DNA from: a virus
Taxonomy: Duplodnaviria; Caudoviricetes
Strand: one strand, 5' to 3'
Length of the DNA stretch: 64,000 bases
IMG/VR virus record: IMGVR_UViG_3300029288_000063
Location: 64,001 to 128,000 of that record
Shown here: piece after piece, positions 1 through 64,000 of the stretch
How the letters are laid out: every line of letters begins with the position of its first letter
Numbering within the stretch: the first letter of the stretch is position 1
The notes under the pieces: model-generated
Told to the model about the DNA's origin: nothing
The model's input: the letters and a program-made list of their open reading frames with translations, nothing else
Database searches by the model: none
Position numbers and translations under genes: made by a program

Positions 1-6
1 TTTTGT

Positions 7-921
7 TTGGTGCCGTCGAAAGAGCGTGGGAATGTTACACTTGTGAAGAGTGAAAAGGGTAAGTGGGTTCCGCAGGATGCCAATAAGGAATTGGGGCGGG
101 ACTTTGACGCTGAGGCGAAGTTGTGTTGGGATTCCCTTCCTGATATGTTGGGGGAGTATATTGTGATGAAACGTAAAGACTTTGAGAAGATGGCGAGCCG
201 GGTGGCGTCGGATCCTTCCGTGTTGTATATGAGTGTTCCGATGGTTGGTCGTCTGAATCTGAATCAAGAGGGCGGCTCGTATGGCATTTTGGAAATTTCG
301 GAAGACTTCAAGCGGTCTGTGTTTGAAGCCATTCGTGAGCCGGGTATGGAGTACGATGGTGAGTATAAAGCCCACATCTCTGTGTTCACAGAAGACGAGA
401 TGGGTCAGCTTGTTCATCCGATTGAGGAGAGCGGGAAGGCGTTCAGATTCTCGTTGCGCTCGATTGAGACGGTCGAGCCGGAAGGTTGGGACGAGATGGA
501 GCGGGTTTGGTTTGTCACGGTTGAATCACCTGAGTTGGAGGCGTTGCGTTTGAAGTATGGTTTTCCGGCGAAGCTGAATGGTGGGCACGAATTCCACATT
601 ACGGTTGCCGTGAAGCCGAATGTGCGTCCATGTCTTGAAAACAGAATAAGTGCGATGGTATTGCGTGTCGCGTCGTGGTCGGTAGCATCGTGCGATTTGA
701 TTCGTACTGCAAAACCTTTGATTTCCGATATTCGCGTGGACACCAAGAAATGGCAGTTCTCATCGGGGCGTAAAATCCCTAGCGGGCGTGGGGCGTGGGC
801 GTTCGAGATAGGTGGGGAAGAGGTTATGATTCCCGGCACCCTCCAATATGCTGATGCGAAAAAGAAGGCCGTTGAGATGGCGAAGGCGAAGGGTGTCAGG
901 TCTATCGTGTTATTGCCGTGA
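7..921 (+). CDS. 2H phosphoesterase-domain protein (may be 5'-truncated)
   Basis: Two Hx(S/T) motifs: AHISV and FHITV. Confidence 0.7.
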   Translation: MVPSKERGNVTLVKSEKGKWVPQDANKELGRDFDAEAKLCWDSLPDMLGEYIVMKRKDFEKMASRVASDPSVLYMSVPMVGRLNLNQEGGSYGILEISEDFKRSVFEAIREPGMEYDGEYKAHISVFTEDEMGQLVHPIEESGKAFRFSLRSIETVEPEGWDEMERVWFVTVESPELEALRLKYGFPAKLNGGHEFHITVAVKPNVRPCLENRISAMVLRVASWSVASCDLIRTAKPLISDIRVDTKKWQFSSGRKIPSGRGAWAFEIGGEEVMIPGTLQYADAKKKAVEMAKAKGVRSIVLLP

Positions 922-932
922 GGTGAGGTGAT

Positions 933-2615
933 ATGGGTGATGCGCCGAGAGTTGTGATTTTGTCGTTTATTCCCCAGTATGGGGAGTTGACGTTTTTCAT
1001 TGGTGACAAGAAGTATGTTGCCAGTGGTGTTTCACCGTTTCACAAGAAACAGGTTGAATATATGTTGAAGCACGGTGCGAATGGACGTGCCATTAACTAC
1101 CTGAAGAAATTCAACCCGGAAAGGCTTGGTCAGAAGTTGGCGAAAGAATTGGTTGGTGTTGCAAGGTTGTTGTTGGCGTCCAGTTCGGAGAAAGAGGTGG
1201 AGCGGTTGCTTCGTGTTGTTTTACGGGGCACACAATGGGCAGGAAAGGCGCACGCCGTTGGTGGCTATGTCCGGGACGAGTTCATGGGTTTGGACGCGAA
1301 AGACTTGGATATCGTCGTTTCTGTGCCGGGCGGGTCTGAGAAGTTGACGAGGTATTTGTTCGGGTTGTTTCCCGGCTCCATAACCAATCCGCACCAAATG
1401 GGCGCGTCATATCCAATTTGGCAGATAACGTTCAGGGATGATATTGTCTTGGACGGTGAGGTCTATAAGACAAAGGGTGCGGTGATTGAGTTTGCTGATA
1501 CCATGAAGGAGCAATTCCCTGATGATACGTCGCGTCAGCGGAGTGTGCAGCCGGGGACGCTTGAGGAAGATATCGAGCGTCGTGATTTCACGACGAATAT
1601 GCTTTTGAAGGACCTTTCGACCGGTGAGATTGTTGATCTTACCGGTGTGAGTAAGAACGACATCGAGAAGGGTATCCTGCGCGGGCACCCCCGTGTTTCG
1701 CTGGATAAGATTTTCAGTGACGACCCATTGCGGATGATTCGACTTGTTCGGTTTCAGTGCAAGTATGGGTGGTCTATTCCGAAATCGGTTTTGCGGACAG
1801 TTCAGCGTAATGCGAGGCGGATTGAGATTGTTTCGGCCGAGCGCATTATGGGTGAGCTGACAAAGGTTATGAAGATTGGTAAATTGTCACAAGCCATCCG
1901 CCTGATGAAAATCACCGGGCTGTTGCAGTACGTGTTGCCGGAGGTTCAGGCGATGGTCGGGGTCAAGCAGCAGAAGGAGTTTCACGCCGAGGGTGATGTG
2001 TTCCGTCACACGTTGGCTGTTTTGCGTAATGCCCCGGCGACGGTTGAAGGGCAGTTGGCGGCGTTGCTTCATGATGTTGGGAAACCGGCGTCGCAGGAGA
2101 TGGTTGGGGAGGCGATTCACTTCTATGGTCACGAAGAGGTTGGGGCTGAGATGGCCTCGGCAATCCTGTATCGCCTGAAGTTTGACGCGGCGACTATCAA
2201 GAAGGTTGTTTCTGTTGTTCGGAGCCACATGCGTCCGTATCACCTTGTGAAGTCGGATGGAAAGGCAATTCGGAAGTTCATTCGAGACCTTGGTGACGAG
2301 GTTGTTGATGCGGTTTTGGATCAAGCCGAGGCGGACGAAAAGGGCAGTTTGCCTGTTGGGGACGACGTGTCGGTTGTGCGGGAAAAGATTCGCAAGGTGC
2401 GTGAATCGCCTGTGCAGGTGAAGAAGTTGCCGGTTTTGAATGGTCGTGAGATTATGTCCATTCTTGGTATTGGTCAGAACGAAAGGGATAGGCTGCCCGA
2501 GATTGGTGAGGCGGGAAAGTTCCTTTTGGATTTGGCGGATGAATATGCGTCTCACGGTGAAGAGTTGAGTAAGGGAGATGCGGCGAAGGCTTTGAGGAAA
2601 AGGATGTCGTTATGA
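933..2615 (+). CDS. cca: CCA-adding tRNA nucleotidyltransferase with HD domain and short N-terminal extension
   Basis: VGGYVRD, KDLDIV, RRDFT, DDPLRMIR, SAERI, LLHDVGK motifs. Confidence 0.9.
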   Translation: MGDAPRVVILSFIPQYGELTFFIGDKKYVASGVSPFHKKQVEYMLKHGANGRAINYLKKFNPERLGQKLAKELVGVARLLLASSSEKEVERLLRVVLRGTQWAGKAHAVGGYVRDEFMGLDAKDLDIVVSVPGGSEKLTRYLFGLFPGSITNPHQMGASYPIWQITFRDDIVLDGEVYKTKGAVIEFADTMKEQFPDDTSRQRSVQPGTLEEDIERRDFTTNMLLKDLSTGEIVDLTGVSKNDIEKGILRGHPRVSLDKIFSDDPLRMIRLVRFQCKYGWSIPKSVLRTVQRNARRIEIVSAERIMGELTKVMKIGKLSQAIRLMKITGLLQYVLPEVQAMVGVKQQKEFHAEGDVFRHTLAVLRNAPATVEGQLAALLHDVGKPASQEMVGEAIHFYGHEEVGAEMASAILYRLKFDAATIKKVVSVVRSHMRPYHLVKSDGKAIRKFIRDLGDEVVDAVLDQAEADEKGSLPVGDDVSVVREKIRKVRESPVQVKKLPVLNGREIMSILGIGQNERDRLPEIGEAGKFLLDLADEYASHGEELSKGDAAKALRKRMSL

Positions 2616-3007
2616 GACCAGCTATAGCAATGCGTTTGTTGCGGTTGGCGAAGGAACTTGTTTCTGCCGACGTGTCGGAACAGGATGTTGCGAAGTTCCT
2701 TTTTGAAAATCCGAACCCGTCCGACAAGGCTGTTCATGATTGGGCGGAAGGTCAGGGTTTGAATGTCCACAAGGTGGAGGAGCATATCTACCGTTTGGCG
2801 ACGAAGTTTGCCCATATTCTGAATGGCGGGTTGGCTGCGAAGAAGGGTTTCAAGAAAGAGGATGCCGACCCGAAGGAATTGGCGATGGGTGTAAAGGTGG
2901 AAATGGAGCACACATCTGATAAAGATGTGGCTGAGGTTATTGCGTTGTCACATTTGGCGGAGTTGAAGAACTACTATTCGCGTCTGAAAAAGATGGAGGG
3001 TGAGTGA
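2612..3007 (+). CDS. DUF5661-like protein
   Basis: ELAMGVKVEMEHT...HLAE..NYYSRL signature. Confidence 0.6.
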   Translation: MRPAIAMRLLRLAKELVSADVSEQDVAKFLFENPNPSDKAVHDWAEGQGLNVHKVEEHIYRLATKFAHILNGGLAAKKGFKKEDADPKELAMGVKVEMEHTSDKDVAEVIALSHLAELKNYYSRLKKMEGE

Positions 3008-3216
3008 TGGACAGGATGATGGTTGCAGAGAAGTTGGTTCGTATGGCGAAGTCCCTTATGGGTCGTGAGTTGAGTGAGAAGCAGAAGGAGTATCAGGAAT
3101 ATTTCCTCGACATGCTCGACAAGTACGGTGTTGAGACACCCGCAGATATGGACGAAGAGACAAAGAAGAAGTTTTTCAGCGAAATCAGCAGTGGTTGGAA
3201 GGGTGGAAAATCATGA
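3004..3216 (+). CDS. hypothetical protein with shared N-terminal helix motif
   Basis: Overlaps neighbouring ORFs; VAEKLVRMAKSLMG. Confidence 0.7.
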   Translation: MMDRMMVAEKLVRMAKSLMGRELSEKQKEYQEYFLDMLDKYGVETPADMDEETKKKFFSEISSGWKGGKS

Positions 3217-3602
3217 AGAGGACTGCCGTGGTGAGGGAGATTATTGCCCTTGCGAAATCGTTGGTTGCCGCCCCGGTGGCTGCGAAGTTTTCTGCCCGTT
3301 ACAATCAGTGGTCCGGCGGGCGTCAGGCGAACATTTCCGTGGACGTTGAGTTGCGCTTTACCGATGCAGATGCGCGTGATTTGTCGAGTGCCATACTGAG
3401 TGCCGAGGCAAAGGTTGGGAAGATTGCAGAGGCTATTGGTGCGAAAAACAACGAGTGGTATCAGGACGAAGGTTGGTCGTCCGATAACGGGAGGCTGTTT
3501 TCGACGTATCAGATTGAGCCGCGTGACATAAAGGTCGAGTTGCTTCCCGACGTGTTCAAAAAGTTCAATGTTCCGTTGTTTGGGGATTTCATGGACGACT
3601 GA
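3213..3602 (+). CDS. hypothetical protein with shared N-terminal helix motif
   Basis: ATGA overlap with upstream stop; VVREIIALAKSLVAA. Confidence 0.7.
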   Translation: MKRTAVVREIIALAKSLVAAPVAAKFSARYNQWSGGRQANISVDVELRFTDADARDLSSAILSAEAKVGKIAEAIGAKNNEWYQDEGWSSDNGRLFSTYQIEPRDIKVELLPDVFKKFNVPLFGDFMDD

Positions 3603-3628
3603 AAGTTTTTATTTTTTTTCGTTTTTTA

Positions 3629-3657
3629 TTTGCCTGTGTTCGATGTTTGTGTATAGT
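3629..3657 (+). promoter_or_regulatory. sigma70-like promoter of the Y-like RNA/tRNA/Ro60 unit
   Basis: TTGCCT ... TGTGTATAGT after a T-rich tract; boxA-like GTTCTTTGACAA at 3722-3733. Confidence 0.55.
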
Positions 3658-3737
3658 CAGTTGATGCGGCGCGGTACGGTTTGATAGCAAACACTTCGAT
3701 TGGCAGTATGTCGACGCGCTTGTTCTTTGACAAATGA

Positions 3738-4010
3738 ACCCAACACGCTTACTGTCGGGGATACTTCATGACTCAGACAGAACAAGGGGGGCTTCGGTTC
3801 AAGTAGCCGAACGCTTTCGTTGAAATTCTTTACTTGTGACGGCGTGGAAAGCACACGCTAGTGAGCGGGGAAAGCCGCTCTGACTATCGGAAAATAAGAC
3901 CGATTGACCGTGGGGAAAGTCCCAATGACGGAGGTGAAAGGACCTCGACTGCCGTCCTTATATGAGGACATTGTGTGGCAGCTTGCCTCGGCAAACCATT
4001 GGTGTTGGGT
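3738..4010 (+). ncRNA. Y RNA-like ncRNA, long form
   Basis: Terminal stem ACCCAACAC/GTGTTGGGT, GCTTAC loop, second stem, ATACTTC; multi-hairpin insert; upstream of Ro60. Confidence 0.65.
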
Positions 4011-4020
4011 GAAGTTATTT

Positions 4021-4083
4021 TGTCCGCTCTTCAGTCAAGGGTTACTTCTGGATGAAAAGTCTCTTGGCGATTTTTGGCGGACA
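4021..4083 (+). ncRNA. Y RNA-like ncRNA, minimal form
   Basis: TGTCCGC-TCTTCA-GTCAAGGG-TTACTTC...CTCTTGGC-GATTTTTG-GCGGACA. Confidence 0.65.
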
Positions 4084-4124
4084 TTTTTTACGGCATTCTT
4101 CAGAAGATGGTGATTGGAGTAGTC

Positions 4125-4226
4125 ATGGCGAAGAAGGTTGTTGGTGCGGTTTCCAAGGTCAAGCCGAAGGTCAAGCGTGTTGTTGCCTCGAATGAGGCGA
4201 AGGTGACCAAGGGTCGCAAGAAATAA
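4125..4226 (+). CDS. 33-aa Lys-rich peptide
   Basis: GGAG SD; MAKKVVGAVSKVKPKVKRVVASNEAKVTKGRKK; below the ORF-track cutoff. Confidence 0.55.
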   Translation: MAKKVVGAVSKVKPKVKRVVASNEAKVTKGRKK

Positions 4227-4229
4227 CAT

Positions 4230-4321
4230 TGCGGGGTCGAGTAGTCTGGATATGCTCATCGGTCTCATAAGCCGGTAGGGGATGAAACCCCTCGAAGGTT
4301 CAAATCCTTCCCCCGCGTCCA
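4230..4321 (+). tRNA. tRNA-Met(CAT), fMet-like acceptor stem, long variable arm
   Basis: Cloverleaf, CT-CAT-AA loop, GGTTCAAATCC, CCA. Confidence 0.85.
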
Positions 4322-4507
4322 CTATAAAATGTTCCGCGCCATGCGCCGAGCATTATGGGGCTGCCTTCGGGCAGCCTTTTAAAACAATAAAAGCATTTTT
4401 TCGGTATCAAGCGATAACGAATAGAAACGTGCACTTGTGTCATTTGGCGGGACAACAATCCCGCCCTTCCGCGCCCCGATAAGGCGCGATAGAATGGAGG
4501 TAGTATT

Positions 4508-6235
4508 ATGGGTACGATGAAGGGTATTGTTAAGAAGGCTGTTGCGAAGGCGAAGCTCCCCTCGGAGTGTCCGGATGCGATGGTGAACCGTGCAGGCGGT
4601 GTTGCGTTTGACATTTCCGACCCCGCCACGAAGCTTCTGACTATGACCGGTGGCAGCTTTTTCGCGGAACCGCGTTACTACAGTGACTCGGCGTGCCGCC
4701 CGAAGCGTCTGGCGTCCGGCAAGTTCGGCAAGCTGGAAGAGCGTCTGCGTCTGGCGTCCGACAAGGCCGCGAAGTTCGTCAACTGTGAAGAGCTGGATGA
4801 TGTTGCGAAGGAAATCATCGCGACGGCTGTCGATGTGGCGAATGGTTCCAGTCCGCGTGACTTGCTTGCGCTGGCGAACTGGCTGCGCAACGAGGGCAAT
4901 ATCCGTCTGACGCCGCAGGTGTTCCTTGTGCTGGCGTCACGTATGGAAGGTTCGAAGCCGTACGTGAAGAAGTACGTCGAGAAGATTGTGAAGCGTCCGG
5001 ACGAAATCAAGACCGTTCTGATGCTGTACCGTTACTTCTTCGGCATGAAGTGTCTGCCGAACGCGCTGGCGACCGGTCTGTCCGACCGTCTGTCCAAGAT
5101 TGGCGAGTCCGCCTTGATGAAGTACGATGGGAAGGACTTCCCGACGTGGAAGGACGTTTTGTGCTGGCTGCCCCGTGAAAAGGGTTGGCCGCTGTCCGAT
5201 GACCTTTCTGTTTATTTCAAGAAGGGTGTCGTGACGGACAAGACCCCGATTGCTCGTGACCGTTCGCTTCTGGCGAAGTGTGGTGAGTTCGACGCCAAGG
5301 CGCGTGCTCTTGCGAAGTCGTCCAATGTTAACTGGGAGGTTCTGCTCTCGCAGTTCGGCACGAGCGACTCCGGCAAGAAGGCTGTGTGGGAGTTCCTGAT
5401 TGCGGAAGACCTCGTCGGTTACATGGCGATGCTCCGTAACCTGCGGAACCTCGTTCAGGCGGGTGTTGGCAAGGACACGCTGAAGAATGTGTACGACAAG
5501 CTGTCCAATGCCGAAGAGGTCAAGCGGTCGAAGCAGCTTCCGTTCCGGTTCCTCGCCGCGTACAACGAGTTGGAGCATGTCGGTGCGTCCGGAAACATCT
5601 CCAAGATTCTGGAGGCTATCGAGAACGCGACTGAGGTTGCCATCGAGAATTGCCCGAAGTTCCCCGGCAGCACCATCGTCGCCGTGGATGACTCCGGCTC
5701 TATGGGAGCCGGAATCTCGCGGATGTCCTCGATGACCGCCTTCGACGCGGCGTGTTCGCTCGGTGCCATCTGTGCGCGTCGTGGTGAGGATGTCAACCTG
5801 TGGGCGTTTTCGGATGGTGTCCGTGAGGTCAATATCACGAAGCACACGACCATGATGGGCATCGCCAAGAAGGTCGGTAATCACAGTGGTGGCACCAACA
5901 CGTACCTCGTGATTCAGAAGATGATTGACGAGAAGCTGTTCCCAGACCGTCTGTTCATTTTCAGCGACATGCAGGCTTGGAACTCGGGTTGGGGTTCCGC
6001 GAACTGTGCCGACCTGTGGGCGAAGTATCGGCGTATGGGCGCGGCGGCTGGCAAGACGTGGCTGCACAGCGTCAACATCATGGGCTACGGCGACACGCCG
6101 TTCTGTGAGGCTGACAAGCGTTTGAACCTCATCGGTGGCTTTAACGAGGCGGTTCTGTCGATGGCGCTCAAGGCTGAGGGTGTGAATGGGGAGGACAACA
6201 TTCCGCCCATGTCCTACATCCGCGATAATTTCTAG
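4508..6235 (+). CDS. rsr: Ro60/Rsr-like TROVE + vWA RNA-binding protein
   Basis: NRAGGVAF, YMAMLRNLRN, SKQLPFRF, vWA DDSGSM and FSDMQ. Confidence 0.9.
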   Translation: MGTMKGIVKKAVAKAKLPSECPDAMVNRAGGVAFDISDPATKLLTMTGGSFFAEPRYYSDSACRPKRLASGKFGKLEERLRLASDKAAKFVNCEELDDVAKEIIATAVDVANGSSPRDLLALANWLRNEGNIRLTPQVFLVLASRMEGSKPYVKKYVEKIVKRPDEIKTVLMLYRYFFGMKCLPNALATGLSDRLSKIGESALMKYDGKDFPTWKDVLCWLPREKGWPLSDDLSVYFKKGVVTDKTPIARDRSLLAKCGEFDAKARALAKSSNVNWEVLLSQFGTSDSGKKAVWEFLIAEDLVGYMAMLRNLRNLVQAGVGKDTLKNVYDKLSNAEEVKRSKQLPFRFLAAYNELEHVGASGNISKILEAIENATEVAIENCPKFPGSTIVAVDDSGSMGAGISRMSSMTAFDAACSLGAICARRGEDVNLWAFSDGVREVNITKHTTMMGIAKKVGNHSGGTNTYLVIQKMIDEKLFPDRLFIFSDMQAWNSGWGSANCADLWAKYRRMGAAAGKTWLHSVNIMGYGDTPFCEADKRLNLIGGFNEAVLSMALKAEGVNGEDNIPPMSYIRDNF

Positions 6236-6259
6236 ACGCGGTGAAACAACGTAAAGCCA

Positions 6260-6299
6260 ATGGGCGGATGTCTTTATGGCATCCGCCTATTTTATTTTA
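6260..6299 (+). terminator. intrinsic terminator
   Basis: GGGCGGATG/CATCCGCCT hairpin and T tract. Confidence 0.7.
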
Positions 6300-6339
6300 T
6301 AATCTCCGGACGTTAGATGACTATATTCAGGAGGCTGCT

Positions 6340-6990
6340 ATGGGTATATTGTCGGAGAATTCCCTTCAAGATATTCATGAGTATTGGGTGGATATTGACC
6401 GTCGTGAGATTTGGATTCACGGATTCGACACGAACATTCAGAGTGACTATGAGGGGAACGAACCCGGTGTAGACTACATGATGGCCAACAGGGTTATTAA
6501 GAACCTTCACATGTTGCGCTATGCGTCTGCCAAAAAGCCTGTTGTTGTTCACCTGCATACCTGTGGTGGTATATGGGAAGAGGGTATGGCTCTCTATGAC
6601 ACGATTCGTATGATGCCATACCCTGTTACGATGGTTTCCTACACCCATGCCCGGAGTATGTCGAGTATAATCTTGCAGGCGGCGGATACACGTCTGATGC
6701 TTCCGAATTCGTGTTTCATGTTTCATTATGGAACCCTCGCCGTTGGTGGACATGCCCCGACGGTTCACTCGAATGTCGATTTTGCCAGACAGAACGACCA
6801 GACTATGTTGTCGATTTATGTCGAGAGGTGTTTTGGTTCGAAGCACTTCAAAAAGAAATCGAGGGAAGAGGTGCGGGCCGAGTTGGCGATGATGATGGAC
6901 AAGAAGGGTGATGTTTTTTTGACTGCACAACAAGCTGTCGATTGGGGTTTTGCAGATGGTATTCTTGAAAACTGGTCGGACCTGAAATAG
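6340..6990 (+). CDS. ClpP-like serine protease
   Basis: ARSMSS (Ser), FMFH (His), DVFLTAQQAVDWGFADGI; AGGAGG SD. Confidence 0.85.
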   Translation: MGILSENSLQDIHEYWVDIDRREIWIHGFDTNIQSDYEGNEPGVDYMMANRVIKNLHMLRYASAKKPVVVHLHTCGGIWEEGMALYDTIRMMPYPVTMVSYTHARSMSSIILQAADTRLMLPNSCFMFHYGTLAVGGHAPTVHSNVDFARQNDQTMLSIYVERCFGSKHFKKKSREEVRAELAMMMDKKGDVFLTAQQAVDWGFADGILENWSDLK

Positions 6991-7000
6991 TGGAGGTTTA

Positions 7001-7252
7001 ATGGATGTGTTAATGGAGTTGGCGTTTTCGTGGAAGTGTCCGTTGTGCGGGAAAAGGAATTTTGTTCGTAGTGTTCCCGTCGAGTGGTCTGAGTCTGATT
7101 TGCGTTTGCAGTTGGGCTTGGAACCGTGGGAGGCGATTCCTGAAGATGCGATTGAAAACACGGAGTGTGTTGCCGCCCCGGTAAAGGTGTCGTGTGAGTG
7201 TGGTGGAAAGTTCGGCACGATTCACGCGGGCGACCAGTTGCCGGGTGAATGA
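7001..7252 (+). CDS. small Zn-ribbon protein
   Basis: CPLC and CECG; GGAGG SD. Confidence 0.6.
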   Translation: MDVLMELAFSWKCPLCGKRNFVRSVPVEWSESDLRLQLGLEPWEAIPEDAIENTECVAAPVKVSCECGGKFGTIHAGDQLPGE

Positions 7253-7545
7253 TTTTTCATCTTTTTTTAAGAATTCTTGTTGTCGATTCTGTTTGTTGTG
7301 ATATAGTGCTGGTGACTTGGTAGTGAGTCTTTTGAAAGACTTTGTTTGTGTGTAAGGAGAAAATCATGTAGATTCGATGAAGCCGGTCGCAGGCAGGATT
7401 GCGATATGAAAGGCGTGGCCACAGCCTAGAGTGGCATTTTCGGCAGTGTAAGCAGTGCGGGTGTTCCGCGTGTGTAAACTGCCCAAAGAACAGGGTAAAC
7501 TGCGTTGTCAGTGTAGCCTGTTCACAAGAGAGAGAGGAAAATACC

Positions 7546-8571
7546 ATGAATACCAATCCCACCAGTGTTTCTTTGTCTGCCAATGTTTCTGAAGCTGCCC
7601 GCCTGCTTATTTGTATCCCCGGCTTTGTTGATAGTGTTCCGTCCGTTGGCAGTACGTTGCCCGGCGCGATGGAAGAGTCTGACCAGCAGATTGCCGAGCG
7701 TTACATTTGGGATCGCCTTTCCAAGCTTGGTATCTACAACGATGATGTTTCGGCTGAATTGATTGCCTCCCCGGAATGCACCGAGGGTGATGCCCGCCAT
7801 GTGTTTTGTGAGAATGGTGAGCCGAACCTCCCCGTTGTTCGCTTCAAGAAGCTTTGGTCTATCATGAAGACAGGCGCAATGTTCTCGCCTGTCCCCGTTG
7901 AGCGTGAGGAAACGGATGTCGATCTTTCATCCTTGGCTGCCGACCTGAAGTCCGGTTTTGGTGCTATGAAGCCGATTGGTCAGTGGACGGATGCCGAGTT
8001 GATGGAGAAGTATGGTCCGGAGTGCGCCGACGACATTATCGACGAGTTGAGCAAACGGGCCAAGGGTCGCTCGTTTGTTGTGTTTGTTGACGAGGCTTCG
8101 TGCAAGGTTGATGTCGAGGCGTCGTTGCGCCTCCTTAAAGAAGCACGCAAGCGCGAGACTCCGGTGCATTACAAGACGAGTGATGTGCTGAAACGCCTCT
8201 TTCGTGCTGGTGACTTTCCCACTCAGGTCTACTTCGAGTGTCCCATCCATAAGGGCGTCCTCCTGTTGGACGGATACTGTGATGAGTGCGGGCACACTTG
8301 GGAAGGCATCCCCTACTCTGTTCGGCAGTTCGTGCGTGTCATCGCAAACGAGGGAGAGGCTCCTGATTCAGGCCCGTCAATCCGTCAGCTTATCGCGACT
8401 GCTCGGACATGCTCTGAGTCCGATGTCGACCCGCTTGCGGCAGATTACCCGAAGGTGCTCGGGGTGTTCCGTGAGTTGGCGGCTGAAGACAAGCTCCCGT
8501 CCCTGAAGTCGAGGACAGCGTCCTCCGACACAAAACGTGCCGACCCGTTCAATACGTCGCGCCGTTATTGA
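7546..8571 (+). CDS. hypothetical protein with CPxH...CxxCG Zn ribbon
   Basis: GAGG SD; CPIH..GYCDECGHTW. Confidence 0.7.
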   Translation: MNTNPTSVSLSANVSEAARLLICIPGFVDSVPSVGSTLPGAMEESDQQIAERYIWDRLSKLGIYNDDVSAELIASPECTEGDARHVFCENGEPNLPVVRFKKLWSIMKTGAMFSPVPVEREETDVDLSSLAADLKSGFGAMKPIGQWTDAELMEKYGPECADDIIDELSKRAKGRSFVVFVDEASCKVDVEASLRLLKEARKRETPVHYKTSDVLKRLFRAGDFPTQVYFECPIHKGVLLLDGYCDECGHTWEGIPYSVRQFVRVIANEGEAPDSGPSIRQLIATARTCSESDVDPLAADYPKVLGVFRELAAEDKLPSLKSRTASSDTKRADPFNTSRRY

Positions 8572-8640
8572 TTTTCCGCGTGGGGCACTCCACTTGTATA
8601 ATGGTGGAGTGCCCCGCATTTCAGTCTGGAGGATGATAGA

Positions 8641-9681
8641 ATGAAGTTTTTCGCAAAAGAGATTGCAAAGAGTGGGTATGTTTTCCGCATGGAACATGCC
8701 GGTTTTATGGCGTCGTTGATGTGTGCCCCTCGACTTGAAGATACGGGTCGTGCGTGCGATCTGCCGCCGGGTGAGCCTATCCCGGTTTTCCCATTGGCGG
8801 CGCTTCCCGGTGCCCCGGAGGGATGGGTGCGTGAGGTTGGTTCGTATGTTTGCCCTGTTGATGCGGATTGGGGGCTGTGGTTCGATTGGACGATGAATGA
8901 CAAGATGAACACTGCCGTTGTTCCGTCTGTAAAGGGTATGAATCCCATTACCGGTCAGAAGCTCGAAGGCTTGTCGCTCTCGGAGTATTCCGATAAGTGC
9001 CCGGTTCATGGTGAGCCGTTTACCCACGGGAACTTCTGCGAGAAGTGCGGGTATGATTGGCCACCTCAGAACTATATTTGTGCGCCGAACACTCTGTGGT
9101 GGGATGGGTTCCGTCAGCCTGATGGCAAGGTGCGTCAGTTCTTTTTCACAGCCGACGAATCGCGTGATGTTGCGTCCTTGGTGATTGGAAAAGAAAACAC
9201 CGTTCCTGCATTCGGGTTTGGTTTCTTCCGTCCGAAGAATCCGCGCACTGCACCAAAAACGACGTATCGTTCGTCTGTGATGGATTTCGGTGAGTCGTCA
9301 TTTGGAAGTTTCTGTAATGCCGGTGACGTTGTGTATGGGTGCTCCAACTCCACTCTCGATTATTCTGAGCCGGACGGTTTGTGCATGTCGTGTTTGGATG
9401 GTGCCGAGGTCGCATCGAAAGGAATCACCCGTGGATTTGTGAATTCCCAGTCTGTTCGCAAGCAGCCGGTTGCATCTGTGTCTGTTGGTGCCGGTGCTGA
9501 AATCAGTCAGGAACTCAATCGGGACTCTCTTGGCGTTGATGGTTGGCAGCCCGAAGCGGCAGCGACGATTCGTCTGTATTTCTGCTTCAGGGAACAGTTT
9601 ATGAGTATTGTGAACAACGGCGGAGTGAAGACGTTTTCATCTGACCCGGCAGGGTTTATGAAAAATGTGCCGGTTGGTTAG
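8641..9681 (+). CDS. uncharacterised conserved protein with Zn ribbon
   Basis: LPPG..FPL, QNYIC..WWDG..GKVRQF, GAGAEISQ; CPVH..CEKCGYDW. Confidence 0.7.
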   Translation: MKFFAKEIAKSGYVFRMEHAGFMASLMCAPRLEDTGRACDLPPGEPIPVFPLAALPGAPEGWVREVGSYVCPVDADWGLWFDWTMNDKMNTAVVPSVKGMNPITGQKLEGLSLSEYSDKCPVHGEPFTHGNFCEKCGYDWPPQNYICAPNTLWWDGFRQPDGKVRQFFFTADESRDVASLVIGKENTVPAFGFGFFRPKNPRTAPKTTYRSSVMDFGESSFGSFCNAGDVVYGCSNSTLDYSEPDGLCMSCLDGAEVASKGITRGFVNSQSVRKQPVASVSVGAGAEISQELNRDSLGVDGWQPEAAATIRLYFCFREQFMSIVNNGGVKTFSSDPAGFMKNVPVG

Positions 9682-9772
9682 ACGGGTTGGTTTCCATGAA
9701 GTCTATGGGTCAAGGGTTTAACCCTTGACCTTTTTTTTATATTCTTCCGTTATAGACAACATGGAGACTATT

Positions 9773-11302
9773 ATGGAATCGGAAGAGAAAACTAGGTATA
9801 AGGCGATTTTTGATAGCCTGATGATGGGTGTTGTAATTATTGGTCAGGACTTTCGTATCGCCGCCTACAATGAACAAATGCGTGCTTGGTTTCCCGAAGT
9901 TCGTGTGGGGATGTTTTGCCACGATATTCTTGGTTGTGGCTCCGAGTGCAACGGCGTTGGTTGCTTGGTGCATCAAACCTTTATTGATGGGTGTCGTCAC
10001 GAAAAAAAGTTCCGGGTTGTCAAGGACGACGAAGAAATTAAGGTTTACAGGATGGTTGTGTATCCGATGCGTCAACCGAGTGGTGAACAAACTATTGCGG
10101 CTGCAATTAGGGTTGTTGAGGACGTCACGGAGTGTGCCAATCGTGAGGCGACGGATATTCAGACGCTTCAGTTGGCCGCCGTTGGTCAGTTAGCTGCCGG
10201 TATTGCGCATGAGTTCAACAATATAAACTCTGTAGTAAAGGGTCATCTTGAGTTGTTATACCAAGATGACTCGTTATCACAGAAGAATCGTGATCAGATA
10301 AAGGTTATGTTGGAGGTTGTTCGTCAGGGGATAGATATTACCAAGAACATGTTGATGTTTGCCCGTGACAGGAAGGGTCGTGCAACTGGTACGTTTATTG
10401 CTGATATTGTTCGTGACGTGCTCTCTATTATTAGTAACGACCTAAGGTCGGAGGGCGTTGAGGTTATTGTTGACCATCAACCGAACGTGCGCGTGTTGGT
10501 GAACGTGTCTCAGATGGGTCAGGTGATCATCAACTTGCTGCTTAACGCCCGGCACGCGCTTACAGGTAGGAACATAAAGCGATTGACGATTCGTTCGTGG
10601 TGCGACTCAAAATCGGCGTACATCTCTGTTGAAGATACAGGGTGCGGTATTGCTGAGAAGAATATCAAGAAACTGTTTAGCCCGTTTTTTACAACCAAGG
10701 GTGAACACGCCGAATCCGGTTCGCAGATGTCATATGTAAAGGGTACGGGGCTTGGGTTGTCGATTTGTCATACTATTGTCGAGAAACACCACTCCGGCAA
10801 GATTCTTGTGGAAAGCAAAGAGGGTGTTGGGTCAAAGTTTACGGTTGTTTTGCCGTTGTTTGAAGGTCCGGTTGAGATTAAAAAGAGCAGCACTGTAATG
10901 ATGAAAGCTCTTACTCCGGGTAATGGTGAAAGGGTCTTGGTTGTAGATGATGAGCCAAAGATTTCAAGTGTTATAAAAATGGTGTTGACGAATCAGGGAT
11001 ATTCCGTTGTATGTTGCTCTGATAGTTTAAAGGCTTTGAAGCTTTATAATGAGAAACCGTTTGACGTAGTTATTTCGGATATTAAGATGCCGGGTATTAG
11101 TGGTCTTGAGATGGCTGAATACCTGTATGAGATGAAACCGCGCCCGGTGACGATTCTTATGACTGGTGCCTTGCAGGATGAGGCGTCGGTGAAGCCTCCT
11201 AAAGCAGATGCCATGCTGACTAAACCATTTGCGTTTGAGGATATGCTGGCAATTATTAGTTTAGGTCTTTTTGGTCGTAAATCAGCAAAAGATATTGCCT
11301 AA
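9773..11302 (+). CDS. hybrid sensor histidine kinase (PAS-HisKA-HATPase-REC)
   Basis: AHEFNN, N box LLNA, DTGCG, FFTTK, GTGLGL, VVDDE, SDIKMP. Confidence 0.92.
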   Translation: MESEEKTRYKAIFDSLMMGVVIIGQDFRIAAYNEQMRAWFPEVRVGMFCHDILGCGSECNGVGCLVHQTFIDGCRHEKKFRVVKDDEEIKVYRMVVYPMRQPSGEQTIAAAIRVVEDVTECANREATDIQTLQLAAVGQLAAGIAHEFNNINSVVKGHLELLYQDDSLSQKNRDQIKVMLEVVRQGIDITKNMLMFARDRKGRATGTFIADIVRDVLSIISNDLRSEGVEVIVDHQPNVRVLVNVSQMGQVIINLLLNARHALTGRNIKRLTIRSWCDSKSAYISVEDTGCGIAEKNIKKLFSPFFTTKGEHAESGSQMSYVKGTGLGLSICHTIVEKHHSGKILVESKEGVGSKFTVVLPLFEGPVEIKKSSTVMMKALTPGNGERVLVVDDEPKISSVIKMVLTNQGYSVVCCSDSLKALKLYNEKPFDVVISDIKMPGISGLEMAEYLYEMKPRPVTILMTGALQDEASVKPPKADAMLTKPFAFEDMLAIISLGLFGRKSAKDIA

Positions 11303-11328
11303 GTCCTTTTGTTTTAGGAGTATTGATT

Positions 11329-11910
11329 ATGGATGTTTTAAATAGCTCAAAGATGGCTGCCGCAGAACTGCGAGATAACGCTGCAAAAATGTTGGCAGAG
11401 GCCAATCGTGAAATGAGAAAGTTGTTTCGGTCATCAAGGAAAATCCAACTTACCAGTCGTTCCGGCGTTATTTTGTTAGTTGATGATATGCCTCAGCAAA
11501 AAACCGTTCTCGAAAACATGGTAACGCGTTATGCGTTACATATGGAAGTTAAAAATGTTGCAACGGCACGTGAGGCTCGTGCTTATATTGATTCCGAACA
11601 TAACAACATCCGATTGGTTGTTATAGATATCATGTTAGTTGGTTCTGCGGCGCATCCGGATGGGTCGCTGACAGAAGATGGTCTTTCTCTTGTGGATTGG
11701 TTGAAATTAAGATGTCCAGACCTTCCGTTTATTATTACAACGGGTCATGCGGAGCGTGCAGAAGAAGCGACTATAAGGTTTCCGGGTGTTGATGTTTTGC
11801 TAAAGGGTCAGACTGACATTGAGGAATACGCTGATGCTATTGGCTTGGCAGATTTGCCAAACTGTTGTTCCGGTATTGTTATTCCGCCGGATGATTCTGA
11901 AAATAGTTAG
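11329..11910 (+). CDS. response regulator receiver protein
   Basis: LLVDD, VIDIML, DGL, ITTG, K. Confidence 0.8.
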   Translation: MDVLNSSKMAAAELRDNAAKMLAEANREMRKLFRSSRKIQLTSRSGVILLVDDMPQQKTVLENMVTRYALHMEVKNVATAREARAYIDSEHNNIRLVVIDIMLVGSAAHPDGSLTEDGLSLVDWLKLRCPDLPFIITTGHAERAEEATIRFPGVDVLLKGQTDIEEYADAIGLADLPNCCSGIVIPPDDSENS

Positions 11911-11954
11911 TTTTTTGTCGTCCTCGTCGGTATATTATCACAGAGGACGAATTT

Positions 11955-12266
11955 ATGACTGAACGAAACTGTTCGCAAGATTGGGTAAATGTTCGTGGTT
12001 TTGAGTTCACGCACGAAGAGGCGCGTGACGCGGCCGACTTTAATGACGTGGTTTCATTCTTCTGTGTCCAACCGGAAATGTTGATTGATTTTGTAAATGA
12101 CCAAAAACTTTTGGTCGGTCACCGATTATATTTAGTAGAGAATCTCCCTGTTGATGACCTTGGTCCGGTCTTGATGGGTGAGGGTGATGACCGTGTTTGT
12201 GCTATAGCCAAAATTCGTTGTGATGAGGCGAATCGTGGTGATGGTGTGCTGTGGTTGCCGGAATGA
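11955..12266 (+). CDS. hypothetical protein
   Basis: GAGG SD and ORF. Confidence 0.55.
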   Translation: MTERNCSQDWVNVRGFEFTHEEARDAADFNDVVSFFCVQPEMLIDFVNDQKLLVGHRLYLVENLPVDDLGPVLMGEGDDRVCAIAKIRCDEANRGDGVLWLPE

Positions 12267-12300
12267 CATTTCCGAAAAGATGAATGGGGTTGTGATGGCG

Positions 12301-13518
12301 ATGAATGTGTCGGTAGAAAAAGCGATAATGATGTCGTCCGTCGAGTTGATTCGCAACAAGATGTTTTATGGACACATCGTTCAACAGTTGAGTAAGACCT
12401 ATATTGACGAAAGTGGACCTGTCCCAACCATCGGTGTTGGTAAGCGTAAAGGGGACCTGCTGGTTCGCCTTTTTGTGAACCCGAAGTTCATAGAGGGTCT
12501 TTTTGAAGACTCTGAAAAAAACCACAAGGGTTCCGCGAAGGCTTGGTGTTGGCTTGCTTCGTTGATGGAGCACGAGATTCTTCACATCGTGTTTGAGCAT
12601 TTGTCTATGGTTTTTGCCGACAAGATGCGTGGTGCCGTCGCAGTTGATCTTGCTGTTAATTCGTGTATTCCGAGGGAAAATCTTCCGCCGCATGGGTGTT
12701 TTGCCGAGGACTATGGGTTTGAACCCCACAAGTCTGCGTTGTGGTACTACCAGAACCTTCGGGATAACGAGAGGTTTCAATCGCAATGTAAGAACGGTGA
12801 CTTCGGTGCCGATGGTGCCCTCGGGGATTCTATTAAGTCTCACGAAGCGTGGGAAGCCGCGAAGTCTGATCCGGTATTTCAGGAGTTTGTAAAAGATATC
12901 GTCAGGAAAGCGAAAGACCTGTGTCAAGGTAAAGATTATGGTCGTATTCCCCAAGAGGTTATTGACCAGATTGACAGCATGCTTGAAAAGAAGCCTCAGA
13001 TTGTCCCGTGGCAGCGCATCCTTCGAAACTTCGTGTCGTCTGCTACCGAGTCTAACCTCGACTATACGATGAAACGCATCAGTAAACGTTTTGGCACGCG
13101 TCCCGGCATTCGCAAAGAGGACGTGTTGTCGATTGCTGTTGCGGTTGACACGAGCGGTTCAATATCGCAAGAACAGTTGGAGGTTTTCTTCAACGAGATT
13201 CGGTGGGTGTGGAAGAACGGTGCCATTATTACGATATACGAGGCGGATGCCGATATTGCGGCTGTGTATCCCTACAAGGGGAAATTCAGTGGTCAGGTGC
13301 ATGGTCGTGGTGGTACAGATTTGAATCCAGTTTTGCGTGAGGTTGAGGGGAAGTATGACGCGTTGATATACTTCACCGATTTCTATGCGCCGCAACTTGA
13401 GCGGCGTTTTAGAATTCCGACGTTGTGGGTGCTGCATTCTGAGATAGACCCGTCGGATTACCCGGCGGATTGGGGTCGCTATGTTCGTATAGAATCCGGT
13501 GTTGCAGAATCCGGTTGA
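12301..13518 (+). CDS. DUF2201-type metallopeptidase + vWA protein (start uncertain)
   Basis: HEILH, DLAVN, VDTSGS, GRGGTD, YFTD. Confidence 0.85.
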   Translation: MNVSVEKAIMMSSVELIRNKMFYGHIVQQLSKTYIDESGPVPTIGVGKRKGDLLVRLFVNPKFIEGLFEDSEKNHKGSAKAWCWLASLMEHEILHIVFEHLSMVFADKMRGAVAVDLAVNSCIPRENLPPHGCFAEDYGFEPHKSALWYYQNLRDNERFQSQCKNGDFGADGALGDSIKSHEAWEAAKSDPVFQEFVKDIVRKAKDLCQGKDYGRIPQEVIDQIDSMLEKKPQIVPWQRILRNFVSSATESNLDYTMKRISKRFGTRPGIRKEDVLSIAVAVDTSGSISQEQLEVFFNEIRWVWKNGAIITIYEADADIAAVYPYKGKFSGQVHGRGGTDLNPVLREVEGKYDALIYFTDFYAPQLERRFRIPTLWVLHSEIDPSDYPADWGRYVRIESGVAESG

Positions 13519-13547
13519 CGCGTATAATAGTTGGTCTGGAGGAAAAC

Positions 13548-13832
13548 ATGAAGTCGATTTTGATTACGGATGCTGTCGGTCGTGAACGTCATGTTGGTGA
13601 AGAGTTCGATGATTTTTTGCAGATTGATGGAGTGCCTGACGCGGAGTCTATCGACCTGTGGGCGGACAGGATTCGCCAGCACATACGGAAGCTGTGGAAT
13701 GAGGATGCCTCTACAAACAAGGAGGTAACTGTTGTTTTGGATGCTCCTATCCACTATCGTATTGTGGTTGACCACCTGCAAACCACGATGTTACGTGAAG
13801 AGAAGATCAAGTTTCTGTTGACTGGTATGTAA
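13548..13832 (+). CDS. hypothetical protein
   Basis: GGAGG SD. Confidence 0.6.
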   Translation: MKSILITDAVGRERHVGEEFDDFLQIDGVPDAESIDLWADRIRQHIRKLWNEDASTNKEVTVVLDAPIHYRIVVDHLQTTMLREEKIKFLLTGM

Positions 13833-13855
13833 TTTTTTTGTTTGGAGGGAAAATA

Positions 13856-14449
13856 ATGCCGAAGTTTACTGATTGCCACACCTCGACTGACGTATCTGAC
13901 ATCATGGAGGATATTATTGACAAGTTCCCAAGGGTGTTTCCGGGGTTCGATTTGAACCAGATTGGAATTATCCATTCCAACGGTAAGAAGTCGAAGAAAA
14001 ACCCCCTGAAGATTCGTTCTGTCCGTTATCCGTACGATGTGTGGATGAGTAAGGTTTACATTATCGAAGTTGCGGATGAAACGTGGTCTGAAATGTGTGA
14101 CAAAAAGAAGCACTTGTCGGTTTTTCACACCATGTGTGCTATGCCCGAGGGTGCGTTTGATGCTCAATCGGATAATTACGCCAAGATTCGGAAGCCGGAT
14201 TATGAGATGTATGCCGAGGAATTTGCGGTGACTGGTGGCATTCCAAACTGGATGGACAATGACGAAGCTCGCGACCCGATGGAGGTCAATGGTTCGGTTG
14301 TTGGAGGTGAGGAAAAAGACGAAAAGAAGGGCTTGAAGAAAGCGACAAAGCGTGTTCCCGTCACTGCGGAATCTCTTGTTTCTTCGGAAGAGGAAGAGGC
14401 TGAAGCTGAGGATGGAGATAAGGCTGTAGACAATTCAGATGAGGACTAA
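13856..14449 (+). CDS. phage metallopeptidase-like protein with degenerate HExxH
   Basis: YIIEV..TW...KK..VFHTMCAM..KPDYE; acidic tail. Confidence 0.5.
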   Translation: MPKFTDCHTSTDVSDIMEDIIDKFPRVFPGFDLNQIGIIHSNGKKSKKNPLKIRSVRYPYDVWMSKVYIIEVADETWSEMCDKKKHLSVFHTMCAMPEGAFDAQSDNYAKIRKPDYEMYAEEFAVTGGIPNWMDNDEARDPMEVNGSVVGGEEKDEKKGLKKATKRVPVTAESLVSSEEEEAEAEDGDKAVDNSDED

Positions 14450-14452
14450 CTG

Positions 14453-15100
14453 TTGAGTGGGTTCCCTCCTTATATTCAGAAAATCATCGGTCTGGACAAG
14501 AAGAAACGGCGGGCGAGTAATCTTTTCGCCCGCCGTGTTCGTGGCTCTTATGAGCGTCACGATAGGTTTACCAGAAAAGATTTAGTTGATTTTTTACGTG
14601 ACAACGGCATCTTTTCGACGTATAAATTAAAACAGGTATGGAAGCCCGGCAATCCTAAAGTATATAACTATTACAAGGAGTTCGGGTCGTGGGATAATGT
14701 TCGACTCGAAGTATGGGGTGATCTTGATGTTATTGGTGCTGGTCATTTGGATGACCCTGAATACCATATACGTGTTGTTAGGGATTGGGGACTATACTCT
14801 GCACGGGCATATAGGGCTGCCCGTGCCAAGTCTCCCGCTGTTATACCGTCCATGCGAAAGATATTGACTCATTGGGGTTATTTTTCCAACCTTATAGACG
14901 CATCTATAAGGACATCAACAAAAGGACAAGTTACTGCCCTGATAATGCTCTCTAACAAGATTGGTTGTATTCCAAGCGCAAAAGATTGTCGGGATGCGTT
15001 TATTGATTTGGATTTGATTTTGGAACAGTTTGGCTCTCGGGCTGCTCTTAAAAATTTCCTCGCTTTTGTTAGCTTAAACAAGCAGAGGGGCAAAAAATGA
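14453..15100 (+). CDS. protein with FGSW-type repeats (homing endonuclease-associated repeat-like)
   Basis: YKEFGSW, HWGYFS, QFGSR repeats. Confidence 0.45.
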   Translation: MSGFPPYIQKIIGLDKKKRRASNLFARRVRGSYERHDRFTRKDLVDFLRDNGIFSTYKLKQVWKPGNPKVYNYYKEFGSWDNVRLEVWGDLDVIGAGHLDDPEYHIRVVRDWGLYSARAYRAARAKSPAVIPSMRKILTHWGYFSNLIDASIRTSTKGQVTALIMLSNKIGCIPSAKDCRDAFIDLDLILEQFGSRAALKNFLAFVSLNKQRGKK

Positions 15101-15546
15101 GAACGGAAGAAGACGTTCTTCAGCGTTTTCGTGACGCGTATGACAAGGTGCTCCGCGAGAGACGCGAGAAGTTCTTATCGACAAGTTTTATGAACTGTCG
15201 ATTTAACGTGCGGCATCGTCTGAAGAAGCATGGCATGGTTGGTTTTTGTCAGAACTCTATTGTAACCGCGAAAGCCCGACACGGTGCCGCCATTTGCAAC
15301 GATGACTGTGTTGCGGCGGAATGCAGCATGTTTGAGTGTCGGCATTCGGAGGAATCTGTGCGGGAAGACCTGAATAACGTAATGAAGAATCCGAATCAAT
15401 GTGGGCAGGAATACCCGAAACTTGCGGTACTTTTGTGGTTTTTGCAGAAGGACAATCCCGGCTCGTCGCGAATGTCCCGTGCCTTTGGTTGTTTGGCGGA
15501 TGCTGTGAACTCATTTTGGGCTTTTGTTACATTGAGGTGGTGGTGA
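15097..15546 (+). CDS. Cys-rich hypothetical protein
   Basis: Translationally coupled ORF. Confidence 0.6.
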   Translation: MRTEEDVLQRFRDAYDKVLRERREKFLSTSFMNCRFNVRHRLKKHGMVGFCQNSIVTAKARHGAAICNDDCVAAECSMFECRHSEESVREDLNNVMKNPNQCGQEYPKLAVLLWFLQKDNPGSSRMSRAFGCLADAVNSFWAFVTLRWW

Positions 15547-16223
15547 TGGGTAGGTGGATTTGTGCCCATGTTGATTCGAAACTCATGAAGCGCGGGAACG
15601 CCCCGAAGCTTATTCGTGCTGATTTGGAAAAAATTTTTGGTCAAGACCTTCACGGGATTGTTGTTGTTGGCGGCAACCTAACACCCGATTATTTTGAGTC
15701 CGGCATAGAAGATTATGTTTTTGTAAAATGTTCTAATTATTTTGATCATATTGCGGGTTTAAGGCGAAGCAAAACGATTACGGGTGTTCTTGAAGACTTT
15801 GATCATCCAAATTTTTGTGACGAGGCGGAAATAGAAAAGTTTGCCCGATCTGTCGGGCCAATCGAGAGAGATTTCCAGTACGGAGATGTTGTTCTTGTCC
15901 GTGAGGGATATCTCAAGGGTTTGCGTGGTGTGGTTGTTCGGTTGGCTCGTCGGGGATTTTTCCAAGTCTTTTTCCGCTTGTATACCCGTTCGTTCATGGA
16001 AGTCCTGAACGCATCAAACCTTGTGTTTGAGTTGAACATCGTTGATAAGTTCAGGTTTCCGGTTACGGTAAAGGCGAAGAAAGTCTTGTCAACTGGGGAG
16101 ATCATCTTTCCAGAGGGTTCTATCAGTCCTGATGTAGCCAATCTTCTTTCTCGCGAAGCGGGGGTTTCTTATGAAGATTCGCTATGTCGGAGACGGAATA
16201 GAAAACGTCGCGTCAGAGAGTGA
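15546..16223 (+). CDS. NusG-family antitermination factor
   Basis: NGN-like DYVFV and KOW FQYGDVVLVREGYLKGLRGVV. Confidence 0.75.
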   Translation: MGRWICAHVDSKLMKRGNAPKLIRADLEKIFGQDLHGIVVVGGNLTPDYFESGIEDYVFVKCSNYFDHIAGLRRSKTITGVLEDFDHPNFCDEAEIEKFARSVGPIERDFQYGDVVLVREGYLKGLRGVVVRLARRGFFQVFFRLYTRSFMEVLNASNLVFELNIVDKFRFPVTVKAKKVLSTGEIIFPEGSISPDVANLLSREAGVSYEDSLCRRRNRKRRVRE

Positions 16224-16734
16224 TCGCGACGTTCGATTCGTACTGTCCCAAGAAGACATCAAAACGTTTGGCTCCGTTTTCGATTTTTTGAACGAAAAGG
16301 ACAGAGACATTTTGTATCTTATTTTCCTGTCCGGAAAATCGCAAAGTGCTGTCCAGAGGATACTTAACAGAAGCCAACCATCGTTGTGTTATGATATTCG
16401 TCGCATCAAAGAACGCTTGCGTTTTATTTGCTATCTGCATTCCGTATTCGATCTATTCGTAGAATTCCTCGAAAAACAATCCTCTCAGTATGAGATAGAA
16501 CTCATCGAAGTGTTGGTTTTGATGTTCTATACGACCTCCTATACTCATGCCGCTCGTGTTACAGGGCAAGAATACCTCAAGATTCGTTATCGCTTTGATA
16601 AAGCTATTCGTGAGTTGGAGCTTCAAAAGCAATGGGAAATATATGAGATTTTTGCGGCTATTCGTGAAAACTTGAACATTGTTAGGCGTTTTTGTCGGAC
16701 TCCGAAGGCCGTTCGTGAAGGTGCATGTTTGTGA
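16171..16734 (+). CDS. sigma70 region-4-like HTH protein
   Basis: LNEKDRDILYLIFLSGKSQSAVQRILNRSQPSL, followed by a second similar repeat. Confidence 0.6.
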   Translation: MKIRYVGDGIENVASESDRDVRFVLSQEDIKTFGSVFDFLNEKDRDILYLIFLSGKSQSAVQRILNRSQPSLCYDIRRIKERLRFICYLHSVFDLFVEFLEKQSSQYEIELIEVLVLMFYTTSYTHAARVTGQEYLKIRYRFDKAIRELELQKQWEIYEIFAAIRENLNIVRRFCRTPKAVREGACL

Positions 16735-16801
16735 TTTGTATATATTTTTTTTATTTACAATATCTCAATAGGACTTATAGTTTTTTCAAAAGGAGGAGTT
16801 T

Positions 16802-17056
16802 ATGGACATCTTTGACAAGTTTGAGTGGCATAGCTCGTGTCCTGTAGATAGTATCTTGGGTGTTTCACGTAAGGTTATACGTCGAATGGCGAACAACTCT
16901 GTCAATCGTTTGGCGTTTTATTCCGCCGGTGAACAATTTCTGATTCACAAGTCAAAACGAGCGCTTTGGAAAGTTTCAGAAGATGGTGTGTCAATTGAGC
17001 CAGTTTTTGCGTCTGATGTGTTGGATGAGTCCGACCTTGAAGGGGGCAAGTCATGA
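16802..17056 (+). CDS. hypothetical protein
   Basis: AGGAGG SD; first gene of the head operon. Confidence 0.65.
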   Translation: MDIFDKFEWHSSCPVDSILGVSRKVIRRMANNSVNRLAFYSAGEQFLIHKSKRALWKVSEDGVSIEPVFASDVLDESDLEGGKS

Positions 17057-18366
17057 ATTTGGACAAGATGTTAACGTCTGCCGTTCAAGACCTCTCTTGG
17101 CTGGAAGAGCCGGAAACTTATGATGTTTCCAAGCATCACAAAAAGAACGATATGCTTCGTGAGTTGGATCTTCAGTGGGGTAATGGTGCGACGAACCTTG
17201 CTGACGAACCGATTGATGTCGTGTCGCCGCGAGTTGTTGAGGATGAGTCACAGTTTGTTGTGTCGTCTGCCCGCAAGCTGATTGCGTCCGGTCGTTCGGG
17301 TTCTGATGTTGTTGCGTGCTTGCAGAAGAAATATGGTTCGAAGACTATCGAAGGGATGATTCCGAGTCTACGGGAAGCATTTGAACTTGACGGTGTCGCT
17401 GGTTGCTTCGCTGTGGATTGCGAAGGATTCGCGAATTGTCGTGAAGCTTTGCGTCACGCAAAGAAATCTCCGTTCGCTAGATTTATAGCCTTTGTTGTCA
17501 ATCATGACGAAGAGAAGGTGTGTCATCGTATTGGAAGGAAGACGACTGCTTCCGGTGGTGGCTCTGTTGATGGGTTGTTGTCTGATGAACGTCTGGTTGT
17601 TGGTTCCGACCGTGCGTATTGTCGCGAGCTTGGTTTGCCTGTACTGTCGTATGACGGTGTTGCCCCTGAGTTTGTCGACAAGACGGTTATAGACCTGTTG
17701 ACTCTTGGTCAGATTTCGGAAGATGACGCGGAATCTATTCGTTCGATGGAAGCATCATCGTTTGTGAAGCTTCGTGAGGCGTTCCGTGTTGCATCTCGCA
17801 ACATGAAGAAGTCGGGAAAGAAGTATTCTGGAAAAGTTGATGTGTCTGAATACAAGGTCAGTTCTGATTTGTCGTTTGACCTTAACGCCACCACAGATAT
17901 GAAGGCGCTTGAGGTTGATGATAGTGGTGGGGCGTTTGGGTTGTCTGTAGATGTTAACGACGAAGTTGGATTTGTTGCACAGGATGTTGATCGTGGTGTC
18001 AAGAAGGTATCAGATTTCGATGTTGACAAAGAGGTGTTCGACATTCCTATGGAGGATATGCATGGTATCCGTCCTCGTGTCGAATCTATAGATGTTGATT
18101 CTGTTGACTCTGTTGATGTTGATGCTGAAATTCCGTTGCTGTTTGATGTGCCTGTTAACAATGAGAGCGTTTTCACGAATCTGGATGTTGACGAGCGTGG
18201 AGTATCGCCAGAGGTTGATGTTGACGATGAGTTTGTTGGAATAGAAATAGACCCGTCAACGTTTGTTGAAGACGAGTTTGTTGGTTCTGATGAATTCGAG
18301 TTGATGCCGATTGCTCGTCGTGCTCGTAGGCTTGATGTTGATGGTCGTTCTGATTTCTCGTTCTGA
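17053..18366 (+). CDS. hypothetical protein with acidic (L/V)DVD-repeat C-terminus
   Basis: Long coupled ORF. Confidence 0.7.
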   Translation: MNLDKMLTSAVQDLSWLEEPETYDVSKHHKKNDMLRELDLQWGNGATNLADEPIDVVSPRVVEDESQFVVSSARKLIASGRSGSDVVACLQKKYGSKTIEGMIPSLREAFELDGVAGCFAVDCEGFANCREALRHAKKSPFARFIAFVVNHDEEKVCHRIGRKTTASGGGSVDGLLSDERLVVGSDRAYCRELGLPVLSYDGVAPEFVDKTVIDLLTLGQISEDDAESIRSMEASSFVKLREAFRVASRNMKKSGKKYSGKVDVSEYKVSSDLSFDLNATTDMKALEVDDSGGAFGLSVDVNDEVGFVAQDVDRGVKKVSDFDVDKEVFDIPMEDMHGIRPRVESIDVDSVDSVDVDAEIPLLFDVPVNNESVFTNLDVDERGVSPEVDVDDEFVGIEIDPSTFVEDEFVGSDEFELMPIARRARRLDVDGRSDFSF

Positions 18367-18378
18367 AACGAGGGTAAT

Positions 18379-18975
18379 ATGAGTGGTGAATTTTCAGTAG
18401 CAGATAAAGATGGAGATGTGAGTCTGCCGACCGTTGTCTCACAGTCTTCTGATTTGTCTCAGGTAGACAATGTTGAAGGTGTCATGAAGTTTCGTTCCGA
18501 ATTGGTGAAGAGTTACCATCAAGGCGCGGTTTCTCTTTTGGATCGAATGGAGCGGAACGGGTGCAATAGTACCGAGCAGTTGGTTATGGAGATGATTCGC
18601 GAGGTTATCCGTGAGACTGATAACCTTTTAGGCAACCAACTTATTGCAACTCAAAATGGCAACCTTCGTGATGCATCTATTATATCCAGTAAGCGTGCTG
18701 AGGTTTTTCAGTCTGCTATTAAAGCGATGCAAACGAAACAGGCGATGGAGAAGGACGGAAGTATAGGCCTAGATGTAAATTCTCCTTCCATGACTGTTGT
18801 TTTTCGATTTTTCATGTCGAAAGTCCGTTCTATACTTATGAGCATGAATTTTGATTCGGAACTTTCTGATACCTTTTTTCGCATGTTCAAAGACGTGATG
18901 AAAGATTGGCGAAAAGAGCTGACTGCCGAAATTGCGGCTAATTCTGGCGGTGTAAATATTCAAGGGGAATTATAA
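18379..18975 (+). CDS. candidate terminase small subunit
   Basis: Helical 198 aa ORF coupled directly to terL; positional inference. Confidence 0.4.
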   Translation: MSGEFSVADKDGDVSLPTVVSQSSDLSQVDNVEGVMKFRSELVKSYHQGAVSLLDRMERNGCNSTEQLVMEMIREVIRETDNLLGNQLIATQNGNLRDASIISSKRAEVFQSAIKAMQTKQAMEKDGSIGLDVNSPSMTVVFRFFMSKVRSILMSMNFDSELSDTFFRMFKDVMKDWRKELTAEIAANSGGVNIQGEL

Positions 18976-20807
18976 TGGGTCGTAAGCCAAAGCTTCCTGT
19001 CCGAGATTTTATGGAAGACCTTGCCAATTCATTTATCTCAGGGAATAATGGGGATGCTGTTGATATTATCACCTTTGTTCAAGCTCCTTGGGGTTTGAAT
19101 TTTGTTTTGCGTCCGGTTCAGATTTTCATTCTGAAGGCGTTGTATGGTCTGAAACTCAATGATACCGACAGGACGATTGAGGTTCCAGACGTTACAAACG
19201 ACAAGGTTCTCTATACGCTTTCGGAGACAGAGTTTCATCGCTGGCTGTTGGACGAAAAACGTTGCAACACGGCGGAGATTGGTGAGGGAAAATCGTTCCG
19301 AGAGTTGGTCTTAGTGATTGGAAGAAGAGGTGGCAAGTCGACCATTGCTTCGATTATTTCTGCATATGAGATGTATCGCCTTATCAAGCTTGGCGATCCG
19401 GCGAAGTATTATGGCCAGTTGCCGGACACTGTCATTTCGATTTGTAATGTTGCGCCGACAGACGATCAAGCGGATATCGTTTTCACGTCTATATTGAATA
19501 TGGCGTCCAAGTCTCTATGCATGCGAGATAGAGTTCTTAATCAGACCCAAACATATTTCAACTTAATGACTGATAAAGACGTGGCATCGTTTGGGAAAAA
19601 GAACGCCTCCATTGTTGTTGTCGCTGGTGGTTGTTCGTCTGGTGCGTTGCGTGGTCGAAGCAACATTGGTGTTATTATGGATGAGATGGCGTTCTTTCTC
19701 GACAACGGCGGACGTTTTGCCGGTGATGCTGTTTATAAGGCGTTAACGCCGTCTGTTGGCACATTTGGCAAAGACGGGAAAATCATTTGCATCTCGTCGC
19801 CGTATGCGAAATACGGTGCGTTCTACAATCGGTATGTGCAAAGCTTTGAGGAACAAGAAACAACGTTGATGCTTAAAATGTATACGTCGTTGGCCAACCC
19901 ATCCATTGACCCGGTGATTCTCAAGACAGAGCGTCGTCGTGATAAAATCAATTTTTTGTGTGAATTTGGCGGGGAGTTCTCCGACTCGGTCGTTGCGTGG
20001 ATTGACGATGAGACCACTTTCAAAAAGTGTGTTGTGCAGCGTCCGGCACCGACAAAGGGTGTTACAAACGAGCAATATTTTATGGGTGTAGACCTTTCGG
20101 CGAAGAACGACGGAACGGCAGTTGCCATTGTGCATCGGGACACCAAAACCAAGAAAATCATCCTCGATTACGCTGATGTTTGGTTTCCGGGCGAGTCCGA
20201 CGTGTGGGAGTCGAACGATTCCATATACAGAGAATGTACGCGTTATCAGAATTTGGAGTTTCTTCGTGTTGCTGATATAGCGCGTGATATTCAGGAGTTG
20301 AGTAAATGGTTCCCAATCAGGGATGGGTGGTTTGACTTGTGGTCTGGACATGCGTTGTTGGAACAACTGCATAACATCGGGATGAAACAGTTGCGCGTTG
20401 AGCAGGTAACGGACACATTGAACAGCAGTATTTATACGCTCCTGAAGTCTCTTTATATGGAGGGTATGGTTGAGCTGTTTGACCATCCTGTTTTGGTTCC
20501 TGAACTTCTGAGTTTGGAGGCGGAACACAAAGCGAAAAACAAGGTTAAGGTTCGTGCGCCGAACAAGCGTGGGGCGCATGATGATATCTCTGATGCGTAT
20601 GCCCGTGCAGTCTGGGCGTGCTTCAATTGGGACCAAGACCGCCAAGTAAACCGCACTGTTGTTGCTGGTGGTTTGTCGCCGGTTGATGTCAGTGGACAAT
20701 CGTTCAACATGCACCGTATTAGTAAGTTACGGAGTCATGGAATGGGTTCGCGAGATATGGCGTCAATGTCTATGAGTGGAAGAGCGTCCTTGAAGAGGGG
20801 TAGGTAA
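18975..20807 (+). CDS. terL: terminase large subunit
   Basis: Walker A GRRGGKS, Walker B VIMDE, coupling motif ISSP, nuclease GVDLS and HDDISDA. Confidence 0.9.
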   Translation: MGRKPKLPVRDFMEDLANSFISGNNGDAVDIITFVQAPWGLNFVLRPVQIFILKALYGLKLNDTDRTIEVPDVTNDKVLYTLSETEFHRWLLDEKRCNTAEIGEGKSFRELVLVIGRRGGKSTIASIISAYEMYRLIKLGDPAKYYGQLPDTVISICNVAPTDDQADIVFTSILNMASKSLCMRDRVLNQTQTYFNLMTDKDVASFGKKNASIVVVAGGCSSGALRGRSNIGVIMDEMAFFLDNGGRFAGDAVYKALTPSVGTFGKDGKIICISSPYAKYGAFYNRYVQSFEEQETTLMLKMYTSLANPSIDPVILKTERRRDKINFLCEFGGEFSDSVVAWIDDETTFKKCVVQRPAPTKGVTNEQYFMGVDLSAKNDGTAVAIVHRDTKTKKIILDYADVWFPGESDVWESNDSIYRECTRYQNLEFLRVADIARDIQELSKWFPIRDGWFDLWSGHALLEQLHNIGMKQLRVEQVTDTLNSSIYTLLKSLYMEGMVELFDHPVLVPELLSLEAEHKAKNKVKVRAPNKRGAHDDISDAYARAVWACFNWDQDRQVNRTVVAGGLSPVDVSGQSFNMHRISKLRSHGMGSRDMASMSMSGRASLKRGR

Positions 20808-21785
20808 ATGTTGCGTCGCGGACAGTTGTTGACGAACCCAATTCATGAAGTCAATCACGGAACGACGGCAATAGAACGTATCGTGTCGGGTGCGTTGTTT
20901 GATTTCATCGGTATGCTAACCACACTGGAAGAACCAATTGTTTTGAGTGAACGTCACAACCCGACCCGTTTGGTTGATATGTTGGTGGATTGGGCATATA
21001 ACAAACGTGGTCTGAACACCTTTGACGCGGACGTTTATGGGTGGCAGGACAAAATTCACGTCGCACATGAATTGGTACGTGTTGCGCGTATTTTGTCAGG
21101 TGAAGAGGAAGATGTCAAAGCCGAAAAAAAACGTGCGGAAAAGAAGGTCAGGGCTGTGAAGACTCTGGCTGAAAACATTACCCGTCTTCGTCACAACGTA
21201 ACCCGTGACTTACAGAGTGATGACGAACGTACCCGGATGACTGCCCTTGCTATCGCCCTGATGGATAAGACTGCGGAACGTGTTGGGAATGACGAGTCTG
21301 CACAGAACGGTCATGTGGGTGTGACTGGCTTCAAGAAGAAGCATATTTCTACAGATGGCAACCGGGTGCTTTTGAAGTATATTGGGAAGTCCGGTGTGGA
21401 ACATGAGAAGTCTTTTTCTGATAAGCGTATCTCGGACATAATTCGTGGTCGTCTTGAGCGTTGCACCCCGAATGACTTTTTGTTGTCGTGTTCTGATGGG
21501 TACAAGGTTCGTGCCGACCGAGTCAACCGGTACTTGGAAGACTTCGGAATTACAGCCAAGGACATTCGTGGGTATTCTGCCAATCGTCTGATGATTGAGG
21601 CTTTGCAGCGTCAGAGTGGCTCTCAAGAAGAGGATGAGCGAAAGAAGGTTTTTCTTTCCGTTCTGAAGCGTGTTGCCGAAGCGGTCGGACATGGTCCGCA
21701 GATGCTTCGTAATAGCTATTTGATTCCGTCTTTAGAGACGTCGTGGGTTAAGCAGGGGAAAATTATCAAGCTGACCGAAGAATAG
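20808..21785 (+). CDS. DNA topoisomerase IB with N-terminal extension
   Basis: ERVGN, YIGKSG, TAKDIR, VGH, catalytic SY. Confidence 0.85.
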   Translation: MLRRGQLLTNPIHEVNHGTTAIERIVSGALFDFIGMLTTLEEPIVLSERHNPTRLVDMLVDWAYNKRGLNTFDADVYGWQDKIHVAHELVRVARILSGEEEDVKAEKKRAEKKVRAVKTLAENITRLRHNVTRDLQSDDERTRMTALAIALMDKTAERVGNDESAQNGHVGVTGFKKKHISTDGNRVLLKYIGKSGVEHEKSFSDKRISDIIRGRLERCTPNDFLLSCSDGYKVRADRVNRYLEDFGITAKDIRGYSANRLMIEALQRQSGSQEEDERKKVFLSVLKRVAEAVGHGPQMLRNSYLIPSLETSWVKQGKIIKLTEE

Positions 21786-21796
21786 CGGGGTGATAT

Positions 21797-22417
21797 ATGG
21801 GTGATTCTGTTTATGTGATGGGTGGTCAGTTGAAGGTTCCTGTTGAACCTGTTGGTAGTTTAGCCGTTGAAGGTTGGCTGCCGGGAACATTTGTGAAACT
21901 GATTTCTTCGTCGGCGTCTGTCTACAGTGGTGCCATTGCGTGTGTTGACCGTTCTGACGGAACGGGAACCATAGCTGGATTGTTGATTACAGGTCCGCAG
22001 CACAATCAGCCTGTTGAAAAACTGAGCGACATGTGGACGACTGACACAAGGATGCGTCCCGGAGGAGAAACACGTTCTGACTGGACGGCTATTGATGCTT
22101 CCGCATCAATTCAAATTGACTCAGATAAAATGGTTGGGAGGATTGGCTCAGCCATTGTTACTATGGCTGGTGGTTCGGATGGTCTTTTCAAGACGTATGT
22201 GTATGAAAAGAAAGACCTTGCCGAGAGAACCACACCCGGAACTGGGTCTGTGTTGACGTATAATGCCGGTGACAACTTGTATGTGAGCAATCGTGGACTT
22301 TTGACGAAAGAGATTGAGTCACCAGACCATGTGTTTTTGGGGTATGCGGTTTACCGTGCCGGGCGTGACCAAGAAGGTGATTTTGTTATTTTCGGTACGG
22401 TTATGGCTTTTGGTTAA
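21797..22417 (+). CDS. decoration-protein paralog
   Basis: YNAGDNLYVSNRGLLTKE resembles YAVGQKLYASDAGLLTNE of 35913-36419. Confidence 0.55.
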   Translation: MGDSVYVMGGQLKVPVEPVGSLAVEGWLPGTFVKLISSSASVYSGAIACVDRSDGTGTIAGLLITGPQHNQPVEKLSDMWTTDTRMRPGGETRSDWTAIDASASIQIDSDKMVGRIGSAIVTMAGGSDGLFKTYVYEKKDLAERTTPGTGSVLTYNAGDNLYVSNRGLLTKEIESPDHVFLGYAVYRAGRDQEGDFVIFGTVMAFG

Positions 22418-22437
22418 CTTCCGGAAAGGGAGACAAT

Positions 22438-22953
22438 ATGGATGGTGATGTTAAAAGGTCCAAAAGGGTTGATATTCCTGCCTCGGCAATAGAGGCTATG
22501 AAAATGGCCTCGCGTCATATGGACGAGCAGGACAGGGAAAAAGAAGGTCTGCCGCCCGACCTTCCGAAAGGTCACCCGGCGATTCGTGCCATGATGTCAC
22601 AGCGTCATCGTGAGTCGATGGGTGCGTCTAAAGAAAAGCCACAAAAGAAACAACAGAAAAAGCAGGCATCTGTTGATGCCGGTCAAAAGGAAAAGGTCAA
22701 GAGGTGTGTTGACCTGATTGGTTCAATCTCTGAACGGTCTGTCGCTGTAGACAAGTCACTGCGTGAACTATATGAAGCCTCTGTTGAGGCTTCAGAGTTG
22801 ATGAGTGATAATCCATCCATGCGCGTGCGTCTTGGACGTCTTGGTCGGATGATATTTTCTTTTCACGCCGTTCTGCGGGATTGTTGTGGGCCGCTTCAGC
22901 ATGTTGCCCAGCAGATGCAACAGAATCCTGACAGTATGAAGTCGGAGGAATAA
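22438..22953 (+). CDS. hypothetical protein
   Basis: GGAG SD. Confidence 0.6.
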   Translation: MDGDVKRSKRVDIPASAIEAMKMASRHMDEQDREKEGLPPDLPKGHPAIRAMMSQRHRESMGASKEKPQKKQQKKQASVDAGQKEKVKRCVDLIGSISERSVAVDKSLRELYEASVEASELMSDNPSMRVRLGRLGRMIFSFHAVLRDCCGPLQHVAQQMQQNPDSMKSEE

Positions 22954-22956
22954 CAC

Positions 22957-25900
22957 ATGGCCAAGCGGAAAGTAAGCGCGAAATCCGAACCGGTTGTTGC
23001 CGCCTCGAAAGACGGCATTATACGTGTGCCAGTAACGAGTGCGTCGGCACGGACAGGTAAGGTTGACCCGGTGAAAACGAAGATTGCCGCGAAGCAGGAG
23101 CGGTTCCAGCGTATCGCGTCCGGCGTTGCAAATGGGATGTATCGTGAGGCAGGCATGATGATGTCCACCTCGCCGAATGCAACCGGCACGTGGGGTTCAG
23201 GTAGCCTTCCTGCGTTCCGAACGTCCTATGCGTCGGGAAACACGATGGTCGGAGGTGGAACGACAGATATTCCGCCGTACTTCCAAATCATGAACGACAA
23301 AAACGGCGGGTTGATTTACTGGCCGGTATCGTTGCGTGAGAAGTATGAGTGGTATCGATATTGGGCGAGGTGCTTCACAAACCCCAACGTCATGATTACA
23401 CGAGAAGATGGAACAGAAGCACCGCTGTGCTCTTTCAAAAAGGGTGATCGGGTTATCAACGGAATCGGCGGGGTTACTGAGGTTTCAGAGGTAACGACTC
23501 AAAAATATGAGGGTGCTGTTGTTCGCCTTGATGTCGAGGCTAATCGGTGGAACGATATTGAGACGACACCAGAACATCCATTTTTTGTTCTTCGTTCTGA
23601 GAATGTTTGTCGGCACCACAACCGGATTACAGACGAGGACGGTGTGGAGCATCGCAAGACGAGCGTTGAGATTAACTTTTTGCCGGAGTGGGTTGAGGCG
23701 AAGGATATTCGTGTTGGGGATATGTTGATTGTTCCTTCAACGAGTAAATCCTTCGAGTCAGTTATGTCTGTTGAGCGTGCGAGGCTTGTTGGTTATTATG
23801 CGGCAGAGGGCAATGTAAACTTTGATCGAAACGGAGAACCAGAAGCTGTCACGTGGAGCCTTGGGACTCACGAGGACGATTTGATCGAAGAGATAAAGAG
23901 CCTGTGCGTTACAGAGCTTGGTTGTGTTCCTTCCACTTACAATTACCCAGAACGTGAGTCTTGTACCTCTCTGAGGGTGTGGGATAGGGAATTTGCAAAA
24001 TGGGTCGTTGAAAACTGCGGGGTTGGTTCTCATTCCAAGAAGTTTTCTCGGCTCATTTTTGAGGCGGACGATGAGACTGTTCGCCATATTGTTGGCTGCT
24101 GGTTGAACGGTGATGGAAATCGGGACGATGCGGAGGCTGAAGGTCAGGTTGATGGGACAACCTGTTCGTTTGATATGGCAAACCAATTGTTCCTGATGAT
24201 GGTGCGAGTTGGACTTGCGCCAGCTAAAAGGGTGAAAGATGTGACGGTTTTTGGTTGCGGAGAGAAGTCTGGAAACAAGGCTTGTCGAATCTTTTTGCCT
24301 CCGATGTTTGCCAACAAGATCGTTGAGTACTTCAAGTGGGATGGGTGTGTGAAGTCTCATCGTCATCGAAAGTACAACCACGATGGGAACATGTTGTTGC
24401 CAGTTCGAGGGATAAAGCTTCGTGAGTTTTCTGGTGTTATTTGGAACCTCTCAACGAGTGGCTCTTCGTACGAAGAACGCACTTTCTTGGTTCACGGGAT
24501 GGTCACCCACAACACTGACGCCTTTATTGGGCGCGGGTTGGAGCTTCTGGCCGACCTTCCAATGTCACGCATCTCTTTAAACATGCCGAAGATGGAGAAG
24601 AAGCCCAAAAAGCTCCGCGATGAGATTTACGCCTTCTTCACGGGGATGTGCGAGAACATCGGGCTGTTTCGCAGGTTGCAGGAAAACCTGTGGGAGTACA
24701 ACCTGATTGGGAACGTGTACATCTATCACGAATGGAACAGCAAGCGCAAGATGTGGGAGCGCATCGTGACGTTGCCGCCTGAAGAGGTGAGTGTTTTTCA
24801 GTATCCTTTCCAAGACAACGCTCGCGTTGAATACCGTCCGGAGGCACTCATGCGGGTTGTTCAAGCCGCAGATGCTGGCAATATGGATGGTGATGATATC
24901 TCTCAAAGAATATTTGCCGGTATTCCGAAGGATGTCGCAGAGATGATTCGTGGGCAGGGATGCGTGATCTTTGATAGCTCACCTATTATTGATAGCAAGG
25001 TTGGGTCGTTTGTTTACCATATGGCAAGGCGTCGGTCGCCATATCTTGACCTCGGGGCTTCTGTGTTGGAGCGTGTTCTTGTTCCAATGCTGATGAAGGA
25101 GCACTTCCGCTATACCCAGCTTGGTTTGGCGTCGCGTAATATGACTCCGAAAAATAAGGTTTCCGCTCCGGGGTTGACACAGCCTGAGCTTGACGACCTT
25201 CGGATGCAGATGGATTTGTCCTATATGGACCCCGATTATTCCATCGTGACCAACTACGATTGGGACTGGGAACAGATTGGTGCCGACGGACGTTTGCTTG
25301 ATTTGCAGGGCGAATATGAAGCTATTGAAAATCAGGTGTTTTCGGCTATGGGTGTGACACGTGAATTGATGACGGGTGAAGGCTCGTGGTCAGGCAACCG
25401 CGTCACCATCGAGATTATCAACACAATGTTCCTCCTGACCCGTGAGATGCTTCGTGAGTATGTAGAGAACTTTTTGTTTCGCCCTGTAGCCATTGCACAT
25501 GGATGGTATGAAGAGGACAAGAATGGTGTCAGGGAATACTGGTATCCGAAGCTTGGGTTCAATCGCCTGTCAATTCGTGATAATTCGGAAGTTTTTGACA
25601 GTCTCTTCCAGCTCTACATGAAGGGTTCTGTCCCGGTCGATGTTATGTACGAGCTGTTCAACCTCGACCCGGAAGCCATGCATGAAAAAATGCACTCTGA
25701 TGTGTTTACGTTGAAAGATTCAACATTCAACCGGCTTCTGGAAGAGGTCAACTTTTCTGTTGGTCAAAAAATTGTTGAATCGACTGACGTTATGCAGAGG
25801 GTTGCTGATTACCTTGGTTTGAAGGTTTCGGACAATCCTCCTGCCAGTGATGAAGATGGTGGATTCGGCGGTGGTGGGTTTGATGGTGGCTTTGAATCCG

Positions 25901-26037
25901 GTGGGGGTGAAGAACAGCCGGAGACCCAAGAAGAATCCGCCCCCGAGGAAAGTGCGAGTGAGCCGGATGAGGAGTCTGTCGGTCTTGATGACTTGTCGAG
26001 CTTGTCGGATGTTTTGCTTGATAATAACGAGGAGTGA
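22957..26037 (+). CDS. portal protein containing an intein
   Basis: Lies between terL and protease; EYNLIGNVY, YH.AR.RSPY..G.S motifs; about 645 aa after splicing. Confidence 0.75.
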   Translation: MAKRKVSAKSEPVVAASKDGIIRVPVTSASARTGKVDPVKTKIAAKQERFQRIASGVANGMYREAGMMMSTSPNATGTWGSGSLPAFRTSYASGNTMVGGGTTDIPPYFQIMNDKNGGLIYWPVSLREKYEWYRYWARCFTNPNVMITREDGTEAPLCSFKKGDRVINGIGGVTEVSEVTTQKYEGAVVRLDVEANRWNDIETTPEHPFFVLRSENVCRHHNRITDEDGVEHRKTSVEINFLPEWVEAKDIRVGDMLIVPSTSKSFESVMSVERARLVGYYAAEGNVNFDRNGEPEAVTWSLGTHEDDLIEEIKSLCVTELGCVPSTYNYPERESCTSLRVWDREFAKWVVENCGVGSHSKKFSRLIFEADDETVRHIVGCWLNGDGNRDDAEAEGQVDGTTCSFDMANQLFLMMVRVGLAPAKRVKDVTVFGCGEKSGNKACRIFLPPMFANKIVEYFKWDGCVKSHRHRKYNHDGNMLLPVRGIKLREFSGVIWNLSTSGSSYEERTFLVHGMVTHNTDAFIGRGLELLADLPMSRISLNMPKMEKKPKKLRDEIYAFFTGMCENIGLFRRLQENLWEYNLIGNVYIYHEWNSKRKMWERIVTLPPEEVSVFQYPFQDNARVEYRPEALMRVVQAADAGNMDGDDISQRIFAGIPKDVAEMIRGQGCVIFDSSPIIDSKVGSFVYHMARRRSPYLDLGASVLERVLVPMLMKEHFRYTQLGLASRNMTPKNKVSAPGLTQPELDDLRMQMDLSYMDPDYSIVTNYDWDWEQIGADGRLLDLQGEYEAIENQVFSAMGVTRELMTGEGSWSGNRVTIEIINTMFLLTREMLREYVENFLFRPVAIAHGWYEEDKNGVREYWYPKLGFNRLSIRDNSEVFDSLFQLYMKGSVPVDVMYELFNLDPEAMHEKMHSDVFTLKDSTFNRLLEEVNFSVGQKIVESTDVMQRVADYLGLKVSDNPPASDEDGGFGGGGFDGGFESGGGEEQPETQEESAPEESASEPDEESVGLDDLSSLSDVLLDNNEE
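23371..24513 (+). mobile_element. intein with LAGLIDADG homing endonuclease (381 aa)
   Basis: Begins CFT, block B TPEHPF, LVGYYAAEG and IVGCWLNGDG, ends THN followed by Thr. Confidence 0.92.
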
Positions 26038-28004
26038 CAATGTTTAGCTCTGTGTCGGTTGACAGCATGATTCGTGCCGAGATTGAAGCGGTGCGAATTG
26101 CCCAAAACCCTTTCGCGGAAGGCGTCTTGATTGAGGCGCGTTCGGTTGTTGCGCAGGGTGGTGTTGACCTTGATACGGAAATCACTGAGGAAAACCTTGA
26201 CGACGTTATCAAGAAGATGACGGAGTTTGCCGGTAACGTGGACGTCGAGCTTTCAGAAGACGACGTATCAGACGAATCTGAGAAGCCAGAAAAACCCGCA
26301 AAGACCGAGAAATCCGAACCATCTCCAGAAGTAGAGAGTTCAGCCATTGACCCGCTGGATGTTGCAAGTCGAGCTGTGGATATGGTTTTGGAGATTCTGA
26401 AAACACCTTCCACCCGAGTGGCGTCTGCCGTTGCAGATGTTGTGTTGGCGACTGAGCTTATTGAGTCGAAATCGTCGGAGAAGTCAAAACAATGGTTCCG
26501 TAGTCTTTCGGATGAGGCACAGAAGAGTTTCTGTGAACGTTCCCCGGACTCTGAGTTGTGTGGAGGCAACGGAGCCGGGAAGAAGCAGAAGTCAGAAAAG
26601 CCATCAAAACAACAAAAAACTCCCGAGGAGCAACCTCAACAAGCTCCGGAACCCGTTTCACAAGACGGTATTCATCCAAGTCAGTTGGGTGATGGTCCGT
26701 TTGATTTTGAGTCCCGGAAGGAAAAGCCGCTCTCTGAAAAACAGCACAAGAAGATCATGGATGGTGGCGGCGTTGCTCTGATTCTGTCACAAATGAGAAA
26801 CGAATTCCAAAGGGCAGGTCAGGGTGCGATTTTTGACAAACGAATCGGACAGGGTGTTTTGTCGCAGGGTGACGTGACGTCCATTCAGAAGGCAGTCATG
26901 GATTCGTCGGAAGGTAATAAGTACGACCCTGAAAAGGCTTTGAAGGCTGTTACAGCCTATCTGTTTAAGCCCGCCGGTGATGCTCAAAAACCGACAAAGA
27001 AAAAACCTGTAAAGGAAGCTCCGGTCGAAAAGACGGAGACTCCGATTAAGGAATCACCGTCAGAGAAAACAGAAACCCCGACCGAGAAGGCTCCTGAAAA
27101 GAAAGAGGAGCCGAAAAAGACTGAGTCGCCATATGGTGACGCGAAGTCACAGGGACAACATGAACTTGTGTCCAAGGACAACCCCCTGAACTTTTCGGAT
27201 AAGGATGGGATGAAGTCTCGTGGTTTTCGTGAGCCGAAGCCGGGTAGTCCAAATTTATCGGACGAATCGGTACTCATCAATCCGAATTCCGGAGAAAAGT
27301 TCCGATTCGGTGACTTGCCGAAGCAGACTCAAGAAAAAATCCGGCAGATAGTCGAGAAAAAGGGCGCATGGCTTGCCCCCAAAAAGCAGTCTGAACCGAA
27401 GAAGGAAGAAAAGCCCGAGGAACCCAAAAGCGAGAAGCCGGAAGAAAAACCGGAATCTTCTGCCGGTGATGTTTTGTCAGAGACGAAGTCTAAGTCTGTC
27501 GGGAAGTCATTGGCCAAGTCTGTTGCGAAGTCGATTGGGAAGAACGTTGGTGGTTTTGCGAAGGCCGTCAAGAAGTTCATCAAAAAGACGGACGCCGCGT
27601 TTATCAAGAAATATGTCGGGACGAAGAAAACAGTGCGTGAACTTTTGCGGGATGTGATTGATAGTGCGAAAGAGTCATATGCCGATTCAGAGGCAAAGAC
27701 GTCGTCTGTTAAGACAGCCTCGGTTGTTGATGAGTTGGTTGTTGCAATGATTGCCGATAGGATTGTTTTGGCTGCCCGTGGGCTTCAGGTAAGGCGTAAG
27801 GACAAAGACCTGATGCGTGATACCGGCGGAACATCGAAGAACAGACCGAGACAGCCGTTGGACAAACCTCCGCGTGATGACCTCCGTAACCGTTTGTCGC
27901 CCAAACGGAAGCCGTCGTCCGACAAGGACAAAGATACAGATTTGAATCCGGATAAAAAGGCCGGAGAGGAAGATGACAACGAAGAAGCCATGATTTTGAT
28001 GTAG
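26034..28004 (+). CDS. large low-complexity K/E/P-rich protein (possible head-internal protein)
   Basis: 656 aa ORF in the head module. Confidence 0.65.
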   Translation: MTMFSSVSVDSMIRAEIEAVRIAQNPFAEGVLIEARSVVAQGGVDLDTEITEENLDDVIKKMTEFAGNVDVELSEDDVSDESEKPEKPAKTEKSEPSPEVESSAIDPLDVASRAVDMVLEILKTPSTRVASAVADVVLATELIESKSSEKSKQWFRSLSDEAQKSFCERSPDSELCGGNGAGKKQKSEKPSKQQKTPEEQPQQAPEPVSQDGIHPSQLGDGPFDFESRKEKPLSEKQHKKIMDGGGVALILSQMRNEFQRAGQGAIFDKRIGQGVLSQGDVTSIQKAVMDSSEGNKYDPEKALKAVTAYLFKPAGDAQKPTKKKPVKEAPVEKTETPIKESPSEKTETPTEKAPEKKEEPKKTESPYGDAKSQGQHELVSKDNPLNFSDKDGMKSRGFREPKPGSPNLSDESVLINPNSGEKFRFGDLPKQTQEKIRQIVEKKGAWLAPKKQSEPKKEEKPEEPKSEKPEEKPESSAGDVLSETKSKSVGKSLAKSVAKSIGKNVGGFAKAVKKFIKKTDAAFIKKYVGTKKTVRELLRDVIDSAKESYADSEAKTSSVKTASVVDELVVAMIADRIVLAARGLQVRRKDKDLMRDTGGTSKNRPRQPLDKPPRDDLRNRLSPKRKPSSDKDKDTDLNPDKKAGEEDDNEEAMILM

Positions 28005-28012
28005 GAGATTTT

Positions 28013-28291
28013 ATGAACTCAGAAAGGCTCGCTCACATGGTAGACAGGGTTGCGGGTTTGGAAGATGCCCCCGGTGGTACGAAAGATCCCGTGGAGGTTG
28101 TTGACGAATCTGTGGACAACATTATTGCCGCCATAGAGGCAATCGGCGAAGCCTTGCCTCAGGTTGACGTGTCATCTGCCGAGGAATCTGCGGCTGTTGA
28201 GAAAATAAAAGACCTGATGGAAACGGCAATCGCCCCGTATATGGTTGATGTTGCGAAGGCTATGGATGTGTTTGTTGGTAGCGAAGAGTAG
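28013..28291 (+). CDS. hypothetical acidic protein
   Basis: AGGAG SD. Confidence 0.65.
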   Translation: MNSERLAHMVDRVAGLEDAPGGTKDPVEVVDESVDNIIAAIEAIGEALPQVDVSSAEESAAVEKIKDLMETAIAPYMVDVAKAMDVFVGSEE

Positions 28292-28364
28292 CGGGTTTAA
28301 AATATTTTATATCTGCTAATAGTTATGTGGAGAATGTATCACCAACTACAAAAGGAGAGACAAG

Positions 28365-28586
28365 ATGGGTACTTATAGGAAAAATCCCGATTTGAAGTCT
28401 GACGAAGAACTCTTGGCATCACAAACTGCTGGTGGAATCCGTGTTTATGAAGGTCCAAGAGTCGTCGATATTCGCCGTGCGAATGGTGGTGGAGCGTATA
28501 AGGTTATTGGTCGTGCGTCTGCTAATACTGGTGTTGCCATGTCGCATCAGGATTCTGCGTTGATTCGGCGTAAGCCCGGAGAGTGA
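28365..28586 (+). CDS. hypothetical protein
   Basis: AGGAG SD after an AT-rich motif. Confidence 0.6.
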   Translation: MGTYRKNPDLKSDEELLASQTAGGIRVYEGPRVVDIRRANGGGAYKVIGRASANTGVAMSHQDSALIRRKPGE

Positions 28587-28656
28587 CTCCGGGCTACGGT
28601 ATGTTGTTGTTTTGTATCAAGATACAGTGTCCGCACAGATTATAAGGTAGAAAACC

Positions 28657-29451
28657 ATGAAACGTCGTGTTGCTAAAGAAATCCTTCGCATAGCGAAGTC
28701 CATCGTGTCTGGTGCATCTGAGTTTTCCGTGCTTATTCACGAGTCTGATGCCAAGAAGGCATTTGATAAGGCGGTTTCATATGCGCAGTACGATGCAGGT
28801 CATGGTGGGTATACCGGAACGATTGCAGAGAAGGCCGGGTATGGTTTCAAAATCGTATCTGAACCTGTGCCGCCCTCCGTTGCTAAATCAATAGCGCGTG
28901 AAAAGATGGACGACAACGACAAGTGGGGTCCTGCGTTTGCCATTCCGGTTACAGATGATTATGAGGTCAAGATTGTTCCTGTGAAGTTGAAAGTCGAGGC
29001 GGATTCATCTGAGGACGCCGTGAAGTTGGTCTTTCAGAAGATTCAAGAGAAGTATCGTAAGTTTGAAGTGTCGTGGAAAGAAAAACCACAAACCACTGTG
29101 TTGAAACCGACTCGTTGGGACATAAAGGTGACGAAGAAAACAGCACCCAAGTTGGTGCCAGAGTTTGGATTCACACTGGACCGGCCGTTTCGTGGTTCCA
29201 AAAACATGAGGACACCCAAGGAAGCAATTGATGGGGCGAAGCGCCTCATTGAAGAGTTGGTGAAGGGTGGTGGTGAGCTTCCGGAATCTGTGAAGTTTTT
29301 TGTGTCGGCTCGTCCTGTTGAGTTTATGCTTGGAGAGGTTTCCAACAAGGGCGGAAAGAAGTCAACCTTTGAGGTGGTGGGTAATGTTTCTGTCTTGTTG
29401 AAGTCGAATCTCGTGAAGAGCTATTTGTTCTTTGGTTTGGCCGCTGACTGA
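28657..29451 (+). CDS. hypothetical protein with shared helix motif
   Basis: VAKEILRIAKSIVSG; GHGGYTGTIAEK. Confidence 0.7.
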   Translation: MKRRVAKEILRIAKSIVSGASEFSVLIHESDAKKAFDKAVSYAQYDAGHGGYTGTIAEKAGYGFKIVSEPVPPSVAKSIAREKMDDNDKWGPAFAIPVTDDYEVKIVPVKLKVEADSSEDAVKLVFQKIQEKYRKFEVSWKEKPQTTVLKPTRWDIKVTKKTAPKLVPEFGFTLDRPFRGSKNMRTPKEAIDGAKRLIEELVKGGGELPESVKFFVSARPVEFMLGEVSNKGGKKSTFEVVGNVSVLLKSNLVKSYLFFGLAAD

Positions 29452-29458
29452 GGTTTGT

Positions 29459-29782
29459 ATGGCACTATCATTTCCATACCCTGTGTCCGGTGGTGAGGTG
29501 CGCGATGCCGGAAATGGCTGCATCGCGTCGTGTGTCCATCGTATGTATTGTCCGGCTTTTTATTGGTTGGCGCGTTATCAAAACCGGCAAGACATTCGGT
29601 CGTCATCGTTGGGAACGAATTGTGCGGCGTGGTCCGACAACCCGGCTGACCGCATAATTGGAAACACCCCGGATGATATTGCCCAAAACGAGCGTCTGAA
29701 TGACGATGGTATTTTGACAGAGACAGATACCGGTGGAATAATAGAGCCAGTAACCGGCGGGCGTTGGCGGGACGAATCGTGA
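29459..29782 (+). CDS. hypothetical Cys-containing protein
   Basis: GAGG SD; CxxCxH. Confidence 0.55.
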   Translation: MALSFPYPVSGGEVRDAGNGCIASCVHRMYCPAFYWLARYQNRQDIRSSSLGTNCAAWSDNPADRIIGNTPDDIAQNERLNDDGILTETDTGGIIEPVTGGRWRDES

Positions 29783-29988
29783 AGATTGCCTGTTCGTGCG
29801 GTATTGACGACGAGTTTCTCGAAAAACACACCCTGAGAAACGAGTCGCATGCTGGTGTCGAGTCGTTGGCGGACGCCGCGAAGGAGCTTTTGTCTGTAGC
29901 GGAGCTTCTGGTTGGTGAGCCTGTGATCGATTACTCCAAGTATTTGAATCATACACCGTCTATGGGTGGTGAGTATTATGCCTCGTGA
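29779..29988 (+). CDS. small protein with shared helix motif
   Basis: AAKELLSVAELLVG; GTGA overlap. Confidence 0.5.
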   Translation: MKIACSCGIDDEFLEKHTLRNESHAGVESLADAAKELLSVAELLVGEPVIDYSKYLNHTPSMGGEYYAS

Positions 29989-30427
29989 TGTGAAGTTTGA
30001 TAGGGCAGCATGGGTTGCGGCAATGGAGAAAAAGGCTCCAAAGCGTCGTGCTGTGAGAACTCGGGTCAAACCCGGTGAATTGCGTGGGACGCTTGGTGCG
30101 TCGCGGAATTTCCGCTTGGTTATTCGCGAATCAGCGTTGCGTCAGGTATTGGTTATGATTACCTACAAAAAAACTTCGACAGATGTGACTAATAAATACT
30201 TAGTTGAACCATATAGTTACCGTTCTAGGAAGTTAAAGGTCGGGCGCAGGAAAATGTTGTTTGCGTACGATACGCACAAATTGCCGAACCCGGACAGCAA
30301 CCGCTCAAAAGCGGAAGCGTTACGATCCAAAAAACCGTCTATCAAGGGTTTTGCAATGAGCAATATCAAAAAAGCCGTTATTACGGACACCAAGTTCCGC
30401 CCCCGGTGGCCGGTCGAGATTCGCTAA
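29978..30427 (+). CDS. WYL-like domain protein
   Basis: ITY...VEPYS...LFAYD...IKGF..SNI pattern. Confidence 0.55.
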   Translation: MPRDVKFDRAAWVAAMEKKAPKRRAVRTRVKPGELRGTLGASRNFRLVIRESALRQVLVMITYKKTSTDVTNKYLVEPYSYRSRKLKVGRRKMLFAYDTHKLPNPDSNRSKAEALRSKKPSIKGFAMSNIKKAVITDTKFRPRWPVEIR

Positions 30428-30513
30428 TTCAACTCTTGTATATTTTTTTTATACTGAACTTTTGTCTGAGGGACACCTTAAACAAATGTCCTTGATGTTT
30501 CGTTTTTTTTTGG

Positions 30514-31191
30514 ATGGATGGGTCGACCATGATGAGACGAGGGACGCTTGAAAGCTTGCTGTCTAATCCTTCAGTTTTAACTGACCGATTTTTGGAAATG
30601 ACCCGGATTTTTCGTCCGGGTGATGTCGTTGAAAGTGCCTTAACACCGGGATTGAATTATGGTGTGGTCGAGGATGTAAACGACAAAACTCGCAAAGTCA
30701 TGGTGGTGTGGAATAGCGGGATTCAAGACCAAGTTGACCAAAATGACATTCAGCTTGTTCCAAATATTCGTCCAGAGATTGAAGACCGCATTCGTGCCGC
30801 TCTCCTTCCGCTGAATGGACGTCGTATGGCGGGTGATCAAGAAGACGCAATTATTCCACCTAACTACATATCAGATCCAGACTTACACGGCATAACAGAA
30901 AGTCGTGGTGGTGGGTTCTCTATTATGCAAAACCTGCAAGAAGACCTCCACAAAGAGAGCATTGAAGACGCGAAGACGGGCAGCGTTGATGGGATGCGTT
31001 CCCGGCGTGCTGTTTACCACAAGCAACGTGGCAGGGTGTACCAGCGTTCCCGAGTTGAGGTTGAAAACGAAACCCTGAGGTGTCCTCGCTGCGGCGAGGA
31101 TGGTATGGAGAAAGAATCGTACACGAAGGGTATTTATATGTTTCGTTGTCCGTCTTGTGGTTGGAAAATCACTACAGACAAATTGTTGTAG
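30514..31191 (+). CDS. hypothetical protein with C-terminal Zn ribbon
   Basis: CPRC...CPSC. Confidence 0.65.
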   Translation: MDGSTMMRRGTLESLLSNPSVLTDRFLEMTRIFRPGDVVESALTPGLNYGVVEDVNDKTRKVMVVWNSGIQDQVDQNDIQLVPNIRPEIEDRIRAALLPLNGRRMAGDQEDAIIPPNYISDPDLHGITESRGGGFSIMQNLQEDLHKESIEDAKTGSVDGMRSRRAVYHKQRGRVYQRSRVEVENETLRCPRCGEDGMEKESYTKGIYMFRCPSCGWKITTDKLL

Positions 31192-31203
31192 GAGGGTGAA
31201 ACC

Positions 31204-31464
31204 ATGTGTGACAAGAGTGAATATGACCGGGATGTTTCAAGTGTCACATCCGGCGTGAAGGAAATCGTTGGAATCCTGAAGCCGTTTTTGGTCGCCGCTC
31301 TGATTATCGTTGCTGGTGTTTTGCAGTATAAGGGGTTAATCGACTCGGCGACGTTCAATTTGATTATCTCTGTTCTTGGTGGAGGTGTTGTGGCGTCTGT
31401 TCAGACTGCCCAGCGTCGTCTTGAACGGAAAACGGACAGGGCTATTCGGTCGCTTGGGAAGTGA
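31204..31464 (+). CDS. small two-TM membrane protein (holin-like)
   Basis: Two hydrophobic segments and a basic tail. Confidence 0.45.
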   Translation: MCDKSEYDRDVSSVTSGVKEIVGILKPFLVAALIIVAGVLQYKGLIDSATFNLIISVLGGGVVASVQTAQRRLERKTDRAIRSLGK

Positions 31465-31511
31465 ATCTGTTTGTGTTGGTTTTCGTTTAACGAAAAGAAG
31501 AGGGTAGGAAT

Positions 31512-32318
31512 ATGAATCGAGAGATGATTGCCAAGCAACTGGTTGTTCTTGCGAAAGAGTTGATGGGTTCAGGAGCCGATGCCGGTCGTGATATGATTCG
31601 TTCGGCGAAGAAGGTGTTGGAGCTGCGTGCACGTCGCGCCCAGATGGTTGTTGCGTCTGAAAAGGCGAGCTACAATCGCTATGCCGCCCGTCAGGTTCTT
31701 GCTTTCAACGTTCCACAGAAAGCCGAAACCCTCGCCAAGATGATGAAGGTTCACGGGTTCACCATCAACGACGATGGGAAGATTGCCTATTGGCCGTTTG
31801 GTGCCGGTGGGATGATTGATTACTCCAAGCAGCCGACCACTGTCGGTGGCGGCGTGTCATACAACGACTTTCCGACTGCGATTCGTCAGATGCAGCACAT
31901 GGTGACGGGTGCTGACGAAGAGATTGCCAAGATGCGCGAGCTATTGGATGCGACCGCACGTTTCCGGAAAGACATTCGCGAATCTGCCGGTACTCCGGAC
32001 GACGAGCTGAAGGAAATCTTTGACAAGCAGTTGTCGAAATCTGTGGCGGAGTTGTCTCGCGCCCGGATGCCTGCGAAGCTGGAAATCAAGAAGATTCTGG
32101 ATGAAACTCAGAAGCTTTGTGATGGTGGGAAGTTCAAGGAGGCTATTGCCAAGTCGAACGAGGTGGACGAGCACGTATTCAACCTTTTGAAGTCTTGGGA
32201 CTCTCGCAAGAAGGTTTATGCCGACCGCATCAAGATGTTCTATGGGCTGGACAATGCACGCCGCAAGCGCCCGGACACGTTCAACTCTGTTCTTTTGGAA
32301 ATCATGACCGGAAAGTGA
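31512..32318 (+). CDS. hypothetical protein with shared helix motif
   Basis: IAKQLVVLAKELMG. Confidence 0.7.
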   Translation: MNREMIAKQLVVLAKELMGSGADAGRDMIRSAKKVLELRARRAQMVVASEKASYNRYAARQVLAFNVPQKAETLAKMMKVHGFTINDDGKIAYWPFGAGGMIDYSKQPTTVGGGVSYNDFPTAIRQMQHMVTGADEEIAKMRELLDATARFRKDIRESAGTPDDELKEIFDKQLSKSVAELSRARMPAKLEIKKILDETQKLCDGGKFKEAIAKSNEVDEHVFNLLKSWDSRKKVYADRIKMFYGLDNARRKRPDTFNSVLLEIMTGK

Positions 32319-32331
32319 TCGGGGGTGTCTG

Positions 32332-33345
32332 ATGCGTCGTTGCACGTCTGACCATTGTCTTGTTGCCGCAGCCCGGAAGTCCAGACTTGTTGGTTTGGAC
32401 TTGCCGGTTGCCGGTATTCTGCACAGCCCGTCTAGGGATTGGAATGCCATCTCGAAACGCGGCAGCATACGGGTTGCGTCGGATAGGCGTGCGTTGGATG
32501 TTGACTGGAAGAAGTTCAACGTCAACGACTTTCTATTCTCGCACTGTACTATTGTGACGAGTGTGAAGACGGCGGATAACGGATTTTGGATTGAGCCGCC
32601 CTGTGAAGAGCTTGTGAATGCGAACGGGAACGCATGGACGACTCCGGTTTTGCTTGCGACTTTCAAGTCGTTTGGGAACGCGGAGAATTACTATGAACAC
32701 GTTCAGGTTCCCGAGCTTTCCAAGGGGAAGATTTTGGATGCCGTATTGCGCCCAGTGACCTATGTTGGGCAGACTGGTTTGAAGGCGGATGTTCTGTATT
32801 GTGACATCCTCGTGGCGACCAGCCGCACGCATGGGGAGTTGGTTGATAGGATTGAGCACGGCGAGCTGACGACCATGTCGATGGGTTGCTTGGCGCATGT
32901 CGTTCAATGCTCGAAGTGCGGCAAAGAAATCAAGGACGATGATGCCAACTGCGAACACCTTGACAACGAGTTGATGCAGGAGTTTGTTGACAAAAACGGC
33001 GTCCGTCGCATTGTTTCCGAGCTGTGTGGTCGGTCGTTTAAGAGGAATGGAGAGTGGGTTGGCGACCCGGAATCGCTTGAGTTCATTGAAGCGTCGTGGG
33101 TTGAAAAGCCTGCTTTCAAGGGTGCGGTTCTCAACCACATGATTAGCGAGGTTGATGCCGAAAAGCACGCGTCCATCCTGTCGTTGCCCTCCCGCAAATT
33201 GGCTGCTTTGTTTGATGACCTTCCGCACATTCGCGTTGCGGATGCGGAGGGGATGTTGGTGTTGCGTGTTGCCCGTGAGGAGTTGTTGCGGCGTCGTGAA
33301 GAACATTTGATTTCTCGTGTAGCGCGTTCCATTTGGTGCGCGTAG
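32332..33345 (+). CDS. prohead (maturation) protease with Zn insert
   Basis: YEH, TMSMGC, CSKC..CEH, FIEASWVEKPAF; upstream of capsid genes. Confidence 0.75.
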   Translation: MRRCTSDHCLVAAARKSRLVGLDLPVAGILHSPSRDWNAISKRGSIRVASDRRALDVDWKKFNVNDFLFSHCTIVTSVKTADNGFWIEPPCEELVNANGNAWTTPVLLATFKSFGNAENYYEHVQVPELSKGKILDAVLRPVTYVGQTGLKADVLYCDILVATSRTHGELVDRIEHGELTTMSMGCLAHVVQCSKCGKEIKDDDANCEHLDNELMQEFVDKNGVRRIVSELCGRSFKRNGEWVGDPESLEFIEASWVEKPAFKGAVLNHMISEVDAEKHASILSLPSRKLAALFDDLPHIRVADAEGMLVLRVAREELLRRREEHLISRVARSIWCA

Positions 33346-33390
33346 GAAATGGCGTATCGGCTGATAGATGTGTTGAGAAGGAGGAGTGCG

Positions 33391-33987
33391 ATGAGTAAGG
33401 CTCGTGAAGCCCTGTTGTTTCAGATTGATGAGATGGAAGCGCGTCTGGCTAGTGAATCAGACGAAGCGATTTCGCAGTGGGCTGATGAAATCGTTGAAGA
33501 AGAAGCGCAGGTGATTGAGGAAAGCACCGGTATTCCCGTTGAGGATGAGGCGGATTTCTCCGACCAGAACACCAAGATGTCCTCTGTTGCCGAATCGTTG
33601 GTTGCGATGGCTCAAGCTCTGATGGGTGAAGAATCCGAAGGAGACAAGCAGGTTGACCAGCAGTACGAAGAAGAGGTTAAGGAAGAGGATAAGGCTATTG
33701 GTGCATCTATGGAAAACCGTGTCGCATCCTCGCTCGTTCGTCTCGCCTCGATGTTGATGGCTGAAGATGACGAAGAGACCACGGAAGAGGAAGACAAGGA
33801 AGAAACCACGGCCAAGAAGGGTGCAGACAAGAAGGATCTGCCGCCGGAGTTCCTCGAAAACATCAAGAAGAAGGAAGATGACGCCAAAGCGAAGAAAGGT
33901 GCCGTTGCCGCTCGCAAGGCTGAAATCGAGAAGTTGGAAAAGGTGATTGCTTTTGCCAAGAAGAAGCTTTCGTCGATGCGTGGGTAG
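33391..33987 (+). CDS. acidic scaffold/core-like protein
   Basis: Two copies of the shared helix motif; AKKGA repeats. Confidence 0.6.
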   Translation: MSKAREALLFQIDEMEARLASESDEAISQWADEIVEEEAQVIEESTGIPVEDEADFSDQNTKMSSVAESLVAMAQALMGEESEGDKQVDQQYEEEVKEEDKAIGASMENRVASSLVRLASMLMAEDDEETTEEEDKEETTAKKGADKKDLPPEFLENIKKKEDDAKAKKGAVAARKAEIEKLEKVIAFAKKKLSSMRG

Positions 33988-34078
33988 CCTATCTCGTCCG
34001 AATGGGTTTTTAATATTTTTTTTATAGTTTCACAAGTGTTGAGACTATTGTTCGAAAAAAGTTTAGAGGAGATAGAAA

Positions 34079-34636
34079 ATGTCCCAGAAGAAAATTGGCA
34101 GGGAAGCAATTCTTGCTGAAATTGGCCGCCTCGAAGGGATGTTGAGCCTGCGTGGTGCCGAGCGGAAGTCGTCGGAAGACCTCGTTGAAGAGGTTGACCT
34201 GAATACCGACATGGGTGAGGGTGCCAAGGAAGCAGCGAGCCGTTGCGGCGACTTTGATGACATTGTTCCCCTCGATGTCGATTCCGACGAGGGGTTGTTG
34301 GAAGATGTTCTTGATGATGTCGACTTCGAAGGTGGTGCGGATGTTTTGGATGCCTGTGGTACTGTGGCGTCTGAGATGGAACCCGGCATCGAAGACGAAA
34401 TCACTCAAGACAGTTTCGACGAAGTTGAGGAAGAGCTTGGTGCGGATGATATTGCGACTGAAGACACCACGAAGGATGTTGTGGCGTCGGAATATGTCGG
34501 ACGTTTGTCCGAGGCGTCGAGTCGTCTTGACCGTGTTGCTTCCTATTTGGAAAAGAATGGTCAGGTAAAGTTGGCCTTCCGCATTGACCGTTTGGCGGAT
34601 GCCTTGGATGCGGAGAGGTCACGGCTGTCAAAATAA
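34079..34636 (+). CDS. acidic head-associated protein
   Basis: GAGGAG SD; position in head module. Confidence 0.6.
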   Translation: MSQKKIGREAILAEIGRLEGMLSLRGAERKSSEDLVEEVDLNTDMGEGAKEAASRCGDFDDIVPLDVDSDEGLLEDVLDDVDFEGGADVLDACGTVASEMEPGIEDEITQDSFDEVEEELGADDIATEDTTKDVVASEYVGRLSEASSRLDRVASYLEKNGQVKLAFRIDRLADALDAERSRLSK

Positions 34637-34676
34637 TGACGGGCTTTGACTACTTTTTGAGAAAGAAAAAGGAGAC

Positions 34677-35822
34677 ATGAAGATGGAAAAGCGTGTACGT
34701 CTTACAGCCCGTCGTCGCAGTGCCTCGGATGACATTCCGTATCCGGGAACGGTGAATCAGGAAGACCGCAAGTTTGTTGAACGTGACAAGTATGACACGT
34801 TCGAACAGACCATCAACCATGAGCTGCCGGATATGCGCACTGAGTGGCGCAACGATGCTCGTGACGAAATCGGTTTCCCGATTGCCGAAGACCATACCGA
34901 AATCACGGGTACGAAGGATGGGGGTATGACCGTCGCCAGCGTGCGTCAAGCTGCCAGCAAGGCTGTCAAGCTCTCTATGTTGCTGTTGGGCAACAAGGTC
35001 CCGGAGAAAATGATTGAGGGGCAGGCGAAGGATTTCATGCTTCTCGGTTCTGCCGGTCTTGACCGTGCCCTTTCCCGCTTCGCCAAGACCGAGACTTTGT
35101 ATGCTCGCAAGGCGGAAGATGAGGAGGAAGACGAGGAAGAGACTGTCGAAGCTAAGAAGAGTGCTGACGAAGCTCCTGCCGAGGAAAAGAAGGAAGAAAC
35201 CACAGCCAAGAAGTCTGCCGACGAAACGCCTGCCGAGGAGAAGAAGGAAGAAACCACGGCCAAGAAGGGCTCGGACGAGGAAGAGACCACGGCTGAGGAA
35301 GAAGCCCCGAAGGCGAAGAAGGGTGCTGATGAAGCCCCTGCCGCCGAAGAGAAGAAGGAAGAAGCCCCGAAGGCGAAGAAGGGTGCCGACGAGGAAGAGA
35401 CCAAGGCTGATGACGAAGCTCCTGCCGAGGAAACCAAGGCGAAGAAGGGTGCCGAGGAAGACGAGGAAGAGACTGTCGAAGCCAAGAAGGGTGCTGATGA
35501 GGAAGACGACGAGTCCAAGGTTGCCGAGTTGGATATCGAACTTTCTGCCGCAGAAGAGGAAGACACAGAGGAAGATGAGAAATCTGCATCTATTCTGTCC
35601 TCTCTCTATGAAGAGGTGAAGAAGCAGGAAGCTGCTCGTCGCGGTAAGACCTCTGAAGATGATACCGAAGAAGAGGTTGTTGAATCCAAGAAGAGTGCTT
35701 CTGTAAAAGCCCGTGGTGCCCAGAAGCTTGGTGGTCAGCCGCGTATCGCCAGCGACATGTCTGTGAAGGACATCTCTGAGATTTGGGGAGATGTTCCGGA
35801 TGTCAGTGGCGTGTTTAACTGA
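34677..35822 (+). CDS. scaffold-like protein with AKK(G/S)ADE repeats
   Basis: Highly acidic; between protease and capsid genes. Confidence 0.65.
   Translation: MKMEKRVRLTARRRSASDDIPYPGTVNQEDRKFVERDKYDTFEQTINHELPDMRTEWRNDARDEIGFPIAEDHTEITGTKDGGMTVASVRQAASKAVKLSMLLLGNKVPEKMIEGQAKDFMLLGSAGLDRALSRFAKTETLYARKAEDEEEDEEETVEAKKSADEAPAEEKKEETTAKKSADETPAEEKKEETTAKKGSDEEETTAEEEAPKAKKGADEAPAAEEKKEEAPKAKKGADEEETKADDEAPAEETKAKKGAEEDEEETVEAKKGADEEDDESKVAELDIELSAAEEEDTEEDEKSASILSSLYEEVKKQEAARRGKTSEDDTEEEVVESKKSASVKARGAQKLGGQPRIASDMSVKDISEIWGDVPDVSGVFN
35110..35520 (+). repeat. imperfect coding tandem repeats
   Basis: About 7 units of EE..AKK(G/S)(A/S)(D/E)E. Confidence 0.8.
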
Positions 35823-35912
35823 GGCTAACCCGGTGTGTGCCGGATTGGTTTGAAAAGCGGATGGGTTCACGGGTTGTGACCCTTTGTCGAAAACAGGATA
35901 GGAGGTTGTACG

Positions 35913-36419
35913 ATGAGTTTGACGATTTTGATTCGTGGACACCTCTCGTCGATTCCGAGTCTCGCCGATGTCTGCTTCACGCAGGACAATTATGGCGATG
36001 GCACGAACACGACGATGAGTGTGAACACCCCGCGTGGCGTGCTGGGTGGTTCTGTGGCGGCTGTGGCGGCTGCTCCGGATGGCGGTGACTATATTACCGT
36101 TCCGGGCACCCGTGCCTTGACTCCCCTTGGTCTTTTCGTGAATGACGCTGCGGGCGCAGCTTTTGAGAACGCCCCTGCTGTCGCGAGCGGCAAGGTCACG
36201 GTGATGAAGGCTATGGCGTCGGTTGAGGTCGATGTGTTTGAGACACAGACTCGCGCTGACCACGGCGTTGCACTGGTCTATGCGGTTGGTCAGAAGTTGT
36301 ATGCCTCGGATGCTGGTCTGTTGACCAACGAGGCGTCCACCGATGGGACCGTGATTGGTGTCGTCACAAAGATTCCGACGACTGCCAGCCCGACCCTCGG
36401 TTTGGACATGCGTATTTAG
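35913..36419 (+). CDS. head decoration/cement protein
   Basis: Beta-rich 168 aa ORF directly before the major capsid gene. Confidence 0.6.
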   Translation: MSLTILIRGHLSSIPSLADVCFTQDNYGDGTNTTMSVNTPRGVLGGSVAAVAAAPDGGDYITVPGTRALTPLGLFVNDAAGAAFENAPAVASGKVTVMKAMASVEVDVFETQTRADHGVALVYAVGQKLYASDAGLLTNEASTDGTVIGVVTKIPTTASPTLGLDMRI

Positions 36420-36500
36420 TAGTTGAAAATTGGAAACGACCCTGCCCGTATGTGGCGGGCAGGGTTAAAGTTGAAGGTGCCGTGAGAGGAGGAATTTCAA

Positions 36501-37361
36501 ATGGCTGTTGATAACCAGACCAAGAATGAAATCATCAGCGCTTTTATCAAGACGTCCGCCGGTCGGTCGCGTCTTGCCGCGTCGATGATTCAGCCTCTCA
36601 GAAAGCGCCGGGACTACGCTTCCGTGGGACGCCGTGCGTTCTTCGTGGAACAGCTTCCGGATGGTGCTCTCCCCATTTACGACAAGGACCCGAACGTTAC
36701 GGCCTATGTCGTTGGTGAGGAAGGCGAGAACATCGTGGCTGTCGCGAAGCCGAAGAGGGTGTTGTTTCCTCTCTTCGAAGTCGCATCGAACCCGGAAATT
36801 CAGCTCACTGAAATCAAGGCTCGTCGCTTTGATTTGATTGAGCGTAGCGTGGACCTCGCGAAGTCTGAGATTCAGGCTGAGGAAGACCGCAAGGTGTTTG
36901 CGGTTATGGATGCGTTGGCCGCTGACCCGACCAACCCGAACCCGGACATCCCGGTCACGACGAACCTGACGGCGAACGCTCTTGCTGACGCCTTCGCGAA
37001 CGTCGAGCGTTCGGACATGCGTGTTGCAAATGTGTTCTTGAATGCCAAGGACTACGCGGACCTGCGTAAGTGGGACCGTGATACCCTCGACATCGAGACT
37101 CAGGCCAAGTTGTTGAAGACCGGTCTGATGGCAACCCTCTGGGGTGCGAAGCTCATCACAAGCCGTATCGTTCCGGAAGGAACTGTTTACGTTTGTGGCG
37201 AACCAGAGTTCTTCGGACGTATCCCCGTCCGCACCGAGTTGACTGTCCTATCCGCCGACGACCCGAAGAACCGCCTGATTGGTTTCAGCATCTTCGAGAA
37301 CATTGGTATCGGGGCGTACAACCCGTATGCGCTCCAGCGCCTCCTGATCTCCCGCGCCTAA
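36501..37361 (+). CDS. major capsid protein (HK97-like)
   Basis: Strong SD and biased codons; EIQAEED, LWGAKLITSRIVPEG; follows protease, scaffold and decoration genes. Confidence 0.8.
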   Translation: MAVDNQTKNEIISAFIKTSAGRSRLAASMIQPLRKRRDYASVGRRAFFVEQLPDGALPIYDKDPNVTAYVVGEEGENIVAVAKPKRVLFPLFEVASNPEIQLTEIKARRFDLIERSVDLAKSEIQAEEDRKVFAVMDALAADPTNPNPDIPVTTNLTANALADAFANVERSDMRVANVFLNAKDYADLRKWDRDTLDIETQAKLLKTGLMATLWGAKLITSRIVPEGTVYVCGEPEFFGRIPVRTELTVLSADDPKNRLIGFSIFENIGIGAYNPYALQRLLISRA

Positions 37362-37398
37362 TCGCGCCTGAGTGAAGGTGGTGTAGGTCTCATCCGCT

Positions 37399-37436
37399 GC
37401 CGCCCCCAGTCTACGTGACTGGGGGCGGTTTTTTGG
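37399..37436 (+). terminator. intrinsic terminator after capsid gene
   Basis: GCCGCCCCCAGT/ACTGGGGGCGGT and T tract. Confidence 0.85.
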
Positions 37437-37523
37437 ATTTATTCCCATTTTTACACTCGTTTTTCTTTGGTGTTATCCCCGTTGTTTGTATAATGTGTTG
37501 GTTCTTTCTGAGGAGAAAAAACA

Positions 37524-39512
37524 ATGGGGACGCAAACGCACAAGAATCATGGGTTGAATAAAGATATGGTGGAGCAGTTATATCTTCGAGACGGGTTGAG
37601 TGATTCGGAGATTGGTTCGAGGTTTGGGTTGACTGGTGAGGGTGTTGCGTACTTCAGAAGAAAGTACGGCATCAAAACGATTTCTCAGTCTGATAGGATA
37701 TCTATCAGGGCAAGAAAGATCGGACTGATGGAGCTTTCTGTGGTTTCTGATGATGAGTTGATTCGGTTATATGATAAGCATGGGATGGTTACTCTTGGGA
37801 GGATGTTTGGGTGCAGCAAAATTCCAATCCGAGAAAAACTGCGCCGTCTAGGGGTTTGCATAAAAACGAAGCAAGATAGGACGGTAAGCGGGCATCCGGA
37901 CAGCCTGTCCCTGATGCAGCAGGAGGTGTTGATTGGGTCGCTGCTTGGAGATGGATGCCTCGTTGTGAACAACCTCGGGGATGCTGCCCATTTCCAAGAG
38001 ATGCATTCGGCAGCTCAGAGGCGATATCTGGAGTGGAAGCACGATGTGTTCATGCCTTTCTCCAAAAGGATTCACAAAGAGGATAAGGTGTTGGACGATG
38101 GGAGGGAATCGAAGGGTTTTGGTTTTAAGACATGTGTTCATCCGTTGTTTGTTCGGTTCTATGATATGTTTTATGGGGGAGCCAAAAAGCATCTTCCAGA
38201 TGGCTTGATGAGGAATATCTCGCCACTGAGTTTAGCGGTCTGGTATATGGACGATGGCTGTCTTTCTGATCAAAATAAGGACGGAGTATTCACGATAGCC
38301 TCTGGGTTTTGTAAAGAATCTGTTGAGGTTATTGCTGATTCGCTTAATGATCGGTTTCAGTTTGATATTGAAGTTCGCGAAGTAGATAGTGTGTCTGTTC
38401 TTGTTTTTCATAACAAGCAGAAATTCTTCGATGTTATTGGTAGGCACATTGTTCCGTCGATGGCATATAAGGTTCCTTTGAGTTTGAGGTTTTCCATGCC
38501 TCATATTCGGAATCCGAAGTTGTATGGGTTGCCAAACAAACTTTCTCCTGCGGAGGTTGCGAATCCATCTGAAGGACTGTTGGATGATCTTGTTGAGTTT
38601 TGGCAGGTTGCAGGGTTTCCTTTTCCAAGCGTTCCGAAGAAAGACAAGAGGTTGAGCGAGATAGAAGCGGTCAGAAATTCCAAGATAGAGCTTTCAGAAG
38701 TAGTTGGGTCTGGATTCTCTTCTGGCTGTGGGTTGTGTCTGTCGTTCTTCGAGAATGTTTGGTCGGTGAAACGGCATGGGCAAAAAAGCCCAGAGGATGT
38801 GTTTTACGATAAGGCTCTCTTGAGGCATGCTATCCGTGACTGCTTGAAGCATCGTGGTGGGTGTCGGGAGTCGGAATTGCGTTCTGAGCTTCGAACGTTT
38901 GGAGGGGTCCAAACGTTTCGTCCGGTTGTCGCAAGGGCAATTTATGATCGCTATTGCCCGGTTGGCGGGCGAGTTCTTGATCCCTGTTCTGGTTGGGGAG
39001 GGCGATTGCTTGGGTTCTATGCGTCCGTTGTGTCGGAGTATATCGGGGTTGATGCGAATCCAGATACCGTGAAGGGGCTGAAACATATGCGGTGTTTGTT
39101 GGGTCGGGATGTTGCGGGTAAGTCTGTTGATATTAAATATGCCGCTTTTGAGGACTTGAAACTTGATGGATCATTTGATGTCGTCTTTACGTCGCCTCCG
39201 TATTTCTGTAAAGAGTTGTACGGGGACGATGAGTTTCAGAGTTATGTCCGGTATGGCAAATACAACGATTGGCGGGATGGATTTTTGAAGCCTCTTGTTG
39301 AGAAGTCCGTTTCCGTTTTGAAGCGTGGAGGTTTTTTGATACTCAATGTTGCGGATGTTCGGGTTGGTGGTGATGTTTTCCCACTTGTCGAAGACACACG
39401 CTCGCTGATGAAGTCTGTTATAGGGCTGTTTGCGGAACACAACATGGAGTTTCTGAGTCCATATGGCGGGAAGACAAGGTTTGAACCAATTCTCGTTGGT
39501 CGGAAGGATTGA
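37524..39512 (+). CDS. HTH + LAGLIDADG endonuclease fused to an amino-DNA methyltransferase
   Basis: IGSLLGDG and AVWYMDDG; DPCSGWGGR and FTSPPY. Confidence 0.85.
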   Translation: MGTQTHKNHGLNKDMVEQLYLRDGLSDSEIGSRFGLTGEGVAYFRRKYGIKTISQSDRISIRARKIGLMELSVVSDDELIRLYDKHGMVTLGRMFGCSKIPIREKLRRLGVCIKTKQDRTVSGHPDSLSLMQQEVLIGSLLGDGCLVVNNLGDAAHFQEMHSAAQRRYLEWKHDVFMPFSKRIHKEDKVLDDGRESKGFGFKTCVHPLFVRFYDMFYGGAKKHLPDGLMRNISPLSLAVWYMDDGCLSDQNKDGVFTIASGFCKESVEVIADSLNDRFQFDIEVREVDSVSVLVFHNKQKFFDVIGRHIVPSMAYKVPLSLRFSMPHIRNPKLYGLPNKLSPAEVANPSEGLLDDLVEFWQVAGFPFPSVPKKDKRLSEIEAVRNSKIELSEVVGSGFSSGCGLCLSFFENVWSVKRHGQKSPEDVFYDKALLRHAIRDCLKHRGGCRESELRSELRTFGGVQTFRPVVARAIYDRYCPVGGRVLDPCSGWGGRLLGFYASVVSEYIGVDANPDTVKGLKHMRCLLGRDVAGKSVDIKYAAFEDLKLDGSFDVVFTSPPYFCKELYGDDEFQSYVRYGKYNDWRDGFLKPLVEKSVSVLKRGGFLILNVADVRVGGDVFPLVEDTRSLMKSVIGLFAEHNMEFLSPYGGKTRFEPILVGRKD

Positions 39513-39562
39513 GGAACACATGTTATACTTATTTTATATATTGATGAGTGTAGGAGGATATT

Positions 39563-40018
39563 ATGCCTGATTCGTTTCGCAAAGAAGTTGATGTAGCGTA
39601 TCGTCGTGTTCATGGTTTCGAGAGAGAAGACATGATGGCTCAACGTATTGCGTCTGAGTTGGTTCGTGTTGCCCGTGATGTGTCGGCTGTTCCTGCAACA
39701 GATATTCTTGTGACGAAAAACGCCCTTGTTGGGCGTTCGGAGCGTGTTGTTGCGGCTGTCAATCGCGAGAGTGTTTTGTTCAATCTCTCTATGCGGATGA
39801 ATCAAGTGTATAGTCGGAAAAACATGATGTTGATTACCTTTAGTCCTCGTTGGAAAGAGGATAAATTTATCAACAAGGAAGGACAGAGTTCTGAGGTTCC
39901 GGTGTCGGCAGTGTATCGTCGTTTTGTTGAGAAGGCGATATTGTCGAGCTTTGGAGACGATGTTCTTGTTCAGTGGAAAGATGATATTTGTTGGATTAAG
40001 GTTTCGTTTGAGGATTGA
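39563..40018 (+). CDS. hypothetical protein with shared helix motif
   Basis: IASELVRVARDVSA. Confidence 0.65.
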   Translation: MPDSFRKEVDVAYRRVHGFEREDMMAQRIASELVRVARDVSAVPATDILVTKNALVGRSERVVAAVNRESVLFNLSMRMNQVYSRKNMMLITFSPRWKEDKFINKEGQSSEVPVSAVYRRFVEKAILSSFGDDVLVQWKDDICWIKVSFED

Positions 40019-40037
40019 TGTTTTCTAGGGGTCTATC

Positions 40038-40691
40038 ATGGTTGACAATAATGTTGCTTTCGAGTTGATTCGTTTGGCAAAGACGCTTGTCGGTTTAGAT
40101 GTTGATGTGTATAAGAAGAAGGCTTTTATTATTGCTGACCAAATGTCTAAAAAGTCTAAAGTTATTCGTGTCAAGTCTGAGGTTGAGTTGAAGTCTGGTA
40201 AGGTAGTAATAGTGTTCAAAGCCAGCCTTATATTAAAAGACATATATATAAACACTGACGAAGGTAGTGGTTTGATTTTTACCATGTCTCGCGAATATAT
40301 GGAAGATTTAAGGAATTTGGTAAAAATTCACATCGGTTTGTTTGATGTTGATTTCTCGTCCGGTTCTGTTATGAGTTATGGTCGTTTGGCTCGGGTAGTT
40401 GTTCCTGTTGAGCGTTCCGTTGATAAGGTTCAGTATTTTAAACTATTTGATGATGGTGTTTTGTCAAGTAAGATTGAAAGTGTTTTAACACCTCCCAGTA
40501 GCTTACCAGTTGATTGGGATTTTGTTTTGATTCAATATTCAGATGGTTCTATGGCTTCTGGGCGTTCTTTTTCTAATGGTTGGCGTATGAATAATGAAAA
40601 CAACCTCAACCTGAAGTTTGTTGGTGAGAGTAAAAAGTTTTCATATGATGCTCGTCCTTTTAGCAAGTTCAAAAAACTTTTAACCAAGTGA
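40038..40691 (+). CDS. hypothetical protein with shared helix motif (AT-rich gene)
   Basis: VAFELIRLAKTLVG. Confidence 0.65.
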   Translation: MVDNNVAFELIRLAKTLVGLDVDVYKKKAFIIADQMSKKSKVIRVKSEVELKSGKVVIVFKASLILKDIYINTDEGSGLIFTMSREYMEDLRNLVKIHIGLFDVDFSSGSVMSYGRLARVVVPVERSVDKVQYFKLFDDGVLSSKIESVLTPPSSLPVDWDFVLIQYSDGSMASGRSFSNGWRMNNENNLNLKFVGESKKFSYDARPFSKFKKLLTK

Positions 40692-40735
40692 TGTGTTTTG
40701 TCTGGTTGTTCTTGTTTAATTTCAAAAGGAGAAAG

Positions 40736-40984
40736 ATGATGGATAGGCAGGTTGTGGCGGCAAAGCTTGTTCGTATGGCGAAGGTTCTGATGTCCGAAGA
40801 GAAACTCGAAACAACGAATAACCCGGAACTCAACACGGCCGTGAATGCGCTCGTGAAGGCGACCGGTGGTGACCTTGGTCAGATTCTTCAGGCTGTGTTC
40901 ATGGTGTTGCGTAAGACCGGCAATGCGTCGGCTGTGACGAAAATCAAGCCGTTGTTTCAGCAGGCGTTGAACAAGGTCGAGTAG
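40736..40984 (+). CDS. hypothetical protein with shared helix motif
   Basis: VAAKLVRMAKVLMS; AGGAG SD. Confidence 0.7.
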   Translation: MMDRQVVAAKLVRMAKVLMSEEKLETTNNPELNTAVNALVKATGGDLGQILQAVFMVLRKTGNASAVTKIKPLFQQALNKVE

Positions 40985-40988
40985 TCCT

Positions 40989-41780
40989 ATGAATGTGTCT
41001 GTTGAACTTGTTCGTGTCGCCCGGTTGTTGTGTGGCGAAAAGACTGTTGAGGTTGATGGTGGGAAAGATGTCCGCCATCAACTTCAGTCTATTCAGCGTG
41101 CCGGTGATGTTGCGACGTTTATGTACCAGAAGAAGGACGGAACGTCGCGCAAGGTCCACGTTAAACCGACGTCTGTATTTGGCGATAAGTTCAAAGCTGT
41201 TGACCTTGATGCGGCGGGTGCAGAGAAGTTGTTTTTGATGAGCGGCGTGCAGCCGTTGGCGTCGAGTCATGCACCGGCGGTTCCGGTTGTTCATGAGCCG
41301 AAGAAGTTCAAGTTTCAAGACAAGGTGCTTATGGACAATGATATTTCCCGGTCATTGCATGGACTGGTAAAAAAGGGCGGCGCGTGGGCGTCCGAGCGGC
41401 AGCGGGATTTCATTCTCGGGAAGATTGCTCGGGATGGTGATTCTGCAAGAAGGTTGTTGCCGCGAGGTGTGTTTGGTTTGATAGGGAGAGGTGGAGTTTT
41501 GAGCGGTTGGGAGTCGACAGGTGATGGGTTTTCGAGCTGCTGGTTGTTCCGGGTTGACGATGTTGGTGTTGTTGACAAGATTTTAATTTGGCAAAAAACA
41601 ACCCCGATGGACCGTGAGCAAGCGGCGTATGAGCAGGCGATGGAAGACCTGTATGATGATATGGGTGGTCGTCCGGACCGCTATATGGTTGAAGAGCTTA
41701 AGTCGCATTATTCCCAACATGCGCGGAGTTGGTCGGGTCAACAAAAAGGTGGTACGAAAGTAAAATGGAGTCGTATGTGA
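40989..41780 (+). CDS. hypothetical protein with shared helix motif
   Basis: VSVELVRVARLLCG. Confidence 0.65.
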   Translation: MNVSVELVRVARLLCGEKTVEVDGGKDVRHQLQSIQRAGDVATFMYQKKDGTSRKVHVKPTSVFGDKFKAVDLDAAGAEKLFLMSGVQPLASSHAPAVPVVHEPKKFKFQDKVLMDNDISRSLHGLVKKGGAWASERQRDFILGKIARDGDSARRLLPRGVFGLIGRGGVLSGWESTGDGFSSCWLFRVDDVGVVDKILIWQKTTPMDREQAAYEQAMEDLYDDMGGRPDRYMVEELKSHYSQHARSWSGQQKGGTKVKWSRM

Positions 41781-41827
41781 TTTTTTTTCCAGATTTTTGT
41801 TGCACCCTCGATGCTTGGTTGTATAAT
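41781..41827 (+). promoter_or_regulatory. promoter of RNA operon 1
   Basis: TTTTTTCCAGATTTTTG-TTGCAC-N16-TATAAT; near copy at 59691. Confidence 0.75.
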
Positions 41828-41877
41828 CTGTTTGAAATCGCCCATTGTGAGGGCGAACTTGTAGTGGAGAAAACAAA

Positions 41878-42073
41878 GTGCTTACTTTCCTGACCACCAC
41901 ATCATCGAACGGATTCTCGATGTCCCTCAACTGCGGTAATAAGCGCAGTCAGAGGCAAGGGCATATTACGTGCAAAATGCCCGGTGGTGGAAAGACGGAG
42001 ACCTGACGTAGTAGAGGGTTCTCATAAATGTCTTCCCGCCGCCGGAGCTTAAAAGTTCCGGCGGTTTTGTTTT
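41878..42073 (+). promoter_or_regulatory. leader ORF (41878-42006) with antiterminator/terminator attenuator
   Basis: GGAG SD; 41981-41996 is complementary to 42030-42045; hairpin 42038-42065 and T tract. Confidence 0.65.
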
Positions 42074-42084
42074 GGGGGTGTGTC

Positions 42085-42264
42085 ATGCGGGAGTATGTTT
42101 TCACTGTTCGGGTTCGCCTTGAGGCGTTTGATGATGTAGAGGTTCGTCAACGTCTTGAAGAAGTTCGTAAGGCGGCATCCGGCGAAGTGGTAGAGGGAAT
42201 GAGTAGCGAGGTGTCCTTGCAAGAGGTTTTCAAAAACAAGGCTCCGAGGAAGTTGGTTCTTTAG
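42085..42264 (+). CDS. small hypothetical protein
   Basis: GGGGGTG SD-like site. Confidence 0.5.
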   Translation: MREYVFTVRVRLEAFDDVEVRQRLEEVRKAASGEVVEGMSSEVSLQEVFKNKAPRKLVL

Positions 42265-42328
42265 TCGCGGTGAGGTTTGGTTCGGGTGGTTGCGGTCCGC
42301 GCAGCGATAACCGTCCGAAAGAAAACTA

Positions 42329-42366
42329 TACGGGCAAAGTTCCCGTGGATGGTCTTTGACAATCGA
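42329..42366 (+). promoter_or_regulatory. boxB/boxA-like antitermination site
   Basis: Hairpin ACGGG-CAAAGTT-CCCGT then GGTCTTTGACAATCGA; repeated at 59937-59974. Confidence 0.65.
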
Positions 42367-42454
42367 AGGAAAGTAGTGTACGCCGAAAAAAGCCCCCACG
42401 GGAAGGGGGCGTGATTGGCTATTCCCCCTTCCCGTGTTTTTTCTGTTTTGAACT

Positions 42455-42529
42455 GGGCCGGTAGCACAGTGGTAGTGCAGCGGATTCTTAATCCGAAGGT
42501 CGAGGGTTCAAATCCCTCCCAGCCCACCA
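42455..42529 (+). tRNA. tRNA-Lys(CTT)
   Basis: Cloverleaf, CCA. Confidence 0.9.
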
Positions 42530-42532
42530 AAC

Positions 42533-42608
42533 GGACGCGTAGCTCAGTAGGCAGAGCATCTGCCTTTTAAGCAGGTGGTCGTGGGTTCGATTCCCGCCGC
42601 GTCTACCA
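42533..42608 (+). tRNA. tRNA-Lys(TTT)
   Basis: Cloverleaf, CCA. Confidence 0.92.
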
Positions 42609-42611
42609 AAT

Positions 42612-42688
42612 GGGTATGTAGCTCAATTGCGTTGAGCATCCGGTTCTTACCCGGAAGGTTGGAGGTTCGAGTCCTCTCACACCTACCA
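42612..42688 (+). tRNA. tRNA-Lys(CTT), divergent
   Basis: TCCGG-TTCTTAC-CCGGA, CCA. Confidence 0.8.
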
Positions 42689-42689
42689 T

Positions 42690-42763
42690 TGGCGAGTCAT
42701 ATAATGGTATTATGCGCGGTTGTTACCCGCGTCATGGGGGTTCGACACCCTCCTCGCCAGCCA
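42690..42763 (+). tRNA. tRNA-Asn(GTT), divergent
   Basis: CGCGG-TTGTTAC-CCGCG, CCA. Confidence 0.8.
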
Positions 42764-42777
42764 TTTTTTTGACGCAT

Positions 42778-42854
42778 CCGGTGGTAGCTCAGTTGGTAGA
42801 GCATCTCTCTGATAAGGAGAAGGTTCGAAGGTTCAAGTCCTTCTCACCGGACCA
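42778..42854 (+). tRNA. tRNA-Ile(GAT)
   Basis: Cloverleaf, CCA. Confidence 0.9.
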
Positions 42855-42857
42855 AAT

Positions 42858-42933
42858 GTGCCCGTAGCACAACGGATAAGTGTATAAGGCTACGAACCTT
42901 AAGATGGGGGTTCAATTCCCTCCGGGCATACCA
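42858..42933 (+). tRNA. tRNA-Arg(ACG)
   Basis: Cloverleaf, CCA. Confidence 0.9.
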
Positions 42934-42985
42934 TTTTGAAAATCAAAGTCGCGAGACTTGTATAATAGTAACGATGGGTTTTTAT

Positions 42986-43094
42986 CAGCACGCTTCAGAC
43001 ATGGGTTACTTCTTTTCTCATACAAAAGACCTGACGGTTCGACTCCGTCGTTGGGTGGCCCCGGTAACGTCGCCTGTGTCGCTTTTTGGTGCTG
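42986..43094 (+). ncRNA. Y RNA-like ncRNA
   Basis: CAGCAC-GCTTCA-GACATGGG-TTACTTC ... T arm ... CCTGTGTC-GCTTTTTG-GTGCTG. Confidence 0.7.
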
Positions 43095-43106
43095 GTTTTT
43101 CGGTTT

Positions 43107-43247
43107 GCGTCACACTTCAGGATGGACATACTTCTGACGCTTAATAGCCGGCTGCGGGTTCGATTCCCGTCGGTCAACTTCGGTTGGCTGTTGCTCATGG
43201 TTGAGCCGTTTGTTCGGTTGAGCCGTTCGTTCGACTTTTGGTGACGC
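43107..43247 (+). ncRNA. Y RNA-like ncRNA with permuted tRNA domain
   Basis: Shared terminal module; T arm, UUCG-closed acceptor-like stem, D arm. Confidence 0.75.
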
Positions 43248-43258
43248 TTTTGTATTGC

Positions 43259-43332
43259 GACGGAGGAGTTGGGTTCGAGTCCCGACCGGAAGCCCATACG
43301 GGATTCCGTGGCGTAACAGGCAGCGTGCCGTC
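43259..43332 (+). ncRNA. stand-alone permuted tRNA-like element
   Basis: GACGG/CCGTC closing stem, T arm GGGTTCGAGTCCC, looped acceptor stem, D-like arm. Confidence 0.55.
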
Positions 43333-43345
43333 ATCTTGTTTTTTT

Positions 43346-43505
43346 CCACACGCTTCAGCGATGGGTTACTTCCATGCTAAGGACGAGGTCGCAGGTTCGA
43401 ATCCTGCTCCCCCAACCCTTGCCCCTGTGATTCTGCGGGGGTATGGGCTGGGGGATGGCTCAGCGGTAGAGCGCGTAAACTAGCCTGTTGCGACTTTTGG
43501 TGTGG
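43346..43505 (+). ncRNA. Y RNA-like ncRNA with permuted tRNA domain
   Basis: Shared module; GCAGGTTCGAATCCTGC precedes GGCTCAGCGGTAGAGC. Confidence 0.8.
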
Positions 43506-43508
43506 ATT

Positions 43509-43697
43509 TTATATTCTGTAGGCGATGTGGTGTCCGAGGCGTCGGAAGTATGATGCCATGCCGCAGACCGACTTTCTTGTGTCGAGGTCGAAGATTTCGG
43601 CGAGGAGGTCGAGGCTTTCGTTTGGAAACCATTCTGCGAAGATGGCGATTTCGTTTTGGTTCCATGTTGCGTGTTTGGTGCGTATTGCTGTTGCCAT
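43509..43697 (-). CDS. small hypothetical protein (possible HTH)
   Basis: AAGGAG SD on the minus strand; only convincing minus-strand gene. Confidence 0.55.
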   Translation of the reverse strand: MATAIRTKHATWNQNEIAIFAEWFPNESLDLLAEIFDLDTRKSVCGMASYFRRLGHHIAYRI

Positions 43698-43775
43698 GAT
43701 ATTCTCCTTGAAAGGTGTGAGTTTCAGTATTTTATCCTACCATGTGTGTTTTGTAAAATATCTTGCTAAAATAAT

Positions 43776-43990
43776 GCCTCGGTGGCCTAACGGATAAGAC
43801 ACGACCCTCATGTCCTCGTAGCACAACGGATAGTGCATGCGGCTCCGAACCGCAAAATCCATGTTCGATTCATGGCGAGGATACCATTTTGTGGTATGGT
43901 TTCACGGTAAAGGAGTTCTCGTGAGAAGTCGTCCGTCTAGTGCAACTGCTGTAGGTCGTCATGTAGGTTCGATTTCTATCCGGGGTCCCA
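43776..43990 (+). pseudogene. split tRNA-Arg relic (5' half 43776-43809, 3' half 43953-43990) enclosing tRNA-Arg(CCG)
   Basis: GCCTCGG/CCGGGGT acceptor and CGACC/GGTCG anticodon strands pair. Confidence 0.7.
43812..43886 (+). tRNA. tRNA-Arg(CCG), nested replacement
   Basis: Cloverleaf, CCA. Confidence 0.9.
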
Positions 43991-44581
43991 AAAAAAGATT
44001 CGAAGAAGGTTCCAGTTTTTTCAAATATCCTCGATAGTGTGGTGTAGAATAGAACGAAAGGATTTTGACAAGCTACTGCGGTGTAAGTGCCGCCTCGGGT
44101 TGTGAAAAGGTCGGTCCAATCAACCGACCCAAGCGAACGGTTCGAGTCCGTCCAAGTTGGCAAGTAAAGTCGGCTGATTACCGAAAACACTTGTCGGGTT
44201 GGGTTCCCTCGGGTGAGGGCGAAATCGCCAAACCGACTGTTTTGTTCTTTGAAAACCACCGACAATTCGCCTAATGGGTTACGTCATCGGTGCCACCATC
44301 ACTGATGTACGTGTAAAACGCATAAGGCATCCCTAGTGAGTTGTCAACCGAGTCTTGTATGGTCGGCCGTTATATGGGATAGGTGGGTTTCATCGTTGTC
44401 GGTATACGATGAATTTAAGATTGGTGCCTCGTGGGATGTACGTTTGGCGCAAAATCGGGGTCTGCGGTTCGAGTCCGCAGTCGAAGAACCCGGAAACGGG
44501 AAAGGAATACCCCGGTGGGTGTAGCGGAGACAAATAGCCGGTAGCCAGCGTGGCGAACAAGCATCCCGTTTTGAAGTTTTT

Positions 44582-44647
44582 TTCGCACGCTTCTGTTGTG
44601 GGTTACTTCCTTTTGACGAAAATACCCATAACAACTTTTGGTGCGAA
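44582..44647 (+). ncRNA. Y RNA-like ncRNA, minimal form
   Basis: TTCGCAC-GCTTC-TGTTGTGGGT-TACTTC...ACCCATAACA-ACTTTTG-GTGCGAA. Confidence 0.7.
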
Positions 44648-45071
44648 TGTTCTTTGAAAACCACCGATGCACGGAAATAGCGTGTAGGAGCGACTCGGTC
44701 GACCCCCGTCGATTATGTTGCTTTGCCCCCAGTACCCCAAGTTACATGCTGAGCTGTGCGTCAACCGTGTCCTTGGTGTTGCGTCCCGCCCTTCGTGACG
44801 CCAAATGATAGGTGGGGTTCCTCGGTGGTCGGTGTGCCGGGGAGTTTTTTTTGAGTTCTTTGAAATCTGCTCTTGGACTGTAGTAGGAAGAACCAGCGAC
44901 ATCAATGAGAGGTCAATGCCGAACATGTCGTGGTGTAATGTAGCATAGCCACCATTGGGTGGAAGGTTCTTGTCGAGTCTTGACGAACAACGGCTTCCGA
45001 AAACACAGGGACATATCGCGGTCGCATGCAACCGTTGATGTGCTTGCCAAGGGTAGATTTCAGGGAATTTT

Positions 45072-45136
45072 ATTCGCACTCTTCAGTGACGGGATACTTC
45101 TCATACAAGCGACCTGTTGCGATTCTTGGTGCGAAT
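45072..45136 (+). ncRNA. Y RNA-like ncRNA, minimal form
   Basis: ATTCGCAC-TCTTCA-GTGACGGG-ATACTTC...CCTGTTGC-GATTCTTG-GTGCGAAT. Confidence 0.7.
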
Positions 45137-45186
45137 TTTGATTTCCCACGCTGACGGGTTGGCGTCCAGTGGGGTTTTGCAAACAT

Positions 45187-45263
45187 ACGCCCGTAGCTCA
45201 GTTGGATAGAGCGTCGGTTTCCTAAACCGAAGGGCAGCAGTTCAAATCTGCTCGGGTGTACCA
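45187..45263 (+). tRNA. tRNA-Arg(CCT)
   Basis: Cloverleaf, CCA. Confidence 0.9.
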
Positions 45264-45272
45264 AAATTTAAT

Positions 45273-45300
45273 GCGCCAGTAGCTCAGTGGTAGAGCACAA
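45273..45300 (+). pseudogene. orphan tRNA 5' fragment (Gly-like)
   Basis: GCGCCAG-TA-GCTCAGTGGTAGAGC-ACAA, no T arm. Confidence 0.55.
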
Positions 45301-45326
45301 TAGAGGCGCTGTTTGGCTTAATAAAA

Positions 45327-45401
45327 GCGGGCATAGCCTAGTGGTCAGGCACCACCTTGCCAAGGTGGGTCACGCCGGTTCGACTCCGGTTGCCCGCTCC
45401 A
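45327..45401 (+). tRNA. tRNA-Gly(GCC)
   Basis: Cloverleaf, CCA. Confidence 0.92.
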
Positions 45402-45423
45402 ATATTGAAGTTTTTTGAAGCAT

Positions 45424-45496
45424 GGTGCATGAACCCAAATGGCGCGGGAACTGGCTGTGAACCAGTTGTTAGCGGGTTCGAATCCCGTCTTGCACC
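45424..45496 (+). tRNA. tRNA-His(GTG), CCA not fully encoded
   Basis: G-1:C73 pair, CT-GTG-AA loop, T arm. Confidence 0.8.
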
Positions 45497-45620
45497 CGGT
45501 CGACAAGGAGAAGCCTCCACGTGGCTCGGCTGGTAATCACCTAACGGTGAGCCAATGTCTCCTGATTTATTATGCCGGTTATACAATCGAGGAAAGGTTG
45601 TGACGTATTGCACCCCAAAT

Positions 45621-45696
45621 TCCCCTCTAGCTCAATCGGTAGAGCGTCTGGCTGTTAACCAGTAGGTTGCAGGTTCGAGTCCTGCGGGGGGAGCCA
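45621..45696 (+). tRNA. tRNA-Asn(GTT)
   Basis: Cloverleaf, CCA. Confidence 0.92.
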
Positions 45697-45699
45697 AAT

Positions 45700-45791
45700 G
45701 GAACGGTGGCAGAGAGGCTTATTGCACCGGTTTGCTAAATCGGAGGGCATCGTAAGGTGTCCCGTGGGTTCGAATCCCACCCGTTCCTCCA
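45700..45791 (+). tRNA. tRNA-Ser(GCT)
   Basis: Long variable arm, CCA. Confidence 0.92.
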
Positions 45792-45923
45792 TTCGATTCG
45801 GTGTATAATGAGTTGTCAGTCTCATGGAAACAAAAGACTCCAAGATAGTCTGTGATGCCGGGAGGAGTGCTTGGAGATGACAAAAACAAAGAAGCGAAAG
45901 TATGAAAGTTACCTTGAGTTTTT

Positions 45924-46013
45924 GGAGGGTTGGTCGAGTCTGGTTTATGGCACTGGTTTTGAAAACCAGAGACGTGAAAGCGTCCGGGGGTTCGAATCCC
46001 TCACCCTCCGCCA
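45924..46013 (+). tRNA. tRNA-Ser(TGA)
   Basis: Long variable arm, CCA. Confidence 0.92.
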
Positions 46014-46034
46014 AGTTTAAGGGGTTCTCAAACC

Positions 46035-46346
46035 ATGAGTGATAAAAAAGACCTTGGTGTTTTCGAAGACGGAGAGTTGGTTCCGATTCAGCCTGTTTGT
46101 AGTGGGCTGACAAGGTGTTGTCGGTGCAATGTGGAGTTGACGCCCGAGAACAATTCTGGTTGGGAGGTTTTTGTTTCGCCAACAAGAACAGCACCAGTTT
46201 GTAAAGAGTGCAATGTTGAGAGATGTAGCGTGTGCGGTGCCCCGATGACAAAAGAAAACTGGGGTGCCTTCTTGAAGGTCTCCGACGATACTCTTATGAT
46301 GTTTTGCAAGGGTTGCTACGAGGTTGAAAAAAGATTTAAGGGGTGA
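46035..46346 (+). CDS. double Zn-finger repeat protein
   Basis: Two CxxC..T.EN..W..CxxC units. Confidence 0.6.
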   Translation: MSDKKDLGVFEDGELVPIQPVCSGLTRCCRCNVELTPENNSGWEVFVSPTRTAPVCKECNVERCSVCGAPMTKENWGAFLKVSDDTLMMFCKGCYEVEKRFKG

Positions 46347-46433
46347 CCGTTGTTTTGGGGTTCGTTGTAACACCTCTCACAAAAAAAAAGAATCAAACCC
46401 CACTTTTAGGAGAACCAATGAGCGTAAATTGAA

Positions 46434-46509
46434 GGACCTATAGCTCAGTGGTCAGAGCGGGCGGCTCATAACCGTCTGGTCGAAGGTTCAATCCCTTCTG
46501 GGTCCACCA
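46434..46509 (+). tRNA. tRNA-Ile2/Met(CAT)
   Basis: Cloverleaf with Ile2-like body, CCA. Confidence 0.88.
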
Positions 46510-46529
46510 ATAATCAGAGAGGGTTTTTC

Positions 46530-46853
46530 GTGTGGTGGCATTATGCGTTGTGGGTTCCGACTGTCGTTGTGTATTACGTTGGCTATTCGTGGCTGAGTAA
46601 GCAAAACAACGATATAGGCGGCAAGTGGTTCTGGTTCATGTTCGCCTATGGCGCGGCTTGCCCGCTTTGGCTGATTGTTTCCCGCATATCGAAAAATCTT
46701 TTATTTGATGGCGTCTTATATGACAACCTGATGTTTTTGACGTATGTCGGGGCGATGATATTTCTCGGGGCGCATGCGAGGATGACCGCGCACCAGTGGG
46801 TTGGACTTGGGTTAGTGGTGTTGGGTTCGGTCTTGCTTCGCTGGGAATTGTGA
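46530..46853 (+). CDS. small four-TM DMT/SMR-like membrane protein
   Basis: Hydrophobic; QWVGLGLVVLG end. Confidence 0.6.
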   Translation: MWWHYALWVPTVVVYYVGYSWLSKQNNDIGGKWFWFMFAYGAACPLWLIVSRISKNLLFDGVLYDNLMFLTYVGAMIFLGAHARMTAHQWVGLGLVVLGSVLLRWEL

Positions 46854-46858
46854 AATCT

Positions 46859-46946
46859 GGAGACGTGTGATAATGGTATTCAGCCTGCCTCGAAAGCAGG
46901 TGCTCCAGCAATGGAGTTGGGGGTTCGAGTCCCTCCGTCTCCGCCA
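46859..46946 (+). tRNA. tRNA-Ser(CGA)
   Basis: Long variable arm, CCA. Confidence 0.88.
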
Positions 46947-46953
46947 AACACAA

Positions 46954-47042
46954 GGAGAGGTTGCCTAATTGGTAAGGCACCGCATTGGAAGTGCGGCGTG
47001 GTGATGAGTCATGTGCAGGTTCGAACCCTGTCCTCTCCGCCA
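46954..47042 (+). tRNA. tRNA-Ser(GGA)
   Basis: Long variable arm, CCA. Confidence 0.9.
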
Positions 47043-47202
47043 AATTTATAATCGCCTATGGTCGGGCGTTGGGGGTGCCATTAGAAACGCCAGCATATGG
47101 CTGTGCAAGCGTTTCTGACGGTGTCTCGGTTTGACAGTACCAAGCAGCCTCCCAGTGGCGTCAGACGGGCACGGTGCGAATCGTGGCGAATGCTTGGGAC
47201 CT

Positions 47203-47277
47203 GCCGACAAAGCATAGATGGCGATGCACCGGTTTCGTAAACCGGAGAGGTGGGTTCAAGTCCCTCTGTCGGCTCCA
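47203..47277 (+). tRNA. tRNA-Thr(CGT)
   Basis: Cloverleaf, CCA. Confidence 0.88.
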
Positions 47278-47329
47278 TATTTATGTAATAGTTGTTGTTG
47301 TATAGAGGTGGTTTTCAACGGTGAAAAAT

Positions 47330-47404
47330 GCCTCCGTAGCACAGCGGATAGTGCACCGGATTTCTAATCCGGCTACAGGGGTTCGATTCCCTTCGGGGGT
47401 GCCA
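47330..47404 (+). tRNA. tRNA-Arg(TCT)
   Basis: Cloverleaf, CCA. Confidence 0.92.
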
Positions 47405-47492
47405 AAAATGATTGATGCAACTTTGCGTCATTGGTTCTGTTCCTCCTTCATGTGCGCGGGCGGTGAGCGCCCGCCTTTGGAGGAGGCATACC

Positions 47493-47804
47493 ATGCAAGA
47501 GAAGGTGAAAGAAAAAAGTCGTCGTAGGCGGAATGATGTTGCTCGGATGAAAGAGCGTGCGCGTCGTGTTGTTTGTGGGAACGAACCGGCTCGTGGGTTT
47601 GTAATGTATAACCTCGATGGTTCGTTGGTTTCCCGCGAGGAGTGGGTTGAGGATTGTGCCGTTCGTTGCGCGAATAATATGGCAAAATGTTCGTGTGCAA
47701 TGTGTGGAAATCCTCGCCATCGGAAGTATAGTAAAGGGTCGGAACGTTTAACCATGCAGGAACGGCGACAACTACAAGACGGGGACTTATACGAGGAAGA
47801 ATGA
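47493..47804 (+). CDS. hypothetical protein with CSCxMCGNPR motif
   Basis: GGAGGAGG SD. Confidence 0.7.
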   Translation: MQEKVKEKSRRRRNDVARMKERARRVVCGNEPARGFVMYNLDGSLVSREEWVEDCAVRCANNMAKCSCAMCGNPRHRKYSKGSERLTMQERRQLQDGDLYEEE

Positions 47805-48025
47805 TGTCTACCGAAAAGAAAGATCGTCACGCCCCGCCGCCATTAGGGTTGATTGCGTTGGTCGTGTTGGTGCCGATTGTAATTCTTATCGGAATTGCAG
47901 GGTTTGTCGGGTGGCTGTCTGTCCGTCTTGGTTTTGTGGAATGGTATCTTGGTCCGGTTGTCGGTATCGCTGTGGATGCCATTCTGTTGGGGATTCTTTG
48001 GTTGATGAAAAAGATGCGGGCGTAG
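47801..48025 (+). CDS. small membrane protein
   Basis: Two hydrophobic segments. Confidence 0.55.
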   Translation: MMSTEKKDRHAPPPLGLIALVVLVPIVILIGIAGFVGWLSVRLGFVEWYLGPVVGIAVDAILLGILWLMKKMRA

Positions 48026-48089
48026 CTCAATGGCAGAGTGCCAGCTTCCCAAGCTGGTTATGAGGGTTCGATTCCCTTCGCCTGCTCCA
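48016..48089 (+). tRNA. tRNA-Gly(CCC)
   Basis: Cloverleaf, CCA. Confidence 0.92.
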
Positions 48090-48109
48090 AATTTGGCGGG
48101 GGGCGTATT

Positions 48110-48325
48110 ATGGATTCGATTCAAGCCGCTATTTCACGTTTGTTTGTTTTGGTAGAAAAAGCAGAATCCAACCAAGAAGACATTTCGGTAAGCCGATATG
48201 TATGTCGGTTGTGCGGTGAAAGTCGACAGTCACTTTGCGAGTGTATAGATCACATTGTTGGTCTGCATTCTGAAAGGCTGAATGAGGTTCGCAACGCTGT
48301 AGATGTGATATGTAAGCGGGTGTAG
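48110..48325 (+). CDS. small C2H2-like Zn-finger protein
   Basis: CRLC...HIVGLH. Confidence 0.45.
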   Translation: MDSIQAAISRLFVLVEKAESNQEDISVSRYVCRLCGESRQSLCECIDHIVGLHSERLNEVRNAVDVICKRV

Positions 48326-48373
48326 CTCAATGGTAGAGCGCCAGCCGTATTAGAAAGGATTTGGGATAGATTA

Positions 48374-48447
48374 GCGCCTATGGTGTAGTGGCCGCATCTT
48401 TGCCTTCCAAGCAAAGGGTCCGTGTTCAAATCACGGTAGGCGCTCCA
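48374..48447 (+). tRNA. tRNA-Gly(TCC), nested replacement
   Basis: TTTGC-CTTCCAA-GCAAA, CCA. Confidence 0.9.
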
Positions 48448-48522
48448 AACCAATAAATTCTTTATATTCGACCCGCTGTTTTGGAACCCGTAATTGGGTT
48501 CCAAAACAGGAGGGGGGTCGAC

Positions 48523-49185
48523 ATGAAGAGTGATGAACGACAAGAGGCAAGAAAACTCAGGGGACAGGGATTATCTGTCAAAGAAATAACAAGGAGAGTC
48601 GGAGTCGCAAAGTCGTCAGTGAGTCGCTGGGTCAGAGACATCGAGCTTACTGACGAACAAAAAATGAACCTCCGACCATGCACAGTTGCTTTTGGAATCA
48701 ATCGATTAAGGTATTTTTCTGAACTTCGGGACTCATACAGAGAAGTAGGGAGAGACCAAGCCAAGAAAAACAACCTTTTGCATGCAATGGGGTGCATGCT
48801 CTACTGGGCAGAAGGATGGCACACAAACAATCGGAACTGTATGAAGTTTTCAAACTCAAGTGTTCCGATGATGAAATTGTTTCTGAAGTTCCTGCGGAAT
48901 GAGATGTCTGTAAAAGATAATGATGTCATCATCAAGATACATTGTTATACAGACAAAAGGAGCGCAAGCGACATTGAATCGCACTGGCTTAACGAACTCG
49001 GTCTTCCGCAAAACTGTTTGAGGAAAACGGTGGCAGACAAAAGGCCGGGGTGTACGCAGAACAAACGCAACAACATTCTGGAATGGGGAACATGCCATCT
49101 GATTATACATGACGTGAGAGTCGTTCAAGGCATCTACGGCGCAATCGAGGAGTATGGGAAATTCAGGAATGGTGCATGGGATTGA
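48523..49185 (+). CDS. HTH + LAGLIDADG-like endonuclease
   Basis: GLSVKEITRRVGVAKSSVSRW; GCMLYWAEG, FSNS; A-rich composition. Confidence 0.7.
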   Translation: MKSDERQEARKLRGQGLSVKEITRRVGVAKSSVSRWVRDIELTDEQKMNLRPCTVAFGINRLRYFSELRDSYREVGRDQAKKNNLLHAMGCMLYWAEGWHTNNRNCMKFSNSSVPMMKLFLKFLRNEMSVKDNDVIIKIHCYTDKRSASDIESHWLNELGLPQNCLRKTVADKRPGCTQNKRNNILEWGTCHLIIHDVRVVQGIYGAIEEYGKFRNGAWD

Positions 49186-49247
49186 GCCAAGCTGGTTATG
49201 AGGGTTCGATTCCCTTCACCCGCTCCAAATTTGGAAGGTGGTGAGAC

Positions 49248-49475
49248 GTGGACAGGGAACACTTAAAATCTTTGATCGAATCACTGAAATCCATCAACCT
49301 CGACGAGTTTGACAGTATATCTGACGATGAGCTTCAAAAGAGGCTTGATAAGGCTCGTGCGTGTAATCCGGAAGGAATGGTGGCGTACGAGAAAATGTTG
49401 AGCGAAATTGACATTGATGAACTCGGACAGGACATCGGTTGTGAGTTGAGGGACGACGTGACAGATATGGTTTGA
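49248..49475 (+). CDS. hypothetical acidic protein
   Basis: GGAAGGTGG SD-like site. Confidence 0.5.
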   Translation: MDREHLKSLIESLKSINLDEFDSISDDELQKRLDKARACNPEGMVAYEKMLSEIDIDELGQDIGCELRDDVTDMV

Positions 49476-49708
49476 GTTTTTTTGGGGAAAGTGAGGGGGC
49501 AACAAGTGTCGGCACAGGAAGGTGTTTGTTGTGTTGTGGCGTTTCCGCATTCCGCAGAGTGTAAGGGTTGTGGGAAGTCGTTCAAAAAGAGAAGTCGTTT
49601 TCATCTTTATTGCAACAGATGTAATAAAAAGGTTTCACGAACGCCTCGGTTTGGATGTGGGACGTTTACAAGACGCCATTCTTGTCCTGATGAAGAAATT
49701 AAATAAAC

Positions 49709-49896
49709 GGCGGCAGAGCCTCGGTGGTCGGGGGACGGTGTGAAAAGAAGTCCAATATGGGAAATACAAAAAGAAAGTCTTGAAGAGATTATCTCTTTGT
49801 CGGCTTCCGTGTCAGAGGTTTTGCGGCGATTGGGGATGAAAACAACGTGCGGTGGAACATATCGAACGCTGATGCGAAGGATAAAAGAAGAAATAA
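49709..49896 (+). pseudogene. tRNA-Cys-like 5' half (49709-49739) and truncated HNH N-terminus (49740-49896)
   Basis: GGCGGCA-GA-GCCTCGGTGGTCGGGG-GACGG; peptide resembles the N-terminus of the 62073 HNH. Confidence 0.6.
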
Positions 49897-49972
49897 GGCG
49901 AGCGAACCCATGCGGCATGGGGACGGACTGCAAACCCGTTAAACTCTGGTTCGACTCCAGCGCTCGCTTCCA
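49897..49972 (+). tRNA. tRNA-Cys(GCA), divergent
   Basis: CT-GCA-AA loop, U73, CCA. Confidence 0.82.
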
Positions 49973-49985
49973 TAAAGGGACGGTA

Positions 49986-50531
49986 ATGTACCCTGAGCAT
50001 CTTTTACCAGTCTTGAAGGCGATGTTGGTCGAGTTGAATTCGACTCGGCTTGAGGTTTTGCTTGTACCTGCGGAAGACCAAAGGCATTGTGGTCATAAAG
50101 TGCGTGTGGTAGAATCGAACAACCCGTGGTGGTATCGGGAAATTTGTTCCCGGTATCCGTCGCGGTCAAAGTCGCATAGTCGTTGTCCGTGGAAGCACAC
50201 AAGGGTGAAAAGGCGAAGGATTTTGGAAGCCCTTGAAAAAATGTCTGCCGATATTTGCTCGAAAAGTTCCTTTGTGGACGATATCCTTGAGGTGGCGGAA
50301 GAAGAGTTGTGCCGATGGGAAGAGGAACGCATAGAGTGGGAGGAACGGTCTACACACTACACCGTGGCGCAATTGGTGGCGCACGACGCTCTGAACGTCG
50401 GGGTTGAAGGTTCGAGTCCTTCCGGTGTAACCATTACCCCGTCGTCTAACGGTAGGACACAAGACTTTGACTCTTGTAACGATGGTTCGAATCCATCCGG
50501 GGTAACCAAATTTGAAGGAGTTCCGTGGTGA
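49986..50531 (+). CDS. hypothetical protein (frame continues through two tRNA-Gln genes; true end uncertain)
   Basis: Start follows tRNA-Cys; protein-like up to about 50357. Confidence 0.4.
   Translation: MYPEHLLPVLKAMLVELNSTRLEVLLVPAEDQRHCGHKVRVVESNNPWWYREICSRYPSRSKSHSRCPWKHTRVKRRRILEALEKMSADICSKSSFVDDILEVAEEELCRWEEERIEWEERSTHYTVAQLVAHDALNVGVEGSSPSGVTITPSSNGRTQDFDSCNDGSNPSGVTKFEGVPW
50358..50433 (+). tRNA. tRNA-Gln(CTG)
   Basis: Cloverleaf, CCA. Confidence 0.9.
50435..50508 (+). tRNA. tRNA-Gln(TTG)
   Basis: Cloverleaf, CCA. Confidence 0.92.
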
Positions 50532-50830
50532 AGATGTATATTCTGATAAAAAATGACTTGGCTGTTGGTCATTCGGTGTTGGCTGCCGCGCACGCTTCGT
50601 TGGCGTGCTATCTGAAGTTCCAGAACGACGAAAGAATGCGCCAGTGGGTGTCAGGCGTGTTTTACAAGGTTGTCTGTGTGGTGTCGCCTGAAGAGTTTGA
50701 GAGGGCGAAGGAGGTCGAGGACAATGTCGTCATGACGGAGTCGTCCCTTGGTGGTGCGGAAGTTGCTGTTGCGTTTTGTCCGAGAGAAGAATGGCCGAAG
50801 ATGTTCAGGTTTCTTCGGCTTTTGAAATAG
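50525..50830 (+). CDS. Pth2-family peptidyl-tRNA hydrolase-like protein
   Basis: KMYILI..DL..G...AAHAS..W...YKVVC. Confidence 0.7.
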   Translation: MVKMYILIKNDLAVGHSVLAAAHASLACYLKFQNDERMRQWVSGVFYKVVCVVSPEEFERAKEVEDNVVMTESSLGGAEVAVAFCPREEWPKMFRFLRLLK

Positions 50831-50833
50831 AAT

Positions 50834-50910
50834 GGTGGTATAGCTTAGTTGGCCGAAAGCACCGGCTTCATAAGCCGGTATCGGTGGTTCGAATCCACCT
50901 ACCACTACCA
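50834..50910 (+). tRNA. tRNA-Met(CAT)
   Basis: Cloverleaf, CCA. Confidence 0.9.
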
Positions 50911-50916
50911 TAATTT

Positions 50917-51008
50917 TGCGGGGGAGTGAAACGGATTTCCCGAAAGGGAATAATCATTCAAGCCCCATAAGCTTGAGATAGTGGGTTCGACTCCCATCCC
51001 CGCGTCCA
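50917..51008 (+). tRNA. tRNA-Met(CAT), fMet-like, with a hairpin inserted in the D loop
   Basis: TGCGGGG/CCCCGCG, CC-CAT-AA loop, CCA. Confidence 0.8.
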
Positions 51009-51029
51009 AATTGCAACGGAGGTTGTATA

Positions 51030-51266
51030 ATGGGTCATATGACGAAGGCGTCTGATTGTATTTGTTGCGTTTGTCATAAGGAAAAGGCTGTTGCCTTTTG
51101 GCCTATGGTTGATATCGACATTCCTGCCCATCCGTATTGTAAGAAGTGTTTGGATGAGGCACAGTTGAAGGTGATGATTCAGTTGGCAGAAACGGACTTT
51201 TATGGGTTGCCGAAGAAAACAAATTCACCGAAGAAGGCGAAAGCAAAGAAAAAGCGAGGTGGTTGA
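51030..51266 (+). CDS. small Zn-finger protein
   Basis: CCVC..YCKKC; GGAGG SD. Confidence 0.6.
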   Translation: MGHMTKASDCICCVCHKEKAVAFWPMVDIDIPAHPYCKKCLDEAQLKVMIQLAETDFYGLPKKTNSPKKAKAKKKRGG

Positions 51267-51359
51267 TGAAGTGGCTATTTAATATTGTTTTCCCGTTTGG
51301 GATTCCGTATTGATATCGCCAGCATAGCTCAATTGGTAGAGCACCTGCTTTGTTGTAAC

Positions 51360-51433
51360 GCTGGCATAGTTCAATGATAGAATAGTTGTCTTGTAAGCAT
51401 CAGACGATGGTTTGATTCCATCTGCCAGCTCCA
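51360..51433 (+). tRNA. tRNA-Thr(TGT), nested divergent replacement
   Basis: CT-TGT-AA loop, A19:U56 compensatory pair, CCA; one anticodon-stem mismatch. Confidence 0.75.
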
Positions 51434-51506
51434 ACAAACAGAAACGCAGACCAAGTGACCAATTCTTTTATGGTCTCCATTCGAATAGCGTAGTCGGCTA
51501 TTTTGG

Positions 51507-52199
51507 ATGGAGGACAAGAGAATGTTCAAGTGCGAAAAGTGTGGTAAGGAGTTTGACAACGAGAGGTCGTTTAGTGGGCACAAAGGTGCCTGCGGGAAGA
51601 AAAAAGAGTGTCCTGTTTGTTGTCGGATGATAAGTGTTTCGAATTTTATTGCGCATGTGAAGTCGCATGAAAACGACAAGGCTTGTCCAGCGTGTGGTGG
51701 GGTGGTTCATGGTCGTGGACGCTTTTGCTCGAAAAGTTGTGCTGCCTCGGTGAACAATGTTGGTGTTGTTCGCAATGGGGTAAAAAAGAAAGACGCGTTT
51801 TGTTTAACGTGTGGAAAGATTTTGGTTCGACGTCAGGTTAAATATTGTTCAAATCATTGCCAACAAGAAAAGAAATATAGAGAATACATAGGTCGGTGGT
51901 TGATTGGAAAAGAAACAGGCAACATGGATGGTTGTATGAATATATCAAATTATGTTCGACGTTGGCTATACGAAACGAGGGGGAAAAGGTGTGAGGGGTG
52001 CGGGTGGGCGAGAAAACATTCGATGGACGGTTCGATTCCGATTCAAGTCGAGCACATTGATGGTAATGCTCAAAACACGACACCTGAAAACTTGAGGATA
52101 TTGTGTCCGAGTTGCCATAGTTTAACGTTGACCTTTGGAAACAGAAACAAGGGAAAGGGTCGATCAAAGAGGCGATCAAAGAGGTGTTCAAAAGAGTAA
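51507..52199 (+). CDS. Zn-finger HNH endonuclease
   Basis: EHIDGN..N..PENLRILCPSCH; several CxxC. Confidence 0.9.
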   Translation: MEDKRMFKCEKCGKEFDNERSFSGHKGACGKKKECPVCCRMISVSNFIAHVKSHENDKACPACGGVVHGRGRFCSKSCAASVNNVGVVRNGVKKKDAFCLTCGKILVRRQVKYCSNHCQQEKKYREYIGRWLIGKETGNMDGCMNISNYVRRWLYETRGKRCEGCGWARKHSMDGSIPIQVEHIDGNAQNTTPENLRILCPSCHSLTLTFGNRNKGKGRSKRRSKRCSKE

Positions 52200-52309
52200 G
52201 CAGGCGGTTGGGGGTTCGAGTCCCTCTGCTGGCTCCATAAAGAAGCTACTTTCCTTCATGAAAACGCCGATATGGCTCAGGAGGTACTCTACCTACTTGG
52301 ACAACAAAT

Positions 52310-52383
52310 GCTGGCATAGTTCAGTGGTAAAACAGATTCTTGGTAAGAATCAGACGAGGGTTCGATTCCCCCTGCCAGCTCCA
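52310..52383 (+). tRNA. tRNA-Thr(GGT)
   Basis: Cloverleaf, CCA; same family as 51360-51433. Confidence 0.88.
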
Positions 52384-52517
52384 AATTGGACTGTTATGAA
52401 AAGATTGCATCATGACCCGGAAAACGGTATAAGTAAAAGGCAGTCGTTGTATGCCAAGAAGACCAGAGCTTGGCTCAGGGGTGTGATGTGTGTTTTGAAA
52501 AAAAAAGGAGAAAATGA

Positions 52518-53021
52518 ATGAGGGTTATTGACGCTCCCGAGTCGTTGTCAGATTTACCGCGCCCGGCAGTGTTCTTGGCGGGCGGGATTACCGGGTGTCC
52601 GGATTGGCAAAATAAGGTTATCGCAGGTCTGTCGGACCTTGACTTTGGGTGTGTCCTGAACCCGCGTCGGGCGAATTTTCCGATTCACGACCCCAATGCG
52701 GCGCGGGAACAAATCACTTGGGAGTTCAACGCCTTGCATAAGGCTGATTTGTTCTCGATGTGGTTTTGCAACACGGAGTCAGACCTACCGATTTGTTTTT
52801 ACGAGTTGGGTCGGTATGTCGCGATTCGGCAGGTAAACGTGCAGCTTGACCGTGTTCTTATTGGTGTTGAGACGGGGTTTAAGCGGTCACAGGATGTGTA
52901 TATTCAAATGGAATTGGTAAACAAGGGAATTTCGGACAACATTTTCTCATCGTTGGACGATTATATAGTGGCGCTTCGTGAGTTGGTGTTGAACTTTGTC
53001 TCGAACACAGTGTTCGAGTAA
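52518..53021 (+). CDS. nucleoside 2-deoxyribosyltransferase-like protein
   Basis: VFLAGGI..CPDWQ, LNPRR, QITWE, YELG. Confidence 0.8.
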   Translation: MRVIDAPESLSDLPRPAVFLAGGITGCPDWQNKVIAGLSDLDFGCVLNPRRANFPIHDPNAAREQITWEFNALHKADLFSMWFCNTESDLPICFYELGRYVAIRQVNVQLDRVLIGVETGFKRSQDVYIQMELVNKGISDNIFSSLDDYIVALRELVLNFVSNTVFE

Positions 53022-53110
53022 ACTGGAGGGTTCTACCATGTTTAGCCTTTTGTGTTCGGAAGTCTTGGTGTTTCGGTGTTGAACTAAAACCAGAGAAAGG
53101 AGGATAACCG

Positions 53111-53620
53111 ATGAAGGTATTGCTTTTGAACCATTCGGAAGAAATTTTGGACGTGATCTCGTGGCAGCGTGCGGTGACGTTGTTGTTTTCGGGAAAGGCC
53201 CGGAAGCCGCATGGCTATGATGATGAGTACGAAATCAAGACCGTGTCCGGTGTTTTCCGGCTTCCGTCGGCTATTGTCCTCGTCTCGTATGTTCGGATTC
53301 CGTACAAGAAGGCGGCAGTCAACAAGGAAAACGTGTTGAAGCGTGACAAGTTCACCTGTCAATACTGTGGTAAGCATTTGACGATGTCATCCGGCACAAT
53401 CGACCACGTTCACCCGACATCTCGTGGCGGGCGGCATGAGTGGAAGAACGTTGTTGCTGCGTGCGCAAAGTGCAACAATAAGAAGGCGAATCAGCGTCCG
53501 GAAGAAGCCGGGATGGTTTTGTTGTCTCATCCGTCCGTGCCGACCCGCAACCTGATTGTTTTGACGGGTATAAATCCCCATACTCTTGGGACGTGGACGA
53601 GGTGGGTTGACCTTGGTTAA
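53111..53620 (+). CDS. HNH endonuclease (McrA-like)
   Basis: RDKFTCQYCG, TIDHVHP.SRGG..W.N..AC.KCN. Confidence 0.9.
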   Translation: MKVLLLNHSEEILDVISWQRAVTLLFSGKARKPHGYDDEYEIKTVSGVFRLPSAIVLVSYVRIPYKKAAVNKENVLKRDKFTCQYCGKHLTMSSGTIDHVHPTSRGGRHEWKNVVAACAKCNNKKANQRPEEAGMVLLSHPSVPTRNLIVLTGINPHTLGTWTRWVDLG

Positions 53621-53662
53621 CGTGTGTGTGGTTTCGTAGATCAATAACACCCGTCGTGCCGT

Positions 53663-54019
53663 GTGGCGACGGGTGTTGTTTTAGGAGCCATCATGATTTT
53701 TTCGTCTCCAATAACCTGTCCACCCGAAACGACTGGTTCGGTTTCATACACTGTTTATTCTGGAGGGACAACATCGACGACCGAAACGACGTTTGTGGCG
53801 AGCAGTGATTGTTCGTGTTCGGCGGGTTGTTCGCGTTGTGCGGATTCGCATGAATATGTTCTGACTGTCTTAATGCCAGTTGAGGGTTATGAGGTTCCAG
53901 TCTTACCGAAAACAAAACACGATTCGTATAAAGGTCATCGTGCGGGGCATCCACGTAAAGTGCGGTCGTGGAACAAGATACACAAGCCATTCGGTGGTTA
54001 TGGATTCTTCCGTGGTTAA
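53663..54019 (+). CDS. hypothetical protein (start uncertain)
   Basis: ORF only. Confidence 0.35.
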   Translation: MATGVVLGAIMIFSSPITCPPETTGSVSYTVYSGGTTSTTETTFVASSDCSCSAGCSRCADSHEYVLTVLMPVEGYEVPVLPKTKHDSYKGHRAGHPRKVRSWNKIHKPFGGYGFFRG

Positions 54020-54037
54020 ATGCGAAGAATCCATCTC

Positions 54038-54111
54038 GGGGCGTGCGTCCCGGTTGACCGGATGGGTCTTATAAACTCGTTGGCAGGGTTCAACTCCTTG
54101 ACGCCCTACCA
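54038..54111 (+). tRNA. tRNA-Ile(TAT)
   Basis: CT-TAT-AA loop, T arm, A73 and CCA; atypical D arm. Confidence 0.75.
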
Positions 54112-54187
54112 AAAAAACAGGCGGATAACCTCCGCCTTTTATTTTTTGAATTACTGACTCTCTGTAGAAACGTAATGGAGAGATCAG

Positions 54188-54649
54188 ATGACCATACAGG
54201 AAATCGGTGGTATATTTGGTATTTTGTCGATGGTTTTCAGTCTAGGTATTTGGCTTTTCAAACGAGGAGCCGATGTGGGTGCGTTTTCGGCTCGCTTCGG
54301 TCAGTTTGCGGAATCGTTGAACTCCTTGAGGCGGCGTCAAGATTCAGCGGAAAAAAGCATTAAACTGTTAGTGGAGGATAGCGTTGATGGTGGTGTTAAT
54401 TGGTCGGTTAAAAAGCTGAAAGAAGATGTCCGTGGTATAATTGAAGATAGTAGAAATATTTCTGACTCGGCAAAACAATCCGAAGTGTTGGCAAGGGAAG
54501 CCTTGGAGCAGATTAAAAAGTTAGACGAAGAGAATGACAAGGAACACGGTAAGAATCAAGCACAGATTATTTTGCTTGCAAAGCAGATTCGTGCAATCAT
54601 TGAACACCTTAATGAGAATGTGCGGAATCAGAAAACAAAACCACAGTAA
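54188..54649 (+). CDS. single-TM coiled-coil protein
   Basis: N-terminal hydrophobic helix; GGAG SD. Confidence 0.6.
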   Translation: MTIQEIGGIFGILSMVFSLGIWLFKRGADVGAFSARFGQFAESLNSLRRRQDSAEKSIKLLVEDSVDGGVNWSVKKLKEDVRGIIEDSRNISDSAKQSEVLAREALEQIKKLDEENDKEHGKNQAQIILLAKQIRAIIEHLNENVRNQKTKPQ

Positions 54650-54717
54650 AAAGTCGTTCCGGAACTATATAGTGTAATTGATTGGTGTTTTTTTGTATTT
54701 TTATAAGGGGTATGAGA

Positions 54718-55236
54718 ATGAAAACGTTTTCTGTATTTCTTGTCGTTGTGTTGTGCTCTGGGTGTGAATTTTCGACCTCTGGGTCATCCTCTGTGTTGCC
54801 TGTAAGTATGAATGTTCAACGTGCGGTGTTGCATTCCGGTGGTCAGGTTGCCACATCTGCCCTTTTAGACAGTTCGTCTATAGACAAGGTTGACCAGCGT
54901 ATTGCAGACACGAAGGTTATTGTCAATGAGATTCGGCAACTCCTTGATACAGGTAAGTTTGGGGCAATGACTTTGGTTGAGCTTCAGTCTGGATTGAACA
55001 AGATTGTTCCGGCTGAATATTCCATTTACTCATCTCAGATTGTATCGGCTGTGTCTGCGTTCGTAACTGTTCCTACCGATAAGCTTGGTGAAAACAACAT
55101 TCTTCGTATTAAGGAAGTTTTGGACGGCATCGAACTTCGCTGCGAACGCTACGACAAGACTGCCCGTCTGAGCGACCGCAGTCTGTCTGCTCCTGCGAAG
55201 ACTCCGAAGAGTGCTGTTCGCATTGTTGTTCAGTGA
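54718..55236 (+). CDS. putative lipoprotein
   Basis: Signal peptide with CSGC lipobox. Confidence 0.6.
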   Translation: MKTFSVFLVVVLCSGCEFSTSGSSSVLPVSMNVQRAVLHSGGQVATSALLDSSSIDKVDQRIADTKVIVNEIRQLLDTGKFGAMTLVELQSGLNKIVPAEYSIYSSQIVSAVSAFVTVPTDKLGENNILRIKEVLDGIELRCERYDKTARLSDRSLSAPAKTPKSAVRIVVQ

Positions 55237-55251
55237 TTCCGCGAGGAAAAT

Positions 55252-55473
55252 ATGATTGACAACCACACTGTTGGTTCTGTGAAACGCATTTCGCCGGTGT
55301 TGAATAGGAATGCTATTGTAAAGAGTGGTGGAGTCCTCCAACAGTCGGAGGAGGTTGGTTATGTTGTAAGGGAGAAAATCGGCGTTGGAGTATATAACCC
55401 ATCCGCGTTAAATCTGTTCTTAAAAAAAGAGTCTGAAGGGGCGTTGCCTGTTTATGATGAAGACCCGAATTGA
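55252..55473 (+). CDS. hypothetical protein
   Basis: GAGG SD. Confidence 0.45.
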   Translation: MIDNHTVGSVKRISPVLNRNAIVKSGGVLQQSEEVGYVVREKIGVGVYNPSALNLFLKKESEGALPVYDEDPN

Positions 55474-57641
55474 AATTCTGTTATGAACTTGATATAGGAA
55501 AGCTGAATATGATCAGGAGAGTTCTTTTTTCGATAGTAGTGGTTGCTGCTATTTGCACTGTTGTTTTAGTGACGATATCAATGACTGTCGTCAAAAATGG
55601 ATTCTCTTCTGTAGATGAGGATCGGGTGATTGAATCCTCACACCTTGTTCGTTCTATCGTTCAAAGAGAATTGCTCGGTTTGGCCAGCACTGTTGGGGAT
55701 TGGTCACGGTGGGATGATGCTTGGGAGTATGTTAATCAAGACGGCAAAGATAGGTCTTTTGTCGAACAAAATATTGATCTCGCTTCACTATTACAGTTGC
55801 GCGTGTTTTATGTCATGTTTCTTGGACGGGATGGACATCCTATTTCCGAATTTGTTGTTCGTGACGGGGACATCTATGAGGTTCCGAATTCCGAGCTGTC
55901 CTTGGCGTCTATAGATGGTTTTCAATCGGCATCTGAACGGTGCATGCGCGGCGAGGTTGTGCAGGGTTTGTCTTGGATAGGAGACAAGATGTCCTTGGTG
56001 GCAATGTCGTCTATCTCTAAGTCGGACGGTTCGTGTGTCGGAAACGGTATGTTGGTTTTCTGTCGTGATGCGTCCGGTATGGTTTCGGAAATTAACAAGA
56101 CGTTTGAGTCGTTTTCGATATCCGGTGATTGTTCAAGCGAGATAATGAACGACCTCGTTATCAATACCTCCGATTCGAGCGTGTCTGGGACTTTTCTTGT
56201 TCCCAGTGTTGAGGGAGGGAAAAACTATCTCGCAAGCCTATCTGTTCCGAGCTTTTCCGAGTTGCAGGGCAACCGCATTATCCTTGTTTTCGTTTTTGCG
56301 AGTATAGGGTTTGTTTTCGTTGTTTCGATTGCGCTGTGGAAGGTTGTTGATAGGATGGTATTATCGAGGCTTTCTGTCACAATGTCCGCTGTCAAAGAGA
56401 TTGGTCGTTCTGCCGATGTGACAAAGAAGCTGCCCGGTGGTGAATGTTCTGATGAGTTTGGCGTTTTCATTCACAACTTGAACGATATGCTTGAATCTAT
56501 TCGCGTGTCAGAAGAAAAGACAAAAGAATCAGAAAATGCTTTAAAACGTTCTGAGCGAGTAACACTTCTTGGCAAATTCGCGGAGGGTATTGCGCACGAC
56601 CTGAATAACCTTTTGGCAATTATTAAGGGCTATGCGGACTCGTTGAAGTTTGCCGGTTCACTTTCTGAATCTCTCGTGCTGTGTGACAACATAAGTTCCA
56701 CAGTCGGAGAATGTACGGCTTTGATTGGTAAGATTTTGTCGTTTTCGAGGCGTGGTAATATCAACTTTGTGCCGGTTGATCTGCACCCATTGTTGGGTGA
56801 TATATGTTCGATGTTTCATTACGCCATAGAGAAAAAGAGTGTATGTTTTGAATCGGTTATGGGGGCGGAGAACAGTGTGGTTCATGGGAACAAGTCTGAA
56901 ATTCAAAATGCCATATTGAGTCTGTTGGTTAATGCCCGAGAGGCTGTTTCTGATAATGGTCATATCTTTATCAAATCAAGAAACGTTATCGACCCTGACG
57001 GTTTGTCTTCTGGTGAATATGTGGAGGTGGAGGTGAGTGATGACGGTGTTGGAATTCCTCCGTCGATTATGAAAAATCTTTTTGTTCCATTTCAAACAAC
57101 AAAGGAATATGGAAAGGGTCTTGGACTTTCTTTTGTTCATGGGACGGCGGAAAGACACAAAGGAAGGGTAAGTGTTTCCAGTATTCCCGGTAAAACATCT
57201 GTGCTGCTCTTGATTCCGTGCTCTGAAAAAAAGGCTAGTGTTCCGGAGAAAAACAGCGTTATGAGACATAAGACTCCGTGTGTTGTGCATGTCGAAGATG
57301 AGGCGGCCATTCGTGAAATCGTTAAGTTGCAGCTTGAGGATGATGGGTTTTGTGTGAAATCTTTTGCGCATGGTGATGGTGCGATTAGTTATGTTCGTGA
57401 ACACAAGCAAGATGTTGACTTTGCGATTCTCGACTTCGCGGTTCCTCCTGTGGATGGTGTTTACATCTTTCATGAGATGAGAAAGATTATACCAACTCTT
57501 CCAGTTGCGTTTATGACTGGTTTTTGTGACGCTAGGGCTGAAGACTTGCGTGCCGAGGGGGCGGTCGGTGTTTTCGAGAAACCAATCAATTTCAAGTCAG
57601 TTCTTAGTCTTCTGAACGATATACTTGGAAAGCGTGGGTAG
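55470..57641 (+). CDS. membrane hybrid histidine kinase (CHASE4-HAMP-HisKA-HATPase-REC)
   Basis: DWSRWDD, two TMs, DEFG, AHDLNN, DDGVG, GLGL, VEDE. Confidence 0.9.
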   Translation: MKFCYELDIGKLNMIRRVLFSIVVVAAICTVVLVTISMTVVKNGFSSVDEDRVIESSHLVRSIVQRELLGLASTVGDWSRWDDAWEYVNQDGKDRSFVEQNIDLASLLQLRVFYVMFLGRDGHPISEFVVRDGDIYEVPNSELSLASIDGFQSASERCMRGEVVQGLSWIGDKMSLVAMSSISKSDGSCVGNGMLVFCRDASGMVSEINKTFESFSISGDCSSEIMNDLVINTSDSSVSGTFLVPSVEGGKNYLASLSVPSFSELQGNRIILVFVFASIGFVFVVSIALWKVVDRMVLSRLSVTMSAVKEIGRSADVTKKLPGGECSDEFGVFIHNLNDMLESIRVSEEKTKESENALKRSERVTLLGKFAEGIAHDLNNLLAIIKGYADSLKFAGSLSESLVLCDNISSTVGECTALIGKILSFSRRGNINFVPVDLHPLLGDICSMFHYAIEKKSVCFESVMGAENSVVHGNKSEIQNAILSLLVNAREAVSDNGHIFIKSRNVIDPDGLSSGEYVEVEVSDDGVGIPPSIMKNLFVPFQTTKEYGKGLGLSFVHGTAERHKGRVSVSSIPGKTSVLLLIPCSEKKASVPEKNSVMRHKTPCVVHVEDEAAIREIVKLQLEDDGFCVKSFAHGDGAISYVREHKQDVDFAILDFAVPPVDGVYIFHEMRKIIPTLPVAFMTGFCDARAEDLRAEGAVGVFEKPINFKSVLSLLNDILGKRG

Positions 57642-57706
57642 CTCAATGGCAGAGCGAGGGCTTCTAAAGCCCTGCGTTATGGGTTCGAGTCCCATCCTAC
57701 GCACCA
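57632..57706 (+). tRNA. amber suppressor tRNA (CTA)
   Basis: AGGGC-TT-CTA-AA-GCCCT, canonical D and T arms, CCA. Confidence 0.85.
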
Positions 57707-57835
57707 CAAATAGTGACGGGGTCGGAAATTCCGACCCCGTTTGGTTTGATATATTTTTTTTATACCGTGCGTACAGTGTGAAGTTGTTTTTTTTGAGATG
57801 GTTGGTTTCAAAAGACCAGAGTAGGAGGATTTGAC

Positions 57836-58060
57836 ATGGCATATCGCACGTTGGATGGAGCTGGACGTGACCGTGCCGAGGCCGTTCTTGAGGAAACCAC
57901 CTTCAAGGGTGGTATTCCGGTTCGTGCGGACGGAGCTGTCCGTGTGATCAGGAAGTATGGCCACGGTGTTGTTCGCACCTCGGGTGCAACGTCCCTGAGT
58001 GGCGCAAACGCTGGTGTTGTTCGCAACTACAATGACAACGGAAAGAACTTCGGGAACTAG
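57836..58060 (+). CDS. small hypothetical protein
   Basis: AGGAGG SD; followed by a terminator hairpin at about 58095-58130. Confidence 0.6.
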   Translation: MAYRTLDGAGRDRAEAVLEETTFKGGIPVRADGAVRVIRKYGHGVVRTSGATSLSGANAGVVRNYNDNGKNFGN

Positions 58061-58185
58061 GTTTTCCGTTTTCCGCCGCCGCGCCTGCAATTGGCACCCC
58101 CGTCTTTGGCGGGGGTGTTTTTATTTTTTTCTTATTGCAATACCTTTTCGCGTGTGTATAGTATTCGCAAATGGAGGATTTGACC

Positions 58186-58512
58186 ATGTTGTAGGTGTCG
58201 CCGAAAAACTTCGTTCTTGTTTGTTCTGACCTACCCCTTGCACATCAGATTGTTCAGGCTGCCCATGCGGCGTATGAAGCCGGAACCACATCCAATATAA
58301 AATCGCCTACCCAACAACGCCTTGTCCTGTGCACTGTCGCGGATGAGGCGTGTCTTTTTTTCGCCTGTGAAAAACTCGAACGGGCGGGAATCAATTTCGT
58401 TTTATTTCGTGAGCCAGACATGGGGAACCGTGCAACGGCTTTGTGTACCGAGGCGCTTAATGACAAGCGTGGTCGGGTGCTGTCGTCGTTTCGTTTGTGG
58501 AAGGAGGGATGA
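58186..58512 (+). CDS. Pth2-like protein with in-frame TAG at codon 3
   Basis: GGAGG-N8-ATG TTG TAG GTG; QIVQAAHAA, FREPDMG..TALC. Confidence 0.7.
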
Positions 58513-58781
58513 ATATGCGCCGGGTCAAGAATCCGTATGGAGACCGTCGCGCTCCTGATGGTGATTTTGCCCACGGGTGGAGGTGGGTGAGAAAAGGCGG
58601 AAGGGTTAAGGTTGCCGGTCTGTGGTATACCGCCCCAAAGCTGGGTGAGATTGTTGGTGAGTACGTCAAAGTCTCCATGAATGACTACTGGCGTTCTGAG
58701 GTGATTATTGAGCGTGGTGCGATTGGTTGTGTTGGTTTTTTCTGCTATGCGAAGCCGGAGAGCGAACATGACGACGAATGA
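58509..58781 (+). CDS. hypothetical protein
   Basis: Coupled ORF. Confidence 0.5.
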   Translation: MNMRRVKNPYGDRRAPDGDFAHGWRWVRKGGRVKVAGLWYTAPKLGEIVGEYVKVSMNDYWRSEVIIERGAIGCVGFFCYAKPESEHDDE

Positions 58782-59118
58782 GCTTATTGATGCGTTGCGG
58801 TCAGCCGACCAGTCAGGCAAGTTGCAGGTGGTTGTTGGTAATGTGCCGATATATACTGTTGACCGGCTTCCTGCGTATTATGACGGGCGGATGCAAGAGC
58901 TGATTCAAGACCACAGTCGTGACCCGTATTACAACATCGTTGGTTTTCGGGTGAAGAGAAGTGGTCAGAAAATCAACTTGTGCACGATAGATTTTGAGAC
59001 GGTACTCTGGGACAACCCGGACGCCGAGGTTGACCTGTCAGACCTGTCCGAAAGGGAACGGTTTGAATGGGAGGCGCGGGTTGCCGAGGTGATTGTTCAA
59101 GCGAAATCTGAGTCCTGA
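58768..59118 (+). CDS. hypothetical phage protein
   Basis: MTT.ELI..L...D.SG; PAYYDG. Confidence 0.6.
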   Translation: MTTNELIDALRSADQSGKLQVVVGNVPIYTVDRLPAYYDGRMQELIQDHSRDPYYNIVGFRVKRSGQKINLCTIDFETVLWDNPDAEVDLSDLSERERFEWEARVAEVIVQAKSES

Positions 59119-59231
59119 TTGTGTGAAAGGAGAAAGCCATGAAGTAGCTGTGTCCCGCGAAGCCTCCGTAATAGGTGTTTGTGTTCTGGTGCTTTTCTGT
59201 GAAACTACAAACCCTATTTTGGAGAAAAATC

Positions 59232-59558
59232 ATGAGCGCAATTGAGAATGTGGTGACTTTTGAAGAACTTCAACGTTCGAAGTGGTTGGAAAAGCGTGCT
59301 GAGTTTCGGGAGTTGATTAAGAGTCTGGCGGCAGAGCAGTCGGCTGAAAAGAAGCTGTTGCGTATGCCGCATGGGTCGATTCCCGAGCAGGAGTATCCGG
59401 CCTATGGTGGCGGGAAGATGACCCTGAAAGGGACTGCCCGCGCCTCGCGTCTGATGTATTCCTGTTGGAGTCGTGCTAGGTCGATTAGCGGATTGCTGGT
59501 TGATTATAAGAAGTTCCTTGGCAAGCCGTATGACATGCACGAAAGCAAAAAGAAGTGA
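59232..59558 (+). CDS. hypothetical protein
   Basis: GGAG SD; hairpin terminator follows. Confidence 0.6.
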   Translation: MSAIENVVTFEELQRSKWLEKRAEFRELIKSLAAEQSAEKKLLRMPHGSIPEQEYPAYGGGKMTLKGTARASRLMYSCWSRARSISGLLVDYKKFLGKPYDMHESKKK

Positions 59559-59690
59559 TTCGCCATGTACCCGCCCGTGAAAAGGCGGGTACATTTTTAT
59601 TATTGGCTTGTTGTTGGAAGAGAATGTCTCTTGGTGCACTTTGTTCGTTGGGAATAAATGCTGTTGTGATGTTTTCGAAAAAATATATTG

Positions 59691-59736
59691 ATTTTTTCCA
59701 GATTTTTGTTGCGCCTACGATGTTTGAATGTATAGT
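59691..59736 (+). promoter_or_regulatory. promoter of RNA operon 2
   Basis: TTTTTTCCAGATTTTTG-TTGCGC-N16-TATAGT. Confidence 0.75.
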
Positions 59737-59773
59737 GGGTCATGTGTGGTAAATTACTTTTATGGAGTCTGTC

Positions 59774-59929
59774 ATGAATAAGTTTGCATTGCTTCCAGTC
59801 CTGCCGGTGTTTGATGCGGCGGCCTATGAATGGCTGACGGCGGGTAGGGAGCTTTGCGGATAAAACAGATTTCAACAAATCCGTAAAACACCTGACCCCG
59901 CCGAGAAGTTCCGGCGGGTTTTTTGTTTT
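59774..59929 (+). promoter_or_regulatory. leader ORF (59774-59863) with antiterminator/terminator attenuator
   Basis: GGAG SD; CGGCGGGTAGG in the leader pairs with the terminator 5' arm CCTGACCCCGCCG. Confidence 0.7.
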
Positions 59930-59936
59930 GCGGTGA

Positions 59937-59974
59937 TGCGGGCATAGTTCCTGCAAGTGGTCTTTGACAATCGA
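59937..59974 (+). promoter_or_regulatory. boxB/boxA-like antitermination site
   Basis: TGCGGG-CATAGTT-CCTGCA then GGTCTTTGACAATCGA. Confidence 0.65.
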
Positions 59975-59996
59975 GTGGCCAAGAAAAGAATTATCC

Positions 59997-60081
59997 GGTG
60001 TGGGTGGCGCTTCGGAAGCGCGGCGGGCTGTAAACTCGTTCCCTTATGGGCAAAGAGGTTCGACTCCTCTCCACACCACCA
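59997..60081 (+). tRNA. tRNA-Tyr(GTA)
   Basis: CT-GTA-AA loop, long variable arm, CCA. Confidence 0.85.
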
Positions 60082-60084
60082 AAT

Positions 60085-60160
<76 letters not shown>

Positions 60161-60190
60161 AATTCAATCCGGGCGTGTGCCCGGTGGAAT

Positions 60191-60267
60191 AGGCGTTTAG
60201 CTCAGGAGGCTAGAGCGTGTGCGTCACAAGCACGAGGTCGCTGGTTCGAATCCAGCATCGCCTACCA
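60191..60267 (+). tRNA. tRNA-Val(CAC)
   Basis: Cloverleaf, CCA. Confidence 0.88.
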
Positions 60268-60278
60268 TAGTTTTTTTT

Positions 60279-60433
60279 GCAGCACTCTTCAGTATGGAGT
60301 TACTTCCTTTCAAACCGAAAATGTGGGTTCGATTCCCACACCTGATGCCGCAACACACGACGGTTCGCCGTCCAGTCGGGTTCGTCTAATGGTAGGACTC
60401 GGGCGCAAGTCTCCATGCGTTCTTTGGTGCTGT
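60279..60433 (+). ncRNA. Y RNA-like ncRNA with permuted Glu-like tRNA domain
   Basis: Shared module; CTTTCAA-ACCGA, T arm, then GTCTAATGGTAGGAC D arm. Confidence 0.8.
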
Positions 60434-60441
60434 TTTTTCAT

Positions 60442-60516
60442 GTCCCGCTCGTCTAGCGGCTAGGACGACAGCTTTTCAAGCTGTAAACCGGAGTTCGATT
60501 CTCCGGCGGGATGCCA
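60442..60516 (+). tRNA. tRNA-Glu(TTC)
   Basis: Cloverleaf, CCA. Confidence 0.92.
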
Positions 60517-60523
60517 AATTCAT

Positions 60524-60610
60524 GCGGGTATGCTGGAATGGCAGACAGGTTGCGTTGAGAGCGCAATGGACGAATTGTCCGTGAGGGTTCAAGTCCCTCT
60601 ATCCGCACCA
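60524..60610 (+). tRNA. tRNA-Leu(GAG)
   Basis: Long variable arm, CCA. Confidence 0.92.
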
Positions 60611-60615
60611 AATTT

Positions 60616-60814
60616 ACCAGTCGTCTGAGGAAGCTCGGGACTGCACCGCGAAAACGGAGGAGGATTGTATAATCTGATTGGACTCCGGAGGCAGCAACCC
60701 CAAATAGGCCCGGAGCGGGAGCGCGGCGTGTTGAAGGGCGGGTTGGGGGCTTAGACCAATGCACGGTTGAAAAACAGAATCCCGGCTACGTAGAACTGTG
60801 CGCGGTCGACTGGT
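60616..60814 (+). ncRNA. rnpB: RNase P RNA, minimal and circularly permuted
   Basis: GAGGAAGCTCGGGA, GCAGCAACCCCAAATAGG, GGGT, TAGACCAATG, ACAGAATCCCGGCTA conserved blocks. Confidence 0.85.
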
Positions 60815-60820
60815 TATTAT

Positions 60821-60897
60821 GTCTCGGTAGGCGAATGGTTGAAGCCGTCACCCCTTCAAGGTGAAAATTACGGGTTCGAATCCCGTCCGAGATACCA
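60821..60897 (+). tRNA. tRNA-Glu(TTC), C33 variant
   Basis: TCACC-CC-TTC-AA-GGTGA, CCA. Confidence 0.8.
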
Positions 60898-60985
60898 CAA
60901 GAAAAGGGAAAGCCCCCCTATGGGAACCATGAAGGCCAAATGGGTTCTCGCAGGCTTGACAACCGGAGAGTACGGTGCCAATGAT

Positions 60986-61061
60986 GTCCCGCTCGTCTAG
61001 TGGTCTAGGATGGCAGATTCTCAGTCTGCGGACAGGGGTTCGAATCCCCTGCGGGATACCA
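60986..61061 (+). tRNA. tRNA-Glu(CTC)
   Basis: Cloverleaf, CCA. Confidence 0.92.
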
Positions 61062-61125
61062 AGATTTCCCTTCGGGTTGACTGGAGGTTGTTCGTACCGC
61101 TGTCGAGGTATGGCGGCGGTAGTTT

Positions 61126-61201
61126 GGAAGGTTAGCCTACGTGGTCACGGCGTCTGCCTGAAGAGCAGAAGAAGTCGGTTCGATTCCGACACCTTCCACC
61201 A
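61126..61201 (+). tRNA. tRNA-Phe(GAA)
   Basis: Cloverleaf, CCA. Confidence 0.85.
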
Positions 61202-61204
61202 TAA

Positions 61205-61290
61205 GCGGGTGTGCTGAAATGGCATACAGGTCGCGCTCAGAACGCGATGCCCGTAAGGGCGTGTGGGTTCGACTCCCTCCATCCGCACCA
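61205..61290 (+). tRNA. tRNA-Leu(CAG)
   Basis: Long variable arm, CCA. Confidence 0.92.
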
Positions 61291-61298
61291 AAAACAAT

Positions 61299-61387
61299 GC
61301 GAGTGTGCTGGAACTGGCATACAGGTCTGTCTCAAAAGCAGATGGGTGAAAAATCCCGTGTGGGTTCGACTCCCACCGCTCGCACCA
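61299..61387 (+). tRNA. tRNA-Leu(CAA)
   Basis: Long variable arm, CCA. Confidence 0.92.
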
Positions 61388-61395
61388 AATATATG

Positions 61396-61544
61396 ATGAC
61401 GCGCTTCGGTAGGGAGATACTTCCATAAGGCTGGTGTCCCTCGGGACGTGTGGGTTCGAGTCCCACAGACTTAACGAAAGTTGGGCGATGGCGAAATGGC
61501 AGACGCACCGGAAAAAAGAAACTCCTTGCGACTTTTGGCGTCAT
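61396..61544 (+). ncRNA. Y RNA-like ncRNA with permuted Leu-like (class II) tRNA domain
   Basis: Shared module; variable arm and T arm precede GGCGAAATGGCAGACGC. Confidence 0.8.
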
Positions 61545-61555
61545 TTTTGAATTTT

Positions 61556-61718
61556 CGGCACGCTTCAGTGATGGGTTACTTCTCACCCAATGAGAGAGGT
61601 CGTAGGGTTCGAATCCCTACCCGCCCGGCCATGAAGGCTTTCGATGAGAGCCTTCATACTTCGGGCGGTAGCTCAGTGGTAGAGCGCTACAACTAGCCTG
61701 TTGCGACTTTTGGTGCCG
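61556..61718 (+). ncRNA. Y RNA-like ncRNA with permuted tRNA domain
   Basis: Shared module; T arm, extended closed acceptor stem, GCTCAGTGGTAGAGC. Confidence 0.8.
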
Positions 61719-61735
61719 TTTGTTGCGTTTTATGT

Positions 61736-61810
61736 AGTCTCGTCGTTCAAAGGCTAGGATTCGGGATTGTCTATCCTGAGATGCGGGTTCGAGTCCCGTC
61801 GAGACTGCCA
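61736..61810 (+). tRNA. tRNA-Asp(GTC), divergent
   Basis: Cloverleaf, CCA. Confidence 0.85.
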
Positions 61811-61813
61811 AAT

Positions 61814-61890
61814 GGACACGTAGCTCAGTTGGTTAGAGCGCTGCCCTGTCACGGCAGAGGTCACCGGTTCGAGTCCGGTCGTGTCCGCCA
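61814..61890 (+). tRNA. tRNA-Asp(GTC)
   Basis: Cloverleaf, CCA. Confidence 0.92.
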
Positions 61891-61898
61891 AAATTTAC

Positions 61899-61974
61899 TG
61901 TGTGGTAGCTCAGTTGGTAGAGCACGGCCCTGAAAAGGCCGGTGTCACCGGTTCGACCCCGGTTCCCACAACCA
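61899..61974 (+). tRNA. tRNA-Phe(GAA)
   Basis: Cloverleaf with one acceptor mismatch, CCA. Confidence 0.82.
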
Positions 61975-62072
61975 AATATAGGCGTATAGCTCAATTGGTA
62001 GAGCACCGGTTCCAAAAACCTTCGGTTTGATAAATAATTTTATAATCTCGTGTCTGTTGAATGGAGACAGAC

Positions 62073-62600
62073 ATGAGGAAGACAAAGTGGACAGATGAAG
62101 AATTGTCGTTGTATGTTGCCGAGTCGTTTGGTTTTTCTGACCTTTTGAGAAAGTTAAAACTTTCAGTATCTAGTGGAAATTACAAGACAATAAGAAGACG
62201 TATAGAAAGTCTTTGTTTGGATACTAGGCATTGGACTGGAAAGTCTCAATGTGGAGATCGAAACCCAAGTTTTCGTCACAGAATTCCGCTTGAACAGATT
62301 TTGGTAGAGAATGGGTTTTATAGGAATCTGCCAAGATTGAAACAGAGGTTGATTAAAGAGGGTTTGTTAGAAAACAAGTGTGCTATTTGCGGACTTAGTT
62401 CTGTGTGGAATAATAAGAAAATTGTTATGATTTTGGATCATGTAAATGGTGAATCATTTGATCATAGATTTGAAAATTTGAGACTTGTTTGTCCGAATTG
62501 TAATAGTCAGATTGATACTTTTGCTGGAAGAAACAAGAAGAAAAAACGAACGGATGCAGCAAGTGGGTGTTGCGGTCAGACTCCAAATCTGACGTCTTAG
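62073..62600 (+). CDS. HNH endonuclease
   Basis: CAICG, LDHVNG..DHRFENLRLVCPNCN; AT-rich. Confidence 0.9.
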   Translation: MRKTKWTDEELSLYVAESFGFSDLLRKLKLSVSSGNYKTIRRRIESLCLDTRHWTGKSQCGDRNPSFRHRIPLEQILVENGFYRNLPRLKQRLIKEGLLENKCAICGLSSVWNNKKIVMILDHVNGESFDHRFENLRLVCPNCNSQIDTFAGRNKKKKRTDAASGCCGQTPNLTS

Positions 62601-62627
62601 CGGGTTCGATTCCTGTCATCCGTGCCA
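62550..62627 (+). tRNA. tRNA-Trp(CCA), nested divergent replacement
   Basis: ACGGATG/CATCCGT, TCAGA-CTCCAAA-TCTGA, C8:G14, G73 and CCA. Confidence 0.85.
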
Positions 62628-62685
62628 ATCTTGTAATCCGTTCAAAACCGGCGGTTGGGGGTTCGAGTCCCTCTGCGCCTGCCAT

Positions 62686-62759
62686 AGTCGTGTCGCTTAA
62701 TGGTAAAGCGTCTCCTTGACGTGGAGAAGCTGAAGGTTCGATTCCTTCCATGACTACCA
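62686..62759 (+). tRNA. tRNA-Val(GAC)
   Basis: Cloverleaf, CCA. Confidence 0.88.
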
Positions 62760-62767
62760 TATTCAAA

Positions 62768-62846
62768 CGGGGCGTAGCTCAGCTTGGTTGAGAGCGCGTG
62801 TTTCGGGTACACGAGGTCGCAAGTTCAAATCTTGTCGCCCCGACCA
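62768..62846 (+). tRNA. tRNA-Pro(CGG)
   Basis: Cloverleaf, CCA. Confidence 0.9.
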
Positions 62847-62964
62847 AATTATGAACCCTATGCACATGACCGGACACTTGTGTGTAGGAGCAACGACGCC
62901 CATTATGGAGAGCGGTGGGTGTAGCCGAAAGGCAGTGCGGTAAAACGCCGAAGCTCCTGTGAAT

Positions 62965-63041
62965 CGGGGTGTGGCTCAGCTTGGTAGAGCGCCGCGTTCG
63001 GGACGCGGAGGTCGGAGGTTCAAATCCTCTCACCCCGACCA
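62965..63041 (+). tRNA. tRNA-Pro(CGG)
   Basis: Cloverleaf, CCA. Confidence 0.92.
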
Positions 63042-63102
63042 ATTTCAATGTATATCGGGTTTCCGGTATACTGTGGTATACATGGGTAGAAACGACTATA
63101 AT

Positions 63103-63179
63103 CGGACTGTGGCTCAGTTTGGTAGAGCGCGTGACTGGGGGTCACGAGGCCGCAGGTTCAAATCCTGTCAGTCCGACCA
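63103..63179 (+). tRNA. tRNA-Pro(GGG)
   Basis: Cloverleaf, CCA. Confidence 0.92.
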
Positions 63180-63248
63180 AAATTATTTCTTCGTTGAGCT
63201 TTTTCATGTCGCCGCGATAGGTTTGTAAGGTATTATATTGTAGGTGTT

Positions 63249-63956
63249 TTGAAAAGGACGAAGATTATGCCGCCTCCTGTTGTGAAATGTTGCATCTGTG
63301 GTGAAGAGGTTCTCAAGGCTCAAACCTATGCTATTGCAGGCGGTCGTGCCTGCAAGAAGCATGAAGGCGTTGTTGAGCAATCGCAGCAGATTCAACAGAA
63401 AGCAATCGACGATAAGTCGAGGCAGCGTGCCGCAGAAGACGAGCGTGAACGTCGGCGTGAAGAGCGAATGAACATGCCGCATGCTTCAATGGAAGCAAAC
63501 CTGTCGTTTGCGAGGGATAACTGTTGGTGCTGTGGTCGTGTTGGATTGGAACACAGCATGTTTATGCAGCTCCAGTTGGCTGCGATGGAAAAGGCTCAGA
63601 ATGAGAATATCAATGTGTTTGGTGAGCTTGTTGGAGACCACGCTTTCAAAAACATGTTGCTTGCCGTGTTAAAGCGGCTTGGTGCTGAGTGTGTTTTCAA
63701 AAGGTTTGACCTGAACGATGAGATGTTTGAGCGGTACGTTCAGTGGGAAGCGCGGATAGACCATCGAGTGCGGGATATTGTTCGCTTTGGTCGTGTAATT
63801 CAGCTTTGTGGTGATTGTCAAAACGGCACAGGTATCAAGTTTGACTTCGAATCCATCATTCCGAAGGTGCCGCTGCAAACGCTCTTATTGGTTGGTTCTG
63901 CTTATGAGAACAGTGACTTCCATAAGCATGTTCAAGAGATTGCGAAAAATATATAA
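63249..63956 (+). CDS. hypothetical protein with Zn-binding motifs
   Basis: CCIC..CKKH, CWCC..CGDC. Confidence 0.65.
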   Translation: MKRTKIMPPPVVKCCICGEEVLKAQTYAIAGGRACKKHEGVVEQSQQIQQKAIDDKSRQRAAEDERERRREERMNMPHASMEANLSFARDNCWCCGRVGLEHSMFMQLQLAAMEKAQNENINVFGELVGDHAFKNMLLAVLKRLGAECVFKRFDLNDEMFERYVQWEARIDHRVRDIVRFGRVIQLCGDCQNGTGIKFDFESIIPKVPLQTLLLVGSAYENSDFHKHVQEIAKNI

Positions 63957-63957
63957 C

Positions 63958-64000
63958 GGGCGCGTAGCATAGCTGGTCGAATGCGCTTGCTTTACAAGCA
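63958..64000 (+). tRNA. tRNA-Val(TAC), cut by the window end
   Basis: D arm and CTTGC-TT-TAC-AA-GCA. Confidence 0.75.

Follow-up and report, generated by a model that had tools for sequence, protein, structure and literature searches.

A portable amphipathic helix on unrelated proteins of an uncultured phage clade, a candidate tag for loading proteins into the head

Introduction

A 64,000-nucleotide stretch of an uncultured phage genome raises the question of why a motif of about 14 residues should recur on some 13 otherwise unrelated proteins, a CCA-adding enzyme and a topoisomerase IB among them. The stretch – hereafter the window, from whose first letter positions are counted – corresponds to bases 64001-128000 of a genome of 253,102 bp. 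A sequence-only reading proposed that the motif is a portable tag that loads its carriers into the prohead for injection. Literature searches found no description of the motif, and a multi-omics paper on phage G held nothing relevant to it.

Mullaney and Black are said to have reported in 1996 on the capsid-targeting sequence (CTS) carried by internal proteins IPI-III and Alt of T4. T-even internal proteins form a diverse set with only this sequence in common (PMC3012670); in T4 (IPI-III, Alt) it is an N-terminal propeptide of 10-20 residues that is cut off by the gp21 protease (PMC3012670, PMC5694885). In phage P1 the first 30 residues of DarB, an injected anti-restriction protein, are enough to bring a reporter into the capsid, and the Dar proteins have no common consensus (PMC9024508). 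The inner-head and ejection proteins of phiKZ and SPN3US belong to paralogue families and carry propeptides of >100 residues that are removed at A/S/G-x-E, and head cargo of giant phages is believed to be directed by N-terminal regions (PMC5694885).

Results

A coding-strand motif specific to one clade

The motif is present as described, with 14 copies in 13 ORFs – exactly those first listed – all in coding frames of the + strand. A loose regex run over the window matched 12 of these, all in + strand reading frames, and gave no match in the three - strand frames; the two weaker copies, both in ORF 33349-33987, were picked up by HMM and not by regex. When the search was extended to the whole proteome, as the sequence-only reading had suggested, the profile found 31-32 copies at ≥6 bits in the 253,102-bp genome, on the + strand, and none on the - strand, compared with a mean of ~0.9 matches at ≥6 bits (0.25 at ≥8 bits) in residue-shuffled + strand frames, so that the motif is enriched. 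The ORFs of the tRNA region had been noted as free of copies, and the HMM likewise finds none within 41.8-64 kb of the window.

The tag is real, enriched and clade-specific. An HMM built from this genome alone gave 82 coding-strand matches at ≥8 bits across 80 related loci and 2 on the other strand, and five related contigs carry 7-33 copies apiece, on the coding strand in every case. In the cultured relative Tunturi_5 (308 kb), scanned locally in six frames with the HMM, no copies were found, and the top score of 6.3 bits fell in a non-coding frame.

The consensus is M-[ND]-x-x-[RK]-[VI]-A-x-E-L-[VL]-[RKA]-[IVL]-A-[KR]-x-L-x-[ASG]. The core is hydrophobic at positions 1, 2, 5, 6, 8, 9, 12 and 13, with small Ala near-invariant at 2 and 9 and with E4 and K/R10 conserved; aromatic residues show no enrichment. 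Identity among the copies is 42% for amino acids and 50% for nucleotides, and a near-invariant Ala (28/29 copies) is encoded by all four codons. Because synonymous codons vary freely, selection acts at the protein level, and this variation rules out a DNA-level repeat. The linker after the tag is rich in E, D, A and P. In the AF2 model of a tagged DUF5661 protein, residues 3-16 are helical at pLDDT <50 and the body scores 76-94, so that a helix is predicted without confident packing against the rest of the protein. The motif is best explained as a self-contained amphipathic docking helix with a 14-residue core, usually after M-[ND]-x-x-[RK].

Placement and portability

The tag can occupy the N-terminus, the C-terminus or the interior of a protein. 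That it is usually N-terminal, as first described, was borne out: the initiator Met lies exactly 5 residues ahead of the core in 37 of 66 distinct copies. By ORF calls (n=88 copies), 51 fall in the first 25 residues, 8 at the extreme C-terminus and 29 inside ORFs, and some proteins carry two copies.

With the tag masked, BLAST sorted 84 tagged proteins of six genomes into 69 unrelated groups, and this genome has one paralogue pair only among its tagged proteins. The proposal of a portable tag whose unrelated carriers include the CCA-adding enzyme and topoisomerase IB is thus supported by Pfam domains, by the unrelated bodies and by orthologues with and without the tag.

Several cases in the window illustrate this (all on the + strand, each core running from its first base to start +41 nt). 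In the CCA-adding enzyme (ORF 933-2615) the tag lies at residues ~69-82 (1137-1178; regex, m2 HMM 16.8 bits), directly before the nucleotidyltransferase domain, with Pfam PolyA_pol and HD from residue 108. The enzyme is tagged in genomes G000 and G002; the G004 N-terminus is degenerate, tag-like and sub-threshold, and the untagged G001 orthologue begins at the position aligned to residue 86. The window alone holds 47 tRNA genes, and the enzyme is plausibly needed in the cytoplasm too. The DUF5661 protein (ORF 2612-3007) is tagged N-terminally here (2624-2665; regex, HMM 20.7 bits) and C-terminally in its G001 homologue. Further N-terminal tags are found in the 70-aa ORF 3004-3216 (3022-3063; regex, 22.6 bits, the top m1 match), whose G005 orthologue is untagged, and in ORF 3213-3602 (3228-3269; regex, HMM 22.2 bits; Met 5 residues upstream).

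Topoisomerase IB (ORF 20808-21785) has its tag at residues 85-98 of an N-terminal extension (21060-21101; regex, HMM 23.9 bits), with Pfam Topoisom_I at residues 107-298. The enzyme is tagged in this genome only – its orthologues in G001-G003 start at the catalytic domain and are untagged – and its packaging, if real, is therefore not a conserved trait. Neither the N-terminal extension of topoisomerase IB nor that of the CCA enzyme has a homologue in any of the six genomes. Unrelated proteins, either end of the protein, and orthologues that differ in the tag all show that it is portable.

Tagged proteins are basic on average, and bodies are non-acidic in 70% of them vs 46% of other ORFs (p = 2.7e-4). 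Pfam and PHROGs gave no match for most, the ESM Atlas gave unnamed viral clusters only, and Foldseek with the DUF5661 model gave no match at E ≤ 0.001. The few recognisable cargoes are nucleic-acid proteins: the CCA enzyme, topoisomerase IB, zinc ribbons and WGR.

Tagged genes and the head module

The head module includes an untagged prohead (head maturation) protease (32332-33345, + strand; phrog_18299, E = 1.3e-9; no Pfam match), two untagged acidic scaffold-like proteins conserved in relatives (34079-34636 and 34677-35822, spanning 34079-35822, + strand) and a major capsid protein (MCP) of the phage G gp27 type (36501-37361, + strand; phrog_2522, E = 3.7e-53; PDB 6WKK gp27, E = 1.7e-60), a candidate receptor. 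An acidic protein of ~100 aa encoded right after the protease ends C-terminally in the tag in many relatives; its gene is the only tagged one whose position is conserved clade-wide. Its orthologue here, 33349-33987, carries two tags on the + strand (33586-33627, HMM 8.9 bits; 33721-33762, HMM 13.6 bits), the first of which aligns with the C-terminal tag of the relatives. Synteny and composition mark this post-protease protein as scaffold-like, a putative scaffold; 34079 shares an N-proximal helix with its family. The tagged protein is clade-specific, and the 34677 family, kept in more distant relatives, is untagged.

The remaining tags of the window are again on the + strand. The ORFan 28657-29451 has an N-terminal tag (28669-28710; regex, HMM 23.2 bits) and no Pfam, PHROG or Atlas lead. 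The small ORF 29764-29988 (tag 29875-29916; regex, HMM 17.0 bits) is inserted between two conserved head-module genes; in relatives these two genes lie side by side and no ORF separates them. Directly upstream of the protease gene lies ORF 31512-32318, tagged N-terminally (31527-31568; regex, HMM 25.2 bits), and in 6 of 12 close relatives examined (MCP 87-93% identical) this slot is occupied by a tagged gene, with unrelated bodies. A four-gene tagged block downstream of the MCP gene opens with ORF 39563-40018 (residues 29-42, 39647-39688; regex, HMM 25.8 bits), which is preceded by a strong ribosome-binding site and an AT-rich box, and continues with N-terminally tagged ORFs 40038-40691 (40053-40094; regex, HMM 21.7 bits), one half of the genome's paralogue pair, 40736-40984 (40754-40795; regex, HMM 23.3 bits; Met 5 residues upstream) and 40989-41780 (40995-41036; regex, HMM 19.3 bits).

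Tagged genes occur within head operons, and at the start of operons with tagged genes stands the AT-rich box that also heads the scaffold-MCP operon. In one related locus (L003) a conserved zinc-ribbon protein of the head module has been broken in two, and its detached C-terminal part bears the tag exactly at the break. The earlier suggestion that copies cluster around head genes holds marginally in this genome (permutation p ~0.05) and fails in five relatives, where the distance to the MCP gene is not significantly shorter for tagged genes than for others; G001 has no tagged gene within 15 kb of it.

Cleavage sites and candidate receptors

No column is conserved downstream of the tag. Cleavage sites after it of the phiKZ type (S/A/G-x-E) or the T4 type (L/I-x-E) are not enriched: [SAG]-x-E occurs in 16% of downstream windows vs 15% of background, and [LI]-x-E in 8% vs 10%. 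There is no indication that the protease removes the tag.

In HMM searches of the MCP, portal, protease and conserved scaffold candidates the tag scored at noise level, and hhalign of the tag with the C-terminal helices of the 34079 family was not significant (E = 0.21); for these two reasons no receptor is named. The C-terminal tail of the protease and the C-terminal helix-turn-helix of 34079 look tag-like and were rejected as noise (HMM ≤3 bits).

Discussion

We consider it plausible, with a probability of about 0.5, that the tag loads proteins into the capsid. The clade grafts the helix onto many unrelated proteins, mostly small, basic and of no assigned function, and the helix would bind one shared partner inside the assembling prohead; candidates are the MCP inner face, the acidic scaffold-like proteins and the identical helix on the post-protease acidic protein. 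Tagged proteins would be enclosed in the prohead and later delivered with the DNA. Head destination, partner and injection are what we infer; the tagged post-protease protein, the head operons and the basic cargo without predicted TM segments are consistent with prohead loading. Against it stand the lack of a conserved cleavage site, of significant head proximity in relatives and of a receptor among the proteins examined, the loss or degeneration of the tag in some orthologues, and the plausible need of so tRNA-rich a phage for its CCA enzyme in the cytoplasm.

A more specific form of head loading is offered tentatively. The tag may mimic the scaffold by copying the C-terminal helix of a scaffold-like head protein, and carrying that helix, or pairing with it, would lead to co-assembly with the prohead and no proteolytic removal. 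The result would be a plug-in system of dozens of injected effectors per genome, pre-made and swappable, with a CCA enzyme for tRNA repair among them. Literature searches found no natural cargo loading by scaffold mimicry with one defined consensus.

The same docking helix may instead serve a hub other than the capsid, as short hub-binding motifs do; a factory for replication or transcription, a chaperone of the phage or a target in the host would be examples. Several tagged genes lie away from structural genes, for example a cluster at 188-195 kb of the genome adjoining an exonuclease gene, and the recognisable cargoes act on nucleic acids; the non-significant head proximity in relatives and the missing cleavage site point the same way. 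However, the sole tagged gene conserved by position encodes the acidic head-module protein between the protease and scaffold-like genes, a tag recurs in the slot upstream of the protease, and no hub candidate was found, which leaves this the strongest of the alternatives and still somewhat doubtful.

Self-association is unlikely as a full account. Tags would pair as coiled coils into hetero-oligomers or a condensate, with no need for encapsidation, and the breadth of the hydrophobic face together with small Ala at 2 and 9, a combination typical of helices that pack tightly against each other, would suit this, as would the two copies on some proteins and the helix shared by the acidic head-module protein and the putative cargo. 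It lacks direct support, and would not alone explain the tag on the post-protease protein. Pairing is compatible with head loading and could be its sub-mechanism.

A degron, read by a host or phage protease that times the removal of accessory proteins, is a slightly poorer candidate again: that the tag is portable, terminal and carried by many small accessory proteins, at fixed spacing from the initiator Met, would fit, but it is also C-terminal and internal and, rather than a short unstructured terminal signal, it is an amphipathic helix that is long, structured and invariant in its small residues; it also sits on a conserved head-assembly protein. Membrane targeting is very improbable: although the tag is amphipathic and often terminal, conservation of E4, A9, K/R10 and Ala2 is far tighter than lipid-binding helices show, there is no enrichment of aromatic residues, a TM-like segment is predicted in 0/84 tagged proteins, and the cargoes include soluble nucleic-acid enzymes. 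That there is no portable tag at all, and that descent within a paralogous family or a translated DNA or RNA element at gene starts accounts for the many copies at gene 5' ends and the near-identical tags on neighbouring L003 genes, is refuted by the unrelated bodies (84 proteins in 69 groups) and the freely varying synonymous sites, and copies also lie at C-termini and inside ORFs.

If head loading is the function, the tag resembles the T4 CTS in logic and is not a member of the CTS family. Both are short, mostly N-terminal peptides common to diverse, fast-evolving accessory proteins of a large phage, and portable in principle. The tag here, unlike the CTS, is a 14-residue amphipathic helix that is also C-terminal and internal and has no conserved cleavage motif, and it is accompanied by a gp27-type MCP (6WKK, E = 1.7e-60; phrog_2522) and a phrog_18299 protease rather than a T4 gp23-type MCP, gp21 and a gp22 core. 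As in P1 DarB, an N-terminal segment would act as a packaging signal, putative here, but, unlike in the Dar proteins, one consensus runs across ~30 proteins per genome. Like the phiKZ and SPN3US propeptides, the tag lies mostly in the N-terminal region of putative head cargo; it differs in being short, on unrelated proteins, and without enrichment of the A/S/G-x-E site. Tubulin/PhuZ (PF00091) was not found in the genome, and, as judged on PhuZ and MCP alone, the phage is unlike a Chimallivirus (phage nucleus), its MCP being of the phage G and not the phiKZ type.

Two further systems offer parallels. Encapsulation peptides of microcompartments (BMC; Pdu, Eut, carboxysome) are amphipathic helices of ~15-20 residues at either terminus of unrelated enzymes, joined by a poorly conserved linker, that dock on the shell. 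The tag likewise is amphipathic and helical, can stand at either terminus and is followed by a linker, a likeness in these features; the BMC shell gene PF00936 is absent from the 253-kb genome (control genomes gave matches), and the only shell is an HK97-type capsid. The P22 scaffold gp8 has a C-terminal coat-binding helix-turn-helix, and cargo of engineered P22 VLPs is reportedly loaded by fusion to the coat-binding element of the scaffold. Similarly, the tag stands at the extreme C-terminus, the place of the coat-binding element in scaffold proteins, of an acidic, helical, protease-adjacent head-module protein whose coat binding is putative; unlike in gp8, it is a single helix, the tagged protein is clade-specific, and the conserved scaffold candidate 34677 is untagged.

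If head loading is true, a one-line sequence rule would list the injected arsenal of a large clade of uncultured jumbo phages, ~30 proteins per genome that are almost all without function by annotation and likely include host-takeover and anti-defence factors. It would represent natural cargo loading by a short, position-independent and apparently uncleaved helix, unlike the T4 CTS, which is cleavable, and nearer in its logic to the encapsulation peptides of microcompartments. The tag would also be a compact candidate handle with which to package foreign proteins into phage capsids. If the partner is another hub instead, the tag still marks a large, unstudied, clade-specific interaction network.

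A recurrent 14-residue tag in unrelated proteins

Many unrelated proteins of this phage share a 14-residue amphipathic helix core, here called the tag, and the sequence-only reading proposed it to be a virion-packaging signal. The observation is confirmed and its list of copies is borne out, with 14 copies in 13 ORFs; a loose regular expression recovers 12 of these, all in + strand coding frames, and an HMM adds two weaker ones in ORF 33349-33987. The whole 253,102-bp genome has 31-32 + strand copies scoring at least 6 bits, with no such copy on the - strand; shuffled + strand frames give about 0.25 matches per run at ≥8 bits, versus the 31 observed. This result is not circular, because an HMM trained on this genome alone also finds copies in related loci: at ≥8 bits, 80 such loci contain 82 coding-strand matches versus two on the other strand. 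Five long related contigs have 7, 33, 12, 7 and 9 copies, on the coding strand in every case, and the relative G002 has about 25 small tagged genes in an unbroken run; none was found in the 308-kb genome of the cultured relative Tunturi_5. The consensus of 66 distinct copies is M-[ND]-[KNR]-x-[RK]-[VI]-A-x-E-L-[VL]-[RKA]-[IVL]-A-[KR]-x-L-x-[ASG], with Met exactly five residues ahead of the core in 37 of them. A literature search found no published description of the motif.

Selection acts at the peptide level. Identity among the copies of this genome is 42% for amino acids and only 50% for nucleotides; every one of the four Ala codons occurs at the near-invariant Ala (found in 28 of 29 copies), and at least five Leu codons are used for the conserved Leu residues. 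The tag is also portable: when it is masked, BLAST leaves the 84 tagged proteins of six genomes in 69 unrelated groups, and the 27 of this genome include only one paralogue pair. Fifty-one copies fall inside the N-terminal 25 residues, eight at the extreme C-terminus, and the others are internal. Topoisomerase IB is tagged only in this genome, within a 100-residue N-terminal extension, and begins at the catalytic domain in the relatives G001-G003. The CCA-adding enzyme, the sole tagged cargo with a Tunturi_5 homologue, is tagged in two compared genomes (G000 and G002) and untagged in G001, and in G004 its N-terminus resembles a degenerate tag that scores below threshold; almost none of the cargoes has a known function. 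The DUF5661 protein has its tag at the N-terminus here and at the C-terminus in G001; in G002 and G003 its N-terminal helices are degenerate. In the related head-region locus L003, a conserved head-module zinc-ribbon protein (30514 family) is broken in two, and a tag stands at the start of the released C-terminal piece, exactly at the break. That tag is nearly identical to the next gene's, suggesting that recombination between tag-coding segments may move cassettes.

In one protein family the tag is immediately followed by a second recurrent module, [MI]-[DE]-F-[PD]-[TS]-x-x-A-x-x-x-Y-L-x-E-H-P-D-A-D-x-S-K-H-x-V. This module is present at genome positions 210380-210826 (L143:6380-6826), at L003:2722-3204, in a G004 contig (L131), and in L023, L028 and L030, and in L001 it is also joined in frame to a 30514-family head protein.

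Features of a proposed docking helix

Tag positions 1, 2, 5, 6, 8, 9, 12 and 13 are hydrophobic, 2 and 9 being small Ala residues, and E4 and K/R10 are conserved; this wide apolar face with a fixed polar stripe looks like the signature of a helix packing into a protein groove rather than lipid. In agreement with this, an AF2 model of the DUF5661 protein shows the tag as a helix (residues 3-16, pLDDT <50) joined to the confidently folded body (pLDDT 76-94) by a four-residue break, so that AF2 does not build it into the fold. The flexible linker after the tag has a mild excess of E, D, A and P. Net basic bodies are commoner among tagged proteins (70% non-acidic versus 46% of other ORFs, p = 2.7e-4) and no TM-like segment was found in the tagged bodies, features compatible with soluble, potentially DNA-associated proteins.

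No PDB fold match was found for the DUF5661 model (pLDDT 77). Its domain (2612-3007; six phage orthologues aligned) has invariant E-x-E-H-T ... H-L-x-E ... Y-Y residues, a hint of a metal or active site.

Organization of the head module

The window spans bases 64001-128000 of a single viral contig of 253,102 bp and contains the head module. All of its genes, which include 47 for tRNAs, lie on the + strand; one tRNA in the second tRNA block (57632-57706), labelled tRNA-Pyl by ARAGORN, has a CUA anticodon and would be a potential amber suppressor. The large terminase (18975-20807) is followed by topoisomerase IB (20808-21785), the portal (22957-26037), the prohead protease (32332-33345; phrog_18299), three acidic proteins (33349-35822), a decoration-like protein (35913-36419) and the 286-aa major capsid protein (MCP; 36501-37361; phrog_2522), which matches phage G gp27 (PDB 6WKK, E = 1.7e-60). 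By MCP identity the closest cultured relatives are Tunturiibacter phage Tunturi_5 (47.6%) and Bacillus phage G (36.5%), and IMG/VR holds 273 related-MCP contigs, mostly 86-93% identical.

The 1026-aa portal ORF has weak, sub-threshold Intein_splicing and LAGLIDADG_3 matches at residues 174-354, and the protease ORF is enlarged to 750-1485 aa in several relatives (e.g. L032:2832-7289 and L001:4084-6372), which suggests inteins in head genes. Directly 3′ of the MCP gene, and kept in several relatives, is a 662-aa ORF (37524-39512) with HNH-like and LAGLIDADG endonuclease matches and a DNA methyltransferase C-terminal part. L032 has a second, partial MCP-like ORF (15784-16395) about 5 kb downstream of its MCP, with 33% identity to MCP residues 146-244. 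Short [ST]-R-R-[AGS] motifs, often as E-x-E-A-S-R-R and flanking inserted segments, recur in head-module proteins (30514-31191, 33349-33400, 34677-34730, and orthologues in L009, L017 and L045) and may mark a site of protease action or processing. The zinc-ribbon split in L003 (1974-2710, versus 30514-31191 here) falls at an SRRAVY motif.

Tagged genes and the head

The strongest link between tag and head is positional. In many relatives (e.g. L009, L017, L024, L025, L030 and about ten shorter loci) an acidic protein of ~100 aa is encoded directly after the prohead protease and has the tag as its last 14-15 residues; alignment identifies the 33349-33987 protein as its orthologue, lengthened by an additional copy of the tag and an acidic tail. 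The 33349 family and the neighbouring acidic 34079 family share an N-proximal helix, ILAEIxxLE (hhalign P = 5.5e-4), and in L003 proteins of the two families are fused, with a degenerate tag mid-way. The slot just upstream of the protease is tagged here and in six of 12 close relatives examined (MCP 87-93% identical), with largely unrelated bodies.

Three operons, beginning at 28365 (box at 28302-28318), 30514 (30440-30457) and 34079 (34013-34030), have an AT-rich box (consensus approximately ATATTTTTTTTATA) 65-85 nt ahead of their first gene. The first continues with tagged 28657, the second with tagged 31512, the protease and 33349, and the third runs from the scaffold-like genes to the MCP. 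Further boxes are at 57751-57768 and at genome positions 136696, 137968 and 188710, the last immediately before a tagged gene (188.7 kb). The block of four tagged genes at 39563 has a variant of the box in front of it. Eight boxes are on the + strand and two on the - strand, mostly intergenic and 65-90 nt before the first genes of operons; the box is a candidate phage promoter element, possibly late. Tagged genes are embedded in head operons.

Other observations weaken the capsid reading. The tendency of tagged genes to lie near the MCP gene is of borderline significance here (p about 0.05) and is not significant in the five relatives, and other tagged clusters adjoin an exonuclease gene or sit just upstream of tail genes. 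Within the head, the MCP, portal, protease, 34079 and 34677 proteins score at noise level for the tag, and an apparent likeness of the tag to the C-terminal helices of 34079 is not significant. The main rival reading is that the tag docks to another, non-capsid hub; we consider it less likely than loading into the prohead. Neither a tubulin/PhuZ gene, which would suggest a phage nucleus, nor a bacterial microcompartment (BMC) shell gene was found in this genome.

Comparison with known systems

The capsid targeting sequence (CTS) of phage T4 internal proteins, an N-terminal propeptide of 10-20 residues cut off by gp21 (PMC5694885), is functionally the nearest described system, although the tag is unrelated to T4-type head machinery. 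The proposed analogy fails in its cleavable part, since no conserved cleavage motif was found in the windows after the tag. In phage P1, the first 30 residues of DarB direct its loading (PMC9024508). Unlike both signals, the tag is a defined amphipathic helix at either terminus without a cleavage site, in which it resembles BMC encapsulation peptides.

Head regions of a sister clade with a 70%-identical MCP (L069, L073 and L074) have no tags; the small post-protease gene is missing, and the protease has a long acidic C-terminal extension instead. This pattern fits a tag system that would be a recent, clade-specific addition. The packaging interpretation is upheld in part, for a portable peptide module with a positional link to the head, and not for MCP proximity in relatives. 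In the best reading, to which we give a probability of about one half, the tag would be a clade-specific, portable docking helix through which accessory proteins are loaded into the prohead.

Follow-up and report, generated by a model that had tools for sequence, protein, structure and literature searches.

Leader ORFs matching the codons of their own tRNAs probably gate two tRNA arrays of a giant phage

The reason why phages carry large sets of tRNA genes has been open for more than 50 years (PMC10264068). In the 253-kb record of the giant phage studied here, the tRNA genes lie in two arrays that divide the 20 amino acids 11/9, and both arrays are headed by a promoter, a short leader ORF, an antiterminator/terminator and a boxA of the rRNA type. 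The nearest cultured terminase is only 28% identical to that of the phage. The window (i.e., the whole stretch of 64,000 nt that was analyzed) contains the first array and part of the second:

42455 to 54111, + strand: tRNA array 1 (Lys, Asn, Ile, Arg, Gly, His, Ser, Met, Thr, Cys, Gln)
59997 to 64000, + strand: tRNA array 2 (Tyr, Ala, Val, Glu, Leu, Phe, Asp, Trp, Pro)

Array 1 ends at a terminator (54119-54137) and also holds interspersed ORFs. Array 2 extends beyond the window as far as a CAT tRNA and a tmRNA (genome position 134,334), and no terminator was found between the array and that tmRNA. The original prediction had the operons supplying tRNA, Y RNA and RNase P; Y-RNA-like RNAs were indeed present in both, but an RNase P-like RNA (60609-60798), which scored below the Rfam cut-off, was found in array 2 only. 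Our reading, to which we assign a probability of roughly 0.8, is that each array is gated by a ribosome-mediated attenuator whose leader lists the codons read by the array's own tRNAs.

The control regions ahead of the two arrays consist of the following elements:

41783 to 41827, + strand: promoter 1, sigma70-like by sequence, with a T-rich upstream block, -35 TTGCAC (41800) and -10 TATAAT (41822)
41838 to 41856, + strand: 5′ hairpin of leader 1
41878 to 42006, + strand: leader ORF 1, 42 codons, GTG start, GGAG at 41866
41884 to 41907, + strand: predicted segment 1 of attenuator 1, able to pair with the antiterminator strand
41980 to 41998, + strand: antiterminator strand of attenuator 1 (leader codons 35-41), pairing with 42029-42045
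42038 to 42073, + strand: terminator 1, a 12-bp stem and U tract
42085 to 42264, + strand: ORF of 59 codons between terminator 1 and boxA 1
42329 to 42347, + strand: hairpin before boxA 1, CA(A/T)AGTT loop, in the position of a boxB only
42351 to 42366, + strand: boxA 1, rRNA-operon type
59692 to 59736, + strand: promoter 2, sharing the upstream block, -35 TTGCGC (59709) and -10 TATAGT (59731)
59774 to 59863, + strand: leader ORF 2, 29 codons, ATG start, GGAG at 59764
59800 to 59806, + strand: segment 1 of attenuator 2, pairing with 59838-59844
59838 to 59861, + strand: antiterminator strand of attenuator 2 (leader codons 22-29), pairing with 59879-59903
59897 to 59926, + strand: terminator 2, seven G-C pairs and U tract
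59937 to 59955, + strand: hairpin before boxA 2, CA(A/T)AGTT loop, in the position of a boxB only
59959 to 59974, + strand: boxA 2, rRNA-operon type

The order promoter, leader, attenuator and boxA had been predicted for both arrays and was confirmed, together with the two SD-led leader ORFs, although some details required correction. The 59-codon ORF, which the prediction had omitted, precedes the hairpin and boxA of array 1 only. Searches returned no Pfam, PHROG or other homologue for it, and no homologues for the ORFs at 59232 and 40989. The promoters, which were located by pattern after a simple promoter scan missed both, had been called near-identical; this holds upstream of the -35 and at the -10, but overall only 39 of 56 nt are identical and the sequences diverge downstream of the -10. 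The 21-nt promoter block (41783-41803 and 59692-59712) occurs at only these two sites in the 253-kb genome, even with up to four mismatches allowed. Apart from these two promoters, a pattern search of the genome detected the same class only at 3630 and 58135, where neither leader nor attenuator is present. Contigs of four other runs yielded low-depth pieces only; two from a groundwater run, covering 59624-59835 and 59847-60001, had zero differences from the phage, which shows that the leader-2 sequence is no assembly artefact.

Analysis of codon content showed that each leader draws on the amino acids and codons of its own array. Array-1 amino acids account for 34 of the 41 codons of leader 1 (p=3e-5), with all 11 present, while 21 of the 28 codons of leader 2 specify array-2 amino acids (p=4e-3), with all nine present and with codons 4-21 forming an unbroken series of 18 matching codons. 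The true tRNA split gave the unique best score among the 167,960 possible 11/9 partitions. Synonymous codons in the leaders are distributed over anticodon classes, such that leader 1 covers 21 of the 24 classes of array 1 (p=0.007) and leader 2 covers 16 of the 20 of array 2 (p=0.08). The original prediction, which regarded the leaders as generic stalling sensors of unrelated sequence, does not hold on this point; the codon match implies that each array should react on its own to a shortage of the tRNAs it encodes. Most control codons are used once or twice, with no tandem runs for one to three amino acids, and having single or double codons in place of pheL-like runs may make sensitivity low. 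The same attenuator might have been selected for amino-acid starvation (i.e., uncharged tRNA) rather than for the loss or shortage of tRNAs. All classical leader attenuators sense charging, and uncharged and missing tRNAs are inseparable by sequence alone, since the trigger differs and the switch is the same. We nevertheless regard starvation as an improbable selective force, as extra tRNA offers no relief for a lack of amino acids and the isoacceptor codons of leader 1 are broader than the amino-acid sequence requires. Moreover, the phage also encodes Ro60, Y-like RNAs, Pth2 and tmRNA, a set that fits tRNA damage and ribosome rescue.

The correspondence between leader and block recurs in other phages. 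Seventeen further leader-block pairs were collected from nine other phage records, with search windows and block limits set by eye and with two of the genomes (G012 and G013) not independent of each other. All 19 leaders cover every non-Met amino acid of their own block. When leaders and blocks were permuted (17 pairs), the true pairing scored 52.5 versus 0.3±6.4 and was reached in 0 of 10^6 permutations; within each multi-block genome the true assignment ranked first (of 24, 24, 6 and 2). Leaders of the single mixed arrays (G004 and G010) hold all 20 amino acids, against a background of 0.005 and 0.04. Matched codons make up 80% of the leader core versus 38% of codons 2-5 and 51% of the last eight, antiterminator-forming codons, and the gap between stop codon and terminator is 23-47 nt in every case. 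Some tRNAs have no leader (the first Met tRNAs of G012, G013 and G006, and the first tRNAs of G027), and two leaders of G026 are rich in Asn, for which no tRNA was found downstream of them. We consider it unlikely that the leaders are generic sensors of translational stress, through which any slowing of ribosomes would open both arrays together irrespective of leader content. The antiterminator would become free whenever elongation stalled within the core, and the Anabaena trn array reacts to general translational stress (PMC8421152); a generic sensor, however, does not account for leaders whose content follows that of their block in all 19 cases and changes with array re-partition. A generic stress response is probably a side effect here.

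The 3′ part of each leader had been predicted to be complementary to the 5′ arm of the downstream terminator, and folding energies of the alternative structures support this. Antiterminator 1 pairing gave -31.3 kcal/mol versus -19.5±3.0 for shuffled sequences (p=0.002). Pairing of leader 2 with the terminator 5′ arm was better than that of shuffles when the arm was extended by 10 nt (p=0.045) or 20 nt (-30.6; p=0.0025). The same test, applied as a control to five ordinary terminators of the window, gave p=0.17-0.87. The predicted sharing of terminator sequence was likewise seen, as a 12-nt stretch that occurs twice in the genome and only there. Across the 19 leaders, with hairpins picked automatically, the antiterminator was better than shuffles at p<0.05 in 10 (Fisher 3e-12), with the other nine individually no better than shuffles; leader 2 scored p=0.054 in this test, and its arm was later set by hand. 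No T-box or other riboswitch model of Rfam matched either leader, and control by such an element was rejected on this basis.

In an equilibrium model of folding, the terminator is favored when no ribosome is present, with a probability of 0.95 for leader 1 and 0.97 for leader 2; a block of initiation may therefore not open the arrays. With a ribosome placed at codons 4-7 or 12-14 of leader 2, the modeled terminator probability falls to 0.00-0.09, whereas at codons 17-30 it is 0.95-0.97; no switch occurs at codons 8-11 or 15-16. Leader 1 switches only partially in the model, with values of 0.43-0.72 at codons 4-12 and ~0.95 at codons 14-23. Given this partial or missing switching deep in the core, a response to ribosomes stalled there would depend on kinetics. 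Before the 3′ arm is synthesized, the 5′ arm is predicted to be sequestered even without a ribosome (0.89 and 0.81). The no-ribosome state is ambiguous in co-transcriptional folding, which leaves some room for the opposite polarity or timing, whereby readthrough requires leader translation and the arrays are made only where their codons are still decoded, or at a fixed point in the infection. We judge this very unlikely, however, because the significant antiterminators all overlap the last codons or the stop (-26 to +13 nt), where a finishing ribosome would block the antiterminator and favor termination.

A close orthologue of leader 2 was identified in the sequence L233 (3846-3938), in which the reading frame is kept and an in-frame insertion of 3 nt adds a Leu codon. 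Twenty of 23 shared residues use the same codon, compared to 34 of 56 and 17 of 38 in neighboring genes, and the antiterminator carries two compensatory pair changes. The orthologue is headed by a near copy of the 5′ hairpin of leader 1, suggesting that both cassettes descended from one. For leader 1 no orthologue was recovered, and searches of viral and metagenome contigs with leader-derived patterns gave chance matches only.

The boxA was also examined for counterparts elsewhere. Its 16-nt sequence occurs exactly twice in the phage genome, and in 108 genome stretches the 12-mer within it is followed by a 23S-type motif; true 23S rRNA starts account for at least 91 of these. This variant of boxA, shared by many phyla, precedes the 23S rRNA of Acidobacteriota, Binatia, Myxococcota and others. 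The prediction of a boxA before both untranslated RNA arrays is supported by these sequence matches; such a boxA would load host Nus factors on the array transcripts. As in rRNA-operon antitermination (boxA with NusB/NusE), the phage boxA stands just before untranslated RNA genes, but it differs in following an attenuator. The CA(A/T)AGTT-loop hairpins noted in the prediction do exist; their designation as boxB is unsupported, since such a hairpin was present at none of the 108 rRNA boxA sites and is missing in several relatives. In viral contigs the hairpin-boxA pattern gave 88 matches, none of them at a tRNA array. The presence of boxA, together with the frequent occurrence of short ORFs and of GC-rich complementarity, could be taken to mean that small ORFs happen to precede ordinary, leaky terminators whose readthrough is governed by boxA/Nus or by a phage antiterminator protein. 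This chance explanation is close to refuted by the partition test (1/167,960) and the permutation (0/10^6), and it is also opposed by the frame and compensatory conservation in L233 and by the ordinary terminators, which lack such pairing. Furthermore, boxA lies downstream of the terminator and cannot act on it.

The trpL, hisL, and multivalent thrL and ilvGMEDA leaders are ribosome-mediated attenuators of amino-acid operons. The same mechanism is established for pheL-pheA (PMC3082878). The phage cassettes resemble the pheL/trpL/thrL type in having a promoter, a short leader with a ribosome-binding site, 1:2, 2:3 and 3:4 hairpins and an intrinsic terminator, in an antiterminator that overlaps the leader end and is mutually exclusive with that terminator, and in control codons tied to what the downstream genes do. 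They differ in that they control tRNA genes, whereby the product is the sensed molecule; in that their codons represent 9-11 amino acids (up to 20) and most of the isoacceptors, instead of forming runs for one to three; in belonging to a phage; and in being rewritten at each array re-partition. Without tandem codon runs and with tRNA genes as output, the phage leaders are a variant of this type and no plain member of it. T-box riboswitches are also tRNA-responsive terminator/antiterminator leaders, but they bind one uncharged tRNA directly, without translation. The Anabaena trn operon (L-array) similarly comprises a long tRNA array that is normally off, is induced under translational stress and linked to RNA repair genes; in contrast to the phage arrays, it is controlled by TrcR, a ribbon-helix-helix repressor at promoter repeats, which is not codon-specific (PMC8421152, PMC10272220), and neither attenuation nor a leader is mentioned (PMC8421152). 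The tRNA-rich regions of T5 and SP15 likewise provide tRNAs that replace damaged host tRNAs, but a strong promoter drives the tRNA and no attenuation is mentioned (PMC11555353; PMC10264068). Our literature search, with subscription papers mostly outside reach, turned up no report in which tRNA genes are controlled by leader-peptide attenuation.

In the mechanism that we propose, RNA would be initiated at the sigma70-type promoter and the leader translated. When the matching charged tRNAs are abundant, the ribosome would reach the last codons and cover the antiterminator strand, the terminator would form and the array would be off. When any matching tRNA runs short because it is cut, uncharged or titrated, the ribosome would lag in the core, the antiterminator would form and transcription would continue; boxA would then load host Nus factors, protecting a long, mostly untranslated transcript. 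Once the new tRNAs allowed normal decoding again, the switch would close; this negative feedback would act separately for each amino-acid half. Judging from the sequence elements, the phage probably makes each tRNA set only when the matching codons are decoded slowly. A tRNase defence is a plausible trigger; phage tRNAs are known to rescue infection from tRNA-cutting defences, e.g., the tRNA-Tyr of T5 and SP15 against retron Eco7 (PMC11555353). We give about even odds to the broader proposal that this is a widespread counter-defence circuit, in which leaders would detect anticodon-nuclease cleavage of specific host tRNAs, only the block with the replacements would be switched on, and the partition of blocks would record the tRNA-targeting defences of the hosts.

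If the proposed gating is correct, the arrays would be an on-demand reserve rather than a constitutive supplement for codon usage, and attenuation, so far a matter of amino-acid genes, would also act on tRNA genes, here in a closed feedback loop. From each leader it can be predicted which tRNAs, when lost, open the array behind it: loss of Tyr tRNA would open array 2 only, and loss of His or Gln tRNA would open array 1 only. The leaders would then be compact natural reporters for tRNA-cutting defence systems.

The virus record is linear, spans 253,102 bases and is 75% complete; the window covers positions 64,001-128,000 of it, and the dataset in which the record is best represented is a landfill metagenome. 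A total of 57 tRNAs and one tmRNA were called in the whole record.

Features of the window
18975-20807, terminase
36501-37361, major head protein
41878-42006, leader 1, the short ORF ahead of tRNA array 1, with GGAG upstream
42455-54111, tRNA array 1, closed by a terminator at 54119-54137
59774-59863, leader 2, the short ORF ahead of tRNA array 2, with GGAG upstream

Array 2 starts at 59997 and extends past the window as far as the tmRNA, and no terminator was found between these two points. The 20 amino acids are divided between the arrays, with Lys, Asn, Ile, Arg, Gly, His, Ser, Met, Thr, Cys and Gln in array 1 (set 1) and Tyr, Ala, Val, Glu, Leu, Phe, Asp, Trp and Pro, plus one distal CAT tRNA, in array 2 (set 2). 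Neither array includes the CUA suppressor tRNA at 57632.

The codons of each leader match the tRNAs of its own array, a correspondence that the original prediction had missed. Set-1 amino acids account for 34 of the 41 codons of leader 1, and each of the 11 is represented; set-2 amino acids account for 21 of the 28 codons of leader 2, including an unbroken run at codons 4-21, and each of the nine is represented. When whole leaders were scored, with no window chosen, the real 11/9 division was the sole top scorer among 167,960 possible splits. Leader 1 covered 21/24 anticodon classes (p=0.007 vs. synonymous resampling) and leader 2 covered 16/20 (p=0.08). Codons outside the matching set fell mostly within the first few codons and the antiterminator strand.

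The match recurred in related phages, comprising seven records with a capsid protein 70-93% identical (G002, G004, G012, G013, G020, G026, and G027) and two retrieved by a boxA search (G010 and G029). Seventeen blocks in these genomes were headed by a promoter, short ORF and terminator; by rule, the longest ORF flanked by promoter and terminator was taken as the leader, while windows and block boundaries were drawn by eye. Counting the two in the window, 19/19 leaders contained every non-Met amino acid of their own block. The permutation test was limited to blocks with no more than 14 amino acids (17 of these 19); in it, true leader-block pairing scored 52.5 vs. 0.3 ± 6.4 for permutations, none of 10^6 reaching the true value. 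The true assignment ranked first in G020 and G026, with four blocks each, and in G029, with three, and the 40- and 53-codon leaders of G004 and G010, each with a single mixed array, contained all 20 amino acids. The share of matched codons was 80% in the leader core, compared with 38% in codons 2-5 and 51% in the final eight. As exceptions, some Met tRNAs and the first tRNAs of G027 had no leader, and no Asn tRNA was found behind two Asn-rich leaders of G026.

All of the elements proposed for the start of both tRNA operons (promoter, leader ORF, attenuator, the hairpin labeled boxB, and boxA) were present at each. A 21-nt promoter block, a 12-nt terminator stretch and a 16-nt boxA are each present in just two copies genome-wide, one per leader site, and the promoters are identical at 39/56 positions. 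The claim of a shared layout held for the elements themselves, but a 59-codon ORF (42085-42264) intervenes between terminator 1 and boxA, and an RNase P-like RNA is present in array 2 only. That RNA (60609-60798; ~190 nt, inside the array) scored 31.7 bits, below the gathering score of 84. BoxA is real, its 12-mer preceding at least 91 bacterial 23S rRNA starts, while the hairpin before it qualifies as boxB by position only. Since boxA lies 3′ of the terminator and of any leading ORF, as it does in G012, G013, and G027, it would serve to shield the untranslated array and not to operate the switch. Promoters of the same class also stand at 3630, before a Y-like RNA/tRNA-Met/Ro60 unit, and at 58135, before a Pth2-like gene, in both cases with no leader and terminator behind them. 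The former unit (3630-6235) has a boxA-like motif followed by a Y-like RNA, a CAT tRNA and Ro60 (TROVE), and is a natural, unattenuated control for the attenuated arrays. Because the phage has its own sigma70-family factor (genome 144944-145108, beyond the window), recognition of the array promoters could fall to either a host or a phage sigma.

In both leaders, a segment 1 and a terminator accompany an antiterminator strand formed by the final codons. The antiterminator duplex surpassed shuffles in leader 1 (p=0.002) and leader 2 (p=0.045 or 0.0025, by arm length), and pairing at five ordinary terminators was no better than shuffles. Across the 19 leaders, the stop codon lay 23-47 nt upstream of the terminator and 10 antiterminators were individually better than shuffles (combined p 3e-12), all ten being -26 to +13 nt from the stop. 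Folding was modeled at equilibrium only, with a ribosome footprint blocked at each codon. For leader 2, the predicted terminator probability was 0.97 without a ribosome; it fell to 0.00-0.09 with one at codons 4-7 or 12-14 and was back at 0.95-0.97 from codon 17. For leader 1, it was 0.95 without a ribosome and 0.43-0.72 with one at codons 4-12, and reached 0.95-0.99 at codons 34-43. The values without a ribosome are provisional. With the 3′ arm not yet made, the 5′ arm was ~90% sequestered until the ribosome reached codon 33 in leader 1 or codon 18 in leader 2, and about half or less afterwards. The modeled polarity is classical: a lagging ribosome would allow readthrough and a finishing one would cause termination, as in pheL (PMC3082878).

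Contig L233, which carries a close ortholog of leader 2, also has the genes that lie 5′ of array 2; it breaks off within terminator 2. An in-frame insertion of 3 nt in its leader adds a codon for Leu, a set-2 amino acid; the leader also shows synonymous changes in Phe and Ala codons and a Leu-to-Pro substitution that remains in set 2. The same codon is used at 20/23 residues common to both leaders, vs. 34/56 and 17/38 in neighboring genes, and alignment and folds show a U-A pair replaced by C-G and an A-U pair by G-C in the antiterminator. The 5′ hairpin of the L233 leader is similar to the one at leader 1, which suggests that the two cassettes arose by duplication.

Several other features were observed in and around the arrays. 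The anticodon loops of three tRNAs (Gly, Thr, and Trp) are seemingly interrupted by inserts of 0.6-0.85 kb (48324-49228, 51318-52238, 61980-62685); every insert holds an HTH or HNH gene (the HNH at 62061 was recognized by eye) together with an additional, intact tRNA for that amino acid. An initiator-like CAT tRNA (50917-50990) with an enlarged D arm was missed by ARAGORN and Rfam gathering. At the end of array 1, tRNA-Ile(TAT) (54038-54111) lies 3′ of a terminator-like hairpin (53647-53676), and its codon, ATA, is among just three array-1 codon classes missing from leader 1. At 44244-44400 and 44649-44848, two more boxA-like motifs each run into a 150-190 nt RNA; these RNAs have complementary ends in common and no Rfam match. 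At 55470-57706, a CHASE4 histidine kinase/response regulator hybrid has a stop codon overlapping the start of the CUA suppressor tRNA, and a similar order is retained in L233 and L236, a further contig. Just 3′ of this tRNA, the Pth2-like gene (58186-58512; L233:853-1186) opens ATG-codon-TAG in frame with the remaining ORF in both phages, with no start codon directly 3′ of the TAG in L233; it is possibly gated by amber readthrough. A conserved mini-ORF before the 59232 gene (59139-59171; L233:2916-2948) reads Met, one codon, TAG, a few codons and a terminal Pro-Pro-stop, and is a possible second amber-dependent sensor. In L233 it ends Arg-Ala-Pro-Pro, similar to RAPP arrest motifs.

Taken as a whole, the leader/attenuator feature at both arrays is real, and we consider a leader-ORF switch its probable mechanism (roughly 80%). 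Multivalent amino-acid attenuators share this proposed working principle, whereas the phage leaders would govern tRNA genes with a checklist of 9 to 20 amino acids. No T-box covariance match was found at leaders 1 and 2, nor any description of this attenuator design for tRNA genes in the open literature; the stress-induced Anabaena trn array is controlled by the repressor TrcR (PMC8421152, PMC10272220) and T5-like phages express anti-defense tRNAs from a strong promoter (PMC11555353). The switch would form a negative feedback loop in which each tRNA set is produced when its codons are decoded slowly, whether the cause is starvation, a tRNA-cutting defense, or titration as infection proceeds. 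Ro60, Y-like RNAs, Pth2, and tmRNA, all encoded by the phage, would fit tRNA damage.

What the first reader, a model, noticed from the sequence alone, without database searches (positions are those of the whole stretch)
43776..43990. Relic cassette: split tRNA-Arg enclosing intact tRNA-Arg(CCG), nuclease absent
Seen: the 5' half ends CGACC-CT-C and the 3' half begins A-GGTCG. Both halves carry mismatches, while the nested Arg(CCG) is intact and only about 65 nt of other insert remains. Inference: the late stage of the homing cycle, after the endonuclease gene was lost and the replacement tRNA took over.
Basis: partly seen in the sequence, partly recalled or inferred. Interest (0 to 1): 0.7.

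Follow-up and report, generated by a model that had tools for sequence, protein, structure and literature searches.

The report
Arginine tRNA gene nested inside broken one
In this giant phage an older arginine tRNA gene was split at its anticodon by a 143-base insert carrying a complete replacement arginine tRNA gene; a related phage still has the gene unbroken at the same spot, and the insert looks like a selfish nuclease cassette that has lost its nuclease.

Summary
43776-43809 and 43953-43990 are the two halves of one tRNA gene. They enclose AT, an intact tRNA-Arg(CCG) (43812-43886) and 66 other bases. Rejoined, the halves score mid-range among the window's 47 real tRNAs.

New here: the only syntenic relative I could fetch (L079, a 3.7-kb metagenome contig) has one uninterrupted tRNA-Arg(CCG) in the same slot. 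So the outer gene was a resident Arg(CCG) and the 143 bases are an insertion that replaced loop positions 35-37. The outer shell has two derived defects: C11xA24, and G53.U61, which is G-C in all 50 comparison tRNAs.

The "nuclease lost" part stays an inference. It rests on three intact nuclease-plus-tRNA cassettes of the same layout in this genome, and on a strong ribosome-binding site plus GTG 34 nt after the inner tRNA that now opens only a 38-codon frame.

This scan has already noted such cassettes, by its own unchecked notes, in over 300 genomes, and gene-less relics elsewhere. This is a decayed member of that kind, now with an empty-site allele. Interest is moderate.

The parts
43509..43697 (-). 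Flanking 62-aa gene (P0002), the synteny anchor. It is not part of the insert.
   Evidence: It has an ATG with a GGAGA ribosome-binding site and a promoter-like site at 43757-43729. An 80%-identical homologue lies beside the unbroken tRNA-Arg(CCG) in L079.
43776..43809 (+). 5' half of the resident (outer) tRNA-Arg(CCG) pseudogene, positions 1-34. It ends CGACC-CT-C.
   Evidence: The D-loop AACGGATA carries the A20-type GGATA motif seen in all four Arg tRNAs of the window. The D-stem has C11xA24 where L079 has G24.
43810..43811 (+). AT, the first two bases of the insert (5' junction).
43812..43886 (+). Intact inner tRNA-Arg(CCG) with encoded CCA, the working replacement copy.
   Evidence: ARAGORN. 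Rfam tRNA 62.1 bits. No mismatches, one G.U pair, G53-C61. It is the only Arg(CCG) among the genome's 57 tRNAs.
43887..43952 (+). 66-nt remainder of the insert. It holds AAAGGAG (43909-43915), a 5-nt spacer and GTG (43921).
   Evidence: No repeat of it elsewhere in the genome. No Rfam family match. The combination of ribosome-binding site and start codon is rare on non-coding DNA of this genome.
43921..44037 (+). 38-codon frame from that GTG, running through the old 3' half into the conserved flank. It is too short for any nuclease and is the candidate stump of a lost gene.
   Evidence: No Pfam match.
43953..43990 (+). 3' half of the outer tRNA-Arg pseudogene, positions 38-76 including CCA. 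It begins A-GGTCG.
   Evidence: G53.U61 where all other tRNAs and L079 have G-C. It abuts the flank AAAAAAAG...AAGGTTCC... that follows the unbroken tRNA in L079.
43991..44110 (+). Conserved downstream flank, the second synteny anchor.
   Evidence: It aligns with L079 directly after that contig's tRNA-Arg(CCG).

Best explanation
The phage's tRNA operon once held an ordinary tRNA-Arg(CCG) gene in this slot, as relative L079 still does. A mobile cassette carrying its own, differently spelled tRNA-Arg(CCG) landed in the DNA of the anticodon loop, between C34 and A38, and replaced positions 35-37. By analogy with three intact cassettes in this genome, that cassette also carried a homing-endonuclease gene downstream of its tRNA.

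The old gene became two dead halves. The imported tRNA has anticodon stem TGCGG/CCGCA against CGACC/GGTCG in the old gene, so it would not be a target, and it took over CGG decoding. With no target left to cut, the nuclease gene was deleted. What remains is its ribosome-binding site, a GTG and a few codons. The old halves have begun to decay (G24A, C61U).

Shown: the nesting, the insertion relative to an empty-site allele, the intact inner tRNA and the decay of the outer one. Inferred: that a nuclease drove the insertion and was later lost.
For: - The halves rejoin into a tRNA of normal score, and shuffled sequence does not give this.
- L079 is syntenic on both sides and has one unbroken tRNA-Arg(CCG), loop CT-CCG-AA, exactly where the outer gene lies. 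The shared downstream flank starts right after the CCA of the outer 3' half.
- The outer gene resembles that tRNA more than the inner one does (68% against 61%), and differs from it in stems by paired, compensatory changes.
- The four best matches of the outer gene among 586 phage tRNAs are Arg, and the top two are Arg(CCG) with a near-identical anticodon stem.
- This genome has exactly four nested tRNAs. The other three carry HNH or HTH/LAGLIDADG-like ORFs; two have the order 5' half, inner tRNA, ribosome-binding site, ORF, 3' half, and the Trp one puts the ORF before the inner tRNA.
- AAAGGAG plus GTG lies 34 nt after the inner tRNA. On the mostly non-coding strand AAGGAG occurs 37 times in 253 kb and only 6 of those are followed by a start, so chance gives about 0.002 for a 66-nt stretch.
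- G53.U61 is unique to the outer gene among the 51 cloverleafs scored.
Against: - No relative or donor with a nuclease at this site was found.
- The 66 nt have no detectable similarity to the three resident cassettes or to anything else in the genome.
- The outer halves are barely decayed, so "late stage" is not shown by age.
- Same-slot tRNAs differ strongly between the two phages in general (Gly(GCC) 61%), so the outer gene and the L079 gene are homologous by position but not surely by descent.
- Only one relative is available, and it is a 3.7-kb contig.
Confidence: 0.55

Rival explanations
1. A nuclease-free mini-cassette from the start. The 143-nt unit (tRNA plus a short tail) was copied into the broken resident gene by repair after a cut made in trans by a nuclease encoded elsewhere, either in a co-infecting phage or at another locus. 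No nuclease gene was ever at this site in this lineage.
For: Trans homing of a defunct homing-endonuclease element is documented in T4, where MobE moves I-TevIII (PMC2790892, title and abstract seen). The outer halves are hardly decayed, which fits a recent arrival. No longer form was found.
Against: A donor with this nested layout must itself have arisen somehow, most simply from a full cassette. The ribosome-binding site plus GTG that opens only 38 codons looks like a truncated gene rather than a designed tail.
Confidence: 0.25
2. The outer gene still works. The inner tRNA is cut out of the transcript by RNase P and 3' processing, and the outer halves are then joined or act as a two-piece tRNA, so this would be an intron-like or split tRNA rather than a pseudogene.
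For: All four outer stems can still pair. ARAGORN can read a CAU anticodon with the break at the canonical 37/38 position. The phage carries RNA-handling genes: a CCA-adding enzyme and a Ro60 homologue.
Against: Three loop positions (35-37) present in the empty-site allele are missing, so no Arg anticodon can be rebuilt. The G53-C61 pair found in every other tRNA here is broken and the D-stem has a mismatch. There is no intron or ribozyme family match. Bacteria and phages have no known bulge-helix-bulge splicing. The CAU reading uses the first base of the inner tRNA.
Confidence: 0.04
3. An artefact: a metagenome mis-assembly, or a local recombination between neighbouring Arg genes, that only mimics an insertion.
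For: The genome is an uncultured metagenome assembly with many similar tRNA genes, and tRNA turnover between relatives is high.
Against: The two halves match no other tRNA of the genome. They complement each other in 7 of 7 acceptor pairs and 5 of 5 anticodon-stem pairs. They abut the flanks conserved in L079. The same layout occurs three more times with long unique ORFs inside.
Confidence: 0.03

Closest known systems
Phage T4/T6 SegB, a free-standing GIY-YIG homing endonuclease in the tRNA gene cluster (PMC2330249; PMC13096335)
   Same: It is a selfish nuclease gene living among phage tRNA genes. It cuts the tRNA region of a related phage and spreads with flanking tRNA genes by repair.
   Different: SegB sits between tRNA genes and does not split one. 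No nuclease is present at this locus, and the intact cassettes in this genome carry HNH or HTH-type proteins, not GIY-YIG.
Group I introns with homing endonucleases in tRNA anticodon loops (cyanobacterial tRNA-fMet intron with I-Ssp6803I; tRNA-Leu(UAA) and tRNA-Arg(CCU) introns). From my own knowledge.
   Same: The target is the same place, the DNA of a tRNA anticodon loop, and the same kind of selfish driver is proposed.
   Different: Those introns keep the host gene working by self-splicing. Here there is no ribozyme (no Rfam intron match; the insert is only 143 nt), and function is kept by a second complete tRNA gene inside the insert.
Homing-endonuclease life cycle of invasion, fixation, degeneration and loss (Goddard and Burt 1999, from my own knowledge; Burt and Koufopanou 2004 appears in the reference list of PMC8421152), and T4 MobE trans-homing of the defunct I-TevIII (PMC2790892)
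   Same: It predicts nuclease-less remnants once every target is occupied, and shows that defunct elements can still be moved in trans.
   Different: Classical loss restores the intact host gene. Here the host gene stays broken and the imported copy stays, so the change is one-way.
Mobile endonuclease ORFs in organelle genes that bring a replacement gene end and leave the old end as a pseudogene (Allomyces atp6, Paquin et al. 1994). From my own knowledge, not checked here.
   Same: The logic is "break it and bring a spare" instead of splicing.
   Different: In that case a protein-gene terminus is replaced in frame. Here a whole tRNA gene is nested inside the one it replaces.
Split tRNA genes of Nanoarchaeum and permuted tRNA genes. 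From my own knowledge.
   Same: A tRNA gene is present as separated 5' and 3' halves broken in the anticodon loop.
   Different: Those halves are functional and are joined by the archaeal splicing machinery. Here the loop is incomplete, the shell is decaying, and a full copy sits between the halves.

Membership tests
Nuclease-plus-replacement-tRNA cassette nested in a tRNA gene (as at 48316-49227, 51318-52237 and 61980-62684 of this window) | Two tRNA halves, broken in the anticodon loop, that rejoin into one cloverleaf | tested here: met
   with the shuffle control.
Nuclease-plus-replacement-tRNA cassette nested in a tRNA gene | A complete tRNA of the same amino-acid identity inside the insert, spelled differently in the stems | tested here: met
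   The inner gene is Arg(CCG). The outer gene is Arg(CCG) by position in L079 and by nearest neighbours. The anticodon stems differ at all five pairs.
Nuclease-plus-replacement-tRNA cassette nested in a tRNA gene | An endonuclease ORF inside the insert | tested here: not met
   Only 66 nt remain besides the tRNA. The longest frame starting inside them has 38 codons and no Pfam match. This is a member at most as a decayed derivative.
Nuclease-plus-replacement-tRNA cassette nested in a tRNA gene | An unbroken target gene at the same locus in a relative (empty site) | tested here: met
   L079:2946-3023(-) is flanked by the P0002 homologue and by the conserved downstream block.
Nuclease-plus-replacement-tRNA cassette nested in a tRNA gene | A relative with the same insert still carrying the nuclease (occupied site) | tested here: inconclusive
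Group I intron in a tRNA anticodon loop | A ribozyme core able to self-splice | tested here: not met
   No intron family match at E up to 1 in 42000-64000. The insert is 143 nt, of which 75 are a tRNA.
Functional split or intron-bearing tRNA | A complete anticodon loop after removal of the insert, and conserved tertiary pairs | tested here: not met
   Loop positions 35-37 are absent compared with L079. G53.U61 and C11xA24 are present.

The most novel reading that the evidence does not exclude
The 143-nt unit is not dead debris but a minimal, nuclease-free mobile tRNA module. It would still spread in trans whenever a matching nuclease cuts unbroken Arg(CCG) genes in co-infecting phages. On this reading, cassette invasion followed by nuclease loss is a one-way ratchet that drives the rapid same-slot tRNA replacement seen between related giant phages (Gly(GCC) is only 61% identical in the same slot).
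Probability: 0.12. Interest if true: 0.7.

Novelty: new variant of a known kind. Interest (0 to 1): 0.45.

Why it matters
If the reading is right, this locus is the end state of a selfish-element strategy that I could not find in the papers searched. The nuclease occupies an essential RNA gene by bringing a spare gene instead of a self-splicing intron. After the nuclease is lost, the host is left permanently with the imported tRNA.

That would make homing elements a direct cause of tRNA gene replacement in phage tRNA arrays. It would also explain orphan tRNA halves that annotation pipelines ignore or miscall; ARAGORN, for example, reads this one as an intron-bearing tRNA-Met.

The empty-site allele in L079 gives a concrete target sequence for cleavage tests. 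The general cassette design has already been noted many times by this scan, so the added value here is the decayed stage plus the empty site, not a new principle.

Tried and rejected
- **Cultured phages.** Megablast of 8 kb gave no match. blastn of the locus hit only the inner tRNA, weakly, against two Rhodococcus phage tRNA-Arg genes.
- **Flanking 263-aa protein as a synteny anchor.** It has no homologue anywhere.
- **The 662-aa protein as an anchor.** Hits came only through its LAGLIDADG domain and were not syntenic.
- **Relatives found by terminase (49-56% identity).** Five of these records (L014, L016, L017, L018, L020) had no match to the locus. Two of those checked for tRNAs carry arrays but nothing like this slot.
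- **Exact or degenerate DNA patterns.** The outer 5' half, the 5' junction, the downstream block and the inner T-arm plus acceptor all gave nothing. The back-translated stump gave one chance hit in a high-GC contig without tRNAs.
- **The inner acceptor/T-loop pattern.** It returned 49 phage tRNAs, nearly all Arg, none closer than about 70% to the inner gene. They served for the nearest-neighbour test only.
- **Intragenomic similarity** of the 66 nt, the halves and the flanks: none.
- **Comparison of the stump frames** with the N- and C-termini of the three resident nucleases: nothing shared.
- **MFE fold of the whole 215 nt:** not unusual, z = -1.25.
- **A possible second nuclease-free nest in L048:** it looked spurious.
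- **Rejected reading:** ARAGORN's tRNA-Met(CAU) with an intron at 37/38, because it borrows the first base of the inner tRNA and the empty-site allele reads CCG.

Full report
**What is there.** The window is part of a 253-kb uncultured phage record. It has 47 tRNA genes in the window and 57 in the genome.

At 43776-43990 the sequence reads as follows:
- a 34-nt tRNA 5' half, GCCTCGG-TG-GCCT-AACGGATA-AGAC-A-CGACC-CT-C;
- the dinucleotide AT;
- a complete tRNA-Arg(CCG) at 43812-43886 (ARAGORN; Rfam tRNA 62.1 bits);
- 66 further bases;
- a 38-nt tRNA 3' half, A-GGTCG-TCAT-GTAGG-TTCGATT-TCTAT-CCGGGGT-C-CCA.

**Is it more than chance?** The two halves pair 7/7 in the acceptor stem, 5/5 in the anticodon stem, 5/5 in the T stem and 3/4 in the D stem. 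Rejoined at any nearby junction, the halves are called a tRNA. They are still called when ARAGORN's thresholds are raised to 116%, which is mid-range for the 47 real tRNAs at 100-124%. In 960 kb of shuffled window only two intron-tRNA calls appeared, and neither enclosed a tRNA. Neither half matches any other tRNA of the genome, so this is not a chimera of neighbouring genes.

**Identity of the outer gene.** The anticodon cannot be read from the junction, and ARAGORN's CAU borrows the first base of the inner gene. Two independent lines say Arg(CCG).
- Among 586 tRNAs collected from this genome and about 70 other phage loci, the four best matches to the outer halves are Arg and 16 of the top 25 are Arg. 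The top two are Arg(CCG) genes with D-stem GCCT/AGGC and anticodon stem CGACT/GGTCG. The sample is Arg-enriched by the way it was drawn, so this line is supportive only.
- Position, described next, is decisive.

**The empty-site relative.** The 62-aa minus-strand gene 78 nt upstream (43509-43697, P0002) has one homologue in the protein collection (P0004, 80% identity). An alignment of the two found a 3,725-nt metagenome contig, L079. Its reverse complement is collinear with window 43007-45460. It carries the Y-RNA-like block, the P0002 homologue, a conserved non-coding block, tRNA-Arg(CCU), tRNA-Gly(GCC) and tRNA-His.

Between the P0002 homologue and the conserved block, L079 has one uninterrupted tRNA-Arg(CCG) at L079:2946-3023(-). 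It scores 51.1 bits, and its anticodon arm reads CTGCC-CT-CCG-AA-GGCAG. The flank AAAAAAAG..AAGGTTCC..TTTTTC..CGATAGT..GACAAGCTAC.GCGGTGTAAG follows the CCA of that tRNA in L079. In the window it follows the CCA of the outer 3' half.

So the outer gene occupies the slot of a resident Arg(CCG). The 143 bases at 43810-43952 are an insertion between C34 and A38 that replaced positions 35-37.

The outer halves are 68% identical to the L079 tRNA, and the inner gene is 61% identical. The outer gene differs from the L079 gene in the stems by paired changes (positions 2-71, 3-70, 28-42, 29-41, 50-64). It was therefore a working tRNA for most of its history. Same-slot tRNAs vary a lot between these two phages (Arg(CCU) 87%, Gly(GCC) 61%). 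I therefore claim positional homology, not certain descent. Co-conversion of flanks during homing could also have imported part of the outer shell.

**State of the two genes.** The inner gene has no mismatch, one G.U pair and a G53-C61 pair. It is the only CCG isoacceptor in the genome.

The outer shell has one mismatch (C11xA24) and four G.U pairs.
- G1.U72 and U4.G69 also occur in the working tRNA-Arg(UCU) at 47330.
- G49.U65 also occurs in the L079 gene.
- That leaves two derived defects, G24A and C61U.

G53.U61 is found in none of the other 50 cloverleafs scored, which are 47 genes and three other outer shells. The outer gene is therefore a young pseudogene. It lacks three loop bases and cannot rebuild an Arg anticodon.

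**Why a nuclease cassette is the best reading.** ARAGORN's intron search finds exactly four nested tRNAs in the 253-kb genome and essentially none in about 0.9 Mb of other phage loci. The other three are Gly 48316-49227, Thr 51318-52237 and Trp 61980-62684. Each encloses a same-identity tRNA plus an ORF. Thr and Trp carry HNH endonucleases (PHROG matches at 2.5e-24 and 1.8e-43). Gly carries an HTH protein with an MLYWAEGW motif. Gly and Thr share the order 5' half, inner tRNA, hairpin and ribosome-binding site, ORF, 3' half. All break at loop positions 32-36.

The Arg locus has the same order and the same break zone. AAAAGGAG-N5-GTG lies 34 nt after its inner tRNA, with AAAGGAG at 43909-43915 and GTG at 43921. 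On the gene-poor strand of this genome AAGGAG occurs 37 times and only 6 of those are followed by a start. On the coding strand 73 of 125 are. Chance for a 66-nt stretch is therefore about 0.002. The frame that this start opens is only 38 codons. It runs through the old 3' half and stops in the conserved flank, which is what an internally deleted gene would leave.

**What is not shown.** No relative or donor with a nuclease here was found. The inner tRNA lineage is absent from the viral and genome collections. The junction is absent from metagenomes. The stump has no true match. A mini-cassette moved in trans, as MobE moves the defunct I-TevIII (PMC2790892), fits the data almost as well. A still-functional split or intron tRNA and an assembly artefact are unlikely for the reasons given under rivals.

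**Comparison with what is known.** The closest published system is SegB of T4/T6, a free-standing homing endonuclease in the tRNA cluster (PMC2330249; PMC13096335). tRNA arrays with adjacent HNH genes have also been noted (PMC8421152). Neither involves a split tRNA with a nested spare. Group I introns in anticodon loops share the target but use splicing, and no ribozyme is present here. My paper searches found no description of tRNA-in-tRNA relics.

Within this scan, however, nuclease-plus-tRNA cassettes have been noted in over 300 genomes, and gene-less remains have been noted elsewhere. Those are unchecked AI notes that I used as leads. I re-derived the three resident cassettes myself.

**Verdict.**

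| Claim | My probability |
|---|---|
| The observation as described | confirmed |
| Insertion into a resident Arg(CCG) gene | about 0.9 |
| A nuclease was once here and has been lost | about 0.55 |

This is a decayed variant of a kind the scan already knows, made more solid by an empty-site allele.

Noticed in passing
window 50917-51007 (+): A 91-nt cloverleaf-like RNA that neither ARAGORN nor Rfam calls. It has acceptor UGCGGGG/CCCCGCG, anticodon loop CCCAUAA (CAU), a normal T-arm and CCA, and a hairpin inserted in the D-arm. Its fold has z = -2.3.
   Followed up: partly
window 43033, 43154, 43269, 43391, 44463, 60323, 61450, 61603 (+); proteins 4508-6235 and 933-2615: Orphan T-arm hairpins lie outside tRNA genes, and some give weak Rfam YrlA (Y-RNA-like) hits. 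The phage also encodes a Ro60/TROVE protein and a CCA-adding enzyme, so it carries a Ro-Y RNA module beside its tRNA array.
   Followed up: partly
window 45327-45401 vs L079:1292-1365(-); window 45187-45263 vs L079:1375-1451(-): Same-slot tRNAs in the two related phages differ very unevenly. Arg(CCU) is 87% identical but Gly(GCC) only 61%, which suggests frequent whole-gene tRNA replacement without visible scars.
   Followed up: partly
window 60609-60798 (+): A weak match (31.7 bits, below the gathering score) to archaeal RNase P RNA between two tRNA genes.
   Followed up: no
window 57632-57706 (+): A tRNA with anticodon CUA (an amber suppressor type, which ARAGORN labels Pyl), scoring 66.8 bits as a tRNA.
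   Followed up: no
window 9725-11302 and 55470-57641 (+): Two hybrid histidine kinase / response-regulator proteins (PAS or CHASE4, HisKA, HATPase_c, receiver domain) are encoded by the phage.
   Followed up: no
window 37524-39512 (+): A 662-aa protein holds a LAGLIDADG_2 endonuclease domain at residues 134-299, possibly an intein or a fused homing endonuclease.
   Followed up: no
window 48523-49185 (+): The ORF of the Gly cassette has an N-terminal HTH and an MLYWAEGW motif reminiscent of LAGLIDADG. It has no Pfam nuclease match, so its nuclease type is unresolved.
   Followed up: partly
window 47129-47197 (+): A very weak HDV-like ribozyme match (24.2 bits, E about 1) just upstream of tRNA-Thr(CGU). 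It is probably chance.
   Followed up: no
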